A stretch of DNA of 64,000 nt from Trypanosoma brucei (lineage: Eukaryota): positions 64,001-128,000 of the forward strand of contig CP000069.1 of assembly GCA_000002445.1 (NCBI GenBank), given 5' to 3'. Both the position numbers and the translations under genes were made by a program. The notes under the pieces were generated by a model. It saw only the letters and a list, made by a program, of their open reading frames with translations. It searched no databases and was not told where the DNA came from. This document shows positions 1 through 64,000 of the stretch, one piece after another. The first letter of the stretch is position 1. The number at the start of each line of letters is the position of its first letter.

Positions 1-422
1 TGCATTTATACGCAATAATGTGCACTTTGTGCCATTATACGCAATAATGTGCAAATTGTTTAATTATACGCAATTATGTGCATTTATACGCAATAATGTG
101 CCATTATACGCAATAATGTGCAATTTGTTTAATTATACGCAATTATGTGCATTTATATGCAATGTGTGCATTTATACGCAATAATGTGCATTTATACGCA
201 ATAATGTGCAATTTGTTTAATTATACGCAATTATGTGCATTTATACGCAATAATGTGCATTTATACGCAATAATGTGCACTTTGTGCCATTATACGCAAA
301 AATGCGCACTTTGTTTAATTATATGCAATAATGTGCAATTTGTGCAATTATACGCAATAACGTGCAATTTGTTTAATTATACGCAATAATGTGCAATTTG
401 TTTAATTATACGCAATAATGTT
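1..422. repeat. Imperfect tandem array of about 17 units, truncated at the window start. The core is about 19-20 nt (TTATACGCAATAATGTGCA). Some units carry a 9-10 nt insert (ATTTGTTTAA or CTTTGTGCCA), giving about 29 nt.
   Basis: Read directly from the sequence. The motif 'tacgca' recurs at spacings of 20 or 29 nt from position 9 to 408. The array stops at about 422. Confidence 0.9.
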
Positions 423-1001
423 CATTTTGTGTATGAAAATACAAAACAAGAAAAATAAGCGGGGCAACGTTGTAATGGAAGCTGTATCTTGCTGTCGAAG
501 ACTTAGAAATATATTTACCATAATGCGATGATGGCAACTCGTTTGGAGAGGGAAAAACAGTACGTAAGCTGGTTTCATTATAAAATTTATGAAGTTGATC
601 GGGGGATGAAGTATTAGAAGGTGCTTAGTTTTCTCCGCTCCCTTATCGATCGATATTTAGGAGTGAAGTCGCATTTTAATATGCTGCGGGTGGTCGAATA
701 ACCCCCCTCCGGTATAATAGCACTACTTGAAAGAAAATGATTTTTTTTTTTGGAATTTTCTTCGTGCCTTCGTGAGAGTTTCCCCCCACTGGCGCGGGCA
801 TCAGCCATCACCGTATAGCCCTGAGATGCTATCGGTCTGGCGACTGTGGCAGAGTCTCCCTTTTTTATTAGGCCTAACACACTCTCTATAATTTTTGTTG
901 TAGCTCCACAGTTAAACGGAATACAGCAGATGGGGCGAGAAGCCTCCCACCCTGGACTCTCCCAGAGATGTCAATTAGCAATCCTTTTGTTTTGATTTTT
1001 G

Positions 1002-2318
1002 TTATTCGTTTATTATTCTCTCTCCCTCTTTCTGTTTCTGTTGCTTGTTGACTGCATACCCCCTGTCTTTGAGGGTGTCTGGACTATTCCTGCGTCCGGT
1101 GCTTTTCCTGCTAGCTCCACACTCGGCAATAAGGGGGGAAGTTGTAGAAGGGAGAGTGGGTTGTATGACTGTTACATTAGGTGAGGACTTCACCTGCGGC
1201 CGGCTCCGTTCAACCGCAATGAGAAACTGCGCCAGACTTTTAGAGAAACATATATCCTGCACACACTCACCTTCCACCGCAAACCTGACACGTAACTCCT
1301 TCAAACCGGGACAGCTCATCAAGTGCAGCGACGTTTCTTCGCAGTCGCCGCGTTGGCTGGTAACAGCGCGCTCTACCTTCATACCGTGCATCTTCTTTTG
1401 ATGTAGGGTGAGGCCAGTTTTGCTAGCACACTGCCTTCCGCATGTCGGGCACACCAACATGGATGTGTTTGTATGCGGGGAATCAGTGGCACACAATTTT
1501 GTGCTTTTGCTGCATTCAAGCTCGACTCCCTCACCTTTTTGGAAAGCCTTACAATGTCGGATGAGGGAGTCCCTGCAACTGAGCACTTTTTGGCACACAC
1601 CACACTGCACCTCGCCTTTCCCCGGGACGTCAACGTTTCCCTCACGGGCACGCTTACGAGGGAATTGCACCACCACCACGGTACCGTCCTCCGTCACTAT
1701 GCTCTTATGTTTGAATTTCTTGTGTAGTGACAGGGAAGAGCGTGTACCGAAGCTCGCCTCACACAGGTCACATTGAAACGGCAGCTTCCGTGTATCCTGA
1801 GAGGCTGGCGCTGCTGGGGCTTTACCATCTCCTTGCACTGAGTCCTCGTTCTCTCGCCCCCTTTTCACGCGGCAACTACCGCTACCTATGCCATGTATTG
1901 TTCTAAGGTGGTGTAATAGTCGGCCTGGCACTGCGAATTTGGAGGCACAGAGGGTACAATGAAGCACCTGCGGTCTCATCGGGACTCGTGTGCTCGATGG
2001 TAGAGGAACGATCGCCACCACTGGAGGGGGCTCCGGGGGGATATCCACTGCAGGTGTTGCATCGCCGTATTTGATCCTCCGGAGGGCATCAGCTCGCACA
2101 AAGCCATGTTTGTTTACCATATGCGTTACAGCACTCGAGCGGCATTGGTATGTGGCATCACATTCCGTACATTTGGTCGGTTCGGAGGTTCTCTGAACAG
2201 TGCGTGTCGCAACAGTTGGGACTGTTTGTATTGTTGGTCCTATCGCTGCATGTTGCGGGTTACACCATCGGCACTGTGGAGGCACGCTACACGCGGGTTG
2301 ATCTTTCGCAACATCCAT
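1002..2318 (-). pseudogene. ingi C-terminal domain ORF with multiple C2H2-type zinc fingers. It is separated from the upstream RT/RNase H ORF by a frameshift in the 2240-2318 overlap. This copy is therefore probably non-autonomous or degenerate.
   Basis: C-x2-C...H-x3/4-H units are present, for example 'CTLCASKFAVPGRLLHHLRTIHG', 'FQCDLCEASFGTRSSLSLHKKFKH', 'CPTCGRQCASKTGLTLHQKKMHG' and 'CTECDATYQCRSSAVTHMVNKHG'. The ORF overlaps the upstream ORF in a different frame. Confidence 0.7.
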
Positions 2319-5300
2319 CCATAGTGTCTTGAAGACCCAACCCGAAAGCGTGCCAGTGCCGTTTCTTGTTCCCTCGTCAGTTCTTCTTTATGTTTTGTTG
2401 GAAAGTGGTTGCCCGTGATACCAAACCTATGAGTGTTCTCATGGACTTCTTCCGACCTAAGCACTCGCTTCGCATAAGCAATGATGTCGGGGATCCATGC
2501 GTCTCGCAACTGTGGTAAATCTGCGGCCTTTTTGGCCATTTCATCACAAACCTCATTCCGTTTCACGCCACAATGGCCAAACACAAATTGCAGTCGGATA
2601 CGCAACTTCCTTCTCTGAACGTGAAGCAGAAGCCTCCATAGTCGTCTCAGAATTGGGTCCGTTACGGCTAGGGGGCCTGTCTGCAGTGCTGTTAACATTG
2701 ACAGCGAGTCAGAGAAGATGGACAACCTGCTCGGTGTGCTTCTGTATGCCGGAAGCCATTTCAGCAGCCGTTGCAGTCCTATCTCTAATGCTACGCATTC
2801 CGCTCTGTAACCGCATGAGAGTCCCCCTTCTCCGGTCTTGGGTGCACAAATCAGCGTGTTGTTTCTATAGAGCAGGGCAGCTGCTCCGGACTTATCACCG
2901 AGGGACACGGATCCATCAGTCCACAATTCGTGGTGCTCTCGTCGCGGTGGCTCCTTCCCCCTCCGTGCAAAATGCCGTTCAATCCACTTTTCGGAAGCCT
3001 CCATTTTAACATCGTCGGGGTCATCAGCGCACACAGGCTTTATCTGCATGTGAAATATCGGTCGGCAGCTGTGGCGGAGCGTCGATGTCTCTAGTGGGTG
3101 CTCGTGTGGCTCAATGCGGAGGTGGGGATAGGACCGCATGATGCGGGAATGTAGGGCTCTGACTGGGTGTTTGCTGTGGTATACTTCTTCAGCACTGCGC
3201 CGCAAACATCCGCCTCGTGACTCACACATCAGCATGAATTTCATGCTGCGCACAAGAGTGGTCGTCTTGAGTGGCAGGAGGTTTGCTTCCAGCAGAGAGT
3301 CCTCTTTGCGCGTCCCATGCGGTATGCCAGCTATGATGCGACTGGCTTTGTGTTGTGCTGATGCAAGGAGGTCGCGACTTCGTTCCGAAGCGTCCCAGTA
3401 CCATACCTCAATGCCATACATGGTGTGTGCCTGTACGAGTGCTAGATAAAAAGCTCTCAGTACTTGTCGTCTTGGCCCCCATGTAGAAACTGAGATGGCT
3501 GCTATCTGCAGTAGTCGGAAGTCCATCTTGCGTCTCGTTTCGGTCGCATGTGTTGCCATCCCCTGCAGACACTGGAATGTTACTCCTAGAAGCTTTGGTG
3601 TCCTGTCAGCTCCTATTCTTTCGCTGTCCAGTTGCAATGTAAGGGGGTGGCGCTCTATACACCCGAAGAGTGTGCACTTTGTTTTCGCTACGTTGACAGA
3701 CATGAAGTACTCTTTTGACCACTGTAACACCACGTTTAGACCGCATTGTAGTGTGTGGTTGATGACATCCCTCTCTGTGTGCCTCGCAAGCATCGTCAGG
3801 TCGTCTGCAAAGAATCCGTGCTGCAGTAACGGCACTTCTGCAAGGCATTGGCTCAACGAGTTCATGACAATAATGAACATGATTGGGCCAAGGACAGTTC
3901 CTTGTGGCACTCCTCGCTCAAATGTTCTGCTTCTGGAGAGCTTCTCCTTGAATCTCACTCTGCCAGTTCGTTTACTCAGAAATGATACGCACCACTTCAC
4001 AATGTGGGGTGATACCTTCATTCTGTGCATTTCCCTCGCAATTTTGTCGTGGTCTACTGTATCAAATGCCTTCTCGTAGTCAACGAATACAGCGCCCGTA
4101 CGATATTGGTGCGTGGGACGGCAGAGGGCAGCGCGGACGTGCAGGAGTTGTTCGAGCGTTGAGCATCCGGGGCGAAAGCCTGATTGCTGCGGCGTCAGCT
4201 GGGACTCAACAGTGTCTCTAAGTCTCGCGGCAATTATGCGCTCCATGACTTTGCAGAGACAGCTTGTGAGCGTCACAGGCCTGTAAGAATCGAGGTCCTC
4301 CGCCTTTTTTCCGGCCTTCAGGATGGGGATGATAACACCAGTCTTCCATGCAGGCGGCACGACTCCCGTTCGTAGGCTCTCATTGAATAGCCTCAGAACA
4401 ACATTCAGCGCTGTTCTGCCGAGATGTTGCAGTGCCTCGTTGTATAAGCAATCAGGTCCGGCTGCGGATCCACTCGGTAGCAGCTTGATCGATCTCCGTA
4501 GTTCAGCCATCGTGATGGGACTGAACTCACTCGCTATCGTCTTTATGGGTGCCGGTGGGTGTGAGTCGGGGTGCCTTCTTGCGCGGGACGAGTACAGTTT
4601 AATGAACCTCTCAGCTTGACGGCAGTCCGTGATGGCCGCGTTATCAACAAGTACGGCCGGTGTGGTTAGTGGTCGTGGCGCATATACCTTCTTGACAATG
4701 TGCCAACTGCAGCGGTCTGACACCGCAAGTCTGGAGCATAGCGTGCTCCATTTCTTCTTTGTGGTACGGTCCAGGATCTGCTTACGCGTGGCTACCAACT
4801 TTTCCCTTCGGTGGGAGGGTCCGCATCCAGCGATCTCTTCATCGAGTTTCGCGAGCGCAGGTGTCCAATGTGGTGGCGTTGCTCTGCAGCCACGGGGGAC
4901 GGAGACCTTCGTCGCAATGCGGATGGCGGGGCTCAATTTCTGTTCCAGGGTGTTGACGTTCTTCTCTCTACCAATTTTCCTGCAGAACTCGTCAACCTTG
5001 AGACGGAAATTCCTCCAGTCAGCTTTTAGCCATGCGTACATGGGCTTTCGAAGCCGCAGGCAACTCAGTGCACCTGTGGCCTCTCCAACGATAACGTCGA
5101 AAAATATGTGATGGTGATCGCTATTGGGAGAATACAGCGATGTCCACGTGTACACTGTGCAATTCCTTGACAGTGTCACATCAGGGGTGGACTCCCCGAG
5201 GTGGCGCGCGTACCTGGTGCACTCACCAGTGTTACATACCAGAAACTGGTTGTCAATGCACCACTGTGTGAGGGTTTCACCCTTGGTATTTGGTGGGCTC

Positions 5301-5725
5301 GCGCGATCCCATGCCAACGCGTGTGCGTTAGCGTCTGCACCGATGAGCTGGGCACCGTCAGTCGTCAGAAGCGTATCTAGGTCACTTGTCGTGAAGGTGT
5401 GTTTTGGTGGGATGTATGCCGACGTGACAGTCAGCGCCGTTCCACGTGCAAGATGAATTGTTGCATGCGCTTGTTCAATTCCCCCAACAACGGCCATACC
5501 GGTATCGACTGGTAGGTCCTCCCTCACTAGTATTGATACACCACCTCCTTTGCAGTTACGAGCTATTCCGTGAGGTTGGTAGCCAGCAACGCTAAAGCAA
5601 GCCGCCTCTCCAGGCGTCATCCTTGTCTCGCTCAACAGACAAAAGGCGATCCGCTCATCAACAAGGGTTTTGTGGAGTGCTAATCTCTTTCCTTGAGATA
5701 GCCCGGCGCAGTTCCACTGCTCCAC
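2240..5725 (-). CDS. ingi polyprotein, N-terminal and central part: apurinic/apyrimidinic-type endonuclease, reverse transcriptase, RNase H. The listed 5725 start is a GTG. The reading frame is open further upstream, or the true N-terminus lies in another frame.
   Basis: In the translation, the N-terminal 200 aa have an exo-endo-phosphatase-like pattern. RT motifs are present: 'GVPQGTVLGPIMF' and 'FFADDLTMLA'. An RNase H motif is present: 'LWTDGSVSLGDKSGAAALL...ECVALEIGL'. Confidence 0.8.
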   Translation of the reverse strand: MEQWNCAGLSQGKRLALHKTLVDERIAFCLLSETRMTPGEAACFSVAGYQPHGIARNCKGGGVSILVREDLPVDTGMAVVGGIEQAHATIHLARGTALTVTSAYIPPKHTFTTSDLDTLLTTDGAQLIGADANAHALAWDRASPPNTKGETLTQWCIDNQFLVCNTGECTRYARHLGESTPDVTLSRNCTVYTWTSLYSPNSDHHHIFFDVIVGEATGALSCLRLRKPMYAWLKADWRNFRLKVDEFCRKIGREKNVNTLEQKLSPAIRIATKVSVPRGCRATPPHWTPALAKLDEEIAGCGPSHRREKLVATRKQILDRTTKKKWSTLCSRLAVSDRCSWHIVKKVYAPRPLTTPAVLVDNAAITDCRQAERFIKLYSSRARRHPDSHPPAPIKTIASEFSPITMAELRRSIKLLPSGSAAGPDCLYNEALQHLGRTALNVVLRLFNESLRTGVVPPAWKTGVIIPILKAGKKAEDLDSYRPVTLTSCLCKVMERIIAARLRDTVESQLTPQQSGFRPGCSTLEQLLHVRAALCRPTHQYRTGAVFVDYEKAFDTVDHDKIAREMHRMKVSPHIVKWCVSFLSKRTGRVRFKEKLSRSRTFERGVPQGTVLGPIMFIIVMNSLSQCLAEVPLLQHGFFADDLTMLARHTERDVINHTLQCGLNVVLQWSKEYFMSVNVAKTKCTLFGCIERHPLTLQLDSERIGADRTPKLLGVTFQCLQGMATHATETRRKMDFRLLQIAAISVSTWGPRRQVLRAFYLALVQAHTMYGIEVWYWDASERSRDLLASAQHKASRIIAGIPHGTRKEDSLLEANLLPLKTTTLVRSMKFMLMCESRGGCLRRSAEEVYHSKHPVRALHSRIMRSYPHLRIEPHEHPLETSTLRHSCRPIFHMQIKPVCADDPDDVKMEASEKWIERHFARRGKEPPRREHHELWTDGSVSLGDKSGAAALLYRNNTLICAPKTGEGGLSCGYRAECVALEIGLQRLLKWLPAYRSTPSRLSIFSDSLSMLTALQTGPLAVTDPILRRLWRLLLHVQRRKLRIRLQFVFGHCGVKRNEVCDEMAKKAADLPQLRDAWIPDIIAYAKRVLRSEEVHENTHRFGITGNHFPTKHKEELTREQETALARFRVGSSRHYGWMLRKINPRVACLHSADGVTRNMQR

Positions 5726-6551
5726 GTACGGTTTTGCACTTTTGCAACACTCATTTGTGGCAGCTTTTCCGCAAGCAGGGGGAACTCACCACACTGCCAT
5801 GGAAGCAAGATTCTCATTTCCTCACTGGTACACTCCCATCTTCCATTATTTTACCACTGCGACGTCCGGAGACGCGTTCAGGGCCCTTCGGAAAGCAGTT
5901 TCGCGTAGGAGCGACTTGCGCATCCAAGGAAAACACTAGCATGAGGATTGTGCCCCCCGCCCCCAGCCCCTTCGTATTCTTGCGCCCTTCAAGTCCCATC
6001 CGCCACTGAGCACCATGGTTGCTGTGCTTGGGGCTCCGTCCGACATTTCCCACAAGAAGCAGGAGACAGCTGCCTTTCACCCAAGTGCGCTGCCACGGCC
6101 TCCCGCGCCGTCTCGGTTACTTTCCTCATCCCAAGAGTCAGGCAATTCGCAGCACTTTCCGCCCATTCATCAACAGCCCTCCACCAACGTCCTTCAAGTT
6201 TCCCTAAAGAAGGCGCTGGCGCGTAACTTGCTGCACGCACGGATGGCGGCCGTGTGCCAACGCCGCGATGAGGCTTCCGGTGCAACCGAGAGGCGCGGCC
6301 GAAAGTGGGAGCGAGAGCTCTCCCAACTATTTGGGAGGTGGAGTCTCGCCAACGATACTTTGGGTTATCTTTCTCCTGTGGGAATTACTGTCGGAAATGA
6401 CGCCAGCTGCGTCGGCTCGATCGTTCCCCTCAGGACGTTTCATATTCAGAGGAAAACGAACCATGCATCGTTTACGTTGCGCATACGGACGATATGGCCC
6501 TCCGGGCTGTCTGAATCGACCAACGTCGCAAGTGATGCTCGCGAAGTGCGC

Positions 6552-6564
6552 GGGGGGGGGGGGG
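6552..6564. repeat. G13 homopolymer, followed by C6, in the ingi 5' flank.
   Basis: Read directly from the sequence: 'cgcggggggggggggtgccatcccccc'. Confidence 0.8.
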
Positions 6565-8195
6565 TGCCATCCCCCCTTTGGATGTACGATGGAAAGAAAA
6601 AAACCATTTAAGTGTCCGGGTTCCTTCACTTACATGGATGCCGAAAAAACGGTCGATGGGATTCTCCACTTTGCAGATGCCTTTCCCATGAGTGGTGGCT
6701 GCTTATCCCTGAAAAGTGATGCTGGAATACAGTTGCAAACGCCATCGCTGGAGGGAGGTGGTTGCAACTATGGGAAGGAATGTGCCCACCCTTCTCTACC
6801 AACTCGGGCGCATCAGCTAATGTCAACAGCGGGGGAAAAATCTCGGGTTGCTTGCCAGAGGTCTTCTTTTGCGTAGTGGTCCGTGCCTGCGCTTCCCCGT
6901 GAGCACTGCCACTGCACCGACACGGCGATTGTCTCAGCTCCCTCGTTCCGCCTGAGGAGTGTGTGCCACGGCAAAAGCTCACCCCATGCATTTTTGAACT
7001 TTGGGCCCACACACAAAATTGAGGTGGCTTGTAAGGCTGGTTCCCCTTGGTCGCTATTCGCGTGACGGCTTAAAATCCACTAATTATGGCTGTGGTTTCC
7101 GGCAAGCATGAACCAAGCGACTGCCTTGCCACAGTCTTGAAGTTGCAACAACTGCGACAGCTCATTGCACAGCACCTGCTCATGGTAATTGACGGGAAAT
7201 AAATGCGTTGCAACCCGTAAACGTCTTTTCCAACCGTTGTTTCGCTTCTTTGAAACAATTCCCCCTTCACGCGCTCCACTGCAAGTAGCGGGTGCGCTCG
7301 CACCGTGAATCTTTTGGTTGATCGTCCCGAAACACGAAGGGAGCAAAGCCCTTCCCCCCTTCAGGGGAAAGCGAAGCGGCATTTCCAAAAAGTCTAGTTG
7401 CAACTTTCCTTTTGTGTGCAACTAATTCAAAAATGACAGGATGCCATAGTTACCGTGGGGTGGAAACCACAAGAGGTATCATACTCATGCAGGTGAACAG
7501 CTGCGCTGTTACGGTTAATGGCACATCAGCGAAACCGAGGGCAAGATACACAATGCGTGCCTACAAACCCAGAGGTTTCCGTCCACCAGGAAGAGCTGCA
7601 TCGCATTGCTGTAGTTAGACAGCATATATGTTAATTAGTGTTGAATTAACGGGCAAACTAGCGGCAACATTTGCGCACCAAAGGTAGCGAGAAAAAACAA
7701 AAAGCTAGAAGTAAGAATAAAAGCGTAAAGAGACTTAACGCCATGTGCATGCAAAAAAACTTTCCCCATCCAAGTAGGCGTACCATAGCTGAAAAAACAA
7801 AAACAACGCCACCTGCGATATGTCAATAAACTATTTTTTCTGTTCCGTTGACAGGGTGGTGGTGGAGATTGCGCGTCATTTTGCATCCCTTTGCAAAAAA
7901 AACAACAACGAACAAACAAAAGCAAAGAGAAACAGATTGAGGTTTACTGTAACCGTTCCCTTTCAGTGTTCACAAACACTAAAAATCCGTTTAACGATGG
8001 TATGAGGATAATCAGATATCTTAGAGAGTCATTTTCAACGAGCAAAAGAATAAAAACACCAAATAACAACAAATTGGCTGTTGTGCTTTCTAAAGGTGGT
8101 AAGTGTTGGCCGATACACTTCATTCTACGCATATAACACACGGCCTCAACTGCGAAGACGCAGTTTTGTTGCTGAGGAAGAAGGCTTCGCGTTTT

Positions 8196-11100
8196 TTATG
8201 CCTCATGTTCCGCAAAGTGGTTTGCAATAATAATCAGCGACGCGCTCCTCAGCGTGCTGACTGACCGTTCGGTGCCACTGGATGCGCAGAGATCTACCAC
8301 ACGTCCAACTTTAACCGCGATGCGGCATATGATTTCCTCACAGCATTTATCGTCCCACTTGTCTTTCGCTCCAGCAGGAAACGGCACATGCCAACGCTCA
8401 CACAAGGGAACGAGCAACTTCCGCCGTTGTGCTGCGGCGAATGTGCCCAGAAGAGCTTGTAGAGAACTGGCGATCATCAGCGAAGACCCATTCATTCCTC
8501 CGCGAACGGAGCTTACATCGCTGGCTGTTGCGGAGGAACAATCTGACTTGTCGAAGTACTCGCGGTCTAATTGCAGTGCGGTGAAGACACGACCAGGCAC
8601 GGCATTCAACTGGTACATTTCCACAGGTTTCGGCACACCACGAAGTGTAACAGCACCAAGTGCAGTGACATCAATTTGCTCACGCTCCTCAGCTGACAGT
8701 GACAGGTATGTTGAGCGCGTCATCAGCACCTGACCACCATTTGCCACACTCTCTGTCCTTGCTGCCATGTTTGGAGTCCGCCCATAGTAGTCATATCCCT
8801 TCGTCACTTCATCGTGTCGGATATCGCACAACCCGGTGTGGATTCCAACACGTACACGCAGGCCATTCCACAAACGACTGTACACTTCAGGATCCAACCG
8901 TGCAGTTGGCGGTGTGTACTCACATTCTCCCTCCGTGCATTGCTCCTCAAACTCACGGTAGGAATCATCAATCGCATTTGTTCCCCAGTCATGATGCAAG
9001 AAACACAGCTGTAATTCCTGTGCGAGTTGGACGGCAGCGAAAGGACTCTTACTCGCTATCATGAACGAATCCCCAACAGTTTTGACTTCGTAGCAGTCAT
9101 ACCTCGCAATCAGTGAACGAATCATACGATGATGCGCGGCGACGGCATCAGGCATCAGCTCAGGGTGTGCAGCCCACAACGCAGTGCTGCTCTCAATGTC
9201 AGTAAATATTAGTGTCACGGGGTCAGTTGGCTCTCTAGGTGCACGGTTGTTGTTACGACTTAGGCGCAACAAATACAACATCGTTGCTACCAATGCCGCA
9301 ACGACCGCCAGAGCGATGAGAGCGCCAGCGATAAGGCCTGCAAGTTCGGCGTTCGTGAGTTGGCCTTCTTGAGGATTAAGGTATTTTATCGACGGTGTCA
9401 CTGGCGAGGTAAGTGGCAACACTGAGGCGTCTAACGCCCGAGCCGCGGACCACAGGGAAATGCGCGTCGCGCCGTAGTTAACTATACAGCTTTCCGCGTC
9501 ACTGGCATCCCCACCGAGGGGCTCGGCGCAGGTATCACTGGCAAAGGGGCCATACCGCATATCGTCAACGGCAATGACCGATTGTGCAAAGATGGTCTCG
9601 GTCAGAGTCTTCGGGGTCACCTTTTCCGTGAATTGAAGGACAGTCCTCGTGAACCTTGCGGTAGCGAACCCAAGCAACCTCAGTGGCGTCCAAACGGAAG
9701 GAGCACGTAGCGCAGCGTGGAACCTTCGTACGGTCTCTGATGTTGTGTTGACGTCTGCCCAGTGGGGCAGACTCGTGGGGAAGAGAAGGCGGTAAGCGCT
9801 CGGGCTGCCATTAAATGTGCGCGCGATACCACTGTACATCAAGGCCATGTCAAAGAACGGCACGAATACATACACATCAGGGTTAGCATCAAGGTGATCT
9901 TTAAGCTCTCCGACATCAGCGACGTTGATTCCGATGACAATGGCATATCCGTCTTTCGGAAGCTTCTCTTTCAATGCCGCAACCTTGTCTAACGTAGCAA
10001 ATGAGTCCAGCGAGGTGCCGGTGGCCAAAAACGTTCTTCGAATTGCGTCCTCGACTCCCTGCGCGTTCCTGCCACGAAATAAAACGGACGCTCTTCCAGA
10101 CGCTTTGCGCACCAGATACCCCGAAATCACAAATAACTGCTGTTCCAGCGTTGGTGACAGGTAGATCACATTGCTTCCGTTATGGCGAAGTTCCGGATTT
10201 AGCGTTATAGGGTCAATAAATACGACATCCGCCGTCGCAAGCATTTCTTCACTCACTGCGCCAAATAGAGCCGTAACAACCTTAGTGTCCAACTCGTGCA
10301 TCAGTGCTGAAGATGCAGCGCTTGACGCCGAAGCTCTACCCTGTAAAAACAAGCGGTCGGATTGACCAAACGTTCCATCGCCAGTAAGGACACTAACGCC
10401 ACCGTATATCTCCCCATTGGCTCTTAGTGCAGCCGGGTTATCCCACAAAAGAAATATCAAACCATTCACGGGAGACTCCACTCTCATGCCATCGTAGTAA
10501 CAACTAGACGGATTGAATACAGTTAACCCGTTGCGAATGTCGACCAATGCGTAATCGCTTGATAGAGAGTTCAGGTAAACCACGTTCCCCCCCTGGTTGC
10601 AGTTGCAGGCCGCTCCGTAATCAGCTGCCGCTGACCCGCATTCCCCACCGAAGTCACCAATCACAAGGTCGTTAATGACGTACCGGCGTTGCCTGTAAAG
10701 CGATTCCATGTATTCCTTCCTGCTACTAAGAAACTCGCGATTCGCTAGGGATTGGGACAACACCTCACCAACGATCCACCCGTACATCACTGGCTCTCCG
10801 TCTACACCGTAGAGATCTGTGATATTCAAAGAACTGTACTGGCCCGAGTTGGTGTGGTCGTTTAAGTACGACTCCACATCACTTCGGCAACGACGAACAG
10901 CGGCGTATTCAGTGCTGGTCGGCCTGGGGACGACTCCTGTTAATATCACTTGGTCGGTCTTCAACGTGACGTTGAGAGCATCAGCTGCCCACCGCCACGC
11001 ACTTTCGATTTCAGCCTCATGCGGTAAAGTGGAAAGGAAATGCGCATCCCGTGTGCGGTTATCAACAATCATATTCTTTATGAACTTTGCTGTATCTTCT

Positions 11101-11792
11101 GACAGTGGTGAAAAAATGATCACACCCTGCGGATGCGTTTCTGCAAACCGGTTCCATGCAGTGTCAAATTCGGAAGAATCCGCTTCCCCCGTTACAGAGC
11201 TCTTTACAGTGAACACGCCACACAATTCACGACCCATATGCGACATCAGCTCCACAGCTAGCAAGTACTCGTTGTCCCCAAATGAGACATTCTGCAGGTA
11301 CATGAAACCAATCCGTCGCAAACGCAGTTGTGTTACTGCAAAACGAAGCAGTGTCAGTAACTCAGCAACGGGCGAAACAAATAGAAAGTAGAGATTTGGG
11401 TTCCACCCACGCACAGAGTTTGAACCAGTGTAGGGACCAAGAGTGACCAAGTTTTCCTGTTTAAGCAAAGGCATGAAAGATAATGCGTCAGCGTCATTAA
11501 GGGGCCCAACCGACACAAATAACTCATCCCTGTTTTGTTCTATGGCCGTCTGCAAGCCATCAACGGGTTCGGCGTCGTACGATGACGGATGAACAACTTC
11601 CACACTCACATTCGACTCACGAAGCCACTGCTTTGATGCCATTGATGCATTGAAACCAATGCCGATCGCATCATTGTAATGTGCAGGAACAGCGGCCCCG
11701 TACAACAAATAATATACTTTAACGTGTATATCATCTGCTGCACCAGACAACGATGCCGCTGATACGATCATTAGGAGCACCAAAGACATCAT
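8196..11792 (-). CDS. GRESAG4: Receptor-type adenylate cyclase of the GRESAG4/ESAG4 family, copy 1, apparently intact. It has a signal peptide, a large extracellular domain, a single TM and a class III cyclase catalytic domain.
   Basis: The ORF is open from 11909 down to 8196, but the codon at 11909 is TTG. In-frame ATGs lie at 11831, 11807, 11792 and 11789. The ATG at 11792 begins a signal-peptide-like stretch, 'MMSLVLLMIVSAASLSGA'. The TM region is 'AGLIAGALIALAVVAALVATMLYLL'. The catalytic motifs are 'VTLIFTDIESSTALWAAHPE', 'YEVKTVGDSFMIASKSP' and 'GRTPNMAARTESVANGGQVL'. Confidence 0.9.
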   Translation of the reverse strand: MMSLVLLMIVSAASLSGAADDIHVKVYYLLYGAAVPAHYNDAIGIGFNASMASKQWLRESNVSVEVVHPSSYDAEPVDGLQTAIEQNRDELFVSVGPLNDADALSFMPLLKQENLVTLGPYTGSNSVRGWNPNLYFLFVSPVAELLTLLRFAVTQLRLRRIGFMYLQNVSFGDNEYLLAVELMSHMGRELCGVFTVKSSVTGEADSSEFDTAWNRFAETHPQGVIIFSPLSEDTAKFIKNMIVDNRTRDAHFLSTLPHEAEIESAWRWAADALNVTLKTDQVILTGVVPRPTSTEYAAVRRCRSDVESYLNDHTNSGQYSSLNITDLYGVDGEPVMYGWIVGEVLSQSLANREFLSSRKEYMESLYRQRRYVINDLVIGDFGGECGSAAADYGAACNCNQGGNVVYLNSLSSDYALVDIRNGLTVFNPSSCYYDGMRVESPVNGLIFLLWDNPAALRANGEIYGGVSVLTGDGTFGQSDRLFLQGRASASSAASSALMHELDTKVVTALFGAVSEEMLATADVVFIDPITLNPELRHNGSNVIYLSPTLEQQLFVISGYLVRKASGRASVLFRGRNAQGVEDAIRRTFLATGTSLDSFATLDKVAALKEKLPKDGYAIVIGINVADVGELKDHLDANPDVYVFVPFFDMALMYSGIARTFNGSPSAYRLLFPTSLPHWADVNTTSETVRRFHAALRAPSVWTPLRLLGFATARFTRTVLQFTEKVTPKTLTETIFAQSVIAVDDMRYGPFASDTCAEPLGGDASDAESCIVNYGATRISLWSAARALDASVLPLTSPVTPSIKYLNPQEGQLTNAELAGLIAGALIALAVVAALVATMLYLLRLSRNNNRAPREPTDPVTLIFTDIESSTALWAAHPELMPDAVAAHHRMIRSLIARYDCYEVKTVGDSFMIASKSPFAAVQLAQELQLCFLHHDWGTNAIDDSYREFEEQCTEGECEYTPPTARLDPEVYSRLWNGLRVRVGIHTGLCDIRHDEVTKGYDYYGRTPNMAARTESVANGGQVLMTRSTYLSLSAEEREQIDVTALGAVTLRGVPKPVEMYQLNAVPGRVFTALQLDREYFDKSDCSSATASDVSSVRGGMNGSSLMIASSLQALLGTFAAAQRRKLLVPLCERWHVPFPAGAKDKWDDKCCEEIICRIAVKVGRVVDLCASSGTERSVSTLRSASLIIIANHFAEHEA

Positions 11793-14700
11793 CTTTGTGC
11801 CGGGCATGTGGCGCCACTGCAGGACACACATGACACGCTTACCCGTGTCCAAAATACGCGGCCAGAAGCTCGAAGAAACAAATATACAGTGGCCAGTATC
11901 CTTACTCAATTGTCTTTAACTAGGTGATGGTTCATAATGTCAAAGAATCATGTTAGGCGGAGAAGGATACCGGCGTCGACATAGAGAATTACGATACGGG
12001 GGCGATAGTGATGAACGCAGTAATATTAGGTGGAACTTCCCGTGTTACTGGGAAGTGAGGCGACGTCCCGACAACTGTTTCACACGAATCCCAACAAAGA
12101 GGAAGGGTAATATTTTCAACGACTAAATTATTCTGTCTTTCTCCAGGTTGTCGCACCGCTATTCGACGGAGCATTCTACCTTTAGATTGCTGGGATGCAG
12201 TATGGGTCCTTGAGGCGCGAATAGGCTTCTCGGACATGTAATCACCAGAGACATGTTTCTTCATTTTGTAATTCATCAAGTGTGTGTGCCCTTTGGGAAG
12301 TGTGACATACGCCTACCCAAGATGAACAAATACCCGTGCATGTATGACAATACTAACTAGCATGAATTCGCAATGTTCAAACTCGTTGCCTGCGTTACGC
12401 GCCCCAGTTTTTTCATGGGCAAATGCGCCCTCACATGACATGAACAATGAAAATTGCACTGTGCAAAATACACACCACCACAAAGCGACACGCATCGATC
12501 TAGCACGGAAACGCACCATATTTTAAATCTCTACACACCGACGGACACAAACCATCACCACTCGGCTTCCTCTGCCGTCTTTTACACACAGCTCAACATC
12601 GAGAGTCACCAAATTATCCGGGAGGGAGGGAGGGGGAAACACTAACGATCCACCCAGAACCAACAACACCTACTGTTGGGGAAACTAATGGTGACACATT
12701 TGTGCACACTCTTACGCTATAGTACACGATATGAACGAAGAAATAATAAAAATAAAGGAAAACAAATGAGTGTGCGCTCCATTTAGATGACGAACAAACA
12801 CTATTTCAGATGGACACACGTATCTGCGTTTGAATATTTGAATAGGTTGGTAGCTTCTGTGTTTGACACTAACACATTACTCGCAATGCTATCTTAACAT
12901 CGAATAGTATATGAGTGGAAACAAACTAAATCAGCAATTACGAAATTGCTGTTATCATTACCGTGACACAAATAGCGCTATTGTTTAGAAGGTAACAACA
13001 ATGGCAAAGAAGGGATGGAACACAACTACAGATAACAATATCGGCTCAATGACCGCTAAGAAATAAACATAATCAGTGGTTATTCACATGTTTAACGTCA
13101 GTTCCCTTGAGCAGAGGGACAAGAACACTTGGACACATCGCACACTTGCAGTAGAGTACAGGCATGCACACAATGTGAAGCATTAGCGTTGGCATCTTGT
13201 ATACCACAATGTATTGTAGGCTATTGAAGTTTCTTTATCTTTAAAGTTTCATGAGCTGTCCATAGTGCTGGCACCTGCTATTCTGTTCGACACAGGTAGC
13301 AGTGTCTCCCATTTTCTCCAACCTTAAATGAGTTAGATACCGCATAATCATACAGATCATGTGCATTCGCTTCCGGTGTTGGAGGTGAAAGATCACATCT
13401 GCTGCACACAATTGCGTGGATTGACCACAAGAAGAAAAAGATATAGCTTGAAGCCACGTGTGCTGCAGCGAAATGTGTTTGTGTAGGGATACTCCCTTAT
13501 CGTATGGATTGCCTTCCTATTTCCAAACATAATATTCAATGCTGGTGAATCATATCGTTCCAGTGAAACGCCATTTTAGCTGTGTAATTTACCTTTTAAT
13601 TTACCTTCTCCCTCCCTGTGAGTTTATTTCTAACGAGAGAACGAAATTAAACCAAATTCAGCAATGATACACAATAGTCACTGCATGGAGTGAGATTGTC
13701 AGGTAATGTTCTTGAGAGCAATTGCTTCTTATAACGGAGTTACATCAGAGAAGACTCACACATTCATTACAGTGCAGAGAAAATGAACTGTCAATGAAGT
13801 CATCACACTTCATAAATACACTAACATCACAGAAATCAATACAGGGCTCACGAAGAGTACTTCAATGGACTCTTTTCATGTGTAAATTATGGTCAAGAGG
13901 GTGAACGCACGGATAAACAAATATGTGTCATACAGACGGTGCCAGATGTGAGGGAACTAACCCTGAGAAATACTGATTGCGCCAACTCACAGTAATTAGT
14001 GATATATCCGACGGACTCATGGTCAGATGGGGAAAACAATAGCAGCTGATAAATATGGAAGGGATAAGCACATACAAAGCCTTAAATATATTCGCAAAGT
14101 TTGAATAAACAAGCAAACATATCAACGCCAATGTGTTTCTTTGTTTTATTGTGCAAAATGTATCAACCGTGATGGTGGACTAGTGACAAACGTATGACTG
14201 TAAATACTGCACCGAACCAGTAGGTGCCAGCAATTCAGTGTATCCATATATTACCACTCACTACCACCTTAGAACCTAATAACTAAGAAAAGAAGATAGC
14301 AATATTCAACATTGTAGAGGATAGACAATGAACATAGAAACAGAAAAGTTTTTTTACACAAACCATTCCCATCAAAAACATACAGCTGCGTTAACAGAAG
14401 CAAGTACTGCTGCAAACAGGTCAGGACTGTTTCCTTCTTATATTTTTCATGTCGATTACTTTCTTATCACACTATGTCGTTCACTCACTCCAATATAAGA
14501 AAACTGCGACTGCTGTTAAAGTGTCTATCATTTCACATACACAGACTCAATGGTTCGCTTACCACTTGCGCTGTGTTCCCCATAGTGGCAACCTGTCATT
14601 CACAGTAAAGAAAGTTGATCTCGCATTTCTTGTTTCGTATCGACATTGACATCTCGGGTATCCGTGCTATCTTCAATTAATGTTATCGCACACATACAAA

Positions 14701-17700
14701 GACGTTATGTCACAAAGTTCCTTCAACACTAGCATGCATAAGTTCAAGGACGACAATGAGAGCCCCCTGTTACACAGACTAGTAAGCTGGCGGTACCTAA
14801 TGCTGTACATGCACTTAAGGCGAATAGCAATGACTTCGATGTGACTACCATCCCTGTGGTATTCTACAATGTCTCAGAGGGGAAATTGTGCCCATATTTC
14901 ATTTACATCATACTCACACTGAAATTTAACAAGCAATTACGGCACTAGAATATCTTCATCCATTTGTCATCTTTCAACAAAACATAACAATAATACTAAT
15001 TCATGTTCCGAAGAATAAGCATGCACTAACCAAAGTCAATGCAATACATATTGTTCCTGAAACGCACCGAGAAAAAATTCCACCCCCTCAGTTCACAAAG
15101 TTTCAGTAGACGGAGCACGAATTGTCACACACCAGAAGGTCATGGTCAAATGTTTTGAACCACAGGCTGATCCCTGGCAGAGCCTGACAATGAGGGCGAA
15201 CTTCCCTTTGAAGTTTACATTTCATTTTTTGAAAGACAAAATCGACTACGAGCGTGGGTAATCCTTTCATTGGATGTTACGAGCGTTTAAAGAAAAGGTC
15301 ATCTATACTCAATATCAGGATTTATATTCAACCTTTGGGGTTGTAACATGTGCACTCAGTTCGTTTCCCCGTAGCGTGGCCCCGATCAGACGATTTACCA
15401 TCAAACTCAGGTGCCCCTTCATCAGAGGGCGGCATGGTGTCCCCTACGCGGGTTCATTCAGTTTCCCTTGTATAAAATGAGGAGAATACTCAAGGAGTTT
15501 AACGCATCGACCCACCACATGTAAACCACTGCTGCGTATTCTTGATAGGCGCATGTGCATGTAACATTGCTGTTTCACAATTCACGCAGCCACAGAGTTA
15601 AGTGACACCATCTCGTATGAACGGCAATGCGACCCTGCGGCACGTGTAGCACAGCCTCACCAAAGTTTCCCTCGCTTAACACCCTTTTACCAGCATTTGG
15701 CTCTTGTGCCTCGGCGCCACGGTCAACATCCTGCCACAATTATTCGAACCTCTCTCAGCTCTATCTCCGGTGCCTCGACTTAGTCCGATTGCAACTTTAG
15801 ACATTGCAGCTTCAGTTAAAAGTTGTCCTTTGCTCTCTCTGTTTGGAGTCGTCCGTTCGGTCGGGAAAAGGTTTCACAGTTCCGCGATCAGATCTAAGTC
15901 TTCCAGTTTCAAGAACCTACGTGAAAAATGCGCCCACAGCCCGTGAAGCGATGATCTGCCTCTCACGGTATTTTCCGCCCCACATTCTTTGCGCAGTGCC
16001 TTTTGGGTCTGTCATTGTAGTAAATGCGGGGAAGTTTCTTTGGACCTTATGCCTGGGTTGCGGAATTGCTTTTTCATTTTCTCTTCGTGATCGCGCCGCT
16101 TCTGTATGGTAAGGGAAGGTCGCTCCATGCATTTTGTCGGGAGGCGCGCGAGTTGGTGCGCCCTCAGAATCGGCCTTACCAACTGGAATGTTCCGTCGGC
16201 CTCGGCTTTCTCAAGTGTTTTTCTTTCCGGCTTGTCCGCCTCCGGCGTGCGGGTGTGAGCACCGACGAGTGTGCAAAATTTCCCCTTCGTTGAGTGTCCA
16301 TGTGAAGGCGGAACGCCACGGCATCGATGGTACGGCCGCTCACTGGCAGCGTCGGCTGGGGCGAGTGCGCAGAGGTAATATCAAAGAGCGCTCCTTCCAT
16401 TGAATGTACCGGTGGTACTGTGTGCGGTTACTGTGGTTGATTTGCGCTGTTTTAGGGGAGGTTAGGCATGGACGCTGGATTTTGTTTGGTGCCCGCCTCG
16501 AATAGCTCTGAGTGGCAACTTTCCTCTGCTCTGGACATGATAAAGGAATATTCGTGACCATACCGTTATTTTCGTAGCAATGTGGAGCTCGCCATCGGCA
16601 CACACACCCGCGTGAGGGATGTATGCGTTCAACGCGGAGTGCTGTCTTAGCTAGCGAGCCATTTTTATCCGGCTCATAAGATGCCAGTCTATTATTTTCC
16701 CAGTATGTCAAAAAGATGGCTTCCCATCGTAACTATAAAACATTGCTCATCACCTTTGGTGCGGTAGCGGATCGGCTATTCGTGTCGTGTGCTGCAGGGT
16801 ATTTGCGGAACGTAAACAATACTCGTTTGTCTCGATCAAGACAAAAGAGAGAAAATATGACAATGACGGTAACAACTATCTGCTTGCGCCATCGATACGC
16901 TCTAACTCACTTTGGGGGTGCTGCCGAAGGGTGCAAAAACCAACGGACAATGTAATAAGGTTGTAAATAATGATTAGAAAGTGAATGACCCAGTTTGTCT
17001 AAAAACTTCTGATCGGCCAGCCTTGGTTCAAATTATTTTTTGAGCATTTGGTTAGGGACGGACGATGTACGTAAAGACGTTTAGTGCTGGTATAAAGGTA
17101 CCGTCTGTGTGTGCAATTGGAGCCATATTTTCGCTACGAGGCACTAAGCGCTACAAAACATCATGGTAAAATTTACATCCAGTCCCTGCCATGATTGTGA
17201 ATGAAGCAAGAATGATATTAATTTAGAACTTGGCAGTGATTTACTGGCGGCAGATCTAGCGCTAGTAATTGTGTTACTCATGGAGGCAGCGTGTTGTACA
17301 CCCATTTTGAGGAAAGTAACTACTCAAGATAATCTCATCAAATATAGGTATCCGTACGGGAATGTTGGTGGGGCTACGAATTGCGATGCCTTGCGATGCC
17401 CATAAAAAATTTCCCGTGACACTACCTGTAACATGAGGTGATACTCCACTGCTCTCTCCTCGTAAGGGAATTGAGTACAAGTGACGGAGAGTTAGTGAGT
17501 AATCACCTTTCGTGGATTGGATAGGTAACAGATGGGCAATACCCAATGTCACTCACGGGATGTTACTGAGATGTCATTTGTGTCGCTCGATGGCACCTGC
17601 CGTTTTGTTGTTGGAGGCTCGTTTTTCTTTGCTACCTCGTTGGCAATATTCCCAATTTAATTACCTCCTTCATATGCCTATAATTATTTTTTTACTCCGA

Positions 17701-20700
17701 GAGACATCCCAATAAATTACTGCCTCTCTTTTTCTTCGCGACAAGCAGCTACCGGCATGTATAAAAGTGAAGAAAGGAAGAAGCACAAAACAGATACGCA
17801 TCTCACTTACTGACTTAGGAAGTCATATCGCTTTTTTTTCTTTGACTGAAGGTAAGTACCATACACTCAACAGCGCACATAATTTTACCGTATGATGCAC
17901 CACTGGGAGAGAGACCAAAAATGGAAAAAGAAAGGAAAAAGCGGATAGGAACTAATGCAGGACATGCCGGCTAACTAACAGTGAGAGGACTATTGTTGGA
18001 GACGCTATGTGGTTAACAGGACTGTGTGGTAATGTTTAATTCCGATACTTCGAGTTCCTGTGGTTTCTACACTTAGTGAAACAATGCCTTCTGCACTGCC
18101 AAATTCCTCTATGGTTTTAACGCAAGTGTGCTTCTTTGTTGTTATTGTTGCTCTTAAAATATGAGGATAAAGAGAAGAAATCAATTGAAAAGTGAATATG
18201 CTGAGTGTGTGCGTTTGAGACAAGGTACGACTGTGCTGTAGGTTCTGTGGCACTAGCCTTCCCTCGCTGAGCACAAATATTTGCAACCGATGGTTTCAGA
18301 TGTGACTCGGGGGCTGGTGACCGTAGCTGCAGTTTGTCTCAATGTGTAGGCACTATTTTAAATGACTTATACCGAACAAGGGATATCTTAAGAAGGAACT
18401 AATAGTGTCATAGGGACACATTATTTTGTTGTTGCGCTTATACATTGAATGTTTTGTTGCCGACAATAAAGGCTAACATTGTGGAAGCAGTTACTGTAAA
18501 GAGATATTGTCCCCAAACGTGTATGAGGCCACTATTGATACGAAATTTGTTTTTCCACTAAAAGGTAAGGGAGCACCTTATTCCGATACCCTCAGCTCAC
18601 CACCACAAGGTAGATAAACTTTTTAAAAGGTACAGTAAAACACAATGGTCAAATAGGATTTGTGTGTGTTTCGGCCTTTGGCTTCTGTATAGTGTGCTTA
18701 TGCATGAGCGCCTACATCTCTCTCCGTGTGTGTGATAACTGCTCTTGCGTGCAGTACCATCGTTTGGCTGCTTGTCCCGTAACTCCATTCCGTAATGATC
18801 CCTCTGGAGTATTGATAGTATTTCAAACATGGCGTTACATCATGCATACGTTTACATCACACGACCTTCCTATGCTCATTCACTCTCTCTGACGATGGAA
18901 ATAAAGGGGGTATCAGGTATCACTTTTTAGTTATAATTGTTTAAGGCGCCTGTGTGTCGTGGTGCGCTTTGAATTTTGTGATATTTGCGGTCGCCTATCG
19001 ATTGAACTGTGGTATTGGGCTGACAGGTCTGAAGGCACTTTCTTGTCCCTCATATTGTTTCCGTTTACTCTTATACCCGGTTGGGAAATTAACCTCCTTT
19101 TTATACTGAACCACAGTAGGATATGTGCTTGGTCGATATGATGGTGTTCCCGTTCCCCCCCTGATATTTCATTTGGATTGTTCTAAAGTTTTATTGTTTT
19201 TTTTTTGATGCCATACACTGCGTGGATACTGCTTTTAACTGTCAAATAGAGCATTTTTCGTTACTTTAGATTTCGGTTCTTTTTCCTTTTCGGAGGGAAG
19301 CCCGGGTTAGTCTCAGATTAATGGCTGTTGCTTGTACACCGTCACCGCATTGTACACGCTAATGTTGAGTCTTACATCATACCGTTTTTTTGTCCTCTCT
19401 ATTTTCTGGTGTTGTATCTGATGATTTGTATCACTATGTTTTCTCGGATAGAGCAGTTCCACGCTTCGATTTTTGATGGCCCATGCTGCATCGATACATG
19501 AGTCTATTTACCTGACATTTTTGTTTCTTCCCGTTGCCACAGCTAGAACAGTGCTCCTTATTCCTTACTGATGAAAGGAAGAGACTTACCGGTTTTGTAT
19601 TTACCCCAGGAGGGAATGACACGTTTCTACTTCCAGTGTTCTTCATGCCATTCAACGCTACCAATATTACCAAATTTTTTTTTTCGTGGAAATATCTTTA
19701 TGGTATCATTTTTTTTCTTTCTGGGGTTATATGGACTTGTGATCTTGCTTACAAACCCCCCTTTTAACCATTACTGGATAGCGAGGTTAGTGTTTCGCCA
19801 CAAGCGCCTTAGGGGTTTCAGAGATCTACTGCTGATATTCCAAAGCGCTGAGAGTGACAGCAGCAAAGAAATGAGCTGAAAAAGAATGAGATGAGTGATG
19901 TGACGGAGTTGCCATATTGAGTGATACCTCGCGAGTGTAGCGTTGCAGCTCCTTCACAATTGTTGGGTTTCTTCTGTTTGAAGCCACAGCAAGGCTCATA
20001 TACTCTGCGGGATGCTTCTAGGTTGGAGACTTTGCTTCCCACAGGTTTCCTGTAAAATGTTTTGTGTCAGCCTTGGTAGTCTGACACATGTTTACGAATT
20101 CAACAGCGTGTATGTCGCTGCACACGACGACCGATTTTATATTTGGCGATGTGGGAGGGTTGATGTTGCACTAGGGATACGATATTGGCCAATTCACTAG
20201 CCATGCCAAGAGTCACAGTGTACAGCATTGTTATCACACTTTTGCCGCACAAGAACGGGACTCGTCACAGCACTCCAGTGGCGATTTAAACCATGCTATG
20301 TGTAATGGATAGCGGACACGTGATGATGAGCTTCCCTTCCCGCGACAGAAAAAACGAAAAAAAGACGGTTCTTGGTGACAACGTTGTATTCATCTGCCGT
20401 TGAGAATTATGTGCGAAACATGCAGAGAACCACAACCTATGCGTATGTGCGTTGTTGCTGTTTTTTTTTTTGCTTGTGTGTCACAGGCATGTGCGAACAG
20501 ACGACACAGGTGATCAGCATCCAGTGAGGTACGTTATGCATGTGAAGGCAGCGCTTTCCCCTTGCCGGTAATCTGCACCGATGAACATACGCAGCGACCA
20601 CCGCATGCGCCTCGTTCTGCTGCGCTTTCGCAACGATGGATCAGTTGTTGCAGGTGAAGAGAGACGTAAGGAGATTGCGTGTAGCGAAAATAAGTGTTAC

Positions 20701-21625
20701 GGTTGCGCTCTCTGGGTGCCAACACCGTGGTAGTCAGCGAGGATATAATGGACGGATCCCGTCGTCTCAGACTGTAAGTTAGCCTGCTCTGCAGAAGTGG
20801 GTTTGGGAGACGGCGGCGGTTACTTATACGGTTTTGCCGCATTGGTCAGGATGTTTCGTGAAGTTAGTTGACCGACGTATGAGTTGTGGGGATGCCGTAT
20901 GCCAGTACAGATATTCTGCTGCTTTACACTGCTAACGTAAAATGGCGTCCAAAGAATGGAACCAGGCTCCATCTCACACAAACAGCTGCGGCACTGTTAG
21001 ACCCACGGAATCGGGTACGATCCAACACATTTCGTACCTGCAGATCGCTGTAGGATGCCTCCGCCACAGACAGTTATGACTCATCTATCCTGCAAACGCC
21101 TGATCATTCCATGGCTCTGCTGCCACGATATGGCGAGTTGCGCCTTATGTTTTTAGCAATGTGACAGAGATGTCCATTAGGTAAGCAAGAAATTCTTTAC
21201 TCCCATGAAATATGTGCTTGCAACGGAGAGTCTCAAACCCCATCACCATGGTAGGTACAAAGGGGATAATAGGTATCTGAATGCATGAATGTAGTGAATA
21301 CACCACCAGGGCACTTACGACTAGCGTTCTGCCCTCAACTCAAACGAAAGCCACATCGAAGACAGATCCATATTTCGTAATGAAATGTCAGTAGCAAGGA
21401 AAACAACGACACACATGAAATACGTATACGTGTTTGTTTGTGTGACACCATTTCCCACCAGCGTGTCGGTTGTCCCTTTCTATCATTTGCTCGCAATTTA
21501 CAGTGACATCATAAACGAGTCGCCTCTCGCTACCTTGACGTGCCTTCATTGCTTTTTAAGCATTGTTTTGGTTTTTTAGGGAACTTGTTATAGTATCCAA
21601 CTGTCTGGAAGTGTAATCTTACTGA

Positions 21626-21660
21626 TTTCTATTTTCCCTCTTTTGATATTCTTCCTTAGG
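21626..21660 (+). promoter_or_regulatory. Candidate polypyrimidine tract plus AG trans-splice acceptor upstream of GRESAG4 copy 2.
   Basis: The run 'ttctattttccctcttttgatattcttccttag' is pyrimidine-rich and ends in AG at about 21658-21659, upstream of the first ATGs. This rests on what is known of kinetoplastid trans-splicing; the site is not verified. Confidence 0.4.
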
Positions 21661-21830
21661 ACATAAGATTTCACACACGAAAAGTGTCACACATTACCGA
21701 AAATATGTGCTGGCAGGAAGGTGGTGGAAGAGGATGTGTGTACCCTCATGGAAACTGCAGGCGGAACCTTACCGCAAGGAGCCCTGCAAGGCGTTACAGC
21801 AAGTACAAGCACTCACCTGTCATTACTGCT

Positions 21831-24800
21831 ATGTCACTGCTACACTTGTTGCCTTTGCTACTCATGTGGATGCCACCTGTGTGCGCGGATGACAGTGCTG
21901 TGACGGTAAAAGTGCTATCCATGATGTATAATCCGGATTATACAGATAATGAAATTAACGCCCTGAATGCCGGTTTTGACGCATCACTGAGTGCCCACAG
22001 CTGGAAGACGGGCTCTAATGCGACAATATCTGTCATCCGTCCCCCATCACCCAATGCGACAATCGAGGACATATTTCAGCAGGGAATGAATCAAAGTGAA
22101 GACAAGTTATTAGTTGTATTCGGTTCCCTGGGTACTGATCACGTCTCGTGGGTCCGTGATAAACTAAACGAAAATGATCTTGTTGGCCTCGCTCCCGTTG
22201 CGTACTCCAGTGAGGTCCGTGGTTGGAACCCTCACCTTTATTTCATAAGTGTCGAACCCAATGCTGAACTCCTCGCCCTCATTCGTTATGCTGTTGTTTA
22301 CCTCCGTGTCCCACGAATAGGTATGATGCACGTGAAGAGCAGCACCGCCAGTATGGGACCGTATGAGTTTGCTGTGCAGATATTGGAAATGATGGGTCGC
22401 GAGCTGTGCGGAATGTTCGTTGTGAAGGAGAGTGAGAATCAAAATATCTCTGAGGATGATTTGAACGTCAGGTGGAGACAATTTGTTGCTACGCGCCCAC
22501 AGGCTATATTGTTGTTTTCATCCCTGGTGGATGGCAGCATCACGTGGTTCATCAAGAAGGTAGCACAGGACAACCGCACTGCCAATGCGTATCTTCTTTC
22601 TACTTCACTACAGCAGGGTCCTCTTATCAACATGTGGCGTGAGGCATTGGCGTTAGCTAATCGTACATTTACTCCTGGACAGCTAATCACAACTGGAACA
22701 GTGCCGCTCGCTAACGATACTCGGTTCTCACTGATTCGGCACTTCCAGCGTGATGTGAACAACTACCTGAAGACAAAAAGTGACTGGAAGGGCTTTGCGA
22801 AACCCGATCACTACCTTGAGGACGACAACGCAGGTGAGATGATGGTGTATGGGTGGCTTGCGGGAGAAGTTCTCTTCCAGGCTCTGAACAACGCTCCACA
22901 ACTGACGAACCGTACGTCATTCAGGGAATCTCTGTACAAGCAGCGTCGCTACGTGATTGATGACCTTGTGGTTGGTGACTTTGGTGGTGAGTGCGATGAG
23001 GCCGTTGCATTACAGGGTGCCATGTGTGAATGCAATCAAGGTGGCAACTTGGTATATATGAAGAGTATAGTGAATGGCTTCCGACCAGCGCCTTTGAGGG
23101 AAGGGTTCCTGACGTGGGGTGTATCAGAGTGCTCGAGTGCCAATGTGCAAGTAAGCGCGCCATTGAGTGGCCTGTTTTTGCTTCTCGCAGACAATGAAGT
23201 TGCATTACGTGCGAGCAGGAAGTGGTTCCTTGGTGCCGAAGCTCATAGTAAGAAGGTGGATGATATTGACAATAGAATATTTTTCCATCCCCTAACAGTA
23301 TCTTCAGAGAATGTGACGCAATCCCTTGAGCAAGTACGGGATAACAGGGATGTATCTGCAGTATTTGGTATCATGCCTGGAGGGCTTCTGGATCGAAAAG
23401 ATTTAATGTTCATCAGTCCTATGGCACTTGGTCCCCGAATGAACTGGTTTAGGAGAAACGTGATACACATACTACCACTTCTTGCGCAGCAACTTTATGT
23501 GCTTGCTGTGTATCTCTCCAACACTTCTTCCAGGGGAGTAAATGCATTCATACGTAGTGCCCACGCCATGAAGGTGGAGGATGCACTACACAAGTCATTG
23601 GACACGTTTGGTGTGCCGCTTGATTCCAGCAAGACACTTGGTGATGGTGACCCGATAGCGTCATATCTCTCGGGTGATGGAGATGTGTTTACTATTGGAC
23701 TCACTCTCACTGACGTTGCTGTGGTTGCGCGGCACCTTCAGACCCACCGCAGGGCACGTGTATTCATTCCATTCAATGACCTTGCAATGTACTACGATGA
23801 GTTTGTGGTTGCGTTTAATGCGAGTAAAGAGTCTATTGCTAGCTCAGAGCGGCTCCTATTCGCGACGAGTTTTCCACACTGGGCGGAGAAGGACACGAAA
23901 TCAGATGTGGTTGCGAGTTTCCATCGCATTGTGAATGAATCGCATTGGGATCCACTAACGTTCTTAGGTTTTGTTACCACTCGGCTGCTTCAAGTGATTC
24001 TCCCGAATATGAAGAAAGTGAATGCAGAGCTGCTGGCAGACCGCATTTACACGGAGTCCAACATCAAAGTGGATGACATGCGATTTGGACCCTTCAGTGA
24101 TGTGGAATGTGTTTCTGGTACGAGTGTTTCGGCAAATGAGTGTGCCTCAAACTTTGGAGCCACAAACATTTCTGTATGGTCGATGGCGCGTGTGCTGAAT
24201 TCAAGTGTGCCCATATTGCAACGCGGCATGACACCGTCTATGGATTATGCTATTTTGCAGGAGGGTCAACTCACACGGTCACAGATAGCCGGAATAATAG
24301 CCGGGTGCGTAGTCGGATTGATATTGTTTATTGTCCTTGGTGTGCTCCTACGCATCACCCTGCGGAATGCTCGTGATAACAATCTTGCGCCCAAGGAACA
24401 AACTGACCCCGTGACACTAATATTTACTGACATTGAGAGCAGCACTGCGTTGTGGGCTGCACACCCTGAGCTGATGCCTGATGCCGTTGCGACACATCAC
24501 TATTTGATTCGTTCACTGATTGGGAGGTATAAGTGCTACGAAGTCAAAACTGTTGGGGATTCGTTCATGATAGCGAGTAAGAGTCCTTTCGCTGCCGTCC
24601 AACTCGCACAGGAACTACAGCTGCGTTTCTTGCATCATGACTGGGGAACAAATGCACTTGATGAGTCCTACTGGGAGTTCGAGCAGCAGCGTGCGGAGGA
24701 GGACGAGAAGTACACACCGCCAACTGCACGGTTGGATCCTGAAGTGTACAGTCGTTTGTGGAATGGCCTGCGTGTACGTGTTGGAATCCACACCGGGTTG

Positions 24801-25469
24801 TGCGACATCCGACACGATGAAGTGACGAAGGGATATGACTACTATGGGCGGACTCCAAACATGGCAGCAAGGACAGAGAGTGTAGCAAATGGTGGTCAGG
24901 TGCTGATGACGCATGAGGTTTACCTGTCACTGTCAGCTGAGGAGCGTGAGCAAATTGATGTCACTGCACTTGGTGATGTTGCACTTCGCGGCGTGAATGA
25001 TCCTGTGGAAATGTACCAGTTGAATGCCGTGCCTGGCCGCAACTTTGCTGCATTACGGCTGGATCGCGAATTCTTTGATGAAGACGAGGATGGCACGACA
25101 ACCTCCACAAGCGACCACAGTTCTTCACGTGCCGAGCTGAGTGAATCAGCACAATCGATATTGAACTCACTGCAGTCTGTTTTCCGAACTTTTAAAGCAG
25201 CGCAACGGGGGAATCTTCTGGCGTCGCTTTGTGAGCGTTGGCGTGTGCCTCTTCCCCGTGAAGCCGCATTCGAGTGGGATGACGCCTACTGTGAGGAAGT
25301 GGTGCGTCGCATTGCAGTTAAGGTTGGGCGTGTCGCTGACCGTAGCGCTCAAAGTGGAAGCAGTGAAGCTTCTGTGAGTACTGAAGAGGGCTCAATCATA
25401 ATTGTTCCATTCGTTGGTTCACATTTCAGGGAAGGCCACTTTGGGTGTCCGCTTCCGTCGTTACATTAG
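21831..25469 (+). CDS. GRESAG4: Receptor-type adenylate cyclase of the GRESAG4/ESAG4 family, copy 2, intact.
   Basis: The ORF is listed from 21684, but that codon is GTG. The first in-frame ATG is at 21705. The ATG at 21831 begins 'MSLLHLLPLLLMWMPPVCADD', a typical signal peptide. The TM region is 'IAGIIAGCVVGLILFIVLGVLL'. The catalytic motifs match copy 1. The C-terminus is '...VPFVGSHFREGHFGCPLPSLH'. Confidence 0.9.
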   Translation: MSLLHLLPLLLMWMPPVCADDSAVTVKVLSMMYNPDYTDNEINALNAGFDASLSAHSWKTGSNATISVIRPPSPNATIEDIFQQGMNQSEDKLLVVFGSLGTDHVSWVRDKLNENDLVGLAPVAYSSEVRGWNPHLYFISVEPNAELLALIRYAVVYLRVPRIGMMHVKSSTASMGPYEFAVQILEMMGRELCGMFVVKESENQNISEDDLNVRWRQFVATRPQAILLFSSLVDGSITWFIKKVAQDNRTANAYLLSTSLQQGPLINMWREALALANRTFTPGQLITTGTVPLANDTRFSLIRHFQRDVNNYLKTKSDWKGFAKPDHYLEDDNAGEMMVYGWLAGEVLFQALNNAPQLTNRTSFRESLYKQRRYVIDDLVVGDFGGECDEAVALQGAMCECNQGGNLVYMKSIVNGFRPAPLREGFLTWGVSECSSANVQVSAPLSGLFLLLADNEVALRASRKWFLGAEAHSKKVDDIDNRIFFHPLTVSSENVTQSLEQVRDNRDVSAVFGIMPGGLLDRKDLMFISPMALGPRMNWFRRNVIHILPLLAQQLYVLAVYLSNTSSRGVNAFIRSAHAMKVEDALHKSLDTFGVPLDSSKTLGDGDPIASYLSGDGDVFTIGLTLTDVAVVARHLQTHRRARVFIPFNDLAMYYDEFVVAFNASKESIASSERLLFATSFPHWAEKDTKSDVVASFHRIVNESHWDPLTFLGFVTTRLLQVILPNMKKVNAELLADRIYTESNIKVDDMRFGPFSDVECVSGTSVSANECASNFGATNISVWSMARVLNSSVPILQRGMTPSMDYAILQEGQLTRSQIAGIIAGCVVGLILFIVLGVLLRITLRNARDNNLAPKEQTDPVTLIFTDIESSTALWAAHPELMPDAVATHHYLIRSLIGRYKCYEVKTVGDSFMIASKSPFAAVQLAQELQLRFLHHDWGTNALDESYWEFEQQRAEEDEKYTPPTARLDPEVYSRLWNGLRVRVGIHTGLCDIRHDEVTKGYDYYGRTPNMAARTESVANGGQVLMTHEVYLSLSAEEREQIDVTALGDVALRGVNDPVEMYQLNAVPGRNFAALRLDREFFDEDEDGTTTSTSDHSSSRAELSESAQSILNSLQSVFRTFKAAQRGNLLASLCERWRVPLPREAAFEWDDAYCEEVVRRIAVKVGRVADRSAQSGSSEASVSTEEGSIIIVPFVGSHFREGHFGCPLPSLH

Positions 25470-28400
25470 TGGTAGTGTTGCACGTCATAAAGCGTACAAA
25501 TATCTTAGTTTTACTCGGCGGAAAAGTTAATTAGCATACCGATTGTAGTAGTTGTTAGTGAATTTTAACGTAGTCTCGGTAGGGTTTGTCTTTTGTATCT
25601 ATTTTTATCTTTTGCCATCTATTTATTATTACATTTTTTACATTCTATTTTTGGTGGCTGCTGCCTCTGCATTAAAGCACATACTAATCTTAAGAGGGAA
25701 CATGCCCTCTGTTAGATTACACGTGCGTTGTCTTTCAAGACACTGAATTAACACATGCATGTGTTTTGCCGTGCCAGCGCCGGTTGGTTTCTTACTGTTC
25801 CAAATCCGACCCTTATGGAAGACAGGACGGCTCAACATTTCTTCTAATTTAACCAAAACGTTTTTGTTCTGTGAGTAATCACAAAACGGGATTAGCTATG
25901 TACTTTCCCTAAGGGCTCTCTTTTTTATTTGTGTCCTTGCCATTTGAGGCTTTAAGAAAAGTAAGGTGAAACATTTCTTTTTCAACACGTCTGTCCTTAA
26001 GCGTGCGAGTGCATGACTATTTTATTTTTTTAAATTCCACCTCTCACGCCCAATCCCGCAACCTTTTGGGTACAAAACTGTGTTTCCGTGTGTGTCTGTG
26101 TCACGTTTTTCTTTTTGAATCCACTTAATGCTAGCGGTGTCTTTAAATATTTTTTCATAATGAGTGTTATGTTGCATGTGTGTTTGTATGTGTTGGGTGT
26201 TATGTGGGCTGTTGTATCTCTCTCTTCGGATATACAACCCTTATCACCCTCTGCATTGCTGATGTTATATGTTGTTTCACCAGTTGCATGCTTTCTTTCC
26301 CTTCACTCATTTGTGTTGCCGTAAGGATTTAAGGTATGTGATTGCCTCCATTCCCTCCAGAGTGTGATGTCGATGCATGAGCTTAGTTATGTACTGAAAC
26401 CCGCGTTGCCTCGCAGTATAACAAAGTTCCCCCACCGTCACAGTTATTGCAGCTTATACTAATTATTGTATTGTGAGGGAGTTTTGTAACACGTTCACTC
26501 TGTTAATATTGCTGAGCCTATAATATCCTTCTGTTATTTACAACACTGTTTGGACACTCGAGGGGAGTGCAGAAATGCCGCTCCTTTATAGGGGCAAACC
26601 TCATTTATCCGTATTTTGTGGTAATTCAAGACTGAACCCTTGACATTTTAACTGTGCGATGAGGAGCTACGGCGAGTTGTGGCGGGAGGGAGCGTCTACG
26701 TCGCTGCAGTGTGTAACCTCAACTGAGCATTTGGCATACCTGTTACATGCTTCCCTTTACATCATGTGTGTTTGCGTGCATGGGCTCTGATTGTTACTTG
26801 CGCATATCTGCCGCCCTCACTTGGGGCTTTTCCCCCCATGCAGGAGTGTACGCACTGGCAGCCGCTTTGGAATATCAAAAATACTGCTACGTGCTGAAGA
26901 TATTATTTGGGAAGGGAACAAATGGAGGGAAACACTGTCGACCTTCAGGGGGAAAGGATAAACTCACCTGAATCGCAGCGGAACTCGTGCGGCTGCAGGC
27001 ATCCAACCTTTTTCCCTCAAGGACAATTGTTATCCCTGAGCGGGTTGTTTTATTAATTTTCCAGCCCTGTATGGCCGGAGTGCGTGCGGTCGCGATGTTT
27101 ATGTAACTCCTTTTGTTACATCACTTTCCTTCTTTTGTAAACCCCCGTAGTCGCCGGACGCCTCGTGCCGCATGCGGGCCCGATTAATTTTTTGGTTTGG
27201 GAATGAGATTGGAGGCACAAACTCTGATGAGGTCCACTGGCTGATCGCTGCTGCGTTGCTTAGATGCGTTTTTATCATTTCTTACTTCTTTCCAACGCTA
27301 CGTGGAGAAGGTGTGGTGACGGTGGCAGCAACCATTGGAAGTGCGAAAAAGAGGGCTCAATCATTTCAAAGTGGAAAGGGGCCCATTACCCGGAATTGAA
27401 ACTCGTCTGATCGCGAACGGCGTTTGGGTTGCGACCAGGAAATGAAATTTGTGTTACGGTCCAAATACGAAACTTGTTGGGTGGACCCAAGGAAAGAAAT
27501 AAAATGGATAAATACATGCTCTCTGCTGCATGAGACTCGGAATATGAGGAAAATGGTGCGAATGGATGTGGAGGGTGTGTCTAACCGGATGAGTGAGTGA
27601 CGACGCAACAACACGAAGATGAATGAAGGAAAAGGGAGGAGTGACAATGCATCCCAAAAGGCAGATGATTGATGTCATAAGAGGGGACCAAGTGTTTCCA
27701 CATGATTGCGGCGTCTGCAAGTAAAGTAGGGTACAAAGGAGAAAAAAAAAGAGAAAGCGGAACTGGATGAGATTCGGTTCTTCCGTCGCGCATGTTCTTA
27801 CGCCCTTCTTCCACTGCATGTGCTATGCGACATTCGTGCCCAAGGGGAAACTTTTCCTGTCTGGAAAGCGCCTTTAAGAAGTATATGAGAGGAACAGCCA
27901 GCCAGGCAGCCACACAAAAGGCGAAGGGCACAACAGAAATTATTAAGAGCCGAGACGCATTAGCCGAGGTAGAGGCTGGCGGAAACAAAACAACAAACAA
28001 GCGACTGCGGCACTGAAATAAGAAACAATCCAAACTCTTGCCCCACATCACACTTAAATACTTCCTTGCAGGAAAGAAGCAGCAACGCACATGAAATACA
28101 TATACGTGTTTGTTTGTTTGTGTGTGTGTGCTAATGTGCCATTGATCCTGTTCTTTCTTTCATTGGGGAATGACGAGAGCGGTTGCGGTGAGCTTCCTTG
28201 TGAGTGGGATAAGTTAGCAGCAACTTGCGGGGTTGCACGGATATTTATAACTCACCAACAGCCTGCCCGAGTTAAGGTGATAAAATAATACTCATTTTCT
28301 TACATACCCCATGCCGAAAAAAAAAATGGTGAGGAAACGATAAGCAGACTGCTCTCGTAAATTGAACAACAGTGGACCCGTTTGCTGAAAAAGAAATGGT

Positions 28401-31345
28401 AAATCAATATGTTATGTTAAGGATTTTAGTTACGGCAAGGAATTGCTGAAAGCGTGTGCTTCACCTGCCCCACACCCTTTCGCAACTTCTGGGCATAACC
28501 GTCCCGCCCGAAGAAATGCCGTCTGCGGGGTTGTCTGTCGATGCAACGTCGCCCCAGCTGACCACGATATTTCCCTCCAGCAATGTTTTGTTCACGAGGC
28601 GCGTTCCACTTGCCGAAACATCGAAATGTGTATTTCATTCTTTTCATGACGTGCTTGGCCGTGGCGTGTTACCAACGCATACGTAAAGCATTTGGGAGCG
28701 GGTTTCCTTCAAGGGTTTGTAATTTCAAGTCTACTGCTCTCGCCTCCACCTGCGAAACACAAAAATGTGGTTGTGCCCACTGGTCCTCCTGGGGCTCATA
28801 GCTTCCCACTAACCCTAAACGGTATTGCTTCCCAATCTTTCATTGAGGTGCCTGCGAATAATTTGGATGGTGTTGGTAAATAACTCGGTGAATTGACATA
28901 CTCGCTGTTAAGAAATATATTAAGCCACTGTTGTTTTCTCTTCATGGAATGCGATGAAAGGTGAGTCGAATCAGTTTCCTCCAATAATCATGTATTGAGC
29001 TTTAAAGGTCGTCGGCGCACCATCTTCAAAAAGAGATAATGTTGTTGGAATAGAGAATTTCCTCGTACGTCTGCCGTGTACATCATGCGGGATATTATGT
29101 TCTTCAACTGTTTTCTCGTTTTTGTTTTTTCCATCGAAGAGGCCTTCATGAGTTTTCCTACTCTCATTTTTCTATGGAAGACCAAGTGGCAACATATTTT
29201 TCTCTTGTGATAAATGTGAACCCATATGAAATTGTATTCTGCGAAGAGTTTGCTCTTCCCCACCATGGCACTGTATTGTACCATATGCTCCCTTATCATT
29301 ACACTCCAACTCCTTGATGACTTTCTGTAATACACTTTATGCGAATGTTATAAGTTCGCACATGTTTTTAGCGATGCGGTGCGGCACATTTTCGTTAAAC
29401 CACTTCTGTGTCTCTTTCCGGGGCCTGAGTATAATCGTGTGTAGGATGTCCTGAACCATATTCATGACCCATTGAAAGATGGATTGGTTCCACAAGTTTT
29501 CCACTCTTCGTTTGGCAACCGGAGACATGCGCAAATATACGCTACAAGTTCCACCTGAAAGAAAGAAACGGAGCCTTTGAGTCAAAGATGAATGCTGCAG
29601 CTTTATTGCAAACTGCGCCCAAATAACGGGACACGTGCTCTAATGAAGCCATGGTTTCATAATTATCATGGTTATTTATCAGCTTTGGCCGTGTGATAAA
29701 ACATCTACTCGTGACTTGGTTTCCCCTTCATCACTGTAAAGCTGGCACTACCCATCCCATGATGAGTCTCCAAAATAAATGCATCTACTTTGGAAACAGT
29801 CAATTTCGGTTATTGTTCCCAATCTTCCTACGCTTCGGGGCTTTACGCGTAATTTGCTACATTTCATCATATCGCCGTCGAGACTGGATGTTAGGTCTCT
29901 CTCCCTAACCCAATGCAGTGATAACCTAGTCGCATCTATCTGTTGTACCGGAAAGTTCTGCTGCTGCTGAGTCTCCGAAGTCACTTTAATTTAATGAGCA
30001 AATAACAAAATGCTGAGCCTCTGGAATGGAGACACGTGTCCCGCTACTTTCCTCGTGGGCTGTGAAATCATCTACGAGAAAGCTGCCCATTCATCAAATA
30101 TCTTTACATTAGTGCTGTTAAATTTCCTGAACCGTTTCATACGTCAGCCCGCAACTCGAGATGGCGAGCGGTGTTGCGAGGAAATCCCTTGGTGTTTACA
30201 TGCTTTCACATTTCTGCTAAAATGCGGGATTCCAAATCGTTCTCTATTGCGACTACTGCTGTTGCGTGAAGGTGAAAGTTCTCCCCTTTTTGTTGAAGGC
30301 GCCGTCATTCCGTAAGGTTTTAGTGTCTTTTTGACAAATTGACTGCTGAGTGCCGTTATTCTTTCCCACACACTCAAAAACTTTTTGATATCCCCCAACT
30401 GCGATAACCGCGTGCCTCACACTGCCCTGCACGGATCAGTATTGAAAGTTATTGTGAGAGCTCCCTAATCCACAATGATGGCATCCTTGTCATGAAGATG
30501 TGCGATAAGATTTTCCTTCCGCAGTAAAGCTATATCCCTTTCCACCAACTGGTAGTAATCCAAACCAAATGCATGACTGCTCGATTTCTTACGTTGTCCA
30601 GTGAATCGCATTTTGGATGGATTTCCCATTTCTGCATTGGCTGGGTTTGTTTTACTGGAGATTCCGCGGCTTTTCTCTGTAGAACTGAAAGATGCATATG
30701 AACTGGCGTTGCTCTGGCCGCCATCATTTACAATAAAGTTCCTGTATGCTGCGTTGTAATGTTTTTTGCGAATTGCATACTCACAATAAAGAGAAGACAG
30801 GGCCTAACCTATTCTAACTCTAAATTGGGCTTTCTCGAGAAATCGCAGGACCTTCTCGGTATCGGAGCCACATGTTCTCATGTTGGCTGCGTCCAAATGC
30901 ATTTTGCGATGTGATTTGTCTCTGAAACCCACAGCACAGTAACCGGATCATGACTCAGAGGTTTTACTATAATGATCATGACGTTTACCAGTGTCTTTGT
31001 TGGCTGGAGAGATTTAGAGTACGTTCCTTTATTTATTGTTTTCATGGGATCTAAAACCACATCCAATTGCCCTCTTTCTATTCCGTAACCCACGCACTTG
31101 AGGGTTTCGGATTTTTATATTCATGGGTATGGATTCCAATACTCTCTCGGAACTCAGCTTTCATTGTTTCCGTGGCCAAATCCCACCTTTCGGCTGCTAA
31201 AGTATTTTCCTTTCCTTGGCATAAAATGTAGAACCATAATAATTTAACTTTCCACAGCTATAGCGTCAAACTCTACTAACCAGGAGAATGGATTTTTTTT
31301 CTCTCTCAAATACGGTTGGTAAAAAGCATCGGGTTGTACATCCTT
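24363..31345. repeat. Left arm of a large inverted duplication, about 7 kb. It begins inside the GRESAG4 copy 2 catalytic domain and runs about 5.9 kb past the stop codon.
   Basis: I derived this from the sequence and the ORF track. Small ORFs in 25552-31093 reappear on the opposite strand in 51724-57268, with coordinate sums of about 82815-82820 and 0-2 aa differences each. Direct comparison of 31181-31345 with the reverse complement of 51475-51640 matches. The match is lost beyond 31345/51475. Confidence 0.9.
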
Positions 31346-32774
31346 CCTCCCATTTACATACTTCCTTCTGTGAAGCCAACTGTATTATTGTGCGGTGCCG
31401 TTTGTAAATGGGCAATCGTTTTCCAATGATTCATCTCAGGTATTGATGATTCGTTTATCTCTTCTAATCTATCTATATACGAATGCACATGATCCAACTC
31501 TTCTCTCAATTGAAAAATTCCCCTGCCTTATTCTACAATTCTCAACATTAATTCCTATCAACTGAGTTTGAATGCGCCAGCGCCTGTCACCCATTCGTGC
31601 CGTATCATTTCATACTTCTGGAATAGAACTGATTTATTTTACTCAAGCACCATTCATTTATTTCAAAACGTCACTCGGGCTTCTTCAAAAGACCGTAAAA
31701 AATACAGCGCTTTGGGGCATATTGAAGGACACCAATGAATTCCGTAGGTAAATGAAGTTCACTTCCTTATTTTCAAAGAATACTTGAAACTCCCCATTTT
31801 CCAATTTCAACATACCGTCTGCGTGCGACGTGAAGTTTCTTAGCGACGAACCATTTCCAATTGAAAATGGGGTTTGTTCCCTCCTTTATACAAAAGCTTT
31901 TGTTTATGTCAAGGCCTTTGTCCATTCTACATCCAGAATGGTCTGTGGAGTTGCCGTTGACATATCTGTGAAGCTTACATTCGCAAGAAAAATTTAAGTC
32001 TACTTCCAAAACTGACCTCTAATGCCCTTTTCCACTCAGAAACGTTCGGGGGAGATGATGTATAAAACTTTCGGTATGGTTGGAGCACTCCTTTCACGGG
32101 TACTTTCCTAAAAAAAGACAAAATCAACGTCGAGATTAATAAAACCCTTTCCTCTAAGGCGTTGTTCCAAATCCCACGCCTCATACAGATGCGCTTCGCC
32201 CCCAGAGGAGGCGCGTATTTTTCACTTATTTCCCACGTGTAGAGGGGTGCTGTATATATGTGTGAAACGGTGAAGCGAGGCGATGGCAAAGCCTTCACAG
32301 CCGACTGCTCGGTCTCCTGAAAAGTGAAAGCTATGACAAAATGCTGAGAAACTGTGTTGTTTTTTTCGTTGCCCACGTGAGCATCGGTCTACGTCCTCTA
32401 CGTGACGTGAGGAAAAAAAAGGCCGTAACTTTATACGGCCGTCGTGCGTGAGGCCAGTTGGTGAAAGGAATGGCTGGTCCTCACGGGCGGTATCCTGGAC
32501 TAATACTTAATTTCTTTATTGATAAAGTTTTTATGGTAACTTCTGCAGCCGCCATTCGAACGGCATGGTGGCACAGTAGCCTTTTCTCCCCCTCAAACTC
32601 TGGGGGGCCTGCCATTCACACCACCCCGCGTGCATGCTGCGTATTATTGTGGATGTTCAACGATGTAAAGCACTTTCGCAGTAGCTGCAACGAGGCTCTG
32701 TGAGTTACAGAACTCGGTAATACATGATTTCCTTTTCCACATTCAACAAATGTGACGGCACTTTAAGCAAGAGT

Positions 32775-34639
32775 TTAATCTCCCCGTTGCATTTGTACCC
32801 TATTCGCCTCCAGAGCCTTGCTAACGGCGGGTTTGATGCAGGCTCCGCTCAAGGTGACAGATGATAGCCGCGACGATTCCAGCAATACCTCAAAACCTTT
32901 CACGGCTCTGCAATCATAGAGGTCCAATATTGTGAGCGACGTTGCCCGGCCAAACGGTGTGATTTCCATTAGCGTACTGCAAGAAGAAAGTCTCAGCTCC
33001 TTCACTTTTCCATGTGTGCCAAGCTCCTGAAGGTCGTCGATGGAAACAGGCGTATTGTTCAAGTCCAGGATGCTCAGCTTAGGGAGTTTACAAAGGGTAT
33101 CGAACCCTCCTCTTATGTCTTGGCATCCATAAAGGTTCACTTTCTCCAGCGTATCGAGTGCTGAAAGTGGTTTTATATCCGTCAGATTCCCCCAGTATGA
33201 AAGTGATAACACAATCAGGGAGTAGCATCTGTTGAGGGCGCATATGCGCCCTCACTTCCAACACTCGTATAACTCAACTCAGCAACGTGAAGCTGTGGTA
33301 GTGCACCAAGCGCGTAAAAACTACTCTTGATGTTTCTGCAGCCGTCAAGGTTCAGCTCTTCACGCATTTTGATTTCAGGGAGTAAGGAGATATCTGTAAG
33401 GCACGTGCAGTAGGAAAGATTAAGCGCTACAAGCGAGTGCGAGGTGTTTATTTCTGTAAACGATTGTGTGTTCCCTGCTGCTCTACTCAGATTCAAAGTT
33501 TTCAGCCGCGGTAGTCTCCCAATAGAGCCGAACCCCTTGGTAATGCTAGTACAATTTCTGAGGCGCAAGTACTCAAGCGTCTCAGCACTGGAAAGCGATG
33601 CTACGTTAATACGAGTGCCACCGCAATCAACAGTGGGACTCTAAAGTGACTTGGGGCTCTAAGTTGCACTGAAGGTGCCCCCATCCATGATGAGCTGCCT
33701 CAGTTCCAAAACCCTCAACGCATTCATTGCTAATTCTCTTGCCTTGAAGCCCAAGAACTGGAAGGTGTGGCAGTGATCCGAGAACCCCTATTCCTTGTCT
33801 TATGGCTCCGCAGCGAATAAGGTTTAATTATTCGAGTGCCGCAACGCTTGAAGGGGAGCACGCACAAGTTAGATTCTCGCAACAACTGAGGTCCAACTTC
33901 TTCCGGTAGCAACACGCATGCAGTTCCCTTGTGGGGCGGTCGGTAGCAGACGAGCGGCTTAAGCCCAACATTTTGAGGTTTGGAAACCGCTGAACTCCAC
34001 TGACGCTTACAGGCTTTGTGCAATTAGAGAGTGCAAGCCTTTTCAATGCAGCGGCATCGCGGGTACAGCAACCACCAGCGTTGTCACCGTATTCGTCGTT
34101 TAGGGACGGCTTTGCGAATGGTAGAAGCCCTTCCAGGGAGGACACATTCAACGATGGGTAGGAGCAGCATCCAGCATGCAATTCTTTAAGAAGATACAGT
34201 TCAGCAAGTTGTTGTACGCCAAAATTCGTATCCTCTACAGTTAAGCATGGTCTCTTGAGTGCTTCACACTTTCTGAGCATTGGTAGCGAGTGTAAGCCAG
34301 TTGCCACCTGCCTATGTCCAGTTTGGTTGGCACTTTGTGATGCATCCGATACGATGCAATCGACACCGCAGTAAACCACACCTTTCTTTTTGTTTTTTTG
34401 TGCCGTTGAAACGGCGCGACCCACCCCCGAGTGACTGCACTGCGCTCCATTTGGCACAAGATTTCCAACAAATTCCGGCATGAATCCAGAGTTTGTTCCA
34501 CAGTTTCGTCACTACCACTGTTCCACTCGCCATCGCTAATCGGGACTTGATCGTCTCCGGCGGACCGCCGGCCCCACAAAGACACAAGGCACTTCACTGA
34601 GGCGCTGCGGTGACACCTGTTCACATCACGCCGTGTCAT
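32775..34639 (-). pseudogene. Leucine-rich repeat protein (LRRP, ESAG8-like) pseudogene. It is fragmented into at least four minus-strand ORF pieces by frameshifts.
   Basis: The ORFs 32775-33212, 33215-33568, 33828-34481 and 34241-34639 show a cysteine-containing LRR periodicity. Examples are 'LNLSYCTCLTDISLLPEIKMREELNLDGCRNIKS', 'LRNCTSITKGFGSIGRLPRLKTLNLSRAAG' and 'LDLNNTPVSIDDLQELGTHGKVKELRLSSCSTL'. The pieces lie in different frames, so the gene is not intact. Confidence 0.7.
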
Positions 34640-37600
34640 CTGCTTTCGGCCTTTTTTTTTCCAACGGTTACTAACTTTTTTCCTTTTTTGGGGGGAATGT
34701 GCGATTACCCAAGAATGAAAGGGGACTTAACAGCACGTAGTGTACGCCAGACGTAACGGGTACAACATGACCTTACGGCAACCGCGTCGTGTCGCCAACA
34801 ACGACGCACGTGATGTTTTCCAGCACAACCACGACGGCGGGTAATGAACATTCCTCGGCACCGCACCAGGTGTGGAAGAGCCCGTCTAGGTGCAATAAAT
34901 GGTTGCCATGCGGGCCATTCATTCCGTCGACACTATGACATCAACCGTGCACCACACCCCAGGGACAGTACACGTTTTCTCAATAAACCTCCCGCTAGTT
35001 ACTGGTTAAATTAACTTGTGCCATGATCATTCGGCTACATTTGCGATGTGTCGGGTTGGCATCCATTCATGGTCATATCGCAGCGCTGAGCCCCTCCCAA
35101 GAGAGCGCAATGGAGTGTAGCGTCATTCCCAAAGAAGAACCTCGCAAATAAATAAATGCATACTTATACATGCATATGGGACCCGAGCGTAGCGTCAACC
35201 CTGTAATGCGGTGCAGCGTAGATTTATTGCGGGCGTTTTCCCTCCCAAAAAACACACCCCAAAAGGGAGCAACTCACGCGGCCGCCTGTACGCTCCGAAG
35301 GCCACTGCCATATGCGGAACGATGGCGTCTTTCACACAGACACCCGAACTTGCGACACCCCATAACATTTTTAGTTTTTGCCGAAAATAGAGCGAAATCC
35401 AGTTAGGCGTACGGTCTCCCTTCGTTTTAACATGTGTGACCCTCGTGTTTTACATTCGGGGAAAGCGTTGCAATGGACAACCGAGTGCCCATGGGAATGT
35501 TGTCCATGGAGCGCCTTTGGCCCCAACATATCAAATAAGGCGCAGACGACAGAATGCACAACAAGTGAACAGAGTGGCAAACCTGCGAAAAAAAGCAAGC
35601 CTTGTCGACAAATGAGTTGGCGAGAGACGAGCGCGCCGTACCCCACACATTGAATCGTCGGATGAGGTGGGACGACATGCCGGTTGCAACTCATCGTCTG
35701 ATTTGCATTTGTGCATCGCAGCCACTTGTTTTAGGCCGTGACACTTGTCGTCTCTTTCTTCCCGAATGAGTAATATTTCTAGCAAAGCATGGTTACAGAA
35801 AATTCGTTTAATGTCCTTATGCTACTAGGAACATTTTATGCCTCTCCCATTACTGCGTTTCCTTCCGGGGGAAGAAATATGTGAAACGATTTTTTTGGGT
35901 TATGAGAAAGTTTGGTGAAAATTTAAAACAAACACTTGGGGCAAAGGGGTTGTAAAACACCCTATGAAAGGTTTGGGAGCTTAGTATATACAAGGTCCCG
36001 CATCAACATGCGTTGCGTGCGTCACTCACCCAAATTCTCTCCTCTTGGAGCTGCATGAGGGGATAACGGCGAGTTTAACAGACGGTAATTTCTGTCATTA
36101 GCACAAAACGCCTCGACAGAGGAGAATTTGCTCAGAGGCCAGTTAGCGAGCAGCGTACCGCCCTATATGGTTACTACATTTGTTGTGCACTGGCTACTGT
36201 TCACTGTTTCGCTCTTCAACCATCTTGGCAAATAGGGAAAACTCTGAGATGACACAGCCACCAAGGCCACTGGGACGCGACACGGGTCATTACCGCCGGC
36301 ATTGCCACCAAGTGGCCGGCTGCATTGCATATGGAAAGAAAGAAGATCCTCTAGGTGCGCTTCCCAAGCTGAGGAATGACGTGCGGGCCGATACAGAATG
36401 CTTCCATTGTATGCACTCTGCGATGCAGTGACAACGGTCGGCAACGCAGAATTTACCGAACTGTGTGGCTGCTTCTCGCCCTGTTGGTGCAGCTCGATTA
36501 TTCGCATTCCAACTCGGCCACAACCTGATTGGGGAAAAGCTAATGGGATGCCATTTTACCCAGGTTCTGCGTTATGAAATGCCCCTTTCAACAACCAAGC
36601 CGCATCACCCGTTTCACTTAAGCGCACTTTCGGAGGGAATCTAGGAAAAGATATTGCCTTGTGGGCTGCGTGGAAATTTAAGCTATAAACCATCAACGCA
36701 GGGTGCAAATTCTCTGCACATCAGCCATGCTTACAACACCTCCCTTCTAATGAACAAATTCTACCATTATTTGGCGATGAAACCAGAAACAGGTATCACA
36801 AACCCGCCCTCAGACCGTTTACACTTGGCTATGGGATGATTGACGTTGTGGAAAGAGAGGGATGGGGGGAACGTTAACATCCACTTCGAGGAAGTACATT
36901 CGTTCTTCGTATAGTGCTGCGCAGATTAGATGCATTTATTAGCGACAATTCCGTTCTTCGACTCATTTGCGTTTACATTCTCCCGCTTCCGCTCTGTCTC
37001 GGAGGACCTACCGGACACACCAGCAGTTTTCCCCCTATCAAGCGTCACACAGAGACGACCCACTTCGTAGTGGCAAAAGACATATATATTATCCTCTGGT
37101 TGAGCACATGCTTGATACTCTCTTTAGTGCCTGTTATGTTAACTTCCACGTTCGGATCCCCCTCAACGAAAACACAGATGCTCCCAGGACCTATACTGCC
37201 AGACACTTGGATATAAACGCTTTCTACCACAGTCCTCCTTGTTGATTCTTCCCGTTTTTTTTGTGCAACTGTTGTTTCAGCTTCATTGGGACCAAATGGG
37301 TGTGGGGGCACTGTTGACGTCCGCGTGCTGAAGGGGTCTGACTACATTTTGAAGGTTTCAAACAACGGGTGACACAGTCGCACAGGGCCGTTTGCATCAG
37401 TGTGGTCTGCATACCTTCAGCTGGAATGGGTTATTGGCACGTACCTTGGTGTAGCGAAGCATATAATCTATTTTCGAGATCGCATATTCGTCATTCTGTT
37501 TCTATTCATCACCACCTGTAACACTCCCTGAGTTGTAGGTTGTCCCACCCAGCATCCCAACATACACAATCATCTCCATTTTCCATCTTACTAAAACCAT

Positions 37601-40600
37601 ATGGCGGTTAACATAGTTGTGACTGCTAATTCCCGCGGCAGTTTACATTCATACTCTGGCACGCAGTGGGCCTGATTGCTGGGGTAATTGTTAGCGCGGC
37701 TCCAATATGGCTTACGACATCTTTTCTCAGCCCAAATTGAGTATTTTACCATTAAGATCCCCACTGACTTGCGTCTTGAGGCTTTAATTGCACAAGCGAG
37801 CCTCAACTCCGACAATGTAGACGTGTGGACCTACACCACGTGCAGTAAGTTTTACAGCATCACGTGTTGCATATTGACCGATGTTTGCGAAGTGCTCCAT
37901 TTGTGCGATTCACTACCCAGGTACGACGATACTGATCAAGTTCAAATTACACGAGCCGTTCAAAACCCGTTGAACAACTCAACGCTATTGCTGTTCCCTT
38001 TCACATAACCTACAAAAGTTTCTTTTTTTTTCTTATTGTAACCACAACCGATCGTGGTTCGTCCCGGTCATCCATTGCTGGGCTTGCTGGGCATTAATGT
38101 CATGTTATTAATGACATAAACAACGAATCATCGTCGCTTTAACTCGTGCTACAACACGGTTGCGCGGCTGGCGAGGCACCTCGACGGATGACACACTTGC
38201 ATTCAGACTACCAAACAGGCGTTGAAGTTATAACCTCAATACCATGTGATTTTATGGAAGCTTTCTTGCATCATTTCAACCTTAACCTCACCATCAGGGT
38301 ATTTCAATGTGTGCGTACATCATTTTCAAGCCAACGGATCGCTGGATTTCCTATTTTTCCACCTATTTATCATGACATGACATCAATCAAGACATGTAGC
38401 TATCACATATTCGATAGGGACTCACATTTTTTTTTTCACCACCGTCAAAAGGAGACGACTGGATCAAAGTCGTTTGTTGTGCGTTTAGAAACAACCCCAA
38501 ACAAAATAAAGCGTTCGTGCCTGCCATCCGCTGCCCTAATTTCAAGTGCTCATTCATGGCAGTCAGTGTATGGGCAACGCCCACCCCGCGTCGAGTGATG
38601 CGTGCCCACTAAATCTGTTCCATTTGCCGCATCTAATTATCCTTCGCATTATCTCTTATGATGACAAGTGTTCTTTTTGACTACGGGGACGCCACAATCA
38701 CTTACATCAGCGAGCGGATATTTACACTGCTTGCAATTTCCAACTCTTCGTCCTGTCATGCTGTGGAAGAATTCCGTTGATAAGCCGCCTCTCGTTTTTT
38801 TGTCCCGCCCAACTCCTTGCTGTGCCGCATATCACCAAGTCCTGAAAAGGCAACACAGTTTTGTTCGTGATTAAGGCAGCGACGGAGGCCTTAGGAAAAA
38901 CAGCGTCGACACGACGGACAATGTTAAGAGCGAGCTAGCCCCACATTTATTTCCAATAAAAAGACTACGGATCGTATTTTGAACCAAACAATGAGACGTG
39001 TCAACCGCTTAAGTGTTCTTACGAGTGCGGCGAGAAGGTACAGCACATCATAAATTTAATGCGACACTCCACAGCGGAAAGATATCGTGGAATATGAAGG
39101 GATTCCACTGTGCCAAAGAACTGAAAAAACCCGAGATTAATACATTATATACCTAGACGATAACAATATCAAATGCACTGTGCGGCCTCCACGGCATATG
39201 TACATATATATGTTAACGTAGCAACTGTAAATTCATACGATGGCGGTTCAAGAAGCGCTGGGGATGCAGGGTCTCGGTCCTGACGAGTGGACTTCGTAGC
39301 GTAGAGCGCAAATTATTTTCCGACACCCGTCCACATAGCAAAAACAAACGATAATGAACCTGGAATCGAGTCGTCACGATGACGAGTACGCTTCAAGTTT
39401 AAGCCACTAAGGACTCACCAAACGGACACTTACACTTGTGGCTCTGCATTTGTCATCCATTCTTTTTGTACGGGGGAAGATGGCTTAGGACTTCATACGA
39501 CGTTCCCGATTCGAAAGTCTCCTAGCATAATCCCTTTAGGTATTGTTCATAATTTGGCGCACGCCACTTCGACGAATCGTTGACATTCTAAAGATAGTGT
39601 TGTGCCAACAGCATACAGATAATGTGAATACTTCACCAATCCGACCACAAATAATCTTCCTCTTTTATTTTGACTCCTACTTGTTCATCACTGTTTTCTT
39701 CCAAACATAAACATCGCATGAGCAGACTAACACATTAATCGCATACATGTGAAATAACAAAACAACATTCAATATAAACCCTTCACATCTTGAAAACATC
39801 AAACAACTCCCCGCCCTTGAGAGAAGTGCTGAAGATAATATCATCCATTATTGTTGTCATGAGCTTCACAGTTAAATGTTCTCTGGTCAAATGTTGTTGG
39901 AATAGTGATGGAGTGACTGTTGATGGAATGTGTGTCCAACAGGGGCTGCATCAGGATGCACTTTGTCAGTAAATGAATAATGTTACCGCGCAGCAGATTG
40001 TTCAAGATTATTTCTCCAATAACGGCACATCTGCCCTCCCCACAGATATAAGGATGTACAAACATCCTGTCCAGGCCCACAGCACGTGGGGATGCGTTGG
40101 TTGCCCATGACATGCAAAGCGCCAAGAGCCCTCGCATCCGGAAGAAAGCACAAACAGCGAATACACGTAGTGTAAGCACTTTAAATGTAGCAATAAGAGA
40201 ACCGACCGTTGCATGTTCTCGCGTGTGGAGCGGTCAACAGCAGCAAAAAGACAGTGAATTACATATACGATCAACTTAATAAACAATTGACACCCACTTT
40301 ATGTCTGTAAAACAGCAAATGTACAGATGTTCAATCAAACGACACCATCATCCTTAAACAAACTTTGTCTCCATACCACAGTGGTACAGACTATTGAAAT
40401 TGAAAGGAGCGATGTCACTTCATCTTCGTTTTACCTGTCGTGGCGTTGACGATGGTTGAAAGTGCATCCTGCACAGACTCGGAACACACAAGCTGATTCT
40501 CAAATGTGATAGAGACGCCCGTCGCGGACTAAGAGAAGCAATTGTTTCTAGTACAGAACAACGTGTCGTTTTTAAATAGCACAAACCTTATCGGGGTTAT

Positions 40601-41271
40601 AAAAGCGTTCCAGCACACTTCAACCGCTTCACATCGACACGAAACACTATCTTGTTGGCTGCACGGCAAGTAAACGTCATCTGTGGTAGTTGGAATCACA
40701 CGGATGCGGGTTTTGATAGGGTGACCAATTTCGCTTTCATCCACTTCGCCATTCAGTATAACGACATTCATTATTCTCGAAAGCTTCGGCATGAGACAGT
40801 ACATCTATTGCTGAAGGGAGTTACGTACCTCGCAGCGGCCTATTGGTAGAGCGCACATCTTCCCCTAGGGTGCGGGAGAATGTTATATCAACGGCATGTG
40901 ACATTTCAGCAGGAAAAAAGCGCAACAGTTTCTTTCTATTTTCTCACATCAGTAAGAAAATGGTGAGAGCACCCGGTCTGTTTATCGCAAACACTATGTG
41001 TAAGGCGGCGTGGTGGTTGGCACGCAAAGTTCCATCACCAACAGCCTGGCGCTCCCGAAAGCTGTTAGGCTGCGTCTACCCTCTTCGTTCATCAGTAGAT
41101 GCTATAACTAACATGCGTTTAAAAAGTACGCGCGGGGTTCCCTTCCTTTTCGTTCACACCCCAACCGAACGCCCCGGCGCCTATTCACTTCCCGCACCGC
41201 GCGTTTGCCGCAGGAATGCCTTTCAATCGCCCGAGAGTTTGTGATTGTTAACCTCCATGCCATGGTCAATT

Positions 41272-41284
41272 CCCCCCCCCCCCC
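41272..41284. repeat. C13 homopolymer inside a GC-rich island (about 41250-42100) within an otherwise AT-rich ORF-free stretch.
   Basis: Read directly from the sequence: 'tcaattccccccccccccaggatc'. Confidence 0.8.
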
Positions 41285-44200
41285 AGGATCACAACCAAAT
41301 GTTCAGCGGAGGACTCAAACAACGACGGCCAACCCTCCACGCAGCAGCCACCTCTTCAGTAACGGGGGTTTCCTCTTTTATTGTCGGGGCATTTGCGGAC
41401 TTCAGAGGCGAGGGGGAGTGTCGAATGAAGGGTCCCAGTTTGAGTAATCACTTCGTGGGAAACAAAAGCACCTGGCGGGCAATCGGAACCTGCCGCAAAA
41501 AAAATTGCTCCACGTCCGCGCCACCTCGAATGAAATGCTGTGGGTGGGGAGGGCACCTCGGTTCGCAAGAGGGAATGCATAGCGGCAACCAACGGTCGGG
41601 TGCTTGGTGGGCGGCTCTCGCCAGGGAGGCGGCGACTGCCATGAAAACTTGAGAGGGAATATTTAGTGCCTCCAACCGCCCCTGCGGCAGTGTGAGTAAA
41701 GGCGGCGCGCGGGTTTAAGGCAGGGGGCGGAGGCCCGGAAGGACAATGGGCACCTCAGCTAAGATGCGGCAGCGGCTGTCGGTGGGCGGTAATTTATGAC
41801 TTCTAGTTTAGCCCCTCTGGCGGGACCGTTTTCTCCGGGGTTCATGTGCGGCGCAACCTGTTGATTGGCAGTTGTATGGAGTGCGCTTTCTGCGGTATAG
41901 CTTCTGGGGGGAGGGGGTGGGTTCTCGGATCCTCGTTCCGGACTGCAGTGGCGTCGCTTGCCGATACGTTGCTGTCGTTGCGCGGTTCGGTGCTCTCAAT
42001 ATGCGGATATTCCCATGGTAACGCCTTCACCGGCTGCTCATTTTGACAGTGCAGGCCAGCAGCCCTTTCAGGAGATGCTCGCCTGCCAGACCACCGCCTT
42101 CGGTTTCGTCTCACATCCCTTGAGGTATGGGATATTTAAAATGCCTCACTTGTTTGATCTTACTGACGCTTTAAGCGAGACTGGGGGACTGTTGAGACCT
42201 TTTGAAGCGCGCAGTGCAGCTGTCAGTGTGAATGTTGCAAGTGCCTGTATGAGGAGAGTGGCTGGAGTGAGCGACGTCATAGTAAGGCCGAGTAGGCTTA
42301 GTGTATGTATCTTTTCATGCATGTATGCGTTTGCGTATCGGAAAAGAGGGGGCAAATAGGCTGTCCGCTTTTATGTTCTGCACATTTGAGTGTATGCGAG
42401 CAAGGCCGGTTTTTATTTTTTGCCCATAACGTCTTTGCTATTTTTGTTTTTGTTTTCTCGTGTGGTTTCCATCATTACTAATAGGTGTTATGCAGTCAAC
42501 TAGGCACTTTGAGAACGCAAAGCGTTTGGATGCATGCACTCGCATAAACCCATCATGGGGATAAATGGATAATGCAACGTCAGCGGATAAGTCCGGAGTC
42601 TAGATGTGTGATTGGAAATAATAACGGGAAGGTTTCTTGGGAAAGGATGAAAGAACCGCCAGTGTTTGGTTCCCGGGATAGGATCGGTGAGAGCAATAGT
42701 TAATAAATTGCATAATGTAGGTGTCAGATCAGAGATGGGGGGAGGCCAAGCTGTCAACCAAGCTTGTGGGGTAAATTGAGAAAAAGATGTGTGTGGGGAA
42801 TGTGAATGGAAAACACGTCTCTCTATGAGTGTTTGCATTTTGCAGAAAGAGTGAAAGAGGTGTAAATACAGGGCAAGGGCCGAGGTGTCTGCTACCAATG
42901 GAAGGTCCTTACCTGAGTGTATCCACCATTTCTGCTGTTGTTGCAGTTGTTGCAGTTGTTGCTTTCTGTGAAAAAAAAATACACAAAGGAATACTGTAAT
43001 GTGTTTCCACCTTGTTTTAACTCCAGAGTATGCATGCCCTCGCGGAACTCCTACACCTCATGGCGATACGTTCAACCTGAGTCCTGCAACAGTTGTCATA
43101 ATATTAATAATAATTAGTGTTCAAGTTGTCTATCTTTTTTTTCTCATGTAACGAATGAATGTTGAAGTGCAGCCACTGAACCAAAAGATGTGTCCCGGGT
43201 TTCCATTTTTTCTTTTTTTCTTTTTGTTGCAGTCTTCGCGTGTGACCATATTGGGTTTATGTGTAGTTCGTTTGCTTAAGGAGAAAATCGGAGGGAAATG
43301 AAAGATCGGATATCCATAGTCGTCTGCATCAAACTCCAACGATTTAAATATATAACTCTGTTATTTATTGAGTTTTCCTTCTAAAAAAGAAGGATACTAC
43401 TCTACCGTGATGCATCAGGTATCCGTGAAATATGAAGGACAGGATCGCTAAGATTTTTTTTTTTGAACACAACATTGCCTGTTATTTTCTGTAGGAAGAA
43501 TTAGAGGTATTCGGACGTCCTTCACGTAAAGTAGCACTGGTACGTCAACCTAATCTCGTTGTTTTGGTAATTGTTTCTACTGTTTTTATCTGTGTTGGTG
43601 TTCGCGATATCTCCCCTTTCATCTATGCAACTTTATTTGAGGTTCGTGTGATAATGTTCTTCGTACAGGAGCATTTCGTTAGTTTATTAACTTCCCTGTT
43701 ATCATTTACTTTCGCAAAATATTTGTTGATGTTTTTGATGCAGCATTTTCTGTAATTTGTTAGGACTACCCACTGAAAATTTGTCGGTTGACGGCACCCG
43801 ACCACCTCGACATATGACCGGTCAGTTACGTCACTCGTTATCAGTTGTCATCGCTTTTTCTAAAAAAAAAACCTTAAACCCCAGCACCATGAATGCCACT
43901 GTTTGTTAGTGCCGGATGCGGCGGTAGGAGTAAGAGTTCGTTTTTTAAAAATTAATGAACGCCAATAAGCAACGCTGCCATTTTCCTTGCGGTTATCACG
44001 CATAGTTTTTGTTCCTATTTATTTGATTACCTGTATACGTGTATGTATATGTGCTCATTTTGTTTTCTCTCAGTGGCTATTAGTTTTTTGTATGCACATT
44101 TAGGAAGTGTTTATAATGGGTTGTAACAGAGGCAAGCGCGTGTACATTCATGACAACATGTTGATTTGTGTGCAAGTGGAATAAAAAGAGCTGAATAGAC

Positions 44201-47200
44201 GAACGTTTAGGTGGAGCTGCAGGAACAAAGTGGCCCAGTCGTGAACGAAAAAAAGGAAGTAAATAACGTGAAGGCAACGGTCATATCATGCCACGTGCAG
44301 TTTCCTCAAGGCGTTGGTGGGGGCTTCGACGTACAATCGCTAGCGAGTTTTTGGTAGATGAAGGAAATGCTCTTGTCTTCGTTAATACTGAATTCCCTGC
44401 GGAAACCAAGACCGATTGACATAACGACTCATGGTGGCTTCTCTCTGGAGGTGAAGATAGGTAATACAGTAGCAGCTGTCGGATATCTTCAATGTGCAAT
44501 GGCTGTATTCGCTGAGGTGACTCCTTTTTTTTTTTTTGTAAAGCGTTCTAGTGCTGTCAACAATCTCGACGAGATGTCAGGGTCTATTGCCATGCTGAAG
44601 CAGAGGTGTGTATATGGGGTCAAGTGCTCACGACCCTTTCCATCAGGATTAGGTTGAGGTGTAAAGAGACACATTATCTTTCCACAATGGTGCACATACG
44701 ATAGGTTTGTAACTGGATATGTGCTGCCCTTGCAAGGGCTGTATCTTTGTGCAGGCCCAACATCATCAAATTTGTCTATATCGAATTACATTACAGTTTA
44801 AGCTTAGAGATGAGTACTGGGCGCATCGCACGTGGCTCCCGGTGGAACTTTGCTGGGACTCTTACAGTCAAGTTACTCTACACTTGGTGACATGCTGGCT
44901 TGGGAAGGAATCACCTTCTGTCTACTTTGTTGTGTCACGATTCCCCCCTCTGGAGATGGTTTGGTTCCATCTTCTTAGTTCTATTAGCACACTGGCTCTA
45001 ACCATGGCTTAAAAAATGGAGACGTATGTAGTCTCCGCTCTCGGAGACCTGCTGATGGAGGTTGGTGCCACGACGGTTTTTGCACGTAAGTTTTTTTTTT
45101 TGGCTGAAACACGTTCTACGCATTCCCTTCAACTAGTCTTCATTTCCGTTCGTTCCCCCCTGACGGGGAAGGCACTGCAGCGAAACGACCAGACAACGCA
45201 TTCAGGTCTGTCCCAAAGTAAAAGGTATGGATCGGAACTCAACTGTTTGATGTAAGATCAGTCTGCTCTTCCTTGTAGCAAGGAGGATTCGGTGACCCAA
45301 TGCCGTATGGACAATAAATGCAATACCAAGAGCATGGGGAGGTGCACCGAATATAACCGCGGGTGGGGTATTAGTTCCGTACCTCATGTAAATATCTAAA
45401 AATAAAATAAAAGAAACTTGTCGTCGTATATTGGACGCGTCAGAGTACGGTTGATGGTGTTTACGGCATCGTATTCTTTAGTGGATATGTGACCTTGAAT
45501 GAACTACTGGTGATAGCACAACACCTAACACAAGCCCTGTTTTTGTGAAAGTATGCCCGTTGGTCAGATCTAAAACCTCACCGTAAAGGTGAATGTCAAT
45601 CAGGTTGACGGATTGGGAAAATATTTAAGCCCACACAGGGGGACACTTGCAAATATTTATTCGCGATGCAGTTATTATTGCAGATAGATATGGAGAGAAA
45701 TATTGGAACCACTTTTGGAGTAAATAGTTGGCCGAAACGAAAAATAAGACAAAGCATTTCACAACCAACGTTGAACGAATCCACCTCACGATACGGAAGT
45801 GAATACACATGGTTGCGCTCGCCTCCAAAGCGGCAATGTGGCGGAAACTACGACGTGACCGTAGAAGGCTGGAGTAAATGGAATATTCTGCGGGAGGCGT
45901 CTGATTTGCACCGCCTTTTCGATCTAACCGGCAAGGGTTAACAAAATAATGACGCAACACTTGGAAGTACATCCCATGAGTGTAGCAGAGAAAAAGGTGT
46001 CATAGATATGCCAATATGTTATTCCACTTGGCAAGGAGTTTCTACATACCCCGCTGGATATGCAAACTTGCTTGTAAGGGTGGTATCCGTACGCTACTTC
46101 TGTTGGTGAGAGGTGATGTCGTACCGAACTCGGGCACAATTGTACACATCGCAGTGGGATGCTGAGGATCCCTTCCAGCTGAAAAGATTCGCGTCGGAAA
46201 AATGTCTTTACCCAAAAATTTTTAAAAAAGGTAGCCTTTGCATTTTTTCAGGCAACATGTTTGTGTGCCGAAGTAGTGTGACGTGCAACAAGACCGGGGT
46301 GCCAACACATCGGAATAGTGGAATCGTTTAAAGGCTTCACCAGTGTTGATACTTGCAGGGAATGCTGAGCGTGGAGCACAAGGGCCAGGTAAAAAAATGC
46401 GAGAGTGTGAAGGAGAGTCAGTTAGGCTGATATTCACACAACATCTATGACTTATGTGACAGCGTTATTTCTCTAAAGTTAACCACGGTATCAAGACTGA
46501 TGCTGCACGCTTTGTAGTGAGGAGGGTAGCAATTGAATATCGAAGTGAATATGAATTCGCTGCGTTTGTTGATATCACGAGGAGGCGACGAGGCAGGACA
46601 AAACAAAGCAAAAAAGACAGAAGAGGCCACCGATTTGTTATTTCCCTCGCTGTATCTATAAGACGGTATTGCGTGGATAAAGTGCGGGATCCTGAAGCTG
46701 GCACGAAGGCAGACGGTGGGGGGGGGTAAAAAAAAGGATGGAGTGAAGACTGGTATTCCAATTGACGGGGTGTCGCCCCCCCCTCCCCCTCCCCCAAGTA
46801 GCTGAGTGATTGCATTTGATTTAAATGCGGCTCTCAGTGGGCTGGTCTTTACGCCTTTGGGCTCACGTCTGGGGGAGGGGTTAATCCCCTTTCGCATTCG
46901 GTCTTGGAGCCACAGTGTGTGCATTGTAACGAATTCAGCGAACCACTCATTCATCGGTGAGGTTAGGAGGGGGGGAGGGCAGGGCGTGTGTTTACGCAGT
47001 GGTTTTGTGTTTTCCTGCTTGTATTTGCTTCAGGCTCAATTTGTCCCTTTACTATGCGAGATCTATGTGCCCAGTAAAAACTCACATGTGGCCGGAAGGT
47101 TCCCAACAATATGAGATTATGTGAAGAGTTGTCTAGAGCGGCAGGTGTCATTAGTGGCACTCATCATGGAAGGCTGCGAGTTCTGTTCTGTCCCGTTCTG

Positions 47201-47815
47201 GGAGGGGCGGGTGGCTCAACCCCTTGCGGGAAGAAGCATAAAAAAGAATGATCCACATTATTCACAATGACGGCAATGGTGCTTTTCACGGACAGTTCGT
47301 ATGACCATTCTGTCGCTCAAATCTTCCTTTCCTTTTCCTTTTCCTCCTTTTTTCTCCCTCCCCCGCCATTGTAAGTTTTCCTATGCTTGCGGGCGTCGGG
47401 AAAGGAAACGTGAGGGATTGTGGATGAAGTGAGCATTCGATGGTACGTATAACTTCCCTCGGGGCGTTCCCCATGTCCTAAGTAAGGGAGACGCATAGTC
47501 TGAGTATGTTATACGTAACTTTTTCTACTAACAGCTGCAAACTGTACCTACGAGGGTGCCATGAGGCCAAAGTTAACTGTAGCCTCGGGAACTCCCCACA
47601 TGACAACATAACGGTCCATGAATTGGTTGCCACACCGCTGGGGGACAACGGTGAACTTGATATAAACTTGAAACATCATTGGTTAAGTGGAGTTTGTACA
47701 GTCACCAAAATAACGGTTTGCCATTTTTTTTTTGTTCAAACCATCAAAGAACCGCAATCGTTGGGTTCTTTCCCTTTTCATATGCATGAGACTCTCTCTC
47801 TAGTCTTCCTTTCAT

Positions 47816-47866
47816 ATTATATTATATTATTATTATTATTATTTTTTTACCCCTGCACCTTTTAGA
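47816..47866 (+). promoter_or_regulatory. Polypyrimidine tract, including an (ATT)n/T-rich run, plus an AG dinucleotide. This is a candidate spliced-leader acceptor for the ENT transporter gene.
   Basis: The run 'attatattatattattattattatttttttacccctgcaccttttag' has its AG at 47864-47865, 45 nt upstream of the ATG at 47910. A second pyrimidine tract lies further upstream at 47322-47375. Confidence 0.45.
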
Positions 47867-47909
47867 AAAGTATACGGTGAAACCTCAACAAGTTGCGCAA
47901 GTAAGGTCG

Positions 47910-49301
47910 ATGCTCGGTTTTTATTCAGTACCTGAATTTGTCGTTTACGTCACCTTCATCTTTTTTGGGATGTCGGTGATGAATGTGACGAATGCCATCT
48001 ATTCGATACCATTTTTCTTTAAGGAGTACTACAAGTTTGCTCAGGGGGACGCTGATGTACAGCCGAAGGACGAAGGCTTTTGGAAGCACATGTTCACGTA
48101 CTACAATGTCGTTGTGTACACTATGCAGGTGCTTTTGGAGGCCTTCATGCTTACGCCACTGGGAAGAAGGTTTCCAATACGCTGGCGGCTCACCTTTGGT
48201 CTGGCGGTTCCTATCGTGGAGATCATTGTGATTTTAGTGATCCCTGTGGTCCGCACAAGCGAGGACGCGGCAAAGGCGGCTATGATGATGATCGCCTTCA
48301 TTGGTGGTGTTTCGAAGACATTGTGTGACTCTGGTAATGCCGCACTTGTAGGGCCGTTTCCCACCAAGTTCTACGGTGCCGTCGTTTGGGGTCTCGGTAT
48401 ATCCGGGCTTCTCACCTCATTCATGTCTATTATCATCAAGGTATCTATGGACGATAGCTTTTCCAGCTTGCTTACACAGTCGCGGATATACTTTGGACTA
48501 ATTATGCTTCTTCAGGTGATCGCGTGCATTCTTCTAGTTTTACTGAGGAAGAACCCCTACGCCATGAGGTATGCTGCAGAGTTAAGGTTTGACGCAAAGA
48601 AGAGTGGTACAAAGGACTCCAACGGTTTAGTCGACGTAGCCGATGCGAGAGGAACTGGTCCTGCAGACGAGGAATGCGAACGTGAGGCGGATGAAAGGTC
48701 TGACATAAATGTGATGAATGCCACGACAGATCCAGATACAATGAGAGATACCGACCAGTTGGAAAATATGACTAACGCAAAACAAATGTTGGACGCGAGT
48801 GTTATGGTTGTGGCAAAGCGTATTTGGCCCATGCTTGTTTCCTGTTTCTTTGTGTTCTTTGCAACACTTCTCGTCTTCCCTGGTGTGTTCTTTGCTGTCA
48901 AGACGGATGTTCCCAGTGGGTGGTATTTCACCATCGTCGCTGCGATGTACAACTTGGGTGACTTCCTATCTCGCCTTGTCCTTCAGTTCAAGCGGTTGCA
49001 CCCTTCGCCACGTGGCGTTGTGATCGGAACCTTTTCGCGTTTGTTGGTTATTCCACTGCTTGCACTTTGCGTGTACGATGTTATTAGTGGCCCGTGGGTC
49101 CCTTATGTTCTTTGCCTTATTTGGGGCCTTACGAATGGCTACTTTGGCGGCATGTCGATGATTTATGGACCGCGTACCGGATCCCTTACAACAGCGGGCC
49201 AGAGGTCCCTTGCTGCCATTTGCATTAATTTGGCCCTTCTTCTTGGCCTCTTCGGTGGTGCCATGTCTGCCATGGCGGTTATAAAAGCTCTTCCGCATTA
49301 A
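47910..49301 (+). CDS. Equilibrative nucleoside/nucleobase transporter (ENT family, TbNT/AT-like), 463 aa, intact.
   Basis: The track lists the ORF from 47877, but that codon is GTG. The first ATG, at 47910, gives an 'MLGF...' N-terminus. There are about 11 hydrophobic segments. A long hydrophilic loop sits between TM6 and TM7: 'RKNPYAMRYAAELRFDAKKSGTKDS...DQLENMTNAKQ'. The motifs 'FIFFGMSVMNVTNAIYSIPFFFKEYYKF' and 'MYNLGDFLSR' match my memory of trypanosomatid ENT transporters. I could not assign it to a named paralogue. Confidence 0.75.
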   Translation: MLGFYSVPEFVVYVTFIFFGMSVMNVTNAIYSIPFFFKEYYKFAQGDADVQPKDEGFWKHMFTYYNVVVYTMQVLLEAFMLTPLGRRFPIRWRLTFGLAVPIVEIIVILVIPVVRTSEDAAKAAMMMIAFIGGVSKTLCDSGNAALVGPFPTKFYGAVVWGLGISGLLTSFMSIIIKVSMDDSFSSLLTQSRIYFGLIMLLQVIACILLVLLRKNPYAMRYAAELRFDAKKSGTKDSNGLVDVADARGTGPADEECEREADERSDINVMNATTDPDTMRDTDQLENMTNAKQMLDASVMVVAKRIWPMLVSCFFVFFATLLVFPGVFFAVKTDVPSGWYFTIVAAMYNLGDFLSRLVLQFKRLHPSPRGVVIGTFSRLLVIPLLALCVYDVISGPWVPYVLCLIWGLTNGYFGGMSMIYGPRTGSLTTAGQRSLAAICINLALLLGLFGGAMSAMAVIKALPH

Positions 49302-49354
49302 TTACAGCTGAAATAACAGTGTGACATCCACAAAATATGCCATTGATGTCGTTA

Positions 49355-49448
49355 TCACTTTATTGTTATCATTTTATTGTTATCATTTTATTGTTACCAT
49401 TTTATTTATTATTTATTATTATTATTTTTTTTTTTTTGGGGGGGGGGG
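49355..49448. repeat. A 15-nt tandem repeat (CATTTTATTGTTAT, about 3.5 copies), followed by an ATT-rich run, then T13 (49425-49437) directly abutting G11 (49438-49448).
   Basis: Read directly from the sequence. Confidence 0.85.
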
Positions 49449-51061
49449 TACGGGGTTAGGGGCGTTGATACGGAGGAAAAAAAAGGGAGAGGATGCAAAG
49501 GGAAGTGATGAACCGAAGTTAAAGCAGAGGAGAAAAGGACAAAAGCAACAACAACAACCCACACCCACGCCCACATGAGGTAAAAGGAGAAAAGAAACGC
49601 ATCAGAAGGCGAGGAAAAGAACGGTAGGAAATAGATAGCGATTTGGTGGAGGTCCCTTTAAAATTTTTTTATCTTTTATTTTTTTAACTTTCCCGAGCAA
49701 GTAAGGTAGGTGAGGAAAGACTTAGGAAGAGAAGTGACCCAGCGGAAAGAAAAGGAAAAAGAAAGGAAAAAGAAAAGAAAAGAAGACGATGCATGAAGTA
49801 TCATTATTGTACTTTTAATATCCGAACGCATATGAGTTTTATCCAATTTATTTATTATTTTATTTCTAACGTTGCTCCGCTTTTCTTTATTCCCAGTTTT
49901 TTTTGGTTTTCTATAATCTGGTTTCATTTTTTTTTTTCAACTTTCTCTGACCCTTCTTTGCCGTTTTAATGGGAGGACAACATATATAATAATAACAGTA
50001 ATGACAATAATAACGACAATAGTGACAAATCGGAGAAAAGAGATTCAATATAATGATGTTTTGGGTAAATTGCAGAATATGTTTTATAACTTGTGCAATT
50101 TACTTCCCCCATTTTAATATTTAACCTCTTTTACGGTTATTAATCTCATGAAGTGACAAAACATCAATATATAAAGAAATAAATCTAAATAAATGTGTTT
50201 GCTAATTAATTTAATTATTATTGTTATTTTTTACTTTGTGATAAGGAAATAAGGGGTATGAAAAGGACAAAAAAGTTTCGTGATTGTGAGTGTCTTGAAG
50301 GTGATGATAACAGTGGTGTGTGCCAAATGATGAATACACAAATCAGGTCTTGACATATTTAAAAATATAAAATGTCACAAAGTAAAGCTTTTTCGTTTCC
50401 TATTCTTTTATTCCTTTTACTTTATTTTATTTCATTCCCTTACTTTCTTTCTTTCAACTCATATAAGTAAATAAAAATATATTTATTTAATAGTTTGATT
50501 TATTGTATCCTCTTTATTATTATTATTTTATTTTAAAATAATGTCTTTTTTTTTCTTTTTTTTCTTTTGTTTCCATTTTTGTTTCATCCAATCATTTATT
50601 TTTTTCTTCCTCATTTTTACTGACGCATGCGGGTTGGTGATGTGTGGGGAGTGCTGCAAATAAAACAAACGAAACCTAAAACTCATCGAGGACTCTGTTG
50701 TTTCAAATGCACTTTTGTTGGTGTTTTCAAAATAATCTTATGATGCTGTTAGCTTTACTCTTCATTTCATTTCATTCCATCTCTCTTTACTTCACGTTGC
50801 ATTTATTCATTGATTTAGTTTGATACTTCTACATTTTTTCTTTTCCTTCCAAGTGTGGAATATTCGAGTTCAATGGAAAATAAAAGCTGGGATAAATGAG
50901 GGGCAAATGATGAGCAAGAAATGCCATGTGAAGTCACTAGTAATCGAAATGTGGATGTACGTCGGTTCAGCTTCCCTTAAAACGCTCTTTAACAAATAAT
51001 CCGCTGGCGATATAGACAGAAGTAATTTCTCCATGAGGAGGGAGACGTGCACACACAAACG

Positions 51062-51195
51062 ACAACAACAACAACAACAACAATAAAATTGCGACTTGTA
51101 CACTTGATTTTGTATGGGAGGAAAAAGAGATGAAAATGTTAAATAATTGAGTGTTGTTAGTCTCGTGATAGAAAGGGTGTGTGTGTGTGTGTGTG
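51062..51195. repeat. Two microsatellites in the AT-rich, ORF-free region downstream of the ENT gene: (CAA)7 at about 51062-51084 and (GT)9 at 51177-51195.
   Basis: Read directly from the sequence. Confidence 0.85.
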
Positions 51196-51474
51196 GGCAA
51201 AATGAGGAAACTGGAATAACTTAATATCTTATGGAAATGAAATGGGAGACCTTGTAGCTGAGGTAGGTGGATTATTAATTGAAGTTAATGAAGGTGAAAG
51301 GAATGTGAGGGAAGTACTACCAACTACCCTTGTGGAAACAAATAAATGTAATGCAGCTATCACAGGGATTCGCAGAACTGTGTGCAATGACATTAGGGCA
51401 GTAAAGAATGCAAATGACTGCAAACGCGGCCGCCGAAGATTTGGCACAACCTGTACACGATCTTAGTGGAAAAG

Positions 51475-54400
51475 GATGTACAACCCGATGCTTTTTACCA
51501 ACCGTATTTGAGAGAGAAAAAAAATCCATTCTCCTGGTTAGTAGAGTTTGACGCTATAGCTGTGGAAAGTTAAATTATTATGGTTCTACATTTTATGCCA
51601 AGGAAAGGAAAATACTTTAGCAGCCGAAAGGTGGGATTTGGCCACGGAAAAAATGGAACTTGAGTGCCGAGAGAGTATTGGAATCCATACCCATGAATAA
51701 AAAAATCCGAAACCCTCAAGTGCGTGGGTTACGGAATAGAAAGAGGGCAATTGGATGTGGTTTTAGATCCCATGAAAACAATAAATAAAGGAACGTACTC
51801 TAAATCTCTCCAGCCAACAAAGACACTGGTAAACGTCATGATCATTATAGTAAAACCTCTGAGTCATGATCCGGTTACTGTGCTGTGGGCTTCAGAGACA
51901 AATCACATCGCAAAATGCATTTGGACGCAGCCAACATGAGAACATGTGGCTCCGATACCGAGAAGGTCCTGCGATTTCTCGAGAAAGCCCAATTTAGAGT
52001 TAGAATAGGTTAGGCCCTGTCTTCTCTTTATTGTGAGTATGCAATTCGCAAAAAACATTACAACGCAGCATACAGGAACTTTATTGTAAATGATGGCGGC
52101 CAGAGCAACGCCAGTTCATATGCATCTTTCAGTTCTACAGAGAAAAGCCGCGGAATCTCCAGTAAAACAAACCCAGCCAATGCAGAAATGGGAAATCCAT
52201 CCAAAATGCGATTCACTGGACAACGTAAGAAATCGAGTGGTCATGCATTTGGTTTGGATTACTACCAGTTGGTGGAAAGGGATATAGCTTTACTGCGGAA
52301 GGAAAATCTTATCGCACATCTTCATGACAAGGATGCCATCATTGTGGATTAGGGAGCTCTCACAATAACTTTCAATACTGATCCGTACAGGGCAGTGTGA
52401 GGCACGCGGTTATCGCAGTTGGGGGATATCAAAAAGTTTTTGAGTCTGTGGGAAGGAATAACGGCACTCAGCAGTCAATTTGTCAAAAAGACACTAAAAC
52501 CTTACGGAATGACGGCGCCTTCAACAAAAAGGGGAGAACTTTCACCTTCACGCAACAGCAGTAGTCGCAATAGAGAACGATTTGGAATCCCGCATTTTAG
52601 CAGAAATGTGAAAGCATGTAAACACCAAGGAATTTCCTCGCAACACCGCTCGCCATCTCGAGTTGCGGGCTGACGTATGAAACGGTTCAGGAAGTTTAAC
52701 AGCACTAATGTAAAGATGTTTGATGAATGGGCAGCTTTCTCGTAGTTGATTTCACAGCCCACGAGGAAAGTAGCGGGACACGTCTTCATTCCAGAGGCTC
52801 AGCATTTTGTTATTTGCTCATCAAATTAAAGTGACTTCGGAGACTCAGCAGCAGCAGAACTTTCCGGTACAACAGATAGATGCGACTAGGTTATCACTGC
52901 ATTGGGTTAGAGAGAGAGACCTAACATCCAGTCTCGACGGCGATATGATGAAATGTAGCAAATTACGCGTAAAGCCCCGAAGCGTAGGAAGATTGGGAAC
53001 AATAACCGAAATTGACTGTTTCCAAAGTAGATGCATTTATTTTGGAGACTCATCATGGGATGGGTAGTGCCAGCTTTACAGTGATGAAGGGGAAGCCAAG
53101 TCACGAGTAGATGTTTTATCACACGGCCAAAGCTGATAAATAACCATGATAATTATGAAACCATGGCTTCATTAGAGCACGTGTCCCGTTATTTGGGCGC
53201 AGTTTGCAATAAAGCTGCAGCATTCATCTTTGACTCAAAGGCTCCGTTTCTTTCTTTCAGGTGGAACTTGTAGCGTATATTTGCGCATGTCTCCGGTTGC
53301 CAAACGAAGAATGGAAAACTTGTGGAACCAATCCATCTTTCAATGGGTCATGAATATGGTTCAGGATATCCTACACACGATTATACTCAGGCCCCGGAAA
53401 GAGACACAGAAGTGGCTTAACGAAAATGTGCCGCACCGCATCGCTAAAAACATGTGCGAACTTATAACATTCGCATAAAGTGTATTACAGAAAGTCATCA
53501 AGGAGTTGGAGTGTAATGATAAGGGAGCATATGGTACAATACAGTGCCATGGTGGGGAAGAGAAAACTCTTCGCAGAATACAATTTCATATGGGTTCACA
53601 TTTATCACAAGAGAAAAATATGTTGCCACTTGGTCTTCCATAGAAAAATGAGAGTAGGAAAACTCATGAAGGCCTCTTCGATGGAAAAAACAAAAACGAG
53701 AAAACAGTTGAAGAACATAATATCCCGCATGATGTACACGGCAGACGTACGAGGAAATTCTCTATTCCAACAACATTATCTCTTTTTGAAGGTGGTGCGC
53801 CGACGACCTTTAAAGCTCAATACATGATTATTGGAGGAAACTGATTCGACTCACCTTTCATCGCATTCCATGAAGAGAAAACAACAGTGGCTTAATATAT
53901 TTCTTAACAGCGAGTATGTCAATTCACCGAGTTATTTACCAACACCATCCAAATTATTCGCAGGCACCTCAATGAAAGATTGGGAAGCAATACCGTTTAG
54001 GGTTAGTGGGAAGTTATGAGCCCCAGGAGGACCAGTGGGCGCAACCACATTTTTGTGTTTCGCAGGTGGAGGCGAGAGCAGTAGACTTGAAATTACAAAC
54101 CCTTGAAGGAAACCCGCTCCCAAATGCTTTACGTATGCGTTGGTAACACGCCACGGCCAAGCACGTCATGAAAAGAATGAAATACACATTTCGATGTTTC
54201 GGCAAGTGGAACGCGCCTCGTGAACAAAACATTGCTGGAGGGAAATATCGTGGTCAGCTGGGGCGACGTTGCATCGACAGACAACCCCGCAGACGGCATT
54301 TCTTCGGGTGGGCCGGTTATGCCCAGAAGTTGCGAAAGGGTGTGGGGCAGGTGAAGCACACGCTTTCAGCAATTCCTTGCCGTAACTAAAATCCTTAACA

Positions 54401-57400
54401 TAACATATTGATTTACCATTTCTTTTTCAGCAAACGGGTCCACTGTTGTTCAATTTACGAGAGCAGTCTGCTTATCGTTTCCTCACCATTTTTTTTTTCG
54501 GCATGGGGTATGTAAGAAAATGAGTATTATTTTATCACCTTAACTCGGGCAGGCTGTTGGTGAGTTATAAATATCCGTGCAACCCCGCAAGTTGCTGCTA
54601 ACTTATCCCACTCACAAGGAAGCTCACCGCAACCGCTCTCGTCATTCCCCAATGAAAGAAAGAACAGGATCAATGGCACATTAGCACACACACACAAACA
54701 AACAAACACGTATATGTATTTCATGTGCGTTGCTGCTTCTTTCCTGCAAGGAAGTATTTAAGTGTGATGTGGGGCAAGAGTTTGGATTGTTTCTTATTTC
54801 AGTGCCGCAGTCGCTTGTTTGTTGTTTTGTTTCCGCCAGCGTTTACCTCGGCTAATGCGTCTCGGCTCTTAATAATTTCTGTTGTGCCCTTCGCCTTTTG
54901 TGTGGCTGCCTGGCTGGCTGTTCCTCTCATATACTTCTTAAAGGCGCTTTCCAGACAGGAAAAGTTTCCCCTTGGGCACGAATGTCGCATAGCACATGCA
55001 GTGGAAGAAGGGCGTAAGAACATGCGCGACGGAAGAACCGAATCTCATCCAGTTCCGCTTTCTCTTTTTTTTTCTCCTTTGTACCCTACTTTACTTGCAA
55101 ACGCCGCAATCATGTGGAAACACTTGGTCCCCTCTTATGACATCAATCATCTGCCTTTTGGGATGCATTGTCACTCCTCCCTTTTCCTTCATTCATCTTC
55201 GTGTTGTTGCGTCGTCACTCACTCATCCGGTTAGACACACCCTCCACATCCATTCGCACCATTTTCCTCATATTCCGAGTCTCATGCAGCAGAGAGCATG
55301 TATTTATCCATTTTATTTCTTTCCTTGGGTCCACCCAACAGGTTTCGTGTTTGGACCGTAACACAAATTTCATTTCCTGGTCGCAACCCAAACGCCGTTC
55401 GCGATCAGACGAGTTTCAATTCCGGGTAATGGGCCCCTTTCCACTTTGAAATGATTGAACCCTCTTTTTCGCACTTCCAATGGTTGCTGCCACCGTCACC
55501 ACACCTTCTCCACGTAGCGTTGGAAAGAAGTAAGGAATAATAAAAACGCATCTGAGCAACGCAGCAGCGATCAGCCAGTGGACCTCATCAGAGTTTGTGC
55601 CTCCAATCTCATTCCCAAACCAAAAAATTAATCGGGCCCGCATGCGGCACGAGGCGTCCGGCGACTACGGGGGTTTACAAAAGAAGGAAAGTGATGTAAC
55701 AAAAGGAGTTACATAAACATCGCGACCGCACGCACTCCGGCCATACAGGGCTGGAAAATTAATAAAACAACCCGCTCAGGGATAACAATTGTCCTTGAGG
55801 GAAAAAGGTTGGATGCCTGCAGCCGCACGAGTTCCGCTGCGATTCAGGTGAGTTTATCCTTTCCCCCTGAAGGTCGACAGTGTTTCCCTCCATTTGTTCC
55901 CTTCCCAAATAATATCTTCAGCACGTAGCAGTATTTTTGATATTCCAAAGCGGCTGCCAGTGCGTACACTCCTGCATGGGGGGAAAAGCCCCAAGTGAGG
56001 GCGGCAGATATGCGCAAGTAACAATCAGAGCCCATGCACGCAAACACACATGATGTAAAGGGAAACATGTAACAGGTATGCCAAATGCTCAGTTGAGGTT
56101 ACACACTGCAGCGACGTAGACGCTCCCTCCCGCCACAACTCGCCGTAGCTCCTCATCGCACAGTTAAAATGTCAAGGGTTCAGTCTTGAATTACCACAAA
56201 ATACGGATAAATGAGGTTTGCCCCTATAAAGGAGCGGCATTTCTGCACTCCCCTCGAGTGTCCAAACAGTGTTGTAAATAACAGAAGGATATTATAGGCT
56301 CAGCAATATTAACAGAGTGAACGTGTTACAAAACTCCCTCACAATAAAATAATTAGTATAAGCTGCAATAACTGCGACGGTGAGGGAACTTTGTTATACT
56401 GCGAGGCAACGCGGGTTTCAGTACATAACTAAGCTCATGCATCGACATCACACTCTGGAGGGAATGGAGGCAATCACATACCTTAAATCCTTACGGCAAC
56501 ACAAATGAGTGAAGGGAAAGAAAGCATGCAACTGGTGAAACAACATGTAACATCAGCAATGCAGAGGGTGATAAGGGTTGTATATCCGAAGAGAGAGATA
56601 CAACAGCCCACATAACACCCAACACATACAAACACACATGCAACATAACACTCATTATGAAAAAATATTTAAAGACACCGCTAGCATTAAGTGGATTCAA
56701 AAAGAAAAACGTGACGCAGACACACACGGAAACACAGTTTTGTACCCAAAAGGTTGCGGGATTGGGCGTGAGAGGTGGAATTTAAAAAAATAAAATAAAA
56801 TAGTCATGCACTCGCACGCTTAAGGACAGACGTGTTGAAAAAGAAATGTTTCACCTTATTTTTCTTAAAGCCTCAAATGGCAAGGACACAAATAAAAAAG
56901 AGAGCCCTTAGGGAAAGTACATAGCTAATCCCGTTTTGTGATTACTCACAGAACAAAAACGTTTTGGTTAAATTAGAAGAAATGTTGAGCCGTCCTGTCT
57001 TCCATAAGTGTCGGATTTGGAACAGTAAGAAACCAACCGGCGCTGACACGGCAAAACACATGCATGTGTTAATTCAGTGTCTTGAAAGACAACGCACGTG
57101 TAATCTAACAGAGGGCATGTTCCCTCTTAAGATTAGTATGTGCTTTAATGCAGAGGCAGCAGCCACCAAAAATAGAATGTAAAAAATGTAATAATAAATA
57201 GATGGCAAAAGATAAAAATAGATACAAAAGACAAACCCTACCGAGACTACGTTAAAATTCACTAACAACTACTACAATCGGTATGCTAATTAACTTTTCC
57301 GCCGAGTAAAACTAAGAGATTTGTACGCTTTATGACGTGCAACAGTACCACTAATGTAACGACGGAAGCGGACACCCAAAGTGGCCTTCTCTGAAATGTG

Positions 57401-58457
57401 AACCAACGAATGGAACAATTATGATTGAGCCCTCTTCAGTACTCACAGAAGCTTCACTGCTTCCACTTTGAGCGCTACGGTCAGCGACACGCCCAACCTT
57501 AACTGCAATGCGACGCACCACTTCCTCACAGTAGGCGTCATCCCACTCGAATGCGGCTTCACGGGGAAGAGGCACACGCCAACGCTCACAAAGCGACGCC
57601 AGAAGATTCCCCCGTTGCGCTGCTTTAAAAGTTCGGAAAACAGACTGCAGTGAGTTCAATATCGATTGTGCTGATTCACTCAGCTCGGCACGTGAAGAAC
57701 TGTGGTCGCTTGTGGAGGTTGTCGTGCCATCCTCGTCTTCATCAAAGAATTCGCGATCCAGCCGTAATGCAGCAAAGTTGCGGCCAGGCACGGCATTCAA
57801 CTGGTACATTTCCACAGGATCATTCACGCCACGAAGTGCAACATCACCAAGTGCAGTGACATCAATTTGCTCACGCTCCTCAGCTGACAGTGACATGTAA
57901 ACCTCATGCGTCATCAGCACCTGACCACCATTTGCTACACTCTCTGTCCTTTCTGCCATGTTTGGAGTCCGCCCATAGTAGTCATATCCCTTCGTCACTT
58001 CATCGTGTCGGATGTCGCACAACCCGGTGTGGATTCCAACACGTACACGCAGGCCATTCCACAAACGACTGTACACTTTGAGGTCCAACCGCGCAGTTGG
58101 CGGTGTGTACTTCTCGTCCTCCTCCGCACGCTGCTGCTCCAACTGCTGGTAAGAATCATCAATCGCATTTGTTCCCCAGTCATGATGCAAGAAACACAGC
58201 TGTAGTTCCTGTGCGAGTTGGACGGCAGCGAAAGGACTCTTACTCGCTATCATGAACGAATCCCCAACAGTTTTGACTTCGTAGCACTTATACCTCCCAA
58301 TCAGTGAACGAATCAAATAGTGATGTGTCGCAACGGCATCAGGCATCAGCTCAGGGTGTGCAGCCCACAACGCAGTGCTGCTCTCAATGTCAGTAAATAT
58401 TAGTGTCACGGGGTCAGTTTGTTCCTTGGGTGCAAGATTGTTATCACGGGCATTCCG
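51475..58457. repeat. Right arm of the inverted duplication, the reverse-complement copy of 24363-31345. It covers the 3' flank and the catalytic/C-terminal coding part of GRESAG4 copy 3.
   Basis: Same evidence as the left arm. The protein from 57351-58583 is near-identical to the copy 2 C-terminal 400 aa, including an identical 'FVGSHFREGHFGCPLPSLH' tail. Confidence 0.9.
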
Positions 58458-60950
58458 GTGTGTTGCTAATATAACAACCACAAGAACCGTAACAAGCGGC
58501 ACCAACATTACGACGAAGCCAACTGCAATAGCGGCAATTTGCTCAGTCATCTGTTGGATCCATCTCGGTTCATCATAGGTCACTCACAGTGTGGCAGACG
58601 ACAGCGCAGAGGACACAAAAGGGTTTAGAACATGTGACATCGACCATACAAAAATATGCATCCCACCACCGTTGACAACAGTGCTTCGCCTCAAGTCAAG
58701 TTTCGTTCGTACACTTGTCTCCAAACGACCCATACATTGCAGGACACTTCCCATTGCGTATGCGATGGCAGACCCAAGTAGTGACAATGGCTTCCACTTC
58801 GACTCATTCTGCACGATCTTGCGGAACTCACGTACTGTTTTGGACTCCGTGATCTTATCCCTCCGATGTGACAGATTCGTTGCGAATAGCAAGGGGTTAG
58901 AAAATGGCTTTTCATGGAAGGCACTCACGAGTTCGCCGTGGATTGGTGCATCATCGAAGAATAGGACAAAGACGTGCACATTACGGTGTTTGTTAGGGTG
59001 AAAGAGGATTATGGGGATATTATATGGGATAAGACCTACAACCAATACCTGACATGCAGTTGACAGCTTGTCTCTCAAATTAGGACCTTCACCACTCGCA
59101 ACAAAGAAGCTTAGTGATGTGTTAAAGTTGTCAAGTGTTTTTGCAACATATTCCTAATTCCTCTCGTATCACCACCACGACACACAATGACATGCATTCT
59201 TCCTGCACCATTTTGTATAATATGCTCAACTATCATAAATAACTGCTGCTCATTTGTTGGTAACAGGTGGATCACATTCCTTCTGGGGTTACTCGGTTGT
59301 GATGTGAGTATTATAGGATCGATGAATGCCATACCCTTCGTCCGCAGTAACGAATTATCCACGACACCAAACACAGCAGTTACAACTCGTTTCTCAACAT
59401 CATTATACAGAGTTGCAGAAGCTTCGTAAGATTTCGAGGATAGTCAGTGTAAAAAGAAACCATCAGAGTGACCCAGTTGACCTTTGCCAACAACATGAGG
59501 GACACCATCGTATACCATCTATGCAGCACGCAGTGCCTTTGGGTCATCGGTTATATTAAACATGACCCCACTCAATGGGCCATACAACTGTGGCAGGTCT
59601 CGATAACAGCGAGATGAACCAAGGGTTAATATAGCTTCCTTCATAGGGTGTAGATGGAGATCCTTTTCCACCTTCTTCATGCACATCACACTCCCACCTT
59701 GGTTACGTAAACACGATACACCCCGCTCTCCCGCCATATTACGGCACTCACCACCAAAGTCACCAACCACAATATTATCAATTGGATAACGACGTTTATT
59801 GTACAGTGATTTCATAAATACACCCCTGCTAGTTAGCTATTCGTGACAACTCAGTGCCTGTTTCAATACCTCTCCAGCAACCCATCTGTTCAATGTCAGC
59901 TCAGCTTCAGCGTCTTGCTCGGTGAAGTTATTTTCGTTAATATCCCACCTTGTGCGCTTATAGTTATTACCATTAACCTTTAACAACATAGTCATATCAT
60001 CCCTGAAACGCCTGACAGCTTTGTATGTGTCACCCTTCGTAATTAGGTCAGCCCCAGTTATTATTATTTTATCAGCCACAAACTCGTCTCTGCCCAATTT
60101 ATATGCCCACTTGTTCTTGACGGCGTGTTGGAGTGCAGAGGGTGTATGAATAAATATTCGCCTCTCGTCCTGTGGTCATATAATCATTTCATGGGGAATC
60201 TCTTCATATCAGGGATTGGAGAACCAAATACAATCACTCCCTGAGGTCCAGTATCGGCAACCTTATTCCACTCCGCACTGAAGCTACTGTTATCCGATTC
60301 CTTACCAATTTGACTCTTCAATGCAAAAAAATAACAACTAAACAACTTGCGATTCATCCGTGTTGCCAACTACGCAGCAAGCTTATACTCATCATCACCA
60401 TAAGAAACATCTTTCAAATACATGAAATCCAGTCGGTGTGACCGTAACTGAGTGATAGCATAACGGAAAAGAGCAAGCATCTCAACGGCGAGTGATGCTT
60501 CCAGGAGTCATAAATTGGGATTCCAACTGTGTACCCTACTGAATCCTGTGAAGGGCAAAAAATCAACTACACATTCTTTTCATTGAAATATTTGGTTAAG
60601 TTGAGAGTATTTTTGTCACCCACAGGTTCCAGTATAATGGCAAGCTCATCACCGTAATTGGTTGTACAGATGGCGTATCCAAAGTCATCCATAGACGAAA
60701 CATGTGCAACTGCCACACTGACACACGGAAGCGACTTTCCGTTGGTAATAGATGCGTTGAAGCCTGCAGTAATAGGATCAAATACCTTTGCTGAAATCTT
60801 GTCACTGTATAACATGTTGTATACCCTTACCCATATTAATCCATTTGCAAGCTATACTTCAGCCAGCAGCTGTAGTAATATAGAAAAACACCACGTAAGT
60901 GACTACGCCATCTCTAGCATGTAATTCACGCATGGAGGTAACCGTGATAC
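57351..60950 (-). pseudogene. GRESAG4: GRESAG4 copy 3, a mosaic pseudogene. The TM, catalytic and C-terminal part (57351-58583) is an intact ORF. The extracellular domain is broken into at least six out-of-frame pieces.
   Basis: Minus-strand fragments at 58584-59078, 59111-59374, 59519-59815, 59837-60097, 60184-60369 and 60567-60815 are homologous to, but clearly diverged from, the extracellular domains of copies 1 and 2. They lie in shifting frames. The catalytic domain carries an A-to-E change in 'GRTPNMAERTESV'. The N-terminal end is estimated. Confidence 0.8.
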
Positions 60951-62012
60951 TAGTAACTCAACGTAATTCAACTTTCAAACTACAGGACAAAAACGGCATA
61001 ATAACAAAGTATTGGTACAAGATTAATAGACTGCATGTGTATATGTAAGAGCGTGGGAAAGGGAACTACTGTAGTGGATAACATTACACAAACCATAACA
61101 GCGAGAAAGTAGTTCAACACACATTCCCCCATACACCCACATATCATTCATGTATCCGATACAAAAACATAAAACATCACTAGGCATAAGGGTAAATGTG
61201 TAGATAGAACATTACAGTATCATAAACTGGATTGCCATTAACAAAAACACAGCACACTAACAGTCACAGTTAACACTCAAACTGTAAATTTTAACTCACA
61301 ACATCACGGCAGACATTGCTCAGTTTCATATTCCTTGACTGTCTAGGAGTAAAAGAGAGTGTGCGAGAGAATATGAGGAAAGCTTCAGCAACCATAGAGA
61401 AATATAAAGGAAGTTATACACATGTATCAGATATTGCAAATAGTTACATGCAGCAAGGTGATTAAGAGATACCTTACAAGCCAGCATCTCCGAATGAAAA
61501 AAAAAAATTAGGGTAGACGCGAGGGATAAGCACAGGAGGTCACTTTTACTTCGCTATAGCCTCCGCTTCATGGGCATCACCTTATTATCAAACACATTTT
61601 TAAATGCAAGGACACAGCTCCTAACAACACATTAGAGGTGGAGCGCCTCACATGACAACGGACCACACGGACGGCAATATAAATTTAAATAAGATATTAT
61701 TTAGAAGAAGTTAAGCATTAATAGTGGCGTGGATGCACACATCCCTCACTACGTTAAACAGAAAATTAACGACTTTCATATATTGTAATCAAAAGATAGT
61801 ATGCCCATTTCAAAAATAAAATGCATCCCTGTGCATAAAAATATTTAAACACCCAACATATGAGGAAAATATTGCATGCACAAAAAGTTGGGGAGCAAAG
61901 TATTAGAAGAACACTATATGAAGTGAATCTAAAAAAAGTTTGCACATATTATATAAACATTATTATCCATTTACAACAACAAAACATACATACATCAATG
62001 TCATGAGAAATA

Positions 62013-64000
62013 TTAACAGGTACTACCAACACTTTCCAGGTCAATCAAATCAGTGGTGCAGCGTCGTCCCTCAACATAGGAAAAGTTTGAAGATGAAGCA
62101 ACCGTTGCAACAGTAGCTCCTCCAGGTGAAAATAGACTTCCACCCCTTTCCAATGATGTCACACTGCTGGAGGAGCTCCTCGTTCCAAAATCCATAACAC
62201 AACCCACCTTTGCAGCAATCCGACGGGTAACACAGCGACAACTGGCTTCATTCCAAGCATCCACCCCTGGGGGCTTCTTAACATGCCAACGCTCACAAAA
62301 TGTTGCAAGCATCTTCTGTCGCTGGATAACTGGAAATGCGCCAATGAGGGCATCAATGCAACCAGCAACCTGTTGAGCGGTGGCAGTTAAACCACACTCA
62401 TTAAAGCTCGACTCACTAGCGCTACTACCTGTTCCAACATCTTCTTCATCCTCGATTTCACGTTCCAGCCGTAATGCAGCAAAGTTGCGGCCAGGCACGG
62501 CATTCAACTGGTACATTTCCACAGGATCGGGCACACCACGTAGCGGCACATCACCAAGTGCAGTGACATCAATTTGCTCACGCTCCTCAGCTGACAGTGA
62601 CATGTAAACCTCATGCGTCATCAGCACCTGACCACCATTTGCTACACTCTCTGTCCTTGCTGCCATGTTTGGAGTCCGCCCATAGTAGTCATATCCCTTC
62701 GTCACTTCATCGTGTCGGATGTCGCACAACCCGGTGTGGATTCCAACACGTACACGCAGGCCATTCCACAAACGACTGTACACTTTAAGGTCCAACCGCG
62801 CAGTTGGCGGTGTGTACTTCTCGTCCTCCTCCGCACGCTGCTGCTCAAACTGCTGGTAAGAATCATCAACTGCATTTGTTCCCCAGTCATGTTGCAAGAA
62901 ACACAGCTGTAATTCCTGTGCGAGTTGGACGGCAGCGAAAGGACTCTTACTCGCTATCATGAACGAATCCCCAACAGTTTTGACTTCGTAGCACTTATAC
63001 CTCCCAATCAGTGAACGAATCAAATAGTGATGTGCCGCAACGGCATCGGGCATCAGCTCAGGGTGTGCAGCCCACAACGCAGTGCTGCTCTCAATGTCAG
63101 TAAATATTAGTGTCACAGGGTCCGTTGGCTCCTTGGGTGCAAGATTGTTATCACGAGCATTCCGCAGGGTGATGCGTAGGAGCACACCAAGGGCAATAAA
63201 AGGTATCAAGCCGGCTATACACCCGATACCTATGCCGGCTATCTGTGACCCTGTGAGACGACTCCCTCCTGAAATGATATACCCCATAGACGGTGTCATG
63301 CCGCGTTGCAATATGGGCACACTTGAATTCAGCACACGCGCCATCGACCATACAGAAATGTTTGTGGCTCCAAAGTTTGAGGCACACTCATTTGCCGAAA
63401 CACTCGTACCAGAAACACATTCCACATCACTGAAGGGTCCAAATCGCATGTCATCCACTTTGATGTTGGACTCCGTGTAAATGCGGTCTGCCAGCAGCTC
63501 TGCATTCACTTTCTTCATATTCGGGAGAATCACTTGAAGCAGCCGAGTGGTAACAAAACCTAAGAACGTTAGTGGATCCCAATGCGATTCATTCACAATG
63601 CGATGGAAACTCGCAACCACATCTGATTTCGTGTCCTTCTCCGCCCAGTGTGGGAAACTCGTCGCGAATAGGAGCCGCTCTGAGCTAGCAATAGACTCTT
63701 TACTCGCATTAAACGCAGCTACAAACTCATCGTAGTACATTGCAAGGTCATTGAATGGAATGAATACACGTGCCCTGCGGTGGGTCTGAAGGTGCCGCGC
63801 AACTGCAGCAACGTCAGTGAGAGTGAGTCCAATAGTAAACACATCTCTATTACCCGAGAGATATGACGATATCGGGTCACCATCACCAAGTGTCTTGCTG
63901 GAATCAAGCGGCACACCAAACGTGTCCAATGACTTGTACAGCAGGCTACTGATCTCCACTACTTGCTCACTACGTATGAGTGCATTTACTCCTCTGGAAG
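62013..64000 (-). CDS. GRESAG4: GRESAG4 copy 4, partial. Its 5' end lies beyond the window. In the part visible, the C-terminal two-thirds are present and intact.
   Basis: The 648-aa ORF has the TM region 'IAGIGIGCIAGLIPFIALGVLL', the full catalytic-domain motifs and a distinct C-terminal tail. The frame stays open upstream of the listed start (63959). Translating 63960-64000 gives '...SRGVNALIRSEQVV', which is homologous to 'SRGVNAFIRSAHAM' in copy 2. Confidence 0.85.
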   Translation of the reverse strand, partial: SRGVNALIRSEQVVEISSLLYKSLDTFGVPLDSSKTLGDGDPISSYLSGNRDVFTIGLTLTDVAAVARHLQTHRRARVFIPFNDLAMYYDEFVAAFNASKESIASSERLLFATSFPHWAEKDTKSDVVASFHRIVNESHWDPLTFLGFVTTRLLQVILPNMKKVNAELLADRIYTESNIKVDDMRFGPFSDVECVSGTSVSANECASNFGATNISVWSMARVLNSSVPILQRGMTPSMGYIISGGSRLTGSQIAGIGIGCIAGLIPFIALGVLLRITLRNARDNNLAPKEPTDPVTLIFTDIESSTALWAAHPELMPDAVAAHHYLIRSLIGRYKCYEVKTVGDSFMIASKSPFAAVQLAQELQLCFLQHDWGTNAVDDSYQQFEQQRAEEDEKYTPPTARLDLKVYSRLWNGLRVRVGIHTGLCDIRHDEVTKGYDYYGRTPNMAARTESVANGGQVLMTHEVYMSLSAEEREQIDVTALGDVPLRGVPDPVEMYQLNAVPGRNFAALRLEREIEDEEDVGTGSSASESSFNECGLTATAQQVAGCIDALIGAFPVIQRQKMLATFCERWHVKKPPGVDAWNEASCRCVTRRIAAKVGCVMDFGTRSSSSSVTSLERGGSLFSPGGATVATVASSSNFSYVEGRRCTTDLIDLESVGSTC

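Follow-up and report, generated by a model that had tools for sequence, protein, structure and literature searches.

An AT-rich tandem array of 29- and 20-nucleotide units beside an ingi retroposon on Trypanosoma brucei chromosome 5

Every megabase chromosome of Trypanosoma brucei has an AT-rich array at its topoisomerase-II (Topo-II) cleavage site (Obado et al. 2007, Genome Biol 8:R37, PMC1868937). On chromosomes 1, 2, 6 and 7 these centromere-associated arrays are built of units of 29 or ~30 bp and are 66-75% AT; on chromosomes 4, 5 and 8-11 the centromeric unit is 147 bp long and is composed of ~48- and ~30-bp sub-repeats (PMC1868937). At least one INGI or DIRE is always present at such arrays, which occupy 2-8 kb in the assembly, and the 147/148-bp (CIR147) array of chromosome 5 lies between Tb927.5.600 and Tb927.5.610 (PMC1868937). 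The 50-bp repeats are a further class. They form arrays of 10-50 kb upstream of all bloodstream VSG expression-site promoters, are highly conserved, mark expression sites and act as a domain boundary, and RHS genes lie upstream of the arrays (Nanopore preprint).

Here we describe a tandem array at the left edge of a 64-kb stretch of T. brucei DNA (hereafter the window). It looks like an ordinary non-coding repeat, similar in kind to the AT-rich simple repeats of ~30 bp that have been described from this organism. Our tentative interpretation, which we hold with less than even confidence, is that it is a chromosome-internal AT-rich minisatellite related to the AT-rich ~30-bp, 147-bp and 177-bp repeat families of T. 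brucei.

Structure and extent of the array

The features of the window on which the argument draws are as follows.

1..430, no strand assigned: right-hand end of the AT-rich tandem array (16 core matches, 0.02 expected)
431..737, no strand assigned: unique 307-nt spacer from the array to the ingi poly(A), matched by no other part of the window and by none of the fetched loci
738..748, minus strand: poly(A) tail of the minus-strand ingi, read as T11 on the plus strand (homology to the other copies stops at 741-745)
738..5726, minus strand: ingi non-LTR retroposon, 5'-truncated (Pfam matches; alignment to five ingi copies)
1002-2318, minus strand: ingi ORF with C2H2 zinc fingers (Pfam)
2240-5725, minus strand: ingi ORF with endonuclease, reverse transcriptase and RNase H (Pfam)
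8196..11831 (ORF to 11909; exact match 8199-11831), minus strand: receptor-type adenylate cyclase GRESAG4, AAZ11591.1/XP_845150.1 (Pfam; 1211/1211 identical)
21705-25466 (ORF 21684-25469), plus strand: receptor-type adenylate cyclase AAZ11592.1 (exact sequence match)
47910-49298 (ORF 47877-49301), plus strand: TbAT1, nucleoside transporter "adenosine transporter 1", XP_845152.1/AAZ11593.1 (exact match)
57351-58583, minus strand: truncated adenylate-cyclase ORF of 410 aa (catalytic domain, N-terminal part missing)
62013-63959, minus strand: truncated adenylate-cyclase ORF of 648 aa (catalytic domain, N-terminal part missing)

Parsed at the motif TTATA[CT]GCAA, window positions 1-430 resolve into 17 head-to-tail units, nine of 29 nt and eight of 19-20 nt, and Tandem Repeats Finder agrees with this parse. 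Between position 6 and about 430 the unit lengths run 29, 29, 20, 20, 29, 20, 19, 20, 29, 20, 20, 29, 29, 29, 29, 29 and end in a degenerate last unit. The consensus of the 29-nt unit is TTATACGCAATAATGTGCAATTTGTTTAA and that of the 20-nt unit is TTATACGCAATAATGTGCAT; the 10-nt tails of the 29-nt units fall into two groups, ...TTGTTTAA (n=6) and ...TTGTGC[CA]A (n=3). A 19-nt core, TTATACGCAATAATGTGCA, is matched 16 times with at most three mismatches, always on the plus strand and within 6-424, against a chance expectation of 0.02 from dinucleotide-preserving shuffles. At the same threshold the core has no match on either strand outside 6-424 in the entire 64-kb window.

The two unit types appear to be multiples of a smaller element. 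Three sub-repeats of ~10 nt, TTATACGCAA, TAATGTGCAA and TTTGTTTAA, make up the 29-nt unit, and the 20-nt unit consists of the first two only. Sub-repeats one and two have 7/10 positions in common, and a 10-nt period is returned independently by Tandem Repeats Finder, whose periods for the array are 29, 58, 69, 20, 10 and 214 and never 49-50. Mean pairwise identity is 89% between long units and 92% between short ones. The initial annotation had described some 17 units at this edge, alternating between a bare 20-nt core and 29-nt forms that carry one of two 9-10-nt inserts. The array itself is borne out by the sequence, by Tandem Repeats Finder and by the motif parse, and the two inserts match the two tail groups (six and three units). 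Both unit forms also exist, but their order is mixed and strict alternation does not hold; likewise, the contrast of core and insert captures the two lengths, but these are better seen as two versus three copies of the ~10-nt element.

An independent contig of the locus (NW_017386306.1, 20,024 bp) is 99.69% identical to the window from position 19,290 to its left edge and extends the array beyond it. As had been noted, the array crosses the left window edge: the contig carries ~720 further bases of it and itself ends within the repeat, and the total array length is therefore at least 1.14 kb. In this contig the array comprises 41 units (26 of 29 nt, 12 of 20 nt, one of 19 nt and two irregular), some stretches of which show 29- and 20-nt units in alternation, and has a GC content of 30.3% (69.7% AT). 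Autocorrelation is highest at lag 29 (0.685), followed by 58, 214, 49 (0.534) and 10; lags of 147 and 177 give no peak. Within the array the window assembly differs from the contig by one 4-nt and one 21-nt indel, the flanking 19 kb being 99.69% identical; the indels reflect either errors in the drafts or length differences between alleles.

The origin of this contig deserves mention in its own right. It belongs to the RefSeq Schistosoma mansoni assembly GCF_000237925.1, which contains contaminant contigs of 20.0, 17.4 and 5.3 kb from T. brucei TREU927 chromosome 5. The 20.0-kb member is the contig used here and spans window positions from about -720 to 19290. Genes on these contaminant contigs are annotated as S. 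mansoni (XP_018644076.1, XP_018644077.1, XP_018644556.1/Smp_112610, Smp_112590 and XP_018644084.1).

We are highly confident that this is a real, non-coding array of the slippage type. Its longest stop-free stretch is 61 codons in the second contig, and the copy in the window contains a single ORF of 80 codons. When the stop-free translations of the array were joined and used as a protein query, no protein was found; the small ORFs around it have no counterpart in the protein collection, and there is no Rfam match to an RNA gene in the window. Single-strand folding of the array is worse than that of shuffled controls (z = +4.6), which rules out a hairpin or cruciform array.

Neighbouring genes and chromosomal setting

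The ingi that lies to the right of the array is 95.7-96.7% identical to five other ingi copies over ~4,985 bp. Homology to these copies stops at 741-745 on the 3' side and at 5723-5726 on the 5' side; the T-run therefore marks the 3' end of the element, and the element is 5'-truncated. Relative to full-length copies, the element breaks off ~265 nt inside the ORF. A target-site duplication was looked for at the ingi ends and none was recognisable. The distance from the array to the poly(A) tail, given earlier as ~320 nt, measures ~310 nt.

The neighbouring proteins match TbAT1 and GRESAG4 of Trypanosoma brucei brucei TREU927 exactly (chromosome 5). We take TbAT1 to be Tb927.5.286b, which places the locus on chromosome 5. 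A non-brucei trypanosome had at first seemed conceivable, since the top homologue of the cyclase carried the label Schistosoma mansoni and the best non-identical TREU927 cyclase reached only 56%; the former is a gene of the contaminant contig, and the exact matches decide the species. On the right flank of the array, the ingi and the cyclase AAZ11591 (8196-11831) are both on the minus strand and point towards the array. The cyclase AAZ11592 and TbAT1 are on the plus strand, and the succession of minus-strand AAZ11591 and plus-strand AAZ11592 therefore defines a divergent strand switch at ~12-21.7 kb. The array thus stands at the far end of a leftward transcription unit that runs through the cyclase and then the ingi. 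The 410-aa and 648-aa cyclase ORFs at the other end of the window probably represent pseudogenes or frameshifted members of the GRESAG4 cluster.

The BAC that contains AAZ11591 also carries two further GRESAG4 genes, AAZ11589 and AAZ11590 (AAX69868-70 for the three), which are absent from the window. They are 96% identical to each other, and both are only 50% identical to the expression-site ESAG4. Since they precede AAZ11591 in accession order, we infer a position to the left of the array for both, and the array would then be chromosome-internal in the assembly. AAZ11591 itself has no relative of at least 90% identity outside TREU927 and the contaminant contig, its next best trypanosome match being 56%. 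The block formed by the array, the ingi and this cyclase may therefore be peculiar to this strain or to a single haplotype.

Several other features of this region were apparent. A 7-kb inverted duplication (24363-31345 and 51472-58457, 98.9% identity) brackets TbAT1 (47910-49298), each arm beginning in the 3' end of a GRESAG4 cyclase, and recombination between the arms could invert the TbAT1 segment. From 50 nt downstream of the TbAT1 stop, positions 49351-49437 hold a TTA-rich microsatellite and a 14-nt repeat (GTTATCATTTTATT, ~6 copies). In T. b. equiperdum IVM-t1, a locus at CM010677.1, 79047-102865, carries a 98.6% copy of the divergent strand-switch region (window 12682-21940), joined to a mosaic cyclase and a copy of window 64000-54736 and followed by an ingi that is missing from the corresponding position in the window. 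We had considered this locus as an orthologous cyclase/ingi arrangement and rejected it on the grounds that it matches window 12.7-21.9 kb joined to 64.0-54.7 kb. To judge from these sequences, strains differ in the GRESAG4 cluster by duplication or rearrangement.

Relationship to the known repeats of T. brucei

The present array resembles the ~30-bp centromere-associated arrays of chromosomes 1, 2, 6 and 7 in that it is degenerate, of kilobase scale and 69.7% AT, has a 29-nt unit and has an ingi beside it, with the 3' end of that element 310 nt away. Those arrays, however, stand at the single Topo-II site of their chromosome, between directional gene clusters, often by rRNA genes, whereas the window contains no rRNA gene and the array is on chromosome 5, off the mapped site between Tb927.5.600 and Tb927.5.610. 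Counted in gene numbers, TbAT1 (as Tb927.5.286b) is presumably some thirty places left of Tb927.5.600. With CIR147 the array shares the chromosome, and its 29 + 20 composite amounts to 49 nt, but it has no 147-nt periodicity and the AT content of CIR147 is lower (59-62%). The missing 147-nt period led us to reject identity with CIR147, and the array is not the mapped centromere of chromosome 5.

A comparison with the 177-bp minichromosomal satellite was made with a 33-nt query merged from two overlapping primers printed in PMC1868937, which represents about a fifth of the unit. These 33 nt gave a weak match to the array with 20/26 positions aligned. The score of 24 compares with 15.2 +/- 2.7 for shuffles, 9-11 in 1000 of which reach 24 (p ~0.01), and exceeds that of every one of 110 other window segments. 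In contrast to the satellite, the array has no 177-nt period and occupies another genomic location. The alignment weakly suggests a common ancestry of the two sequences.

It is unit size, composition, context and this one weak alignment, with the centromeric units compared by description, that make the array resemble the AT-rich ~30-, 147- and 177-bp families and that incline us towards a minisatellite related to them. The principal alternative, already named in the initial annotation, is a locus-specific minisatellite that arose here by slippage and has neither sequence relatives in the genome nor a function. We judge this somewhat unlikely, and the searches for copies elsewhere bear on it most directly. 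The core is found nowhere else in the window, and was absent, at up to three mismatches and by sensitive BLASTN, from seven loci (~165 kb) of T. b. gambiense DAL972 and T. b. equiperdum IVM-t1, which include no centromere and no expression-site upstream region, so that the family hypotheses are outside their reach. The repeat pattern had no match in metagenome and prokaryote-genome collections, as expected, and a full-text search of the literature for the unit in both orientations gave no relevant hit. Local origin would also fit the possible strain specificity of the block, given that the neighbouring AAZ11591 has no close relative outside TREU927. However, the loci searched are not where relatives would be expected, and a 29-nt unit, a 49-nt composite, 70% AT and an ingi neighbour coincide with a described T. 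brucei class. The alignment to the 177-bp satellite, weak but above chance, likewise argues against an isolated origin.

A second alternative is that the array belongs to the 50-bp repeats, as a block of them or as their degenerate edge. It is, like them, simple, imperfect and presumably non-transcribed; a long and a short unit together make 49 nt, the lag-49 autocorrelation reaches 0.53, and parts of the second contig alternate 29 and 20. Retroelements, ingi included, are typical neighbours of 50-bp arrays on the chromosome-internal side, and one draft assembly failed to cross the present array. Yet the dominant period is 29 and not ~50 (0.685 at lag 29, 0.534 at lag 49), and Tandem Repeats Finder gives no period of 49-50. 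Canonical arrays are, moreover, highly conserved and mark expression sites, whereas we found no expression-site promoter, ESAG7/ESAG6 or other ESAG to the right of the array, a flank that holds ingi, GRESAG4 and TbAT1 instead. GRESAG4 genes are present on either side (on the left by accession order), and those on the left have only 50% identity to expression-site ESAG4. We therefore regard membership of the 50-bp class as improbable.

A more far-reaching suggestion, which we consider doubtful indeed, is that the array is a second, unannotated centromere-type block on chromosome 5. It could then be a relic, a pericentromeric outlier or a "proto-CIR147". As a "proto-CIR147" it would have kept the loose 29- and 20-nt pieces from which a 147-bp unit (3 x 49) was assembled.

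The initial annotation had raised the possibility that the repeat attracted the retroposon. On this account it would be a preferred ingi/RIME landing site, with array and retroposon mechanistically linked, as the 310 nt between the array and the ingi poly(A) and the regular company of INGI/DIRE and AT-rich arrays in T. brucei (PMC1868937) might suggest. We found no support for it. None of six other ingi copies, distributed over five of the seven loci with two copies in one of them, has the repeat within 10 kb; the present ingi inserted in unique sequence 310 nt off and outside the array; it is 5'-truncated, and no target-site duplication was identified. A landing site is accordingly very unlikely.

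The 29-bp subtelomeric repeat of T. brucei is reportedly telomere-derived and adjacent to the telomere tract, as Weiden et al. are said to have described in 1991. The earlier proposal of a link to such subtelomeric or telomere-proximal 29-nt repeats has the 29-nt period as its sole support and can be dismissed, since TTAGGG/CCCTAA occurs zero times in the array and in the whole window, which rules out a telomeric origin, and since the array is AT-rich without a G-rich strand, is flanked by gene-rich sequence and is internal in the assembly.

A model for the origin of the array and its implications

We envision a scenario in which the array, an AT-rich minisatellite related to the ~30-, 147- and 177-bp families, would lie between GRESAG4 cyclase genes on the left arm of TREU927 chromosome 5, by the 3' end of a 5'-truncated ingi. 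The ~10-nt sub-repeat would be its building block, present three times in the 29-nt unit and twice in the 20-nt unit. The mixed 29/20 pattern and the higher-order periods would then most likely be the product of replication slippage and unequal exchange in a ~10-nt register. We give slightly less than even odds to an evolutionary kinship with the centromeric ~30-bp arrays and with the sub-repeats of the 147-bp unit, with the present array at a separate site.

Other repeats of T. brucei carry base J and are enriched in histone H1 and NLP. By analogy with other simple repeats of this organism, the array would be transcriptionally silent and base J-modified in bloodstream forms, and we speculate that it is passive spacer DNA, placed where the leftward transcription unit of cyclase and ingi ends. 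Any boundary or segregation function seems to us unlikely.

As it stands, the array is of little import, being one short-unit AT-rich repeat in a genome already known to be rich in them. Its length probably varies, and with the drug-transporter gene TbAT1 close by it may serve as a genotyping marker. Were it a centromere-type block, it would provide a model for the derivation of the 30-, 50-, 147- and 177-bp satellites of T. brucei from one ancestor of ~10/30 nt. The array would gain some value if sequence comparison linked it to the centromeric or the expression-site families. If it could be tied to the centromeric family, such repeats would not be strictly one per chromosome, and it would represent an intermediate in satellite evolution that bears on the origin of the 147-bp unit.

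Follow-up and report, generated by a model that had tools for sequence, protein, structure and literature searches.

Gene conversion in the GRESAG4 arrays of Trypanosoma brucei has been described as biased, with tracts that cross the stop codon and extend into the 3′ UTR (Jackson 2007, PMC1855330); those tracts are short and lie within direct tandem arrays. On a larger scale, subspecies-specific segmental duplications and inversions have been reported against a background of otherwise colinear subspecies genomes, the duplications with adenylate cyclase and other surface-protein genes (Jackson et al. 2010, PMC2854126). The duplications tabulated in that work are tandem (direct), and the inversions on chromosome 10 (55 and 110 kb) are not described with flanking inverted repeats. 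A third kind of structure is the large inverted repeat, of which seven (IR1-IR7) were catalogued in TREU927, with kilobase arms that are ~99% identical (Tschudi et al. 2012, PMC3447711). The end coordinate printed there for IR2 (100060) is evidently garbled. The same study lists convergent transcription units (CTUs), where gene clusters on opposite strands meet head-to-head, as sources of DCL2-dependent siRNAs, which are 22-25-nt RNAs bound to AGO1. The locus described here, which is listed neither in PMC2854126 nor among IR1-IR7 (that catalogue has no chromosome 6 entry), shares features with each of these systems. Overall it is a rearrangement of an ordinary type for the GRESAG4 family, for which one useful connection with earlier data can be made.

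The window, i.e., the whole stretch of 64,000 nucleotides that was analyzed, is DNA of T. brucei TREU927 and appears to belong to a GRESAG4-rich region of chromosome 6. The first cyclase in the window is XP_845150.1, and the neighbouring GRESAG4 genes XP_845156-159 are on the same TREU927 chromosome as XP_845150.1 and XP_845152.1; the closest DAL972 relative adjoins procyclin and HpHbR, and HpHbR is Tb927.6.440. When the window was compared with itself by a repeat finder and by BLAST, both found one inverted pair, a left arm at 24363-31345 (plus strand) and a right arm at 58457-51472, its reverse complement (minus strand, 51472-58457), which we take to be the source and the derived copy, respectively. 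The two arms were 98.93% identical over 6,989 aligned columns (BLAST, E=0). After alignment with MAFFT (6,983 versus 6,986 nt) they differed by 69 substitutions, 50 of them transitions and 19 transversions, and by 2 indels, one of 5 nt at 26017/56798-56802 and one of 2 nt at 30032-30033. The original prediction of ~7-kb reverse-complement arms with ~99% identity was thus borne out by the arm alignment that it had called for (98.9%), and its coordinates were correct to within 3 nt; the right arm begins at 51472 and not at 51475. The boundaries of both arms are sharp, each arm is flanked on both sides by its own, different unique sequence, the window has no N, and the spacer between the arms (31346-51471) is 20,126 nt long. 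In size and divergence the pair is unlike IR1-IR7, since those repeats, with the exception of IR2, span 3.6-12 kb as a whole, against a spacer alone of 20 kb here, and they carry at most 14 mismatches, against 69 here.

Each arm carries part of a cyclase gene. On the left, the gene cycA (21705-25469, plus strand) is intact and encodes a receptor adenylate cyclase of the GRESAG4 type (1254 aa) with Pfam matches to PF25495, PF25493 and PF00211. It has the family architecture, i.e., a periplasmic-binding-protein-like ectodomain, one transmembrane helix and a class III cyclase catalytic domain, and it differs from P0034 by one residue. The last 369 codons of cycA lie within the left arm, which holds the juxtamembrane segment, the catalytic domain, the C-terminal tail and ~5.9 kb of 3′ flank; in this flank (25470-31345) there was no Pfam match, no ORF longer than 169 aa and no recognisable gene. 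The arms had been thought to start inside the catalytic domain. This proved to be incorrect, because the left ORF has reached codon 893 at position 24363 and its Pfam cyclase match begins at codon 904, so that the arm starts 11 codons before the domain, just past the transmembrane helix, and the whole catalytic domain is included in each arm. Two parts of the arm could be distinguished by sliding identity. The outer part, the catalytic-domain core (24363-25020, plus strand), is at least 90% identical across all four cyclases of the window; it differs between the arms at 19 of 658 nt (2.9%) and contains a mosaic patch at 24624-24741. The remainder, the C-terminal tail and the 3′ flank (25021-31345, plus strand), is common to the two arms only. 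The identity between the arms starts at the point from which the four cyclase paralogues are all at least 90% identical, and the edge of the tract falls in sequence that the inferred donor and recipient had in common before the event.

On the right, cycR (57351-60920, minus strand) is a chimeric cyclase pseudogene with the same domain parts as cycA, but with a disrupted ectodomain. The region upstream of the arm, which comprises the ectodomain and the transmembrane part (~60920-58458), is decayed (its reading frame is broken by at least 5 stops and 2 frameshifts, and ~27 codons are deleted), and it is joined to a 3′ part (58457-57351) that is arm sequence and a clean ORF. The two parts have different closest relatives. 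The ectodomain is 60-65% identical to genes of other chromosomes (60-63% for the full-length TREU927 genes, 65% for a DAL972 fragment) and ~30% identical to the chromosome 6 (cycA) type, and the identity with cycA then jumps to 99% in the 3′ part. Conversely, the tail encoded by the arm is 75-76% identical to tails of the chromosome 6 type and 44-47% identical to those of the lineage of the cycR ectodomain. The outer join (58457/58458) is in frame with the transmembrane helix of this other cyclase lineage. In addition, a 448-nt piece of the arm flank was found at the same offset behind a chromosome 6 cyclase of DAL972. The proposal that recombination would swap the 3′ halves of two cyclase genes therefore does not apply as formulated: cycR is already a pseudogene upstream of the arm, so that an exchange between the arms would be almost without coding consequence.

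The inner edges of the arms border on the spacer. As predicted, a broken LRRP pseudogene and an intact ENT gene were found in the spacer (Pfam and ORFs). The LRRP pseudogene (32778-34052, minus strand; Pfam and tblastn), with leucine-rich repeat matches at 32778-33640 on the minus strand, is split into short ORFs; the left arm lies ~1.4 kb away from its end and leaves it uncut. The ENT nucleoside transporter gene (47910-49301, plus strand, 463 aa) is exactly XP_845152.1 and presumably corresponds to TbNT9 (Tb927.6.220). Further along the plus strand there is a relic of the ESAG1 family (51212-51430) that matches positions 8-82 of the 227 of the Pfam profile; it is truncated at its 3′ side and ends ~40 nt before the inner edge of the right arm, whereas nothing is cut at the inner edge of the left arm. 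No homology was detected past the arm end at the inner boundary, which gives no sign of a second homologous tract end. A rearrangement mediated by an ingi or RIME retroposon is not supported, because no retroelement sequence was found at or beside the arm boundaries: the ingi-like element of the window (1002-5725) showed no similarity to them, even at word size 11, and the arm flanks gave no Pfam match to a reverse transcriptase or an endonuclease.

Taken as a whole, the locus is best explained, and in our judgement quite probably, by a one-off inverted segmental duplication through homology-initiated copying between facing cyclase paralogues. A break or a stalled fork in or 3′ of the already diverged minus-strand cycR would have produced a broken end, which would have invaded cycA, 27-34 kb away on the plus strand, within its conserved catalytic-domain sequence. 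Some 7 kb (catalytic domain, C-terminal tail and 3′ flank) would then have been copied, until copying ended in a non-homologous join that truncated the ESAG1-like relic. The product would be the chimeric cycR pseudogene and two 7-kb inverted arms around a 20-kb unit; the arms would afterwards have drifted independently, to 0.8% in the arm-only part, and the catalytic-domain part would in addition have exchanged short patches with other paralogues. Both the mechanism and the left-to-right direction of copying are read from evidence internal to the locus. The direction is suggested by the chimeric nature of cycR (its ectodomain and transmembrane part at 60-65% to another lineage and 30% to the cycA type, then 99%), by the relic that is cut at the right inner edge only, and by the arm tail, which is of the chromosome 6 type and whose flank recurs in part behind the DAL972 cyclase. 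One-ended copying with a non-homologous end is suggested by an inner edge that lacks homology and lies next to the truncated relic, although this truncation could stem from an unrelated earlier event. The result resembles the conversions of PMC1855330 in that the same family is involved, the transfer is non-reciprocal, the tract runs from conserved coding sequence past the stop codon into the flank, and the product is mosaic or chimeric. It differs from them in the length of the tract (~7 kb), the inverted orientation of partners 27-34 kb apart, their different lineages and the one non-homologous join. Since the tract is long, inverted and cross-lineage and has one non-homologous end, it behaves more like break-induced replication or segmental duplication than like a two-ended conversion; we infer an event of the long-tract ectopic gene conversion or break-induced-replication type.

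It had been suggested that the near-identity of the arms reflects either a recent duplication or ongoing homogenisation. The former needs qualifying: the arms are 0.8-1.0% apart, whereas another haplotype available for the left locus lies only ~0.4% from the window, which makes the duplication older than the allelic split at this locus. As for the latter, an ancient inverted duplication could be held near-identical by continuing arm-to-arm gene conversion, given that GRESAG4 genes often undergo conversion, in their 3′ UTRs as well (PMC1855330), that the catalytic-domain part of the arm is a mosaic of short tracts common to other paralogues, and that Tschudi et al. (PMC3447711) speculated that selection keeps large inverted repeats identical. 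In the arm-specific 6.3 kb, however, the differences (0.79%) are Poisson-distributed, with a variance/mean of 0.98 in 253-nt bins, and the longest identical run, 527 nt, compares with 558 nt on average in simulations (P=0.52). This part thus shows no clustered differences, no excess of long identical tracts and no signs of recent conversion tracts, as a single event followed by drift would predict. The sharp edges beside a chimeric gene and a truncated relic also point to a single copying event. In the independent contig L001 (mislabelled as Schistosoma mansoni), the left arm has private changes and, apart from one 3-site stretch in a hypervariable patch, no runs of right-arm alleles. Homogenisation is thus an unlikely explanation. 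The same contig bears on the concern, raised with the prediction, that the repeat is an assembly artefact, in which the right arm would be an allelic haplotype put in the wrong place, or would stem from a chimeric join, and there would be one 7-kb copy per haploid genome. Long, near-identical inverted repeats are well known to arise by mis-assembly, TREU927 is heterozygous here (L001 is 0.4% off the window), and the right-arm junctions (51471/51472 and 58457/58458) were found in none of the independent assemblies searched. Part of this concern was removed by L001, which is colinear over both left-arm junctions, is 99.59% identical to the left region and 98.74% to the right arm, and shows the left-type allele in 67 of the 76 diagnostic columns, i.e., it is a second version of the left locus. 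Another contig, L004, matches the window without a difference over 1,443 nt, which makes it most likely that the strain of the contaminant contigs is that of the window; this would give three distinct arm versions, too many for a single diploid locus, and argues for two loci. Moreover, the 69 substitutions and 2 indels are evenly spread, each arm runs into different unique sequence on both sides with no N in the window, a random chimeric join would rarely be in frame with the transmembrane helix of another lineage, and two of the seven large inverted repeats of this genome (IR3 and IR4) were verified by PCR in YTat 1.1 (PMC3447711). We consider an artefact of this kind very improbable; a simple fold-back or collapse, in particular, is unlikely given the differences between the arms, their unique flanks and the contig that spans the left junctions, and the sequence supports a true long inverted repeat.

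As to the presumed transcriptional layout, gene orientations and GC skew suggest one convergent strand switch per arm, at which two polycistronic transcription units would meet, and a divergent one in the spacer. The cumulative GC skew peaks at ~28.2 kb, within the left arm, and skew switches fall in both arms, so that the convergent switch would lie at 27700-28700 and its mirror at ~54100-55100. By orientation and composition, cycA (plus) faces the LRRP pseudogene (minus), and the ENT gene and the ESAG1 relic (plus) face cycR (minus); at the putative divergent switch near 41.2 kb there is a C13 run (41272-41284). With this topology the arms would be sites of overlapping transcription, and opposite-strand clusters meet head-to-head in each of them, as in CTUs. 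Two such units, CTU18 (88300-97500; 9,102 reads) and CTU19 (115000-122000; 9,011 reads), are listed for chromosome 6 (PMC3447711), and the arms probably correspond to these DCL2-dependent siRNA loci. Rather than on a direct coordinate match, this assignment relies on the chromosome, the spacing, the symmetry of the counts and the topology, and it implies an offset of ~63-65 kb. CTU18 and CTU19 are the only CTU pair of chromosome 6 that lies ~26 kb apart, and their strand counts agree with a mirrored pairing (p=0.014 and 0.10) but not with a direct one (p=1e-11 and 2e-9). It is through these units that an siRNA association, as in IR1-IR7, can be proposed for the arms. The arms do form a true long inverted duplication, and recombination between them, as had been predicted, would invert the spacer, but only as a potential. 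One could go further and see in the repeat a functional module, maintained because it inverts the TbNT9 unit in a flip-flop manner or because read-through transcripts with both arms form a hairpin of long dsRNA that feeds RNAi. In length (7 kb) and identity (99%) the arms would amply suffice for homologous recombination, the spacer has the look of a divergent unit complete in itself, whose inversion would keep the transcription topology, all seven published large inverted repeats make siRNAs (PMC3447711), and the arms are probably the fourth and fifth strongest of the 49 CTU siRNA sources. We nevertheless regard such a module as quite unlikely. Nothing points to inversion isomers, the left side having the same orientation in the two versions available, the window and L001; a hairpin transcript would need to continue across one convergent and one divergent switch; and the neutral, Poisson-like drift of the arms gives no sign of selection for identity. 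The Dicer profile also fits ordinary convergent units and not the published inverted repeats: CTU18 and CTU19 are abolished in dcl2-/- (0.3% of wild type) and increased in dcl1-/- (163-170%), whereas the inverted repeats are at 38-108% of wild type in dcl1-/- (PMC3447711). Unlike other CTUs, the two units would be mutual copies, a relationship that PMC3447711 does not mention, and their per-locus counts therefore probably represent one pool of reads split at random.

One dominant inverted pair, 24363-31345 (left arm, forward strand) against 58457-51472 (right arm, reverse strand), was reported both by the repeat finder and by a self-BLAST of the window, with 98.93% BLAST identity over 6,989 aligned columns. 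In a global alignment the arms measured 6,983 and 6,986 nt and differed by 69 substitutions (50 transitions and 19 transversions) and by two small indels. The three methods concur that the 7-kb inverted duplication of the original prediction is real, and self-BLAST and the arm alignment place the predicted arm coordinates within 3 nt or less of the observed ones. The arms enclose a spacer of 20,126 nt (31346-51471), their centres lie 27.1 kb apart, homology stops abruptly at both arm ends, and the whole window contains zero N.

The outer end of the left arm, position 24363, is codon 893 of the intact left receptor-type cyclase cycA (21705-25469, forward strand, 1254 aa), directly after the transmembrane helix. 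It had been proposed that the arms start inside the catalytic domain; the Pfam cyclase domain is matched from codon 904 on, downstream of the arm start, and each arm takes in the entire catalytic domain. The arm starts at the transmembrane/catalytic transition because it is exactly there that, in a four-way alignment, nucleotide identity among all four cyclases of the window climbs from 40-50% to 90% or more; the two outside the pair are cyc1 (8196-11909, reverse strand; its part 8196-11831 is exactly XP_845150.1) and cyc4 (62013 to past 64000, reverse strand). Across the family, the catalytic core (about 24400-25020) has been either conserved or homogenised, and it contains a mosaic patch (24624-24741, 14 substitutions in 118 nt) in which the right copy is cyc4-like and the left copy cyc1-like. 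The sequence common to the two arms only is 25021-31345, and these 6,325 nt carry 50 substitutions (0.79%). Upstream of cyc1, window 12682-14254 (reverse strand) is 98.5% identical to positions 1-1573 of a T. brucei-derived contig labelled Schistosoma mansoni (L003), where this sequence lies upstream of a paralogous array cyclase; 5′ flanks are therefore also common to otherwise diverged paralogues.

The arms had been taken to cover the 3′ halves of two cyclase genes. This holds for cycA, which is intact, and the right-hand "gene", cycR (about 60920-57351, reverse strand), is a chimeric pseudogene. Upstream of the arm, cycR is interrupted by five or more in-frame stops and two frameshifts and has lost about 27 codons by deletion. 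Its ectodomain and transmembrane helix share 60-65% identity with GRESAG4 genes located on other chromosomes and about 30% with the cycA type; inward from the arm boundary it is 99% cycA with a clean ORF. An intact orthologue of the cycR ectodomain is absent from the protein database, where the best matches are the 60-65% paralogues. The C-terminal tail encoded by the arm shares 75-76% identity with tails of the chromosome 6 type and 44-47% with those of the cycR-ectodomain lineage, and in T. b. gambiense DAL972 a 448-nt stretch of the arm flank is found at the same offset behind a chromosome 6 cyclase. From these tail identities and the flank position it follows that the arm sequence is native to the cycA lineage and foreign to cycR. 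The 448-nt piece itself (window 26048-26495, DAL972 locus 14324-14771) is 98% identical and lies about 580 nt past the end of a cyclase with just 90% coding-sequence identity, and it may be a conserved 3′-UTR element or a conversion tract. The DAL972 locus was not accepted as orthologous, being merely a 90% paralogue plus 448 nt of flank.

At the inner boundary of the right arm, an ESAG1-family fragment (51212-51430, forward strand; Pfam PF03238, E=1e-23), which covers positions 8-82 of the 227-position profile, breaks off about 40 nt short of the arm. A continuation of ESAG1 into the right arm was ruled out, as no match was obtained in any frame. At the left inner edge no recognisable feature is cut; the LRRP pseudogene (about 32778-34052, reverse strand) was ruled out as a gene cut by the left arm, since it ends about 1.4 kb away. 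A retroposon-mediated origin was also discarded, because no ingi/RIME similarity is present at any boundary, and neither retroposon sequence nor a dispersed repeat was found at any arm boundary. The chimeric gene, the cut-off ESAG1 relic and the lineage to which tail and flank belong are three independent lines of evidence for the right arm as the derived copy, generated by a left-to-right copy-over. One end of the tract lies in pre-existing homology and the other does not, which fits one-ended, homology-initiated copying. The event might have been a long-tract ectopic conversion or break-induced replication finishing in a non-homologous join, and the copying would have overwritten the 3′ end of the already decaying cyclase cycR and part of the ESAG1 relic. 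In GRESAG4 arrays, biased conversion is known to run past the stop codon into the 3′ UTR (PMC1855330); compared with those cases, what is unusual here is a tract of 7 kb, in inverted orientation and between partners of different lineages. The rearrangement is ordinary for a surface-cyclase family already known for recombination-driven change, and it offers a clean, datable case of GRESAG4 reshuffling in which the conserved catalytic domain serves as a portable homology patch, so that one paralogue overwrites the 3′ end and flank of another, even in inverted orientation and across lineages.

The original prediction had asked for an assembly artefact to be excluded. Among the matches listed, the sole "100%" protein match to cycA is "Smp_112590 [Schistosoma mansoni]", which actually differs by one residue and sits on a 17.4-kb contig (L001) that is trypanosome DNA. 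This contig is colinear with window 19404-35471 at 99.59% identity, crosses both left junctions, and carries left-arm alleles at 67 of the 76 diagnostic columns; its identity to the right arm is 98.74%. A further contig of this kind (L004) matches 1,443 nt of the window at 100% identity, which suggests that the contaminant is the same strain and that L001 represents its other haplotype. With L001 as the other haplotype there are three distinct arm versions, too many for one diploid locus. At the outer right join the reading frame continues through a transmembrane helix of the kind seen in another cyclase lineage, and a random mis-join would rarely give an in-frame transmembrane join. Neither right-arm junction was confirmed in any independent assembly: exact-protein contig look-ups, in an index apparently without TREU927 itself, returned zero matches for the ENT nucleoside transporter (ATG and GTG starts), cycA (two starts), the cycR ORF, P0001, P0037 and a 70-aa ORF across the right inner junction. 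L003 was set aside as evidence on the right arm, being a paralogous array copy.

The contamination matters for databases, as T. brucei contigs pass as the source of schistosome proteins. The S. mansoni RefSeq assembly GCF_000237925.1 holds T. brucei chromosome 6 DNA corresponding to window 1-36850, on contigs NW_017386323.1 (L001), NW_017386571.1 (L003) and NW_017386306.1 (L004), annotated as the proteins XP_018644553.1 (Smp_112590), XP_018644084.1 and XP_018644076.1; no literature report of T. brucei contamination in the S. mansoni assembly was found. In the part of L001 that matches 29257-29638, 10 private and 3 right-arm-like changes fall within 380 nt (about 3.4%, vs 0.4% elsewhere); this patch could have come by short-tract conversion from a copy not included in the window, or it could reflect poor contig sequence quality.

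The near-identity of the arms had been attributed to a recent duplication or to ongoing homogenisation. The second of these readings is disfavoured by the distribution of the arm-specific differences, whose variance/mean ratio in 253-nt bins is 0.98, and by the longest identical run in this part, 527 nt, which is as in simulation (mean 558, P=0.52). Such a pattern is what a single event with independent drift of the arms thereafter would leave, and ongoing conversion would not. The other version of the left locus shows about 0.4% divergence from the window, so the duplication predates the allelic split of that locus. It is not especially recent. T. b. brucei and T. b. gambiense are on average 99.2% identical in coding sequence (PMC2854126); on this scale the age of the duplication may be close to that of the subspecies radiation.

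Gene orientation and GC skew point to a convergent strand switch inside each arm, with the cumulative skew peaking at about 28.2 kb in the left arm (mirror position about 54.6 kb), and to a divergent switch in the spacer at about 41.2 kb; the copying would thus have duplicated a transcription-termination zone too. A block of 58% GC occupies 41000-42000, with a C13 run (41272-41284) exactly at the cumulative GC-skew minimum, and G-tracts are the motif reported for divergent trypanosome transcription start regions. RNA genes and tRNAs were looked for at the strand switches and none was found. The spacer looks like a self-contained divergent unit, so its inversion would keep the topology; such inversion, as predicted, is possible given the arms, but no evidence that it has occurred was obtained. 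Overall, the initial description was good, and it is refined here as regards the catalytic domain, the chimera, the single copy-over, the age and the inversion.

A survey of the genome for large inverted repeats listed seven (IR1-IR7), none of them on chromosome 6 (Tschudi et al. 2012, PMC3447711), so the present pair is uncatalogued and the published catalogue for the reference genome is incomplete. The same work reports two siRNA-producing convergent transcription units on chromosome 6, CTU18 (88300-97500; 9,102 AGO1-bound reads) and CTU19 (115000-122000; 9,011), the 4th and 5th of 49 units, with siRNA levels of 163-170% of wild type in dcl1-/- and 0.3% in dcl2-/- (PMC3447711). They are the sole pair of such units on chromosome 6 about 26 kb apart, and their strand counts fit a mirrored pairing (4954 vs 4712 and 4148 vs 4299; p=0.014 and 0.10), whereas a direct pairing is rejected (p=1e-11 and 2e-9). 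Mirrored counts are expected if the two units are the inverted arms and each multi-mapping read was placed randomly, as is stated for IR3 (PMC3447711). Chromosome, spacing and mirrored counts together indicate that the arms are probably CTU18 and CTU19, which would set the window offset at about 63-65 kb. A search of the literature for chromosome 6 coordinates of this stretch turned up no paper that states them. Two of the strongest convergent-unit siRNA loci are then probably one duplicated sequence with reads split at random, and per-locus siRNA, RNA-seq, ChIP and variant calls at about 88-122 kb of chromosome 6 should therefore be treated as multi-mapping. The Dicer profile of both units is like that of ordinary convergent units and unlike that of the published inverted repeats, so that the siRNAs more likely arise from convergent transcription than from the repeat itself. 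If instead the pair were an eighth large inverted repeat, its arm length would be second to that of IR2, the high siRNA output would reflect dsRNA between transcripts of the two arms or read-through hairpins, and the siRNAs, or flips of the divergent unit containing TbNT9, would affect the intact cyclase or the transporter; that the repeat causes the output of CTU18 and CTU19 and has such a regulatory effect seems to us very improbable. The two new points are modest, namely the absence from the inverted-repeat catalogue and the probable match to two strong siRNA loci. Two further chromosome 6 siRNA loci, DNK1 (5,111 reads) and DNK2 (4,248), both DCL1- and DCL2-dependent, are listed without coordinates (PMC3447711, Additional file 5).

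The chromosome 6 position, left of the HpHbR/procyclin region, was deduced from protein matches, gambiense neighbours and a gene name: a near-identical GRESAG4 array (XP_845156-159) lies on the same 1,618,915-bp chromosome as the matches of the window's ENT and cyc1, HpHbR and procyclin genes adjoin the closest T. b. gambiense relative of cycA, and the haptoglobin-haemoglobin receptor is Tb927.6.440 in the literature. The ENT (47910-49301, forward strand, 463 aa) is exactly XP_845152.1, recorded as "adenosine transporter 1, putative" of T. brucei brucei TREU927; the TbAT1 locus was ruled out, as identity to TbAT1 is just 56%. TbNT9 is presumably the only ENT on chromosome 6, and we infer that the window's transporter is this gene. 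TbNT9 corresponds to Tb927.6.220. In the 5.9 kb of each arm past the cyclase stop codon, ORFs do not exceed 169 aa and Pfam, Rfam and tRNA searches gave no match, and a Pfam scan of every stop-to-stop segment of at least 70 aa in this flank and in 13 kb of unannotated spacer gave only LRR, ESAG1 and cyclase-ectodomain matches. The gene cycA has an intact ORF, yet no TREU927-labelled protein record in the database, while its neighbours XP_845150 and XP_845152 have records; it may be annotated as a pseudogene, or be unannotated, in the reference. With its ESAG1 fragment, GRESAG4 genes and LRRP (ESAG8-like) relics, the locus resembles a decayed expression-site-type gene set. At the left edge of the window, a degenerate tandem array (1-430; periods of about 20, 29, 58 and 69 nt; unit TGCAATTATACGCAATAATG...) adjoins an ingi-like retroelement (1002-5725, reverse strand) with ORFs at 1002-2318 (zinc finger) and 2240-5725 (endonuclease, RT and RNase H).

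Follow-up and report, generated by a model that had tools for sequence, protein, structure and literature searches.

TbNT9 (AT-D), a single-copy P1-class nucleoside transporter gene between the arms of an inverted repeat on Trypanosoma brucei chromosome 6

Gene and Gene Product

The plus-strand open reading frame at 47910-49301 of the 64-kb window (the whole stretch of DNA analyzed here) is, with a probability that we put at about 0.97, the single-copy gene TbNT9 (AT-D; Tb927.6.220) of chromosome 6 of strain TREU927, encoding an 11-helix P1-class carrier of the ENT/SLC29 family rather than P2/TbAT1. Its product is identical over the full length (463/463 residues; 100% identity, 100% coverage) to XP_845152.1/AAZ11593.1/UniProt Q581D7 from T. 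b. brucei TREU927. The UniProt header of Q581D7 carries the gene name GN=Tb927.6.220 (supplement of PMC4969678), and both PMC3998935 and PMC7952579 call Tb927.6.220 TbNT9, a transporter of purine nucleosides. The chromosomal placement beside GRESAG4 genes agrees with this name: the two left-hand cyclase ORFs match exactly AAZ11591.1 and AAZ11592.1, the accessions just before AAZ11593.1, and therefore the window corresponds to TREU927 chromosome 6. No evidence contradicting the identification was encountered. The reference genome already carries TbNT9 as an annotated gene, it has a name, and its biochemistry has been characterized; the finding is thus correct but nothing out of the ordinary.

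The reading frame opens with an ATG at 47910 and runs for 463 codons to a TAA at 49299-49301. A 474-aa version that opens with a GTG at 47877 reflects only a start-codon rule made for bacteria. Between the proposed splice acceptor AG and 47910 no further ATG occurs, and in the alignment the paralogs TbAT1 and NT10 begin at the same MLGF. The first-pass annotation had described an intact 463-aa transporter gene and had left the paralog unnamed; the frame is indeed intact, and the 100% identity to Q581D7 supplies the name TbNT9/AT-D. The features of the window are collected in Table 1.

Table 1. Positions of the transporter gene, the inverted repeat and neighboring features in the window.
Feature	Position	Strand	Basis or content
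Pyrimidine-rich tract and first AG, putative spliced-leader acceptor	47804..47865	+	Sequence and counts
TbNT9/AT-D coding sequence (Tb927.6.220)	47910..49301	+	ORF, Pfam, full-length identity to annotated protein
Inverted repeat, left arm	24363..31345	+	Starts in GRESAG4 copy 2, plus 5.9 kb of 3' flank
Inverted repeat, right arm	51472..58457	-	Holds catalytic-domain and C-terminal part of GRESAG4 copy 3
Spacer, 20.1 kb	31346..51471	.	TbNT9 and a broken LRR pseudogene; no Pfam hit in its other ORFs
GRESAG4 copy 1, intact, 1211 aa from ATG 11831	8196..11831	-	Pfam; exact match to XP_845150.1/AAZ11591.1
GRESAG4 copy 2, intact receptor-type adenylate cyclase, 1254 aa	21705..25469	+	Pfam; exact match to XP_845151.1/AAZ11592.1
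GRESAG4 copy 3, pseudogene	57351..60836	-	tblastn pieces, in-frame stop
GRESAG4 copy 4, 648 C-terminal codons up to the window end	62013..64000	-	Pfam, tblastn
Leucine-rich-repeat protein pseudogene, three consecutive ORF fragments	32775..34481	-	LRR_4 and LRR_Zer-1 hits, internal repeats

Family Membership and Predicted Structure

That the product is an ENT-family transporter, as the first reading of the sequence had it, is agreed upon by the Pfam match, the profile search, the AlphaFold fold and the tree. Pfam family PF01733 (Nucleoside_tran) matches with 111.7 bits (cut-off 29.8, E = 5.9e-32), and the match spans residues 125-454 and profile positions 1-304 of 309. The AF2 model (pLDDT 83.8, pTM 0.85) contains 11 long helices (residues 7-32, 61-79, 90-114, 118-147, 152-179, 184-212, 298-321, 338-357, 367-388, 397-419, and 429-460), while the loop between TM6 and TM7 is disordered in the model, with low confidence at 235-262. 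A rough hydropathy scan gives nine distinct hydrophobic peaks. As a prediction only, TbNT9 would have the 11 transmembrane helices and the large TM6-TM7 loop that are expected for the ENT family.

When the model was compared with solved structures by Foldseek, the first four ranks were all hENT1 (6OB6, 6OB7, 8TZI; E about 3e-12), with TM-scores of 0.85-0.89 and rmsd of 2.6-3.5, the best being 6OB6; PfENT1 took rank 5, and MFS sugar transporters came only after it (E of 2.6e-6 or higher). A profile built from 25 trypanosomatid ENTs likewise matches the PDB chains of PfENT1 and hENT1. A single-sequence phmmer search of TbNT9 against the PDB returned no match at E ≤ 1e-3, and therefore linking TbNT9 to solved ENT structures takes a profile or a fold comparison.

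Residues point in the same direction. TbNT9 has the TM8 motif Asn/Gln-x-x-Asp-x-x-x-Arg as N348, D351, and R355, which align with the Q-x-x-D-x-x-x-R motif of PfENT1; among the 25 trypanosomatid ENTs, D351 and R355 are invariant and N348 is nearly so. From the structures of hENT1 and PfENT1, we take this motif to have a role in substrate binding. All of the family-invariant residues are kept in TbNT9, and residues specific to NT9 include F88, A120, L225, and Y347.

Genomic Setting and Transcription

TbNT9 is the only intact coding gene in the window outside the GRESAG4 family, a claim of the first-pass annotation that holds as far as it is testable, since the other long ORFs belong to a split ingi element and to broken LRR and cyclase pseudogenes. 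GRESAG4 copies 1 and 2 are divergent, and going upstream from the TbNT9 ATG on the same strand one meets copy 2 first, after 22.4 kb. As AAZ11591, AAZ11592, and AAZ11593 are consecutive accessions, no annotated protein gene lies between the second cyclase and TbNT9. On the other side, the gene is convergent with GRESAG4 copies 3 and 4, as had been described. Copy 3 has an in-frame stop at 58584-58586 and homologous pieces in at least three further frames, leaving only a 410-aa catalytic-domain ORF open, and copy 4, cut by the end of the window, is 96% identical to XP_845158.1 of TREU927. The surroundings had also been called retroposon-rich, which is true of the left end of the window and not of the vicinity of the gene: an ingi retroposon, split over two frames, lies at 1-6 kb, 42 kb from TbNT9, and is the sole retroposon detected. 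When the window was searched by tblastn with ENT, ingi, and LRR proteins, neither additional ENT fragments nor additional ingi-like coding remnants were found, and Pfam scans of the longest remaining ORFs of the spacer, the repeat arms and the divergent region at 12-21 kb gave the LRR fragments only.

Upstream of the gene, 77% of the 60 nt at 47804-47863 are C or T (86% in the final 22 nt), and the first AG thereafter is at 47864-47865. A putative acceptor at 47864/47865 gives a 5' UTR of 44 nt, and we infer that the TbNT9 mRNA is trans-spliced near this position. In the available parts of the supplements of two spliced-leader mapping papers (Kolev 2010, Nilsson 2010), Tb927.6.220 has no entry. 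In the plus-strand polycistronic unit that holds GRESAG4 copy 2, TbNT9 would be the final functional gene, with 22 kb devoid of genes between the two, and transcription might end in the convergent zone at 49.3-57.3 kb. Neither tRNA genes nor Rfam families were found anywhere in the 64-kb window, and no tRNA or snRNA genes were found marking the convergent zone.

Function, Expression and Presence in Other Strains

These parasites are unable to make purines, and P1-class carriers import purine nucleosides for purine salvage. In PMC9960827 (table 10, citing Al-Salabi et al. 2007), TbNT9 is listed with a Km for adenosine of 0.068 µM and Ki values of 2.75 µM for inosine, 6.2 µM for guanosine, 148 µM for adenine, and 320 µM for hypoxanthine. 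TbNT9 is a P1-type transporter whose affinity for adenosine is unusually high; inosine and guanosine are bound less tightly, and nucleobases are recognized only very weakly. Its preference for adenosine is roughly 40-fold, and the literature proposes an extra contact to the 6-amino group, for which Y347 would be a candidate. According to the introduction of PMC9960827, trypanosomatid ENT carriers are proton-coupled. TbNT9 mRNA has been reported at 316 RPKM in salivary-gland parasites vs. 24 RPKM in blood parasites, that is about 13-fold higher in the tsetse salivary gland, and the protein appears in a salivary-gland proteome list.

Given its setting, TbNT9 might be thought a decaying or silent relic in a pseudogene-rich, subtelomere-like segment, perhaps non-functional in vivo, or missing or pseudogenized in other strains. 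Its neighbors include a broken cyclase gene and a broken LRR gene, and 22 kb upstream hold no genes. In addition, the 90%-identity cluster of TbNT9 in a database of 5.8 billion proteins has a single member (TREU927), and for T. b. gambiense DAL972, T. equiperdum OVI, and T. b. equiperdum the annotated protein sets yielded no ortholog or fragment above 71% identity. However, the 463-codon frame is intact with every family-invariant residue kept, the mRNA is detected and stage-regulated, the protein has been listed in a proteome, and according to the kinetics quoted in PMC9960827 the carrier functioned in heterologous expression. The absence from other proteomes may itself be an assembly problem: in T. 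equiperdum OVI the adjacent cyclase is represented only by a 181-aa fragment, which lies on a contig of 1.3 kb, and the chromosome 6 numbering of DAL972 reaches the procyclin locus by Tbg972.6.140, compared with Tb927.6.450 in TREU927. We therefore regard a relic as very unlikely.

A related proposition, that TbNT9 is a presence/absence or orientation polymorphism within Trypanozoon, is also unlikely. The TbNT9 mRNA is enriched in salivary-gland forms, and therefore loss of the gene, or its inversion into the other converging unit, could be tolerated or selected in lineages without tsetse passage. Decay of procyclin-associated genes has reportedly occurred in T. evansi, to which a possible loss of TbNT9 may be likened. 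Neither ortholog gene IDs from other strains nor, in the T. evansi genome supplements, Tb927.6.200-230 turned up in searches.

Inverted Repeat and Possible Inversion

TbNT9 lies in a unique segment between inverted-repeat arms, just as the first reading had placed it: a single 6,989-bp blastn match (24363-31345 vs. 58457-51472, 98.9% identity) flanks the 20.1-kb spacer that contains the gene, which stands at a distance of 16.6 kb from the left arm and only 2.2 kb from the right one. The left arm starts at about codon 886 of the annotated GRESAG4 copy 2, just ahead of the cyclase catalytic domain. The two arms differ at 76 of 6,988 columns, scattered along their length, and beyond each arm end identity drops to about 28% within 300 bp. 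An independent sequence is provided by contig L001, T. brucei DNA that contaminates a Schistosoma mansoni assembly. It is 99.6% identical to the window over 16 kb and colinear with it, reaching from a point 2.3 kb upstream of GRESAG4 copy 2, across the entire left arm, to 4.1 kb inside the spacer. In S. mansoni GCF_000237925.1, contig NW_017386323.1 and the contigs that encode XP_018644076.1 and XP_018644084.1 are candidates for such contamination.

It has been suggested for this locus that recombination between the arms would invert the gene relative to transcription; the spacer would then be an invertible segment, and a flip would change the expression of TbNT9. Arms of this length and identity, sharply bounded, are a good substrate for homologous recombination, and they suggest that a duplication or gene conversion took place recently. 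However, no inversion is documented, and L001, the sole independent sequence, shows no inverted isoform but the left arm joined to the same side of the spacer. Further, each arm contains the 3' end of a cyclase gene that points inward. Since the arms are nearly identical and alike in this respect, inversion would mainly shift the gene to the other converging unit, and an inverted TbNT9 would probably sit downstream of that unit behind a near-identical arm, rather than antisense to all transcription. Inversion of the spacer through recombination is only conjecture, and we find it very improbable that it governs the expression of TbNT9.

Near-identical 7-kb repeats in regions of multigene families are a classic cause of misassembly, so that the inverted repeat and the isolated setting of the gene might be artefacts of assembly; this is extremely unlikely, given that the independently assembled L001 spans the left arm and its inner junction colinearly, and that 76 spread differences suffice to distinguish the arms.

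Assignment to the P1 Class

In a neighbor-joining tree (100 bootstraps), TbNT9 is sister to the NT2-7 cluster of chromosome 2 (bootstrap 86), and TbNT9, NT2-7, and NT10/TcoAT1 together form a P1 clade (bootstrap 82). AT1/NT11/NT12 are apart from TbNT9, and TbAT1 groups with the chromosome 3 and 482-aa paralogs. It should be kept in mind that PMC3862423 cautions that its own ML tree gave no statistical separation of P1 from P2. Pairwise identities agree with the tree, being 68-71% to the P1-type NT2-7 and NT10 and 56% to TbAT1, and they uphold the earlier remark that the gene is not obviously P2/AT1. We also tried to name the paralog by positions of TbAT1 (F19, D140, A178, G181, D239, N286, F316, L380, and P462), but none of them discriminates, as they are resistance alleles or residues shared across the family.

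An alternative is that 47910-49301 encodes an aminopurine and drug transporter of the P2/TbAT1 type, perhaps as a second copy, and hence bears directly on diamidine and arsenical uptake. This could be raised from the GenBank and UniProt label "adenosine transporter 1, putative", from a length equal to that of TbAT1 (463 aa), and from the presence of all of the TbAT1 residues modeled as ligand-binding (F19, D140, F316; PMC4755147). The same three residues are, however, conserved in nearly all paralogs and so are not diagnostic, and the alternative is effectively refuted by these identities and the tree position, by the adenine and inosine constants quoted in PMC9960827, which suit P1 and not P2, and by the statement in that paper that a single gene encodes P2.

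Implications

Discovery value is low, as the P1-class TbNT9 is annotated and named, with published kinetics and expression. The interest that the first-pass annotation implied diminishes accordingly, for the gene is the reference-genome copy, cloned and kinetically characterized in 2007, as cited in PMC9960827. The case is useful as a calibration point, in that a reading of raw sequence was right about the intact ENT gene and its family, about its not being P2, and about the arrangement of repeats around it. P1-type carriers, TbNT9 among them, are the entry route for nucleoside-analog drug candidates that avoid the resistance-prone P2 carrier (PMC9960827), and therefore the presence, intactness and orientation of TbNT9 in field strains, T. 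evansi, and T. equiperdum would inform work on such drugs.

Comparison with Related Transporters

Human ENT1 (SLC29A1; PDB 6OB6) and P. falciparum ENT1 (PDB 7WN0) have the same fold as TbNT9 (TM-score 0.89 on hENT1) at a sequence identity of about 15%. A TM8 motif is common to both sides, the trypanosomatid consensus F-N-x-G-D-F-L-S-R aligning with F-Q-V-F-D-F-L-S-R in PfENT1. Unlike hENT1 and PfENT1, the trypanosomatid ENTs are proton symporters and not equilibrative carriers (PMC9960827).

Within the trypanosomes, TbAT1/P2 (Tb927.5.286b) belongs to the same family, has the same length and shares F19, D140, and F316 with TbNT9, but it falls in another clade, and P2 recognizes adenine and diamidines whereas for TbNT9 inosine is an inhibitor and adenine hardly one. 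TbNT10/AT-B and TcoAT1/TcoNT10, which are 68% and 63% identical to TbNT9, are members of the same P1 clade and, like TbNT9, purine nucleoside carriers of high affinity. TbNT10, on chromosome 9, has a syntenic ortholog in T. congolense, whereas among the hits of the homology searches there was no NT9 ortholog from T. congolense or T. vivax. TcoAT1 is reported to be the sole nucleoside transporter of T. congolense, and so NT9 looks like a duplicate of the Trypanozoon lineage.

The nearest paralogs are TbNT2-NT7 on chromosome 2, which share with TbNT9 the same predicted P1 substrate class. However, TbNT2-NT7 form a tandem array in which they alternate with iron/ascorbate oxidoreductase genes, whereas TbNT9 is a solitary gene on another chromosome, and its reported affinity for adenosine is much higher than theirs. 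Their stage bias is also opposite, with NT3, NT4, and NT6 being 46-126-fold up in bloodstream forms and NT9 13-fold up in salivary-gland forms.

Identity and gene model of the transporter

An ORF of 463 residues runs on the plus strand from an ATG at 47910 to a TAA at 49299-49301, and in a homology search it matched, with 100% identity over its full length, the protein annotated as 'adenosine transporter 1, putative' in Trypanosoma brucei brucei TREU927 (XP_845152.1, AAZ11593.1, UniProt Q581D7), encoded on a 1,618,915-bp contig. Q581D7 carries GN=Tb927.6.220 (UniProt header in the supplement of PMC4969678), and Tb927.6.220 is the 'purine nucleoside transporter, TbNT9' (PMC3998935; PMC7952579). 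The exact match together with this naming completes the identification: the gene is not just TbNT9-like but is TbNT9 itself, already known. Al-Salabi et al. (Mol Pharmacol 2007) are reported to have cloned TbNT9, also called AT-D, and to have characterised it in yeast.

Residues 125-454 match the Pfam profile Nucleoside_tran (PF01733) at 111.7 bits (cut-off 29.8), and every testable feature that defines the ENT family or TbNT9 itself was found, which upholds the first-pass annotation of an intact ENT-family transporter gene. A 463-codon ORF in 64 kb is far beyond chance, and the identity to an annotated protein makes that question moot. The mechanical ORF list stretched the frame back to a GTG at 47877 because a bacterial start rule was used; the ATG at 47910 aligns with the MLGF that begins the T. 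brucei paralogues TbAT1 and NT10. The identification would not surprise a specialist, and all that it makes newly testable is the routine matter of whether other strains have the gene and in which orientation.

Genomic setting

Two receptor-type adenylate cyclase (GRESAG4) ORFs, from the ATGs at 21705 and 11831 (minus strand), are identical to XP_845151.1/AAZ11592.1 and XP_845150.1/AAZ11591.1, respectively. Both proteins are encoded on the same 1,618,915-bp contig as TbNT9, and the window is therefore TREU927 chromosome 6. Since AAZ11591, AAZ11592 and AAZ11593 are consecutive, GenBank has no protein-coding gene between cyclase copy 2 and TbNT9, which lends independent support to the earlier description of the transporter gene as isolated.

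Annotated features of the window
Feature	Position	Strand	Basis or remark
Degenerate tandem repeats, periods 10-69 nt for one array	1-430		left window edge, adjoins retroposon
ingi-type non-LTR retroposon, near-full-length	1002-5725	-	endonuclease, RT, RNase H, C2H2 zinc finger domains
Cyclase copy 1, intact	8196-11831	-	Pfam; exact XP_845150.1 match
Cyclase copy 2, intact, divergent from copy 1	21705-25469	+	Pfam; exact XP_845151.1 match
LRR protein pseudogene, 3 ORF fragments (145, 117, 217 aa)	32775-34481	-	antisense to TbNT9 strand
TbNT9	47910-49301	+	ORF
Cyclase copy 3, pseudogene	57351-60836	-	in-frame stop 58584-58586; pieces in several frames
Cyclase copy 4, cut off by window end	62013->64000	-	homology

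The tandem repeat units at the left edge are 29, 58 or 69 nt long and made of TGCAATTATACGCAATAATG-like motifs, and the coding sequence of the adjoining ingi is split into ORFs of 1161 and 438 aa in different frames, overlapping by 79 nt. A GC-rich stretch at 6.0-6.9 kb has ORFs overlapping on both strands with no Pfam match. From cyclase copy 2 to TbNT9, 22.4 kb (25470-47909) are free of annotated protein genes, an unusual length within a polycistronic unit of trypanosomes. In this interval, a kilobase of high GC (41001-42000, GC 0.58) carries three successive plus-strand ORFs of about 133 aa (40843-42359) without Pfam matches. Searches across the window found no tRNA gene, no Rfam family and no second ENT fragment.

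The inverted repeat around TbNT9

Blastn returned one inverted alignment of 6,989 bp (24363-31345 versus 58457-51472) at 98.9% identity, with sharp ends and 76 differences scattered along its length. On its outer side the repeat stops near codon 886 of cyclase copy 2, shortly before the catalytic domain, so that each arm comprises this domain and 5.9 kb of 3' flank. These limits suggest that catalytic domain and 3' flank were duplicated or gene-converted as a unit between two cyclase copies, one intact and the other a pseudogene. In the pseudogene, cyclase copy 3, the in-frame stop lies just outside the right arm, and homology in the N-terminal part falls into several frames, with only 29-45% identity to copies 1 and 2; the catalytic-domain part within the arm is still open.

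TbNT9 lies in the 20.1-kb spacer, where 16.6 kb separate its start from the left arm and 2.2 kb separate its stop from the right one. As a hypothesis, the proposal that arm-to-arm recombination would invert it is geometrically right. Because both arms end inward-pointing cyclase genes, inversion would set TbNT9 behind a near-identical arm, in the opposite converging unit, rather than simply antisense.

A 17.4-kb contig in the Schistosoma mansoni RefSeq (NW_017386323.1) is T. brucei DNA independent of the window; its positions 1-16064 are colinear with 19404-35471 at 99.6% identity and cross the junction of left arm and spacer in the same orientation, which argues against misassembly there. This one independent contig, which covers the left junction, gives no hint of an inverted isoform. 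In the same RefSeq set, XP_018644553.1 (Smp_112590) has one mismatch in 1254 aa to cyclase copy 2, XP_018644076.1 is identical to copy 1 from its 41st codon (8199-11789, minus strand), and XP_018644084.1 is a third protein in this group of T. brucei GRESAG4 cyclases from the locus. From these matches, S. mansoni assembly GCF_000237925.1 looks contaminated by T. brucei DNA.

Distribution among strains

In a database of 5.8 billion proteins, the 90%-identity cluster of TbNT9 has a single member, and no orthologue or fragment above 71% identity was found outside TREU927. With no match between 71% and 100%, the annotated DAL972, T. equiperdum OVI and T. b. equiperdum proteomes in this database have no TbNT9 orthologue; other ENT paralogues are represented in DAL972, T. 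equiperdum and T. b. equiperdum. Either this part of those genomes was not assembled or the presence of TbNT9 varies, and we do not read the missing orthologues as loss. On chromosome 6 of DAL972 the procyclin locus comes by gene number Tbg972.6.140, compared with Tb927.6.450 in TREU927, which suggests that the TbNT9 region was not assembled; in T. equiperdum OVI, the adjacent cyclase is present only as a 181-aa fragment on a 1.3-kb contig. A strain-level loss or inversion of the locus linked to tsetse independence seems to us quite improbable.

Expression and transport

In the plus-strand unit to which cyclase copy 2 belongs, TbNT9 would be the last functional gene to be read. Its putative splice acceptor, 47864/47865, is the first AG past a 60-nt tract of 77% pyrimidine, with no further ATG before 47910, and trans-splicing there would leave a 5' UTR of 44 nt. 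Beyond the stop codon (49351-49560 and 50000-50900), 5.8 tandem copies of the 14-nt unit GTTATCATTTTATT are succeeded by runs of T and of G, by purine-rich sequence and then by a kilobase very rich in AT (GC 0.29); these segments may represent the 3' UTR together with the terminal portion of the convergent zone.

TbNT9 mRNA is at 316 RPKM in salivary-gland parasites versus 24 RPKM in blood forms (PMC3998935), a stage bias opposite to that of NT3, NT4 and NT6, and the protein is listed in a tsetse salivary-gland proteome (PMC4969678). The ENTs of trypanosomatids are proton-coupled carriers that concentrate purines; parasites of the brucei group possess several purine nucleoside (P1) carriers and a single P2 carrier (PMC9960827). 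As tabulated in PMC9960827, citing Al-Salabi 2007, TbNT9 has an adenosine Km of 0.068 uM and Ki values of 2.75 uM for inosine, 6.2 uM for guanosine, 148 uM for adenine and 320 uM for hypoxanthine.

Placement among paralogues and predicted structure

Identity to TbNT9 is 68-71% for the chromosome 2 NT2-7 genes, 68% for the chromosome 9 gene clustering with TcoAT1 (NT10), 63% for TcoAT1, 56% for both TbAT1/P2 and the chromosome 3 paralogue, and 50% for a 482-aa paralogue. In a neighbour-joining tree (100 bootstraps), the chromosome 2 cluster is the sister of TbNT9 (bootstrap 86), and the two join NT10/TcoAT1 (bootstrap 82) apart from the AT1 group. The paralogue comparison and phylogenetic placement proposed in the first-pass annotation thus put the gene, as TbNT9, on the P1 side; its position in this sequence tree agrees with the P1-type and P2-type classes described in the literature, although the tree in PMC3862423 gave no statistical separation of the two. 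Orthology to P2/TbAT1 was rejected, given 56% identity and a different clade. The first-pass remark that positions relevant for P2 'did not obviously match' can be used neither way: F19, D140 and F316, modelled ligand contacts of TbAT1 (PMC4755147), are all found in TbNT9, but also in nearly every paralogue. Four otherwise conserved positions set TbNT9 apart from no fewer than 23 of the 24 other trypanosomatid ENTs: F88 (I in the others), A120 (G), L225 (F) and Y347 (F), with codons at 48171, 48267, 48582 and 48948. Y347 directly precedes the TM8 N-x-x-D-x-x-x-R substrate-site motif and is a candidate residue for the additional contact to the 6-amino group of adenosine that is reported for TbNT9.

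A phmmer search of PDB with the single TbNT9 sequence found no relative, whereas a profile of 25 trypanosomatid ENTs matched PDB chains of PfENT1 (7WN0 among them, E about 5e-11) and of human ENT1 (6OB6, E=3e-7). An AlphaFold2 model based on the 25-sequence alignment (mean pLDDT 83.8, pTM 0.85) has 11 long helices and a disordered loop (235-262) between helices 6 and 7, a predicted arrangement that is the ENT topology. In a Foldseek search of PDB, human ENT1 structures came first (TM-score on target 0.85-0.89, rmsd 2.6-3.5, E about 3e-12); PfENT1 ranked next, ahead of MFS transporters with much weaker E-values. TbNT9 is thus an intact ENT-fold carrier of the P1 clade. Its TM8 motif (Y347-N348...D351...R355) corresponds to the trypanosomatid consensus F-N-x-G-D-F-L-S-R, with which F-Q-V-F-D-F-L-S-R of PfENT1 aligns.

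What the first reader, a model, noticed from the sequence alone, without database searches (positions are those of the whole stretch)
57351..60950. GRESAG4 copy 3 is a mosaic: decayed divergent extracellular domain, a copy-4-like patch in the catalytic domain, then a copy-2-identical C-terminus and 3' flank
In the first part of the catalytic domain, copy 3 reads '...AIDDSYQQLEQQ...ARLDLKVY...', matching copy 4 ('AVDDSYQQFEQQ...ARLDLKVY'). Copy 2 differs there ('ALDESYWEFEQQ...ARLDPEVY'). From about 'GDVALRGVNDPVEMY' onward, copy 3 is identical to copy 2 and differs from copy 4 ('GDVPLRGVPDPVEMY...LEREIEDEEDVG'). Upstream, the extracellular domain is a different and frameshifted paralogue. This patchwork looks like segmental gene conversion between tandem and inverted family members. 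The process would resemble mosaic VSG formation, with a pseudogene serving as a sequence donor or acceptor.
Basis: partly seen in the sequence, partly recalled or inferred. Interest (0 to 1): 0.6.

Follow-up and report, generated by a model that had tools for sequence, protein, structure and literature searches.

The report
Mosaic adenylate cyclase pseudogene in trypanosome
A dead copy of a Trypanosoma brucei surface adenylate cyclase gene really is a patchwork of three relatives, made by one large inverted duplication plus small copy-paste events from neighbouring genes. This kind of patchwork is already well documented for this gene family, so the case is ordinary.

Summary
The window is T. 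b. brucei TREU927 chromosome 6.

- **Extracellular domain.** Copy 3 (57351-60945, minus strand) has a badly decayed extracellular domain and transmembrane segment of a different subfamily. It has lost its start codon and carries about 4 frameshifts and at least 8 in-frame stops.
- **Junction with copy-2-type sequence.** At 58458|58457, inside the conserved RNARDNN motif, the decayed part joins copy-2-type sequence.
- **What the copy-2-type part is.** It is one arm of a 6,988-bp inverted duplication (24363-31345 against 58457-51472, 98.9% identical), not just a converted C-terminus and flank.
- **The patch.** Sixteen of the 69 substitutions between the arms fall in 301 bp (scan p about 2e-5; triplet test p about 3e-5). 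A tract of 257-322 bp (58152-57896) carries copy-4 states.
- **Timing.** The T. b. equiperdum orthologue shares the junction and an older copy-4-type patch (58083-58079). It lacks the young tract and has other patches from other paralogues.

The best explanation is an old segmental event followed by repeated short ectopic gene conversions, with the pseudogene as acceptor. Sequence mosaics in GRESAG4 arrays are already published (Jackson 2007; Jackson et al. 2010). The analogy to mosaic VSG formation covers the recombination mechanism only. This is a new example of a known process, of low interest.

The parts
57351..60945 (-). Copy 3 (c3), a GRESAG4-type receptor adenylate cyclase pseudogene, taken as a whole.
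   Evidence: tblastn with full-length family members covers 60942-57354 in frames 2, 3, 2, 1, 3. Pfam PF25493 matches the extracellular-domain fragments and PF00211 matches the 410-aa ORF.
58458..60945 (-). Decayed extracellular domain and transmembrane segment of a different (P0078-like) subfamily. The start ATG is now ACG. There are about 4 frameshifts and at least 8 in-frame stops, including 58586-58584.
   Evidence: It differs from the T. equiperdum orthologue at only about 1.1% of sites, with no indel at the frameshift positions, so the decay predates the strain split.
58457..58458 (-). Junction between the P0078-type and c2-type sequence. It lies in the codons of the conserved RNARDNN motif, at the 5' edge of the block conserved across the whole family.
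   Evidence: Identity to c2 rises from about 45% to 100% here. The same junction is present in T. equiperdum. The transmembrane segment is P0078-like and the sequence after the junction is c2-like.
58163..58457 (-). The c2-type start of the catalytic domain (KEQTDP..., AVATHHYLIRSLIGRYKCYE).
   Evidence: There are only 2 differences from c2 (58449, 58431). Seven informative sites have c3 = c2 and differ from c4.
57896..58152 (-). Young c4-type conversion tract. This is its minimum extent; the maximum is 58162-57841. It encodes QQLEQQ...LDLKVY...THEVYM.
   Evidence: c3 = c4 at 58152, 58147, 58145, 58092 and 57896, while the T. equiperdum c3 keeps the other states. Triplet test p = 3e-5. The c3-private sites 58140, 58080 and 57952 are interleaved with the c4-type sites.
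58079..58083 (-). Older c4-type patch (LDLKVY in place of LDPEVY), possibly extending to 58164.
   Evidence: The states are shared by c3, c3 of T. equiperdum, c4 and c4 of T. equiperdum. They are absent from c1, c2, L001 and the P0057 gene.
57351..57840 (-). The c2-type end of the catalytic domain, the C-terminal tail and the stop codon.
   Evidence: There are two silent differences from c2 (57831, 57390). Identity to c4 is about 50%.
51472..58457 (-). Arm B of the 6,988-bp inverted duplication: the 3' part of c3 plus about 5.9 kb of downstream flank.
   Evidence: Self-BLAST gives 98.9% identity, 69 substitutions and 2 indels. The outer end is sharp.
24363..31345 (+). Arm A of the inverted duplication: the 3' part of c2 plus its flank.
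   Evidence: An independent copy in contig L001 is 99.6% identical.
21684..25469 (+). Copy 2 (c2), an intact GRESAG4. It is the partner for the c2-type part of c3. The likely start codon is the ATG at 21705 or 21831.
62013..64000 (-). Copy 4 (c4), an intact GRESAG4 lying in tandem directly upstream of c3. It is the likely donor of the patch and is cut by the window end.
   Evidence: It is 100% identical over 648 aa to XP_845156.1 of TREU927. Its nucleotide similarity to c3 is limited to 57724-58457.
8196..11909 (-). Copy 1 (c1), an intact and more distant GRESAG4, used here as an outgroup.

Best explanation
Copy 3 is an old, dead cyclase gene that was rebuilt in two kinds of step.

**Step 1, inferred.** A P0078-type GRESAG4 had already decayed. 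Everything from the conserved RNARDNN motif onward, together with about 5.9 kb of downstream DNA, then became an inverted copy of the 3' part of copy 2 and its flank. The mechanism would be a segmental duplication or a long-tract, break-induced replication event. One end is anchored at the first stretch of homology shared by the two subfamilies. This happened before TREU927 and T. b. equiperdum diverged.

**Step 2, shown by pattern.** The new catalytic domain has since received repeated short, non-reciprocal gene conversions of about 40-320 bp from other family members.
- An older copy-4-type patch (58083-58079, perhaps extending to 58164) is shared by both strains.
- A younger tract of 257-322 bp (58152-57896) is present only in TREU927. 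It came from copy 4 or a very similar gene of the neighbouring array.
- The T. equiperdum orthologue received different patches, from c1/P0057-type and c4-type donors.

In TREU927 the pseudogene is the acceptor. The process is ordinary homologous recombination between paralogues. The conserved catalytic core acts as the homology, and there is no sign of a function for the product.
For: - **Inverted repeat.** It is 6,988 bp long, 98.9% identical, and has sharp ends.
- **Clustering of differences.** 16 of the 69 differences between the arms fall in 301 bp (scan p = 2e-5). The run of 11 c4-like informative sites gives p = 3e-5.
- **State of the extracellular domain.** It has about 4 frameshifts and at least 8 stops, while the 1.1-kb c2-type part has none. 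The 3' part is therefore much younger than the decay.
- **Junction.** It lies in a motif conserved in both subfamilies and is shared with T. equiperdum.
- **Age of the duplication.** Seven flank sites group each arm with its own orthologue, which places the duplication before the strain split.
- **Age of the young tract.** At 58152, 58147, 58145, 58092 and 57896, c3 = c4 in TREU927, but the T. equiperdum c3 has the other state. The QQ codons are present in six TREU927 array genes.
- **Divergence between strains.** c3 differs from its T. equiperdum orthologue at 5.5% of sites in the catalytic and tail region, against 1.1% in the dead extracellular domain and 1.75% in the flank (Fisher p = 4e-12).
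- **Further patches in T. equiperdum.** They lie at 58136-58112, 57840-57822 and 57687-57648.
- **Family-wide reticulation.** The minimum number of recombination events (Hudson-Kaplan Rm) is at least 19 in 734 bp, and a PHI-like (pairwise homoplasy) permutation test gives p = 2e-4.
- **Published precedent.** Gene conversion and sequence mosaics in GRESAG4 arrays are described in PMC1855330 (Fig. 4) and PMC2854126 (Table 2).
Against: - The young tract is seen only in the TREU927 reference. No second assembly of that strain covers c3.
- c3 and c4 differ at 3 sites inside the tract (58140, 58080, 57952). One of them (58140, giving QQL) matches the proteins XP_845148/9, so the donor may not be c4 itself.
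- The DNA of the other TREU927 array genes could not be retrieved.
- About 5 of the 16 patch differences are changes on the c2 side.
- The direction of the 7-kb event (which arm is the copy) and its mechanism are not determined.
- Some T. equiperdum differences, such as the 1-bp deletions, may be long-read errors.
- The T. equiperdum c4-like gene may not be the strict orthologue of c4, because TREU927 has a four-gene array there.
Confidence: 0.85

Rival explanations
1. The differences in the patch arose on the copy 2 side, by mutation of c2 or conversion of c2 from an unseen donor. Copy 3 simply keeps the ancestral sequence of the duplicated arm.
For: - 58196 is private to the window's c2, because contig L001 has the c3 state.
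- At 58164/3, 58155 and 58148 only c2 and L001 differ from every other copy. These sites give the WE codons, against RE or QQ elsewhere.
Against: - At 58152, 58147, 58145, 58092, 58083, 58081, 58079 and 57896, c2 agrees with c1, while c3 agrees with c4.
- At five of these sites the T. equiperdum c3 keeps the c2/c1 state, so the change occurred on the TREU927 c3 lineage.
- This rival therefore explains at most about 5 of the 16 sites.
Confidence: 0.08
2. The patch is an assembly artefact: reads from copy-4-type genes were merged into the consensus of copy 3 in the TREU927 reference.
For: - The catalytic domains are 91-99% identical between copies.
- The young tract has no independent confirmation.
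- Jackson 2007 warned about mis-assembly of tandem duplicates.
Against: - Three c3-private variants (58140, 58080, 57952) are interleaved with the c4-type sites, so the sequence is not that of c4.
- The patch lies only about 300 bp from the unique extracellular-domain junction, within one Sanger read.
- The independent T. equiperdum assembly confirms the junction, the older patch and the patchy nature of this pseudogene.
Confidence: 0.04
3. The mosaic reflects a selected diversification system analogous to mosaic VSG formation. In this view cyclase pseudogenes serve as sequence stores that are copied into functional genes.
For: - The family shows pervasive reticulation.
- In T. equiperdum the functional neighbour and the pseudogene share AIDDSYRE. 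Transfer from pseudogene to gene is one possible cause.
- Durante 2020 speculates that cyclase pseudogenes may relate to functional diversity.
Against: - In TREU927 both events put sequence into the pseudogene, not out of it.
- The exchanged region is the conserved catalytic core, not the variable ligand-binding domain.
- The changes are fixed in the germline and are few.
- The RE codons are the widespread, probably ancestral, state, so the T. equiperdum pattern does not need a pseudogene donor.
Confidence: 0.03

Closest known systems
Gene conversion and sequence mosaics in T. brucei tandem gene arrays, including GRESAG4 arrays (Jackson 2007, PMC1855330; Jackson et al. 2010, PMC2854126)
   Same: - Short, mostly non-reciprocal tracts pass between neighbouring duplicates.
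- Breakpoints fall in coding sequence and in UTRs.
- The mosaics differ between strains or subspecies.
- Adenylate cyclase arrays are explicit examples (Fig. 4 of the 2007 paper; five GRESAG4 arrays in Table 2 of the 2010 paper).
   Different: - The acceptor here is a decayed pseudogene lying just outside the array.
- One partner (c2) is inverted and about 32 kb away.
- The largest event is a 7-kb segmental duplication that includes non-coding flank, not a tract within a gene.
- This particular locus was not found described in the papers read.
Segmental (mosaic) VSG gene formation in T. brucei
   Same: It is a patchwork assembled by homologous recombination among members of a multigene family that includes pseudogenes.
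   Different: - From general knowledge of the system, and from the titles and abstracts of PMC3708902 and PMC13233330, VSG mosaics are made somatically during infection in a telomeric expression site. Pseudogenes act as donors and the product is functional and selected.
- Here the events are fixed in the germline, one of them before a strain split.
- The pseudogene is the acceptor and the product is dead.
- The locus is chromosome-internal.
Truncated or pseudogenised receptor adenylate cyclases of salivarian trypanosomes (Durante et al. 2020, PMC7719234)
   Same: c3 belongs to the reported class of fragmented receptor cyclase genes. In T. b. brucei 21% of these genes are truncated.
   Different: That study classified the genes by phylogeny and domain content. 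It did not dissect breakpoints or donors of individual pseudogenes.
Gene-pseudogene interlocus conversion in other organisms, for example human CYP21A2/CYP21A1P (own knowledge, not tested here)
   Same: Short conversion tracts pass between a functional gene and an adjacent pseudogene in a duplicated module.
   Different: In the human case the medically relevant direction is from pseudogene to gene. Here only the direction from gene to pseudogene is supported.

Membership tests
GRESAG4 / trypanosomatid receptor-type adenylate cyclase | Class III cyclase catalytic domain (Pfam PF00211). | tested here: met
   The 410-aa ORF 57351-58583 matches PF00211 with E = 1.6e-45.
GRESAG4 / trypanosomatid receptor-type adenylate cyclase | Extracellular domain resembling a periplasmic binding protein (PF25493/PF25495), N-terminal to a single transmembrane segment. 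| tested here: met
   Fragments 58584-59078 and 59111-59374 match PF25493 (E = 9e-30 and 2e-20). tblastn is colinear with full-length family members. A hydrophobic segment, IAAIAVGFVVMLVPLVTVLVVVI, precedes the junction.
GRESAG4 / trypanosomatid receptor-type adenylate cyclase | Intact open reading frame of about 1,200-1,270 aa, i.e. a functional gene. | tested here: not met
   The start ATG is now ACG. There are about 4 frameshifts and at least 8 in-frame stops upstream of 58583. c3 is a family member by descent but is a pseudogene.
Ectopic (interlocus) gene conversion tract | An internal segment whose closest relative differs from that of the sequence on both sides. | tested here: met
   The pattern is c2-like at 58457-58205, c4-like at 58152-57896, and c2-like from 57840.
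Ectopic (interlocus) gene conversion tract | Clustering of discordant sites beyond chance. | tested here: met
   Triplet permutation p = 3e-5. Scan statistic p = 2e-5.
Ectopic (interlocus) gene conversion tract | Non-reciprocity, and a defined donor and acceptor. | tested here: inconclusive
   c4 carries no c2-type states in the tract. The T. equiperdum c3 keeps the pre-conversion states, which favours transfer from c4-type into c3. However, XP_845148 matches the patch slightly better than c4 at protein level, and its DNA was not retrievable.
Inverted segmental duplication | Long, near-identical inverted copies that extend through non-coding DNA and have sharp ends. | tested here: met
   24363-31345 against 58457-51472: 6,988 bp at 98.9% identity. 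About 5.9 kb has no convincing gene, and the outer end is abrupt.
Mosaic VSG-type diversification | Pseudogenes act as donors to an expressed, functional gene. | tested here: not met
   In TREU927 the pseudogene is the acceptor of both the 7-kb event and the 257-322-bp tract. The product is still a pseudogene.
Mosaic VSG-type diversification | Somatic assembly during infection in a telomeric expression site, under antibody selection. | not testable with these tools
   Only germline reference assemblies were available. The junction and the older patch are fixed in two taxa, which argues for evolutionary rather than somatic events.

The most novel reading that the evidence does not exclude
Cyclase pseudogenes such as copy 3 might not be only sinks. 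They may occasionally donate sequence back to the adjacent functional array, which would make them a small reservoir of catalytic-domain variants. In T. equiperdum the neighbouring gene and the pseudogene share AIDDSYRE. Alternatively, the intact 398-410-aa ORF (transmembrane segment, catalytic domain and tail) might be expressed as a truncated cyclase subunit that pairs with full-length cyclases.
Probability: 0.08. Interest if true: 0.45.

Novelty: new member of a known kind. Interest (0 to 1): 0.2.

Why it matters
The case is a clean, well-resolved example of how the trypanosome receptor cyclase family is reshuffled.

- The conserved catalytic core acts as the homology on which recombination occurs. 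The variable extracellular domain and the C-terminal tail are exchanged as modules on either side of it.
- Because of imported patches, the catalytic region of a dead gene diverges between strains five times faster than its own dead extracellular domain. This is a caution for phylogenies and orthology calls built on cyclase catalytic domains.
- It does not change the current understanding, since mosaics in GRESAG4 arrays have been described since 2007-2010.

Tried and rejected
- **Exact-protein look-ups that found nothing.** The c3 ORF, two c2 start variants, XP_845158 (P0058), XP_845149 (P0056) and the adenosine transporter were not on record. TREU927 DNA outside the window, including the best alternative donor XP_845148, could therefore not be examined.
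- **First protein search.** Using the 410-aa ORF as query returned only short or partial proteins and no close T. brucei relatives. The full-length c2 query was needed.
- **Search for a third lineage.** The adenosine transporter has no relative of 90% identity or more outside TREU927 in the collection. No copy of c3 from T. b. gambiense or another strain was obtained.
- **The DAL972 locus.** The T. b. gambiense locus L002 holds a paralogue next to the haptoglobin-haemoglobin receptor gene (HpHbR), not the orthologous locus.
- **Codon-wise translation of the nine-sequence alignment.** It was spoiled by a gap column and was replaced by a protein alignment.
- **A mobile element or tRNA at the repeat ends.** No tRNA genes were found, and there is no repeat at the outer end of the duplication.
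- **Coding genes in the duplicated flank.** The 169-aa ORFs have no Pfam match and are of low complexity.
- **GARD and RDP.** They could not be run. A 3SEQ-like triplet permutation, a scan statistic, the four-gamete Rm and a PHI-like test were used instead.


Full report
**Source and layout.**
- The window holds an ingi-type retrotransposon ORF (2240-5725, minus strand) and four receptor-type adenylate cyclase copies:
  - c1: 8196-11909 (minus strand).
  - c2: 21684-25469 (plus strand).
  - c3: 57351 to about 60945 (minus strand).
  - c4: 62013 to beyond 64000 (minus strand).
- c4 is 100% identical over 648 aa to XP_845156.1 of T. b. brucei TREU927 chromosome 6.
- The nucleoside transporter at 47910-49301 is 100% identical to a TREU927 chromosome 6 protein.
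- The window is therefore TREU927 chromosome 6. c4 is the first gene of a four-gene array, XP_845156-59.

**Check of the observation.**
- The c3 extracellular domain is split over four frame changes and carries at least eight in-frame stops. Its first ATG is now ACG.
- Its nearest relative among the retrieved proteins is a different subfamily, P0078, at 57-68% amino-acid identity. It is only 29-35% identical to c2.
- Pfam confirms PF25493 in the extracellular-domain fragments and PF00211 in the intact 410-aa ORF 57351-58583.
- In a four-way nucleotide alignment the informative sites read as follows:
  - c2-like at 58422-58205 (7 sites).
  - c4-like at 58196-57896 (11 of 12 sites).
  - c2-like from 57840 onward.
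- A permutation test on the order of informative sites gives p = 3e-5.
- From 57895 to the stop codon, c3 and c2 differ at two silent sites only.

**What the c2-like part really is.**
- Self-comparison of the window shows that the c2/c3 similarity is a 6,988-bp inverted repeat. It runs from 24363-31345 against 58457-51472, at 98.9% identity with 69 substitutions and two small indels.
- It covers the catalytic domain, the C-terminal tail and about 5.9 kb of downstream DNA. That DNA has no convincing gene. The outer end of the repeat is abrupt.
- 16 of the 69 substitutions fall in 301 bp (24624-24924, equal to 58196-57896). That is 5.3% against a background of 0.79%. The scan statistic gives p = 2e-5.
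- The inner end of the repeat (58458|58457) lies in the codons for RNARDNN. This motif is conserved in both the P0078-type and the c2-type subfamilies. The c3 transmembrane segment upstream is P0078-like, and everything downstream is c2-like.
- The junction therefore sits at the first nucleotide homology that the two subfamilies share, as expected for a homology-driven event.

**Comparison with other genomes.** TREU927 DNA outside the window could not be fetched. Three other sources were found.
- *Two contaminant contigs.* Contigs labelled Schistosoma mansoni are T. brucei DNA.
  - L001 matches window 19404-35471 at 99.6% identity.
  - L004 holds a c4-like gene.
- *The orthologous locus.* A T. 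b. equiperdum locus (L003, CM010677.1:79047-102865) matches window 64000-54736 at 96.7% identity over 9.3 kb. It contains the orthologues of c4, c3 and the flank.
- *What the T. equiperdum c3 shares.* It has the same junction (58469-58458) and the same decayed extracellular domain. The extracellular domains differ at about 1.1% of sites, with no indel at the frameshift positions.
- *Age of the duplication.* In the flank, seven sites group each arm with its own orthologue, so the duplication predates the split of the two taxa.
- *Order of events.* About a dozen disabling lesions lie in the extracellular domain and none in the 1.1-kb c2-type part. c3 was therefore already dead when its 3' part was replaced. 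This last step is an inference.

**Dissection of the patch.** The 16 differences fall into five groups.
- 58196 is private to the window's c2, because L001 has the c3 state.
- 58164/3, 58155 and 58148 are specific to the c2 lineage. They give the WE codons, against RE or QQ elsewhere.
- 58083, 58081 and 58079 (LDLKVY) are shared by c3 and c4 in both taxa and are absent from c1, c2 and the P0057 gene. This is an older import of c4-type sequence.
- 58152, 58147, 58145, 58092 and 57896 are shared by c3 and c4 in TREU927 only. The T. equiperdum c3 keeps the other states. This is a younger tract, at least 257 bp long (58152-57896) and at most 322 bp (58162-57841).
- 58140, 58080 and 57952 differ between c3 and c4.
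  - At protein level XP_845148 matches QQLEQQ...LDLKVY exactly, while only c4 has THEVYM. The donor is therefore c4 or a close array relative.
  - The substitution at 57952 changes the conserved NMAARTES motif to NMAERTES.

**The process is repeated and general.**
- The T. equiperdum c3 carries other patches:
  - c1/P0057-type at 58136-58112.
  - c4-type at 57840-57822.
  - P0057-type at 57687-57648.
- It also has a 51-bp in-frame deletion that removes GRYKCYEVKTVGDSFMI.
- Between the two taxa, c3 differs at 5.5% of sites in the catalytic and tail region. The figure is 1.1% in the dead extracellular domain and 1.75% in the flank (Fisher p = 4e-12). For a pseudogene this is best explained by imported sequence.
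- Across seven catalytic-domain sequences, 57% of informative site pairs fail the four-gamete test. The minimum number of recombination events (Hudson-Kaplan Rm) is at least 19 in 734 bp, and a PHI-like (pairwise homoplasy) permutation test gives p = 2e-4.
- c2 is itself modular. It has a c4-type extracellular domain at about 94% identity up to 25096, then a tail and part of a 3' UTR of the P0057/GRESAG4.1 type.

**Comparison with the literature.**
- Jackson 2007 reported 76 gene-conversion events in 21 T. brucei tandem arrays. A GRESAG4 array is a worked example (Fig. 4). Most events were non-reciprocal and some spanned UTRs.
- Jackson et al. 2010 found sequence mosaics in 31 of 35 arrays compared between subspecies, including five GRESAG4 arrays.
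- Durante et al. 2020 noted that 21% of T. b. brucei receptor cyclases are truncated.
- No paper found describes this particular pseudogene.
- The similarity to mosaic VSG formation is limited to the use of homologous recombination among family members. Here the events are in the germline, the pseudogene is the acceptor, and the product is non-functional.

**Verdict.** The finding is a new example of a well-described process and is of low general interest.

Noticed in passing
window 19404-35471; L001 (NW_017386323.1) and L004 (NW_017386571.1): Two contigs of the Schistosoma mansoni RefSeq assembly GCF_000237925.1 are T. brucei DNA. L001 is 99.6% identical to the window. They are annotated as Schistosoma proteins (Smp_112590, XP_018644084.1, Smp_186530), so this is apparent contamination of a public assembly. 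Apart from this record, the intact c2 ORF has no relative of 90% identity or more in the protein collection.
   Followed up: partly
window 24363-31345 and 51472-58457, with 31346-51471 between them: The two 7-kb arms, 98.9% identical and inverted, flank a 20-kb segment. That segment holds an adenosine transporter gene (47910-49301, plus strand) and leucine-rich-repeat gene fragments. Such a layout could allow inversion of the segment by homologous recombination. The transporter has no relative of 90% identity or more outside TREU927 in the collection.
   Followed up: no
L003 17507 (equivalent to window 58298-58248): The T. b. equiperdum orthologue of c3 has a 51-bp in-frame deletion that removes GRYKCYEVKTVGDSFMI. 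From general knowledge of class III cyclases, this stretch includes one of the two metal-binding aspartates. The catalytic domain is therefore independently inactivated there.
   Followed up: partly
L003 1-9259 against window 21940-12682; L004 1-1573 against window 14254-12682: In T. b. equiperdum and in contig L004, the intergenic region that separates c1 and c2 in the window abuts a c4-type gene at the point equivalent to window 12682. The window has the 5' region of c1 there. The locus is thus built from larger duplicated blocks, and the array structure differs between genomes or has collapsed in assembly.
   Followed up: partly
window 21345-26600 (c2): c2 is itself modular. Its extracellular domain is about 94% identical to c4-type genes up to 25096. 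Its C-terminal tail and a 448-bp piece of 3' UTR (26048-26495) match the GRESAG4 next to the haptoglobin-haemoglobin receptor gene (HpHbR) in T. b. gambiense, the 3' piece at 98% identity. The exchange point is the 3' edge of the conserved catalytic block.
   Followed up: partly
window 61600-62199: The 3' end of c4 and its downstream region differ from T. b. equiperdum at 57 sites in 600 bp, far above the roughly 1% seen nearby. This may reflect paralogy within the four-gene array or another exchange.
   Followed up: no
window 57952: A c3-private C-to-A change turns the conserved NMAARTES motif into NMAERTES. This fits neutral decay of the otherwise intact catalytic ORF.
   Followed up: no
window 1002-5725 (minus strand): A long ORF of 1,161 aa has the sequence character of a non-LTR (ingi-like) retrotransposon. 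It is followed by a 438-aa ORF with C2H2 zinc fingers (Pfam PF13894). Both lie next to c1.
   Followed up: no
window 32775-34639 (minus strand): Several adjacent short ORFs have leucine-rich-repeat-like sequence. They are probably fragments of a decayed LRR protein gene in the segment between the inverted arms. Pfam found no match for the 217-aa ORF.
   Followed up: no
window 1-431: Imperfect direct repeats, about 81% identical with a period of roughly 170-250 bp, lie at the left end of the window.
   Followed up: no
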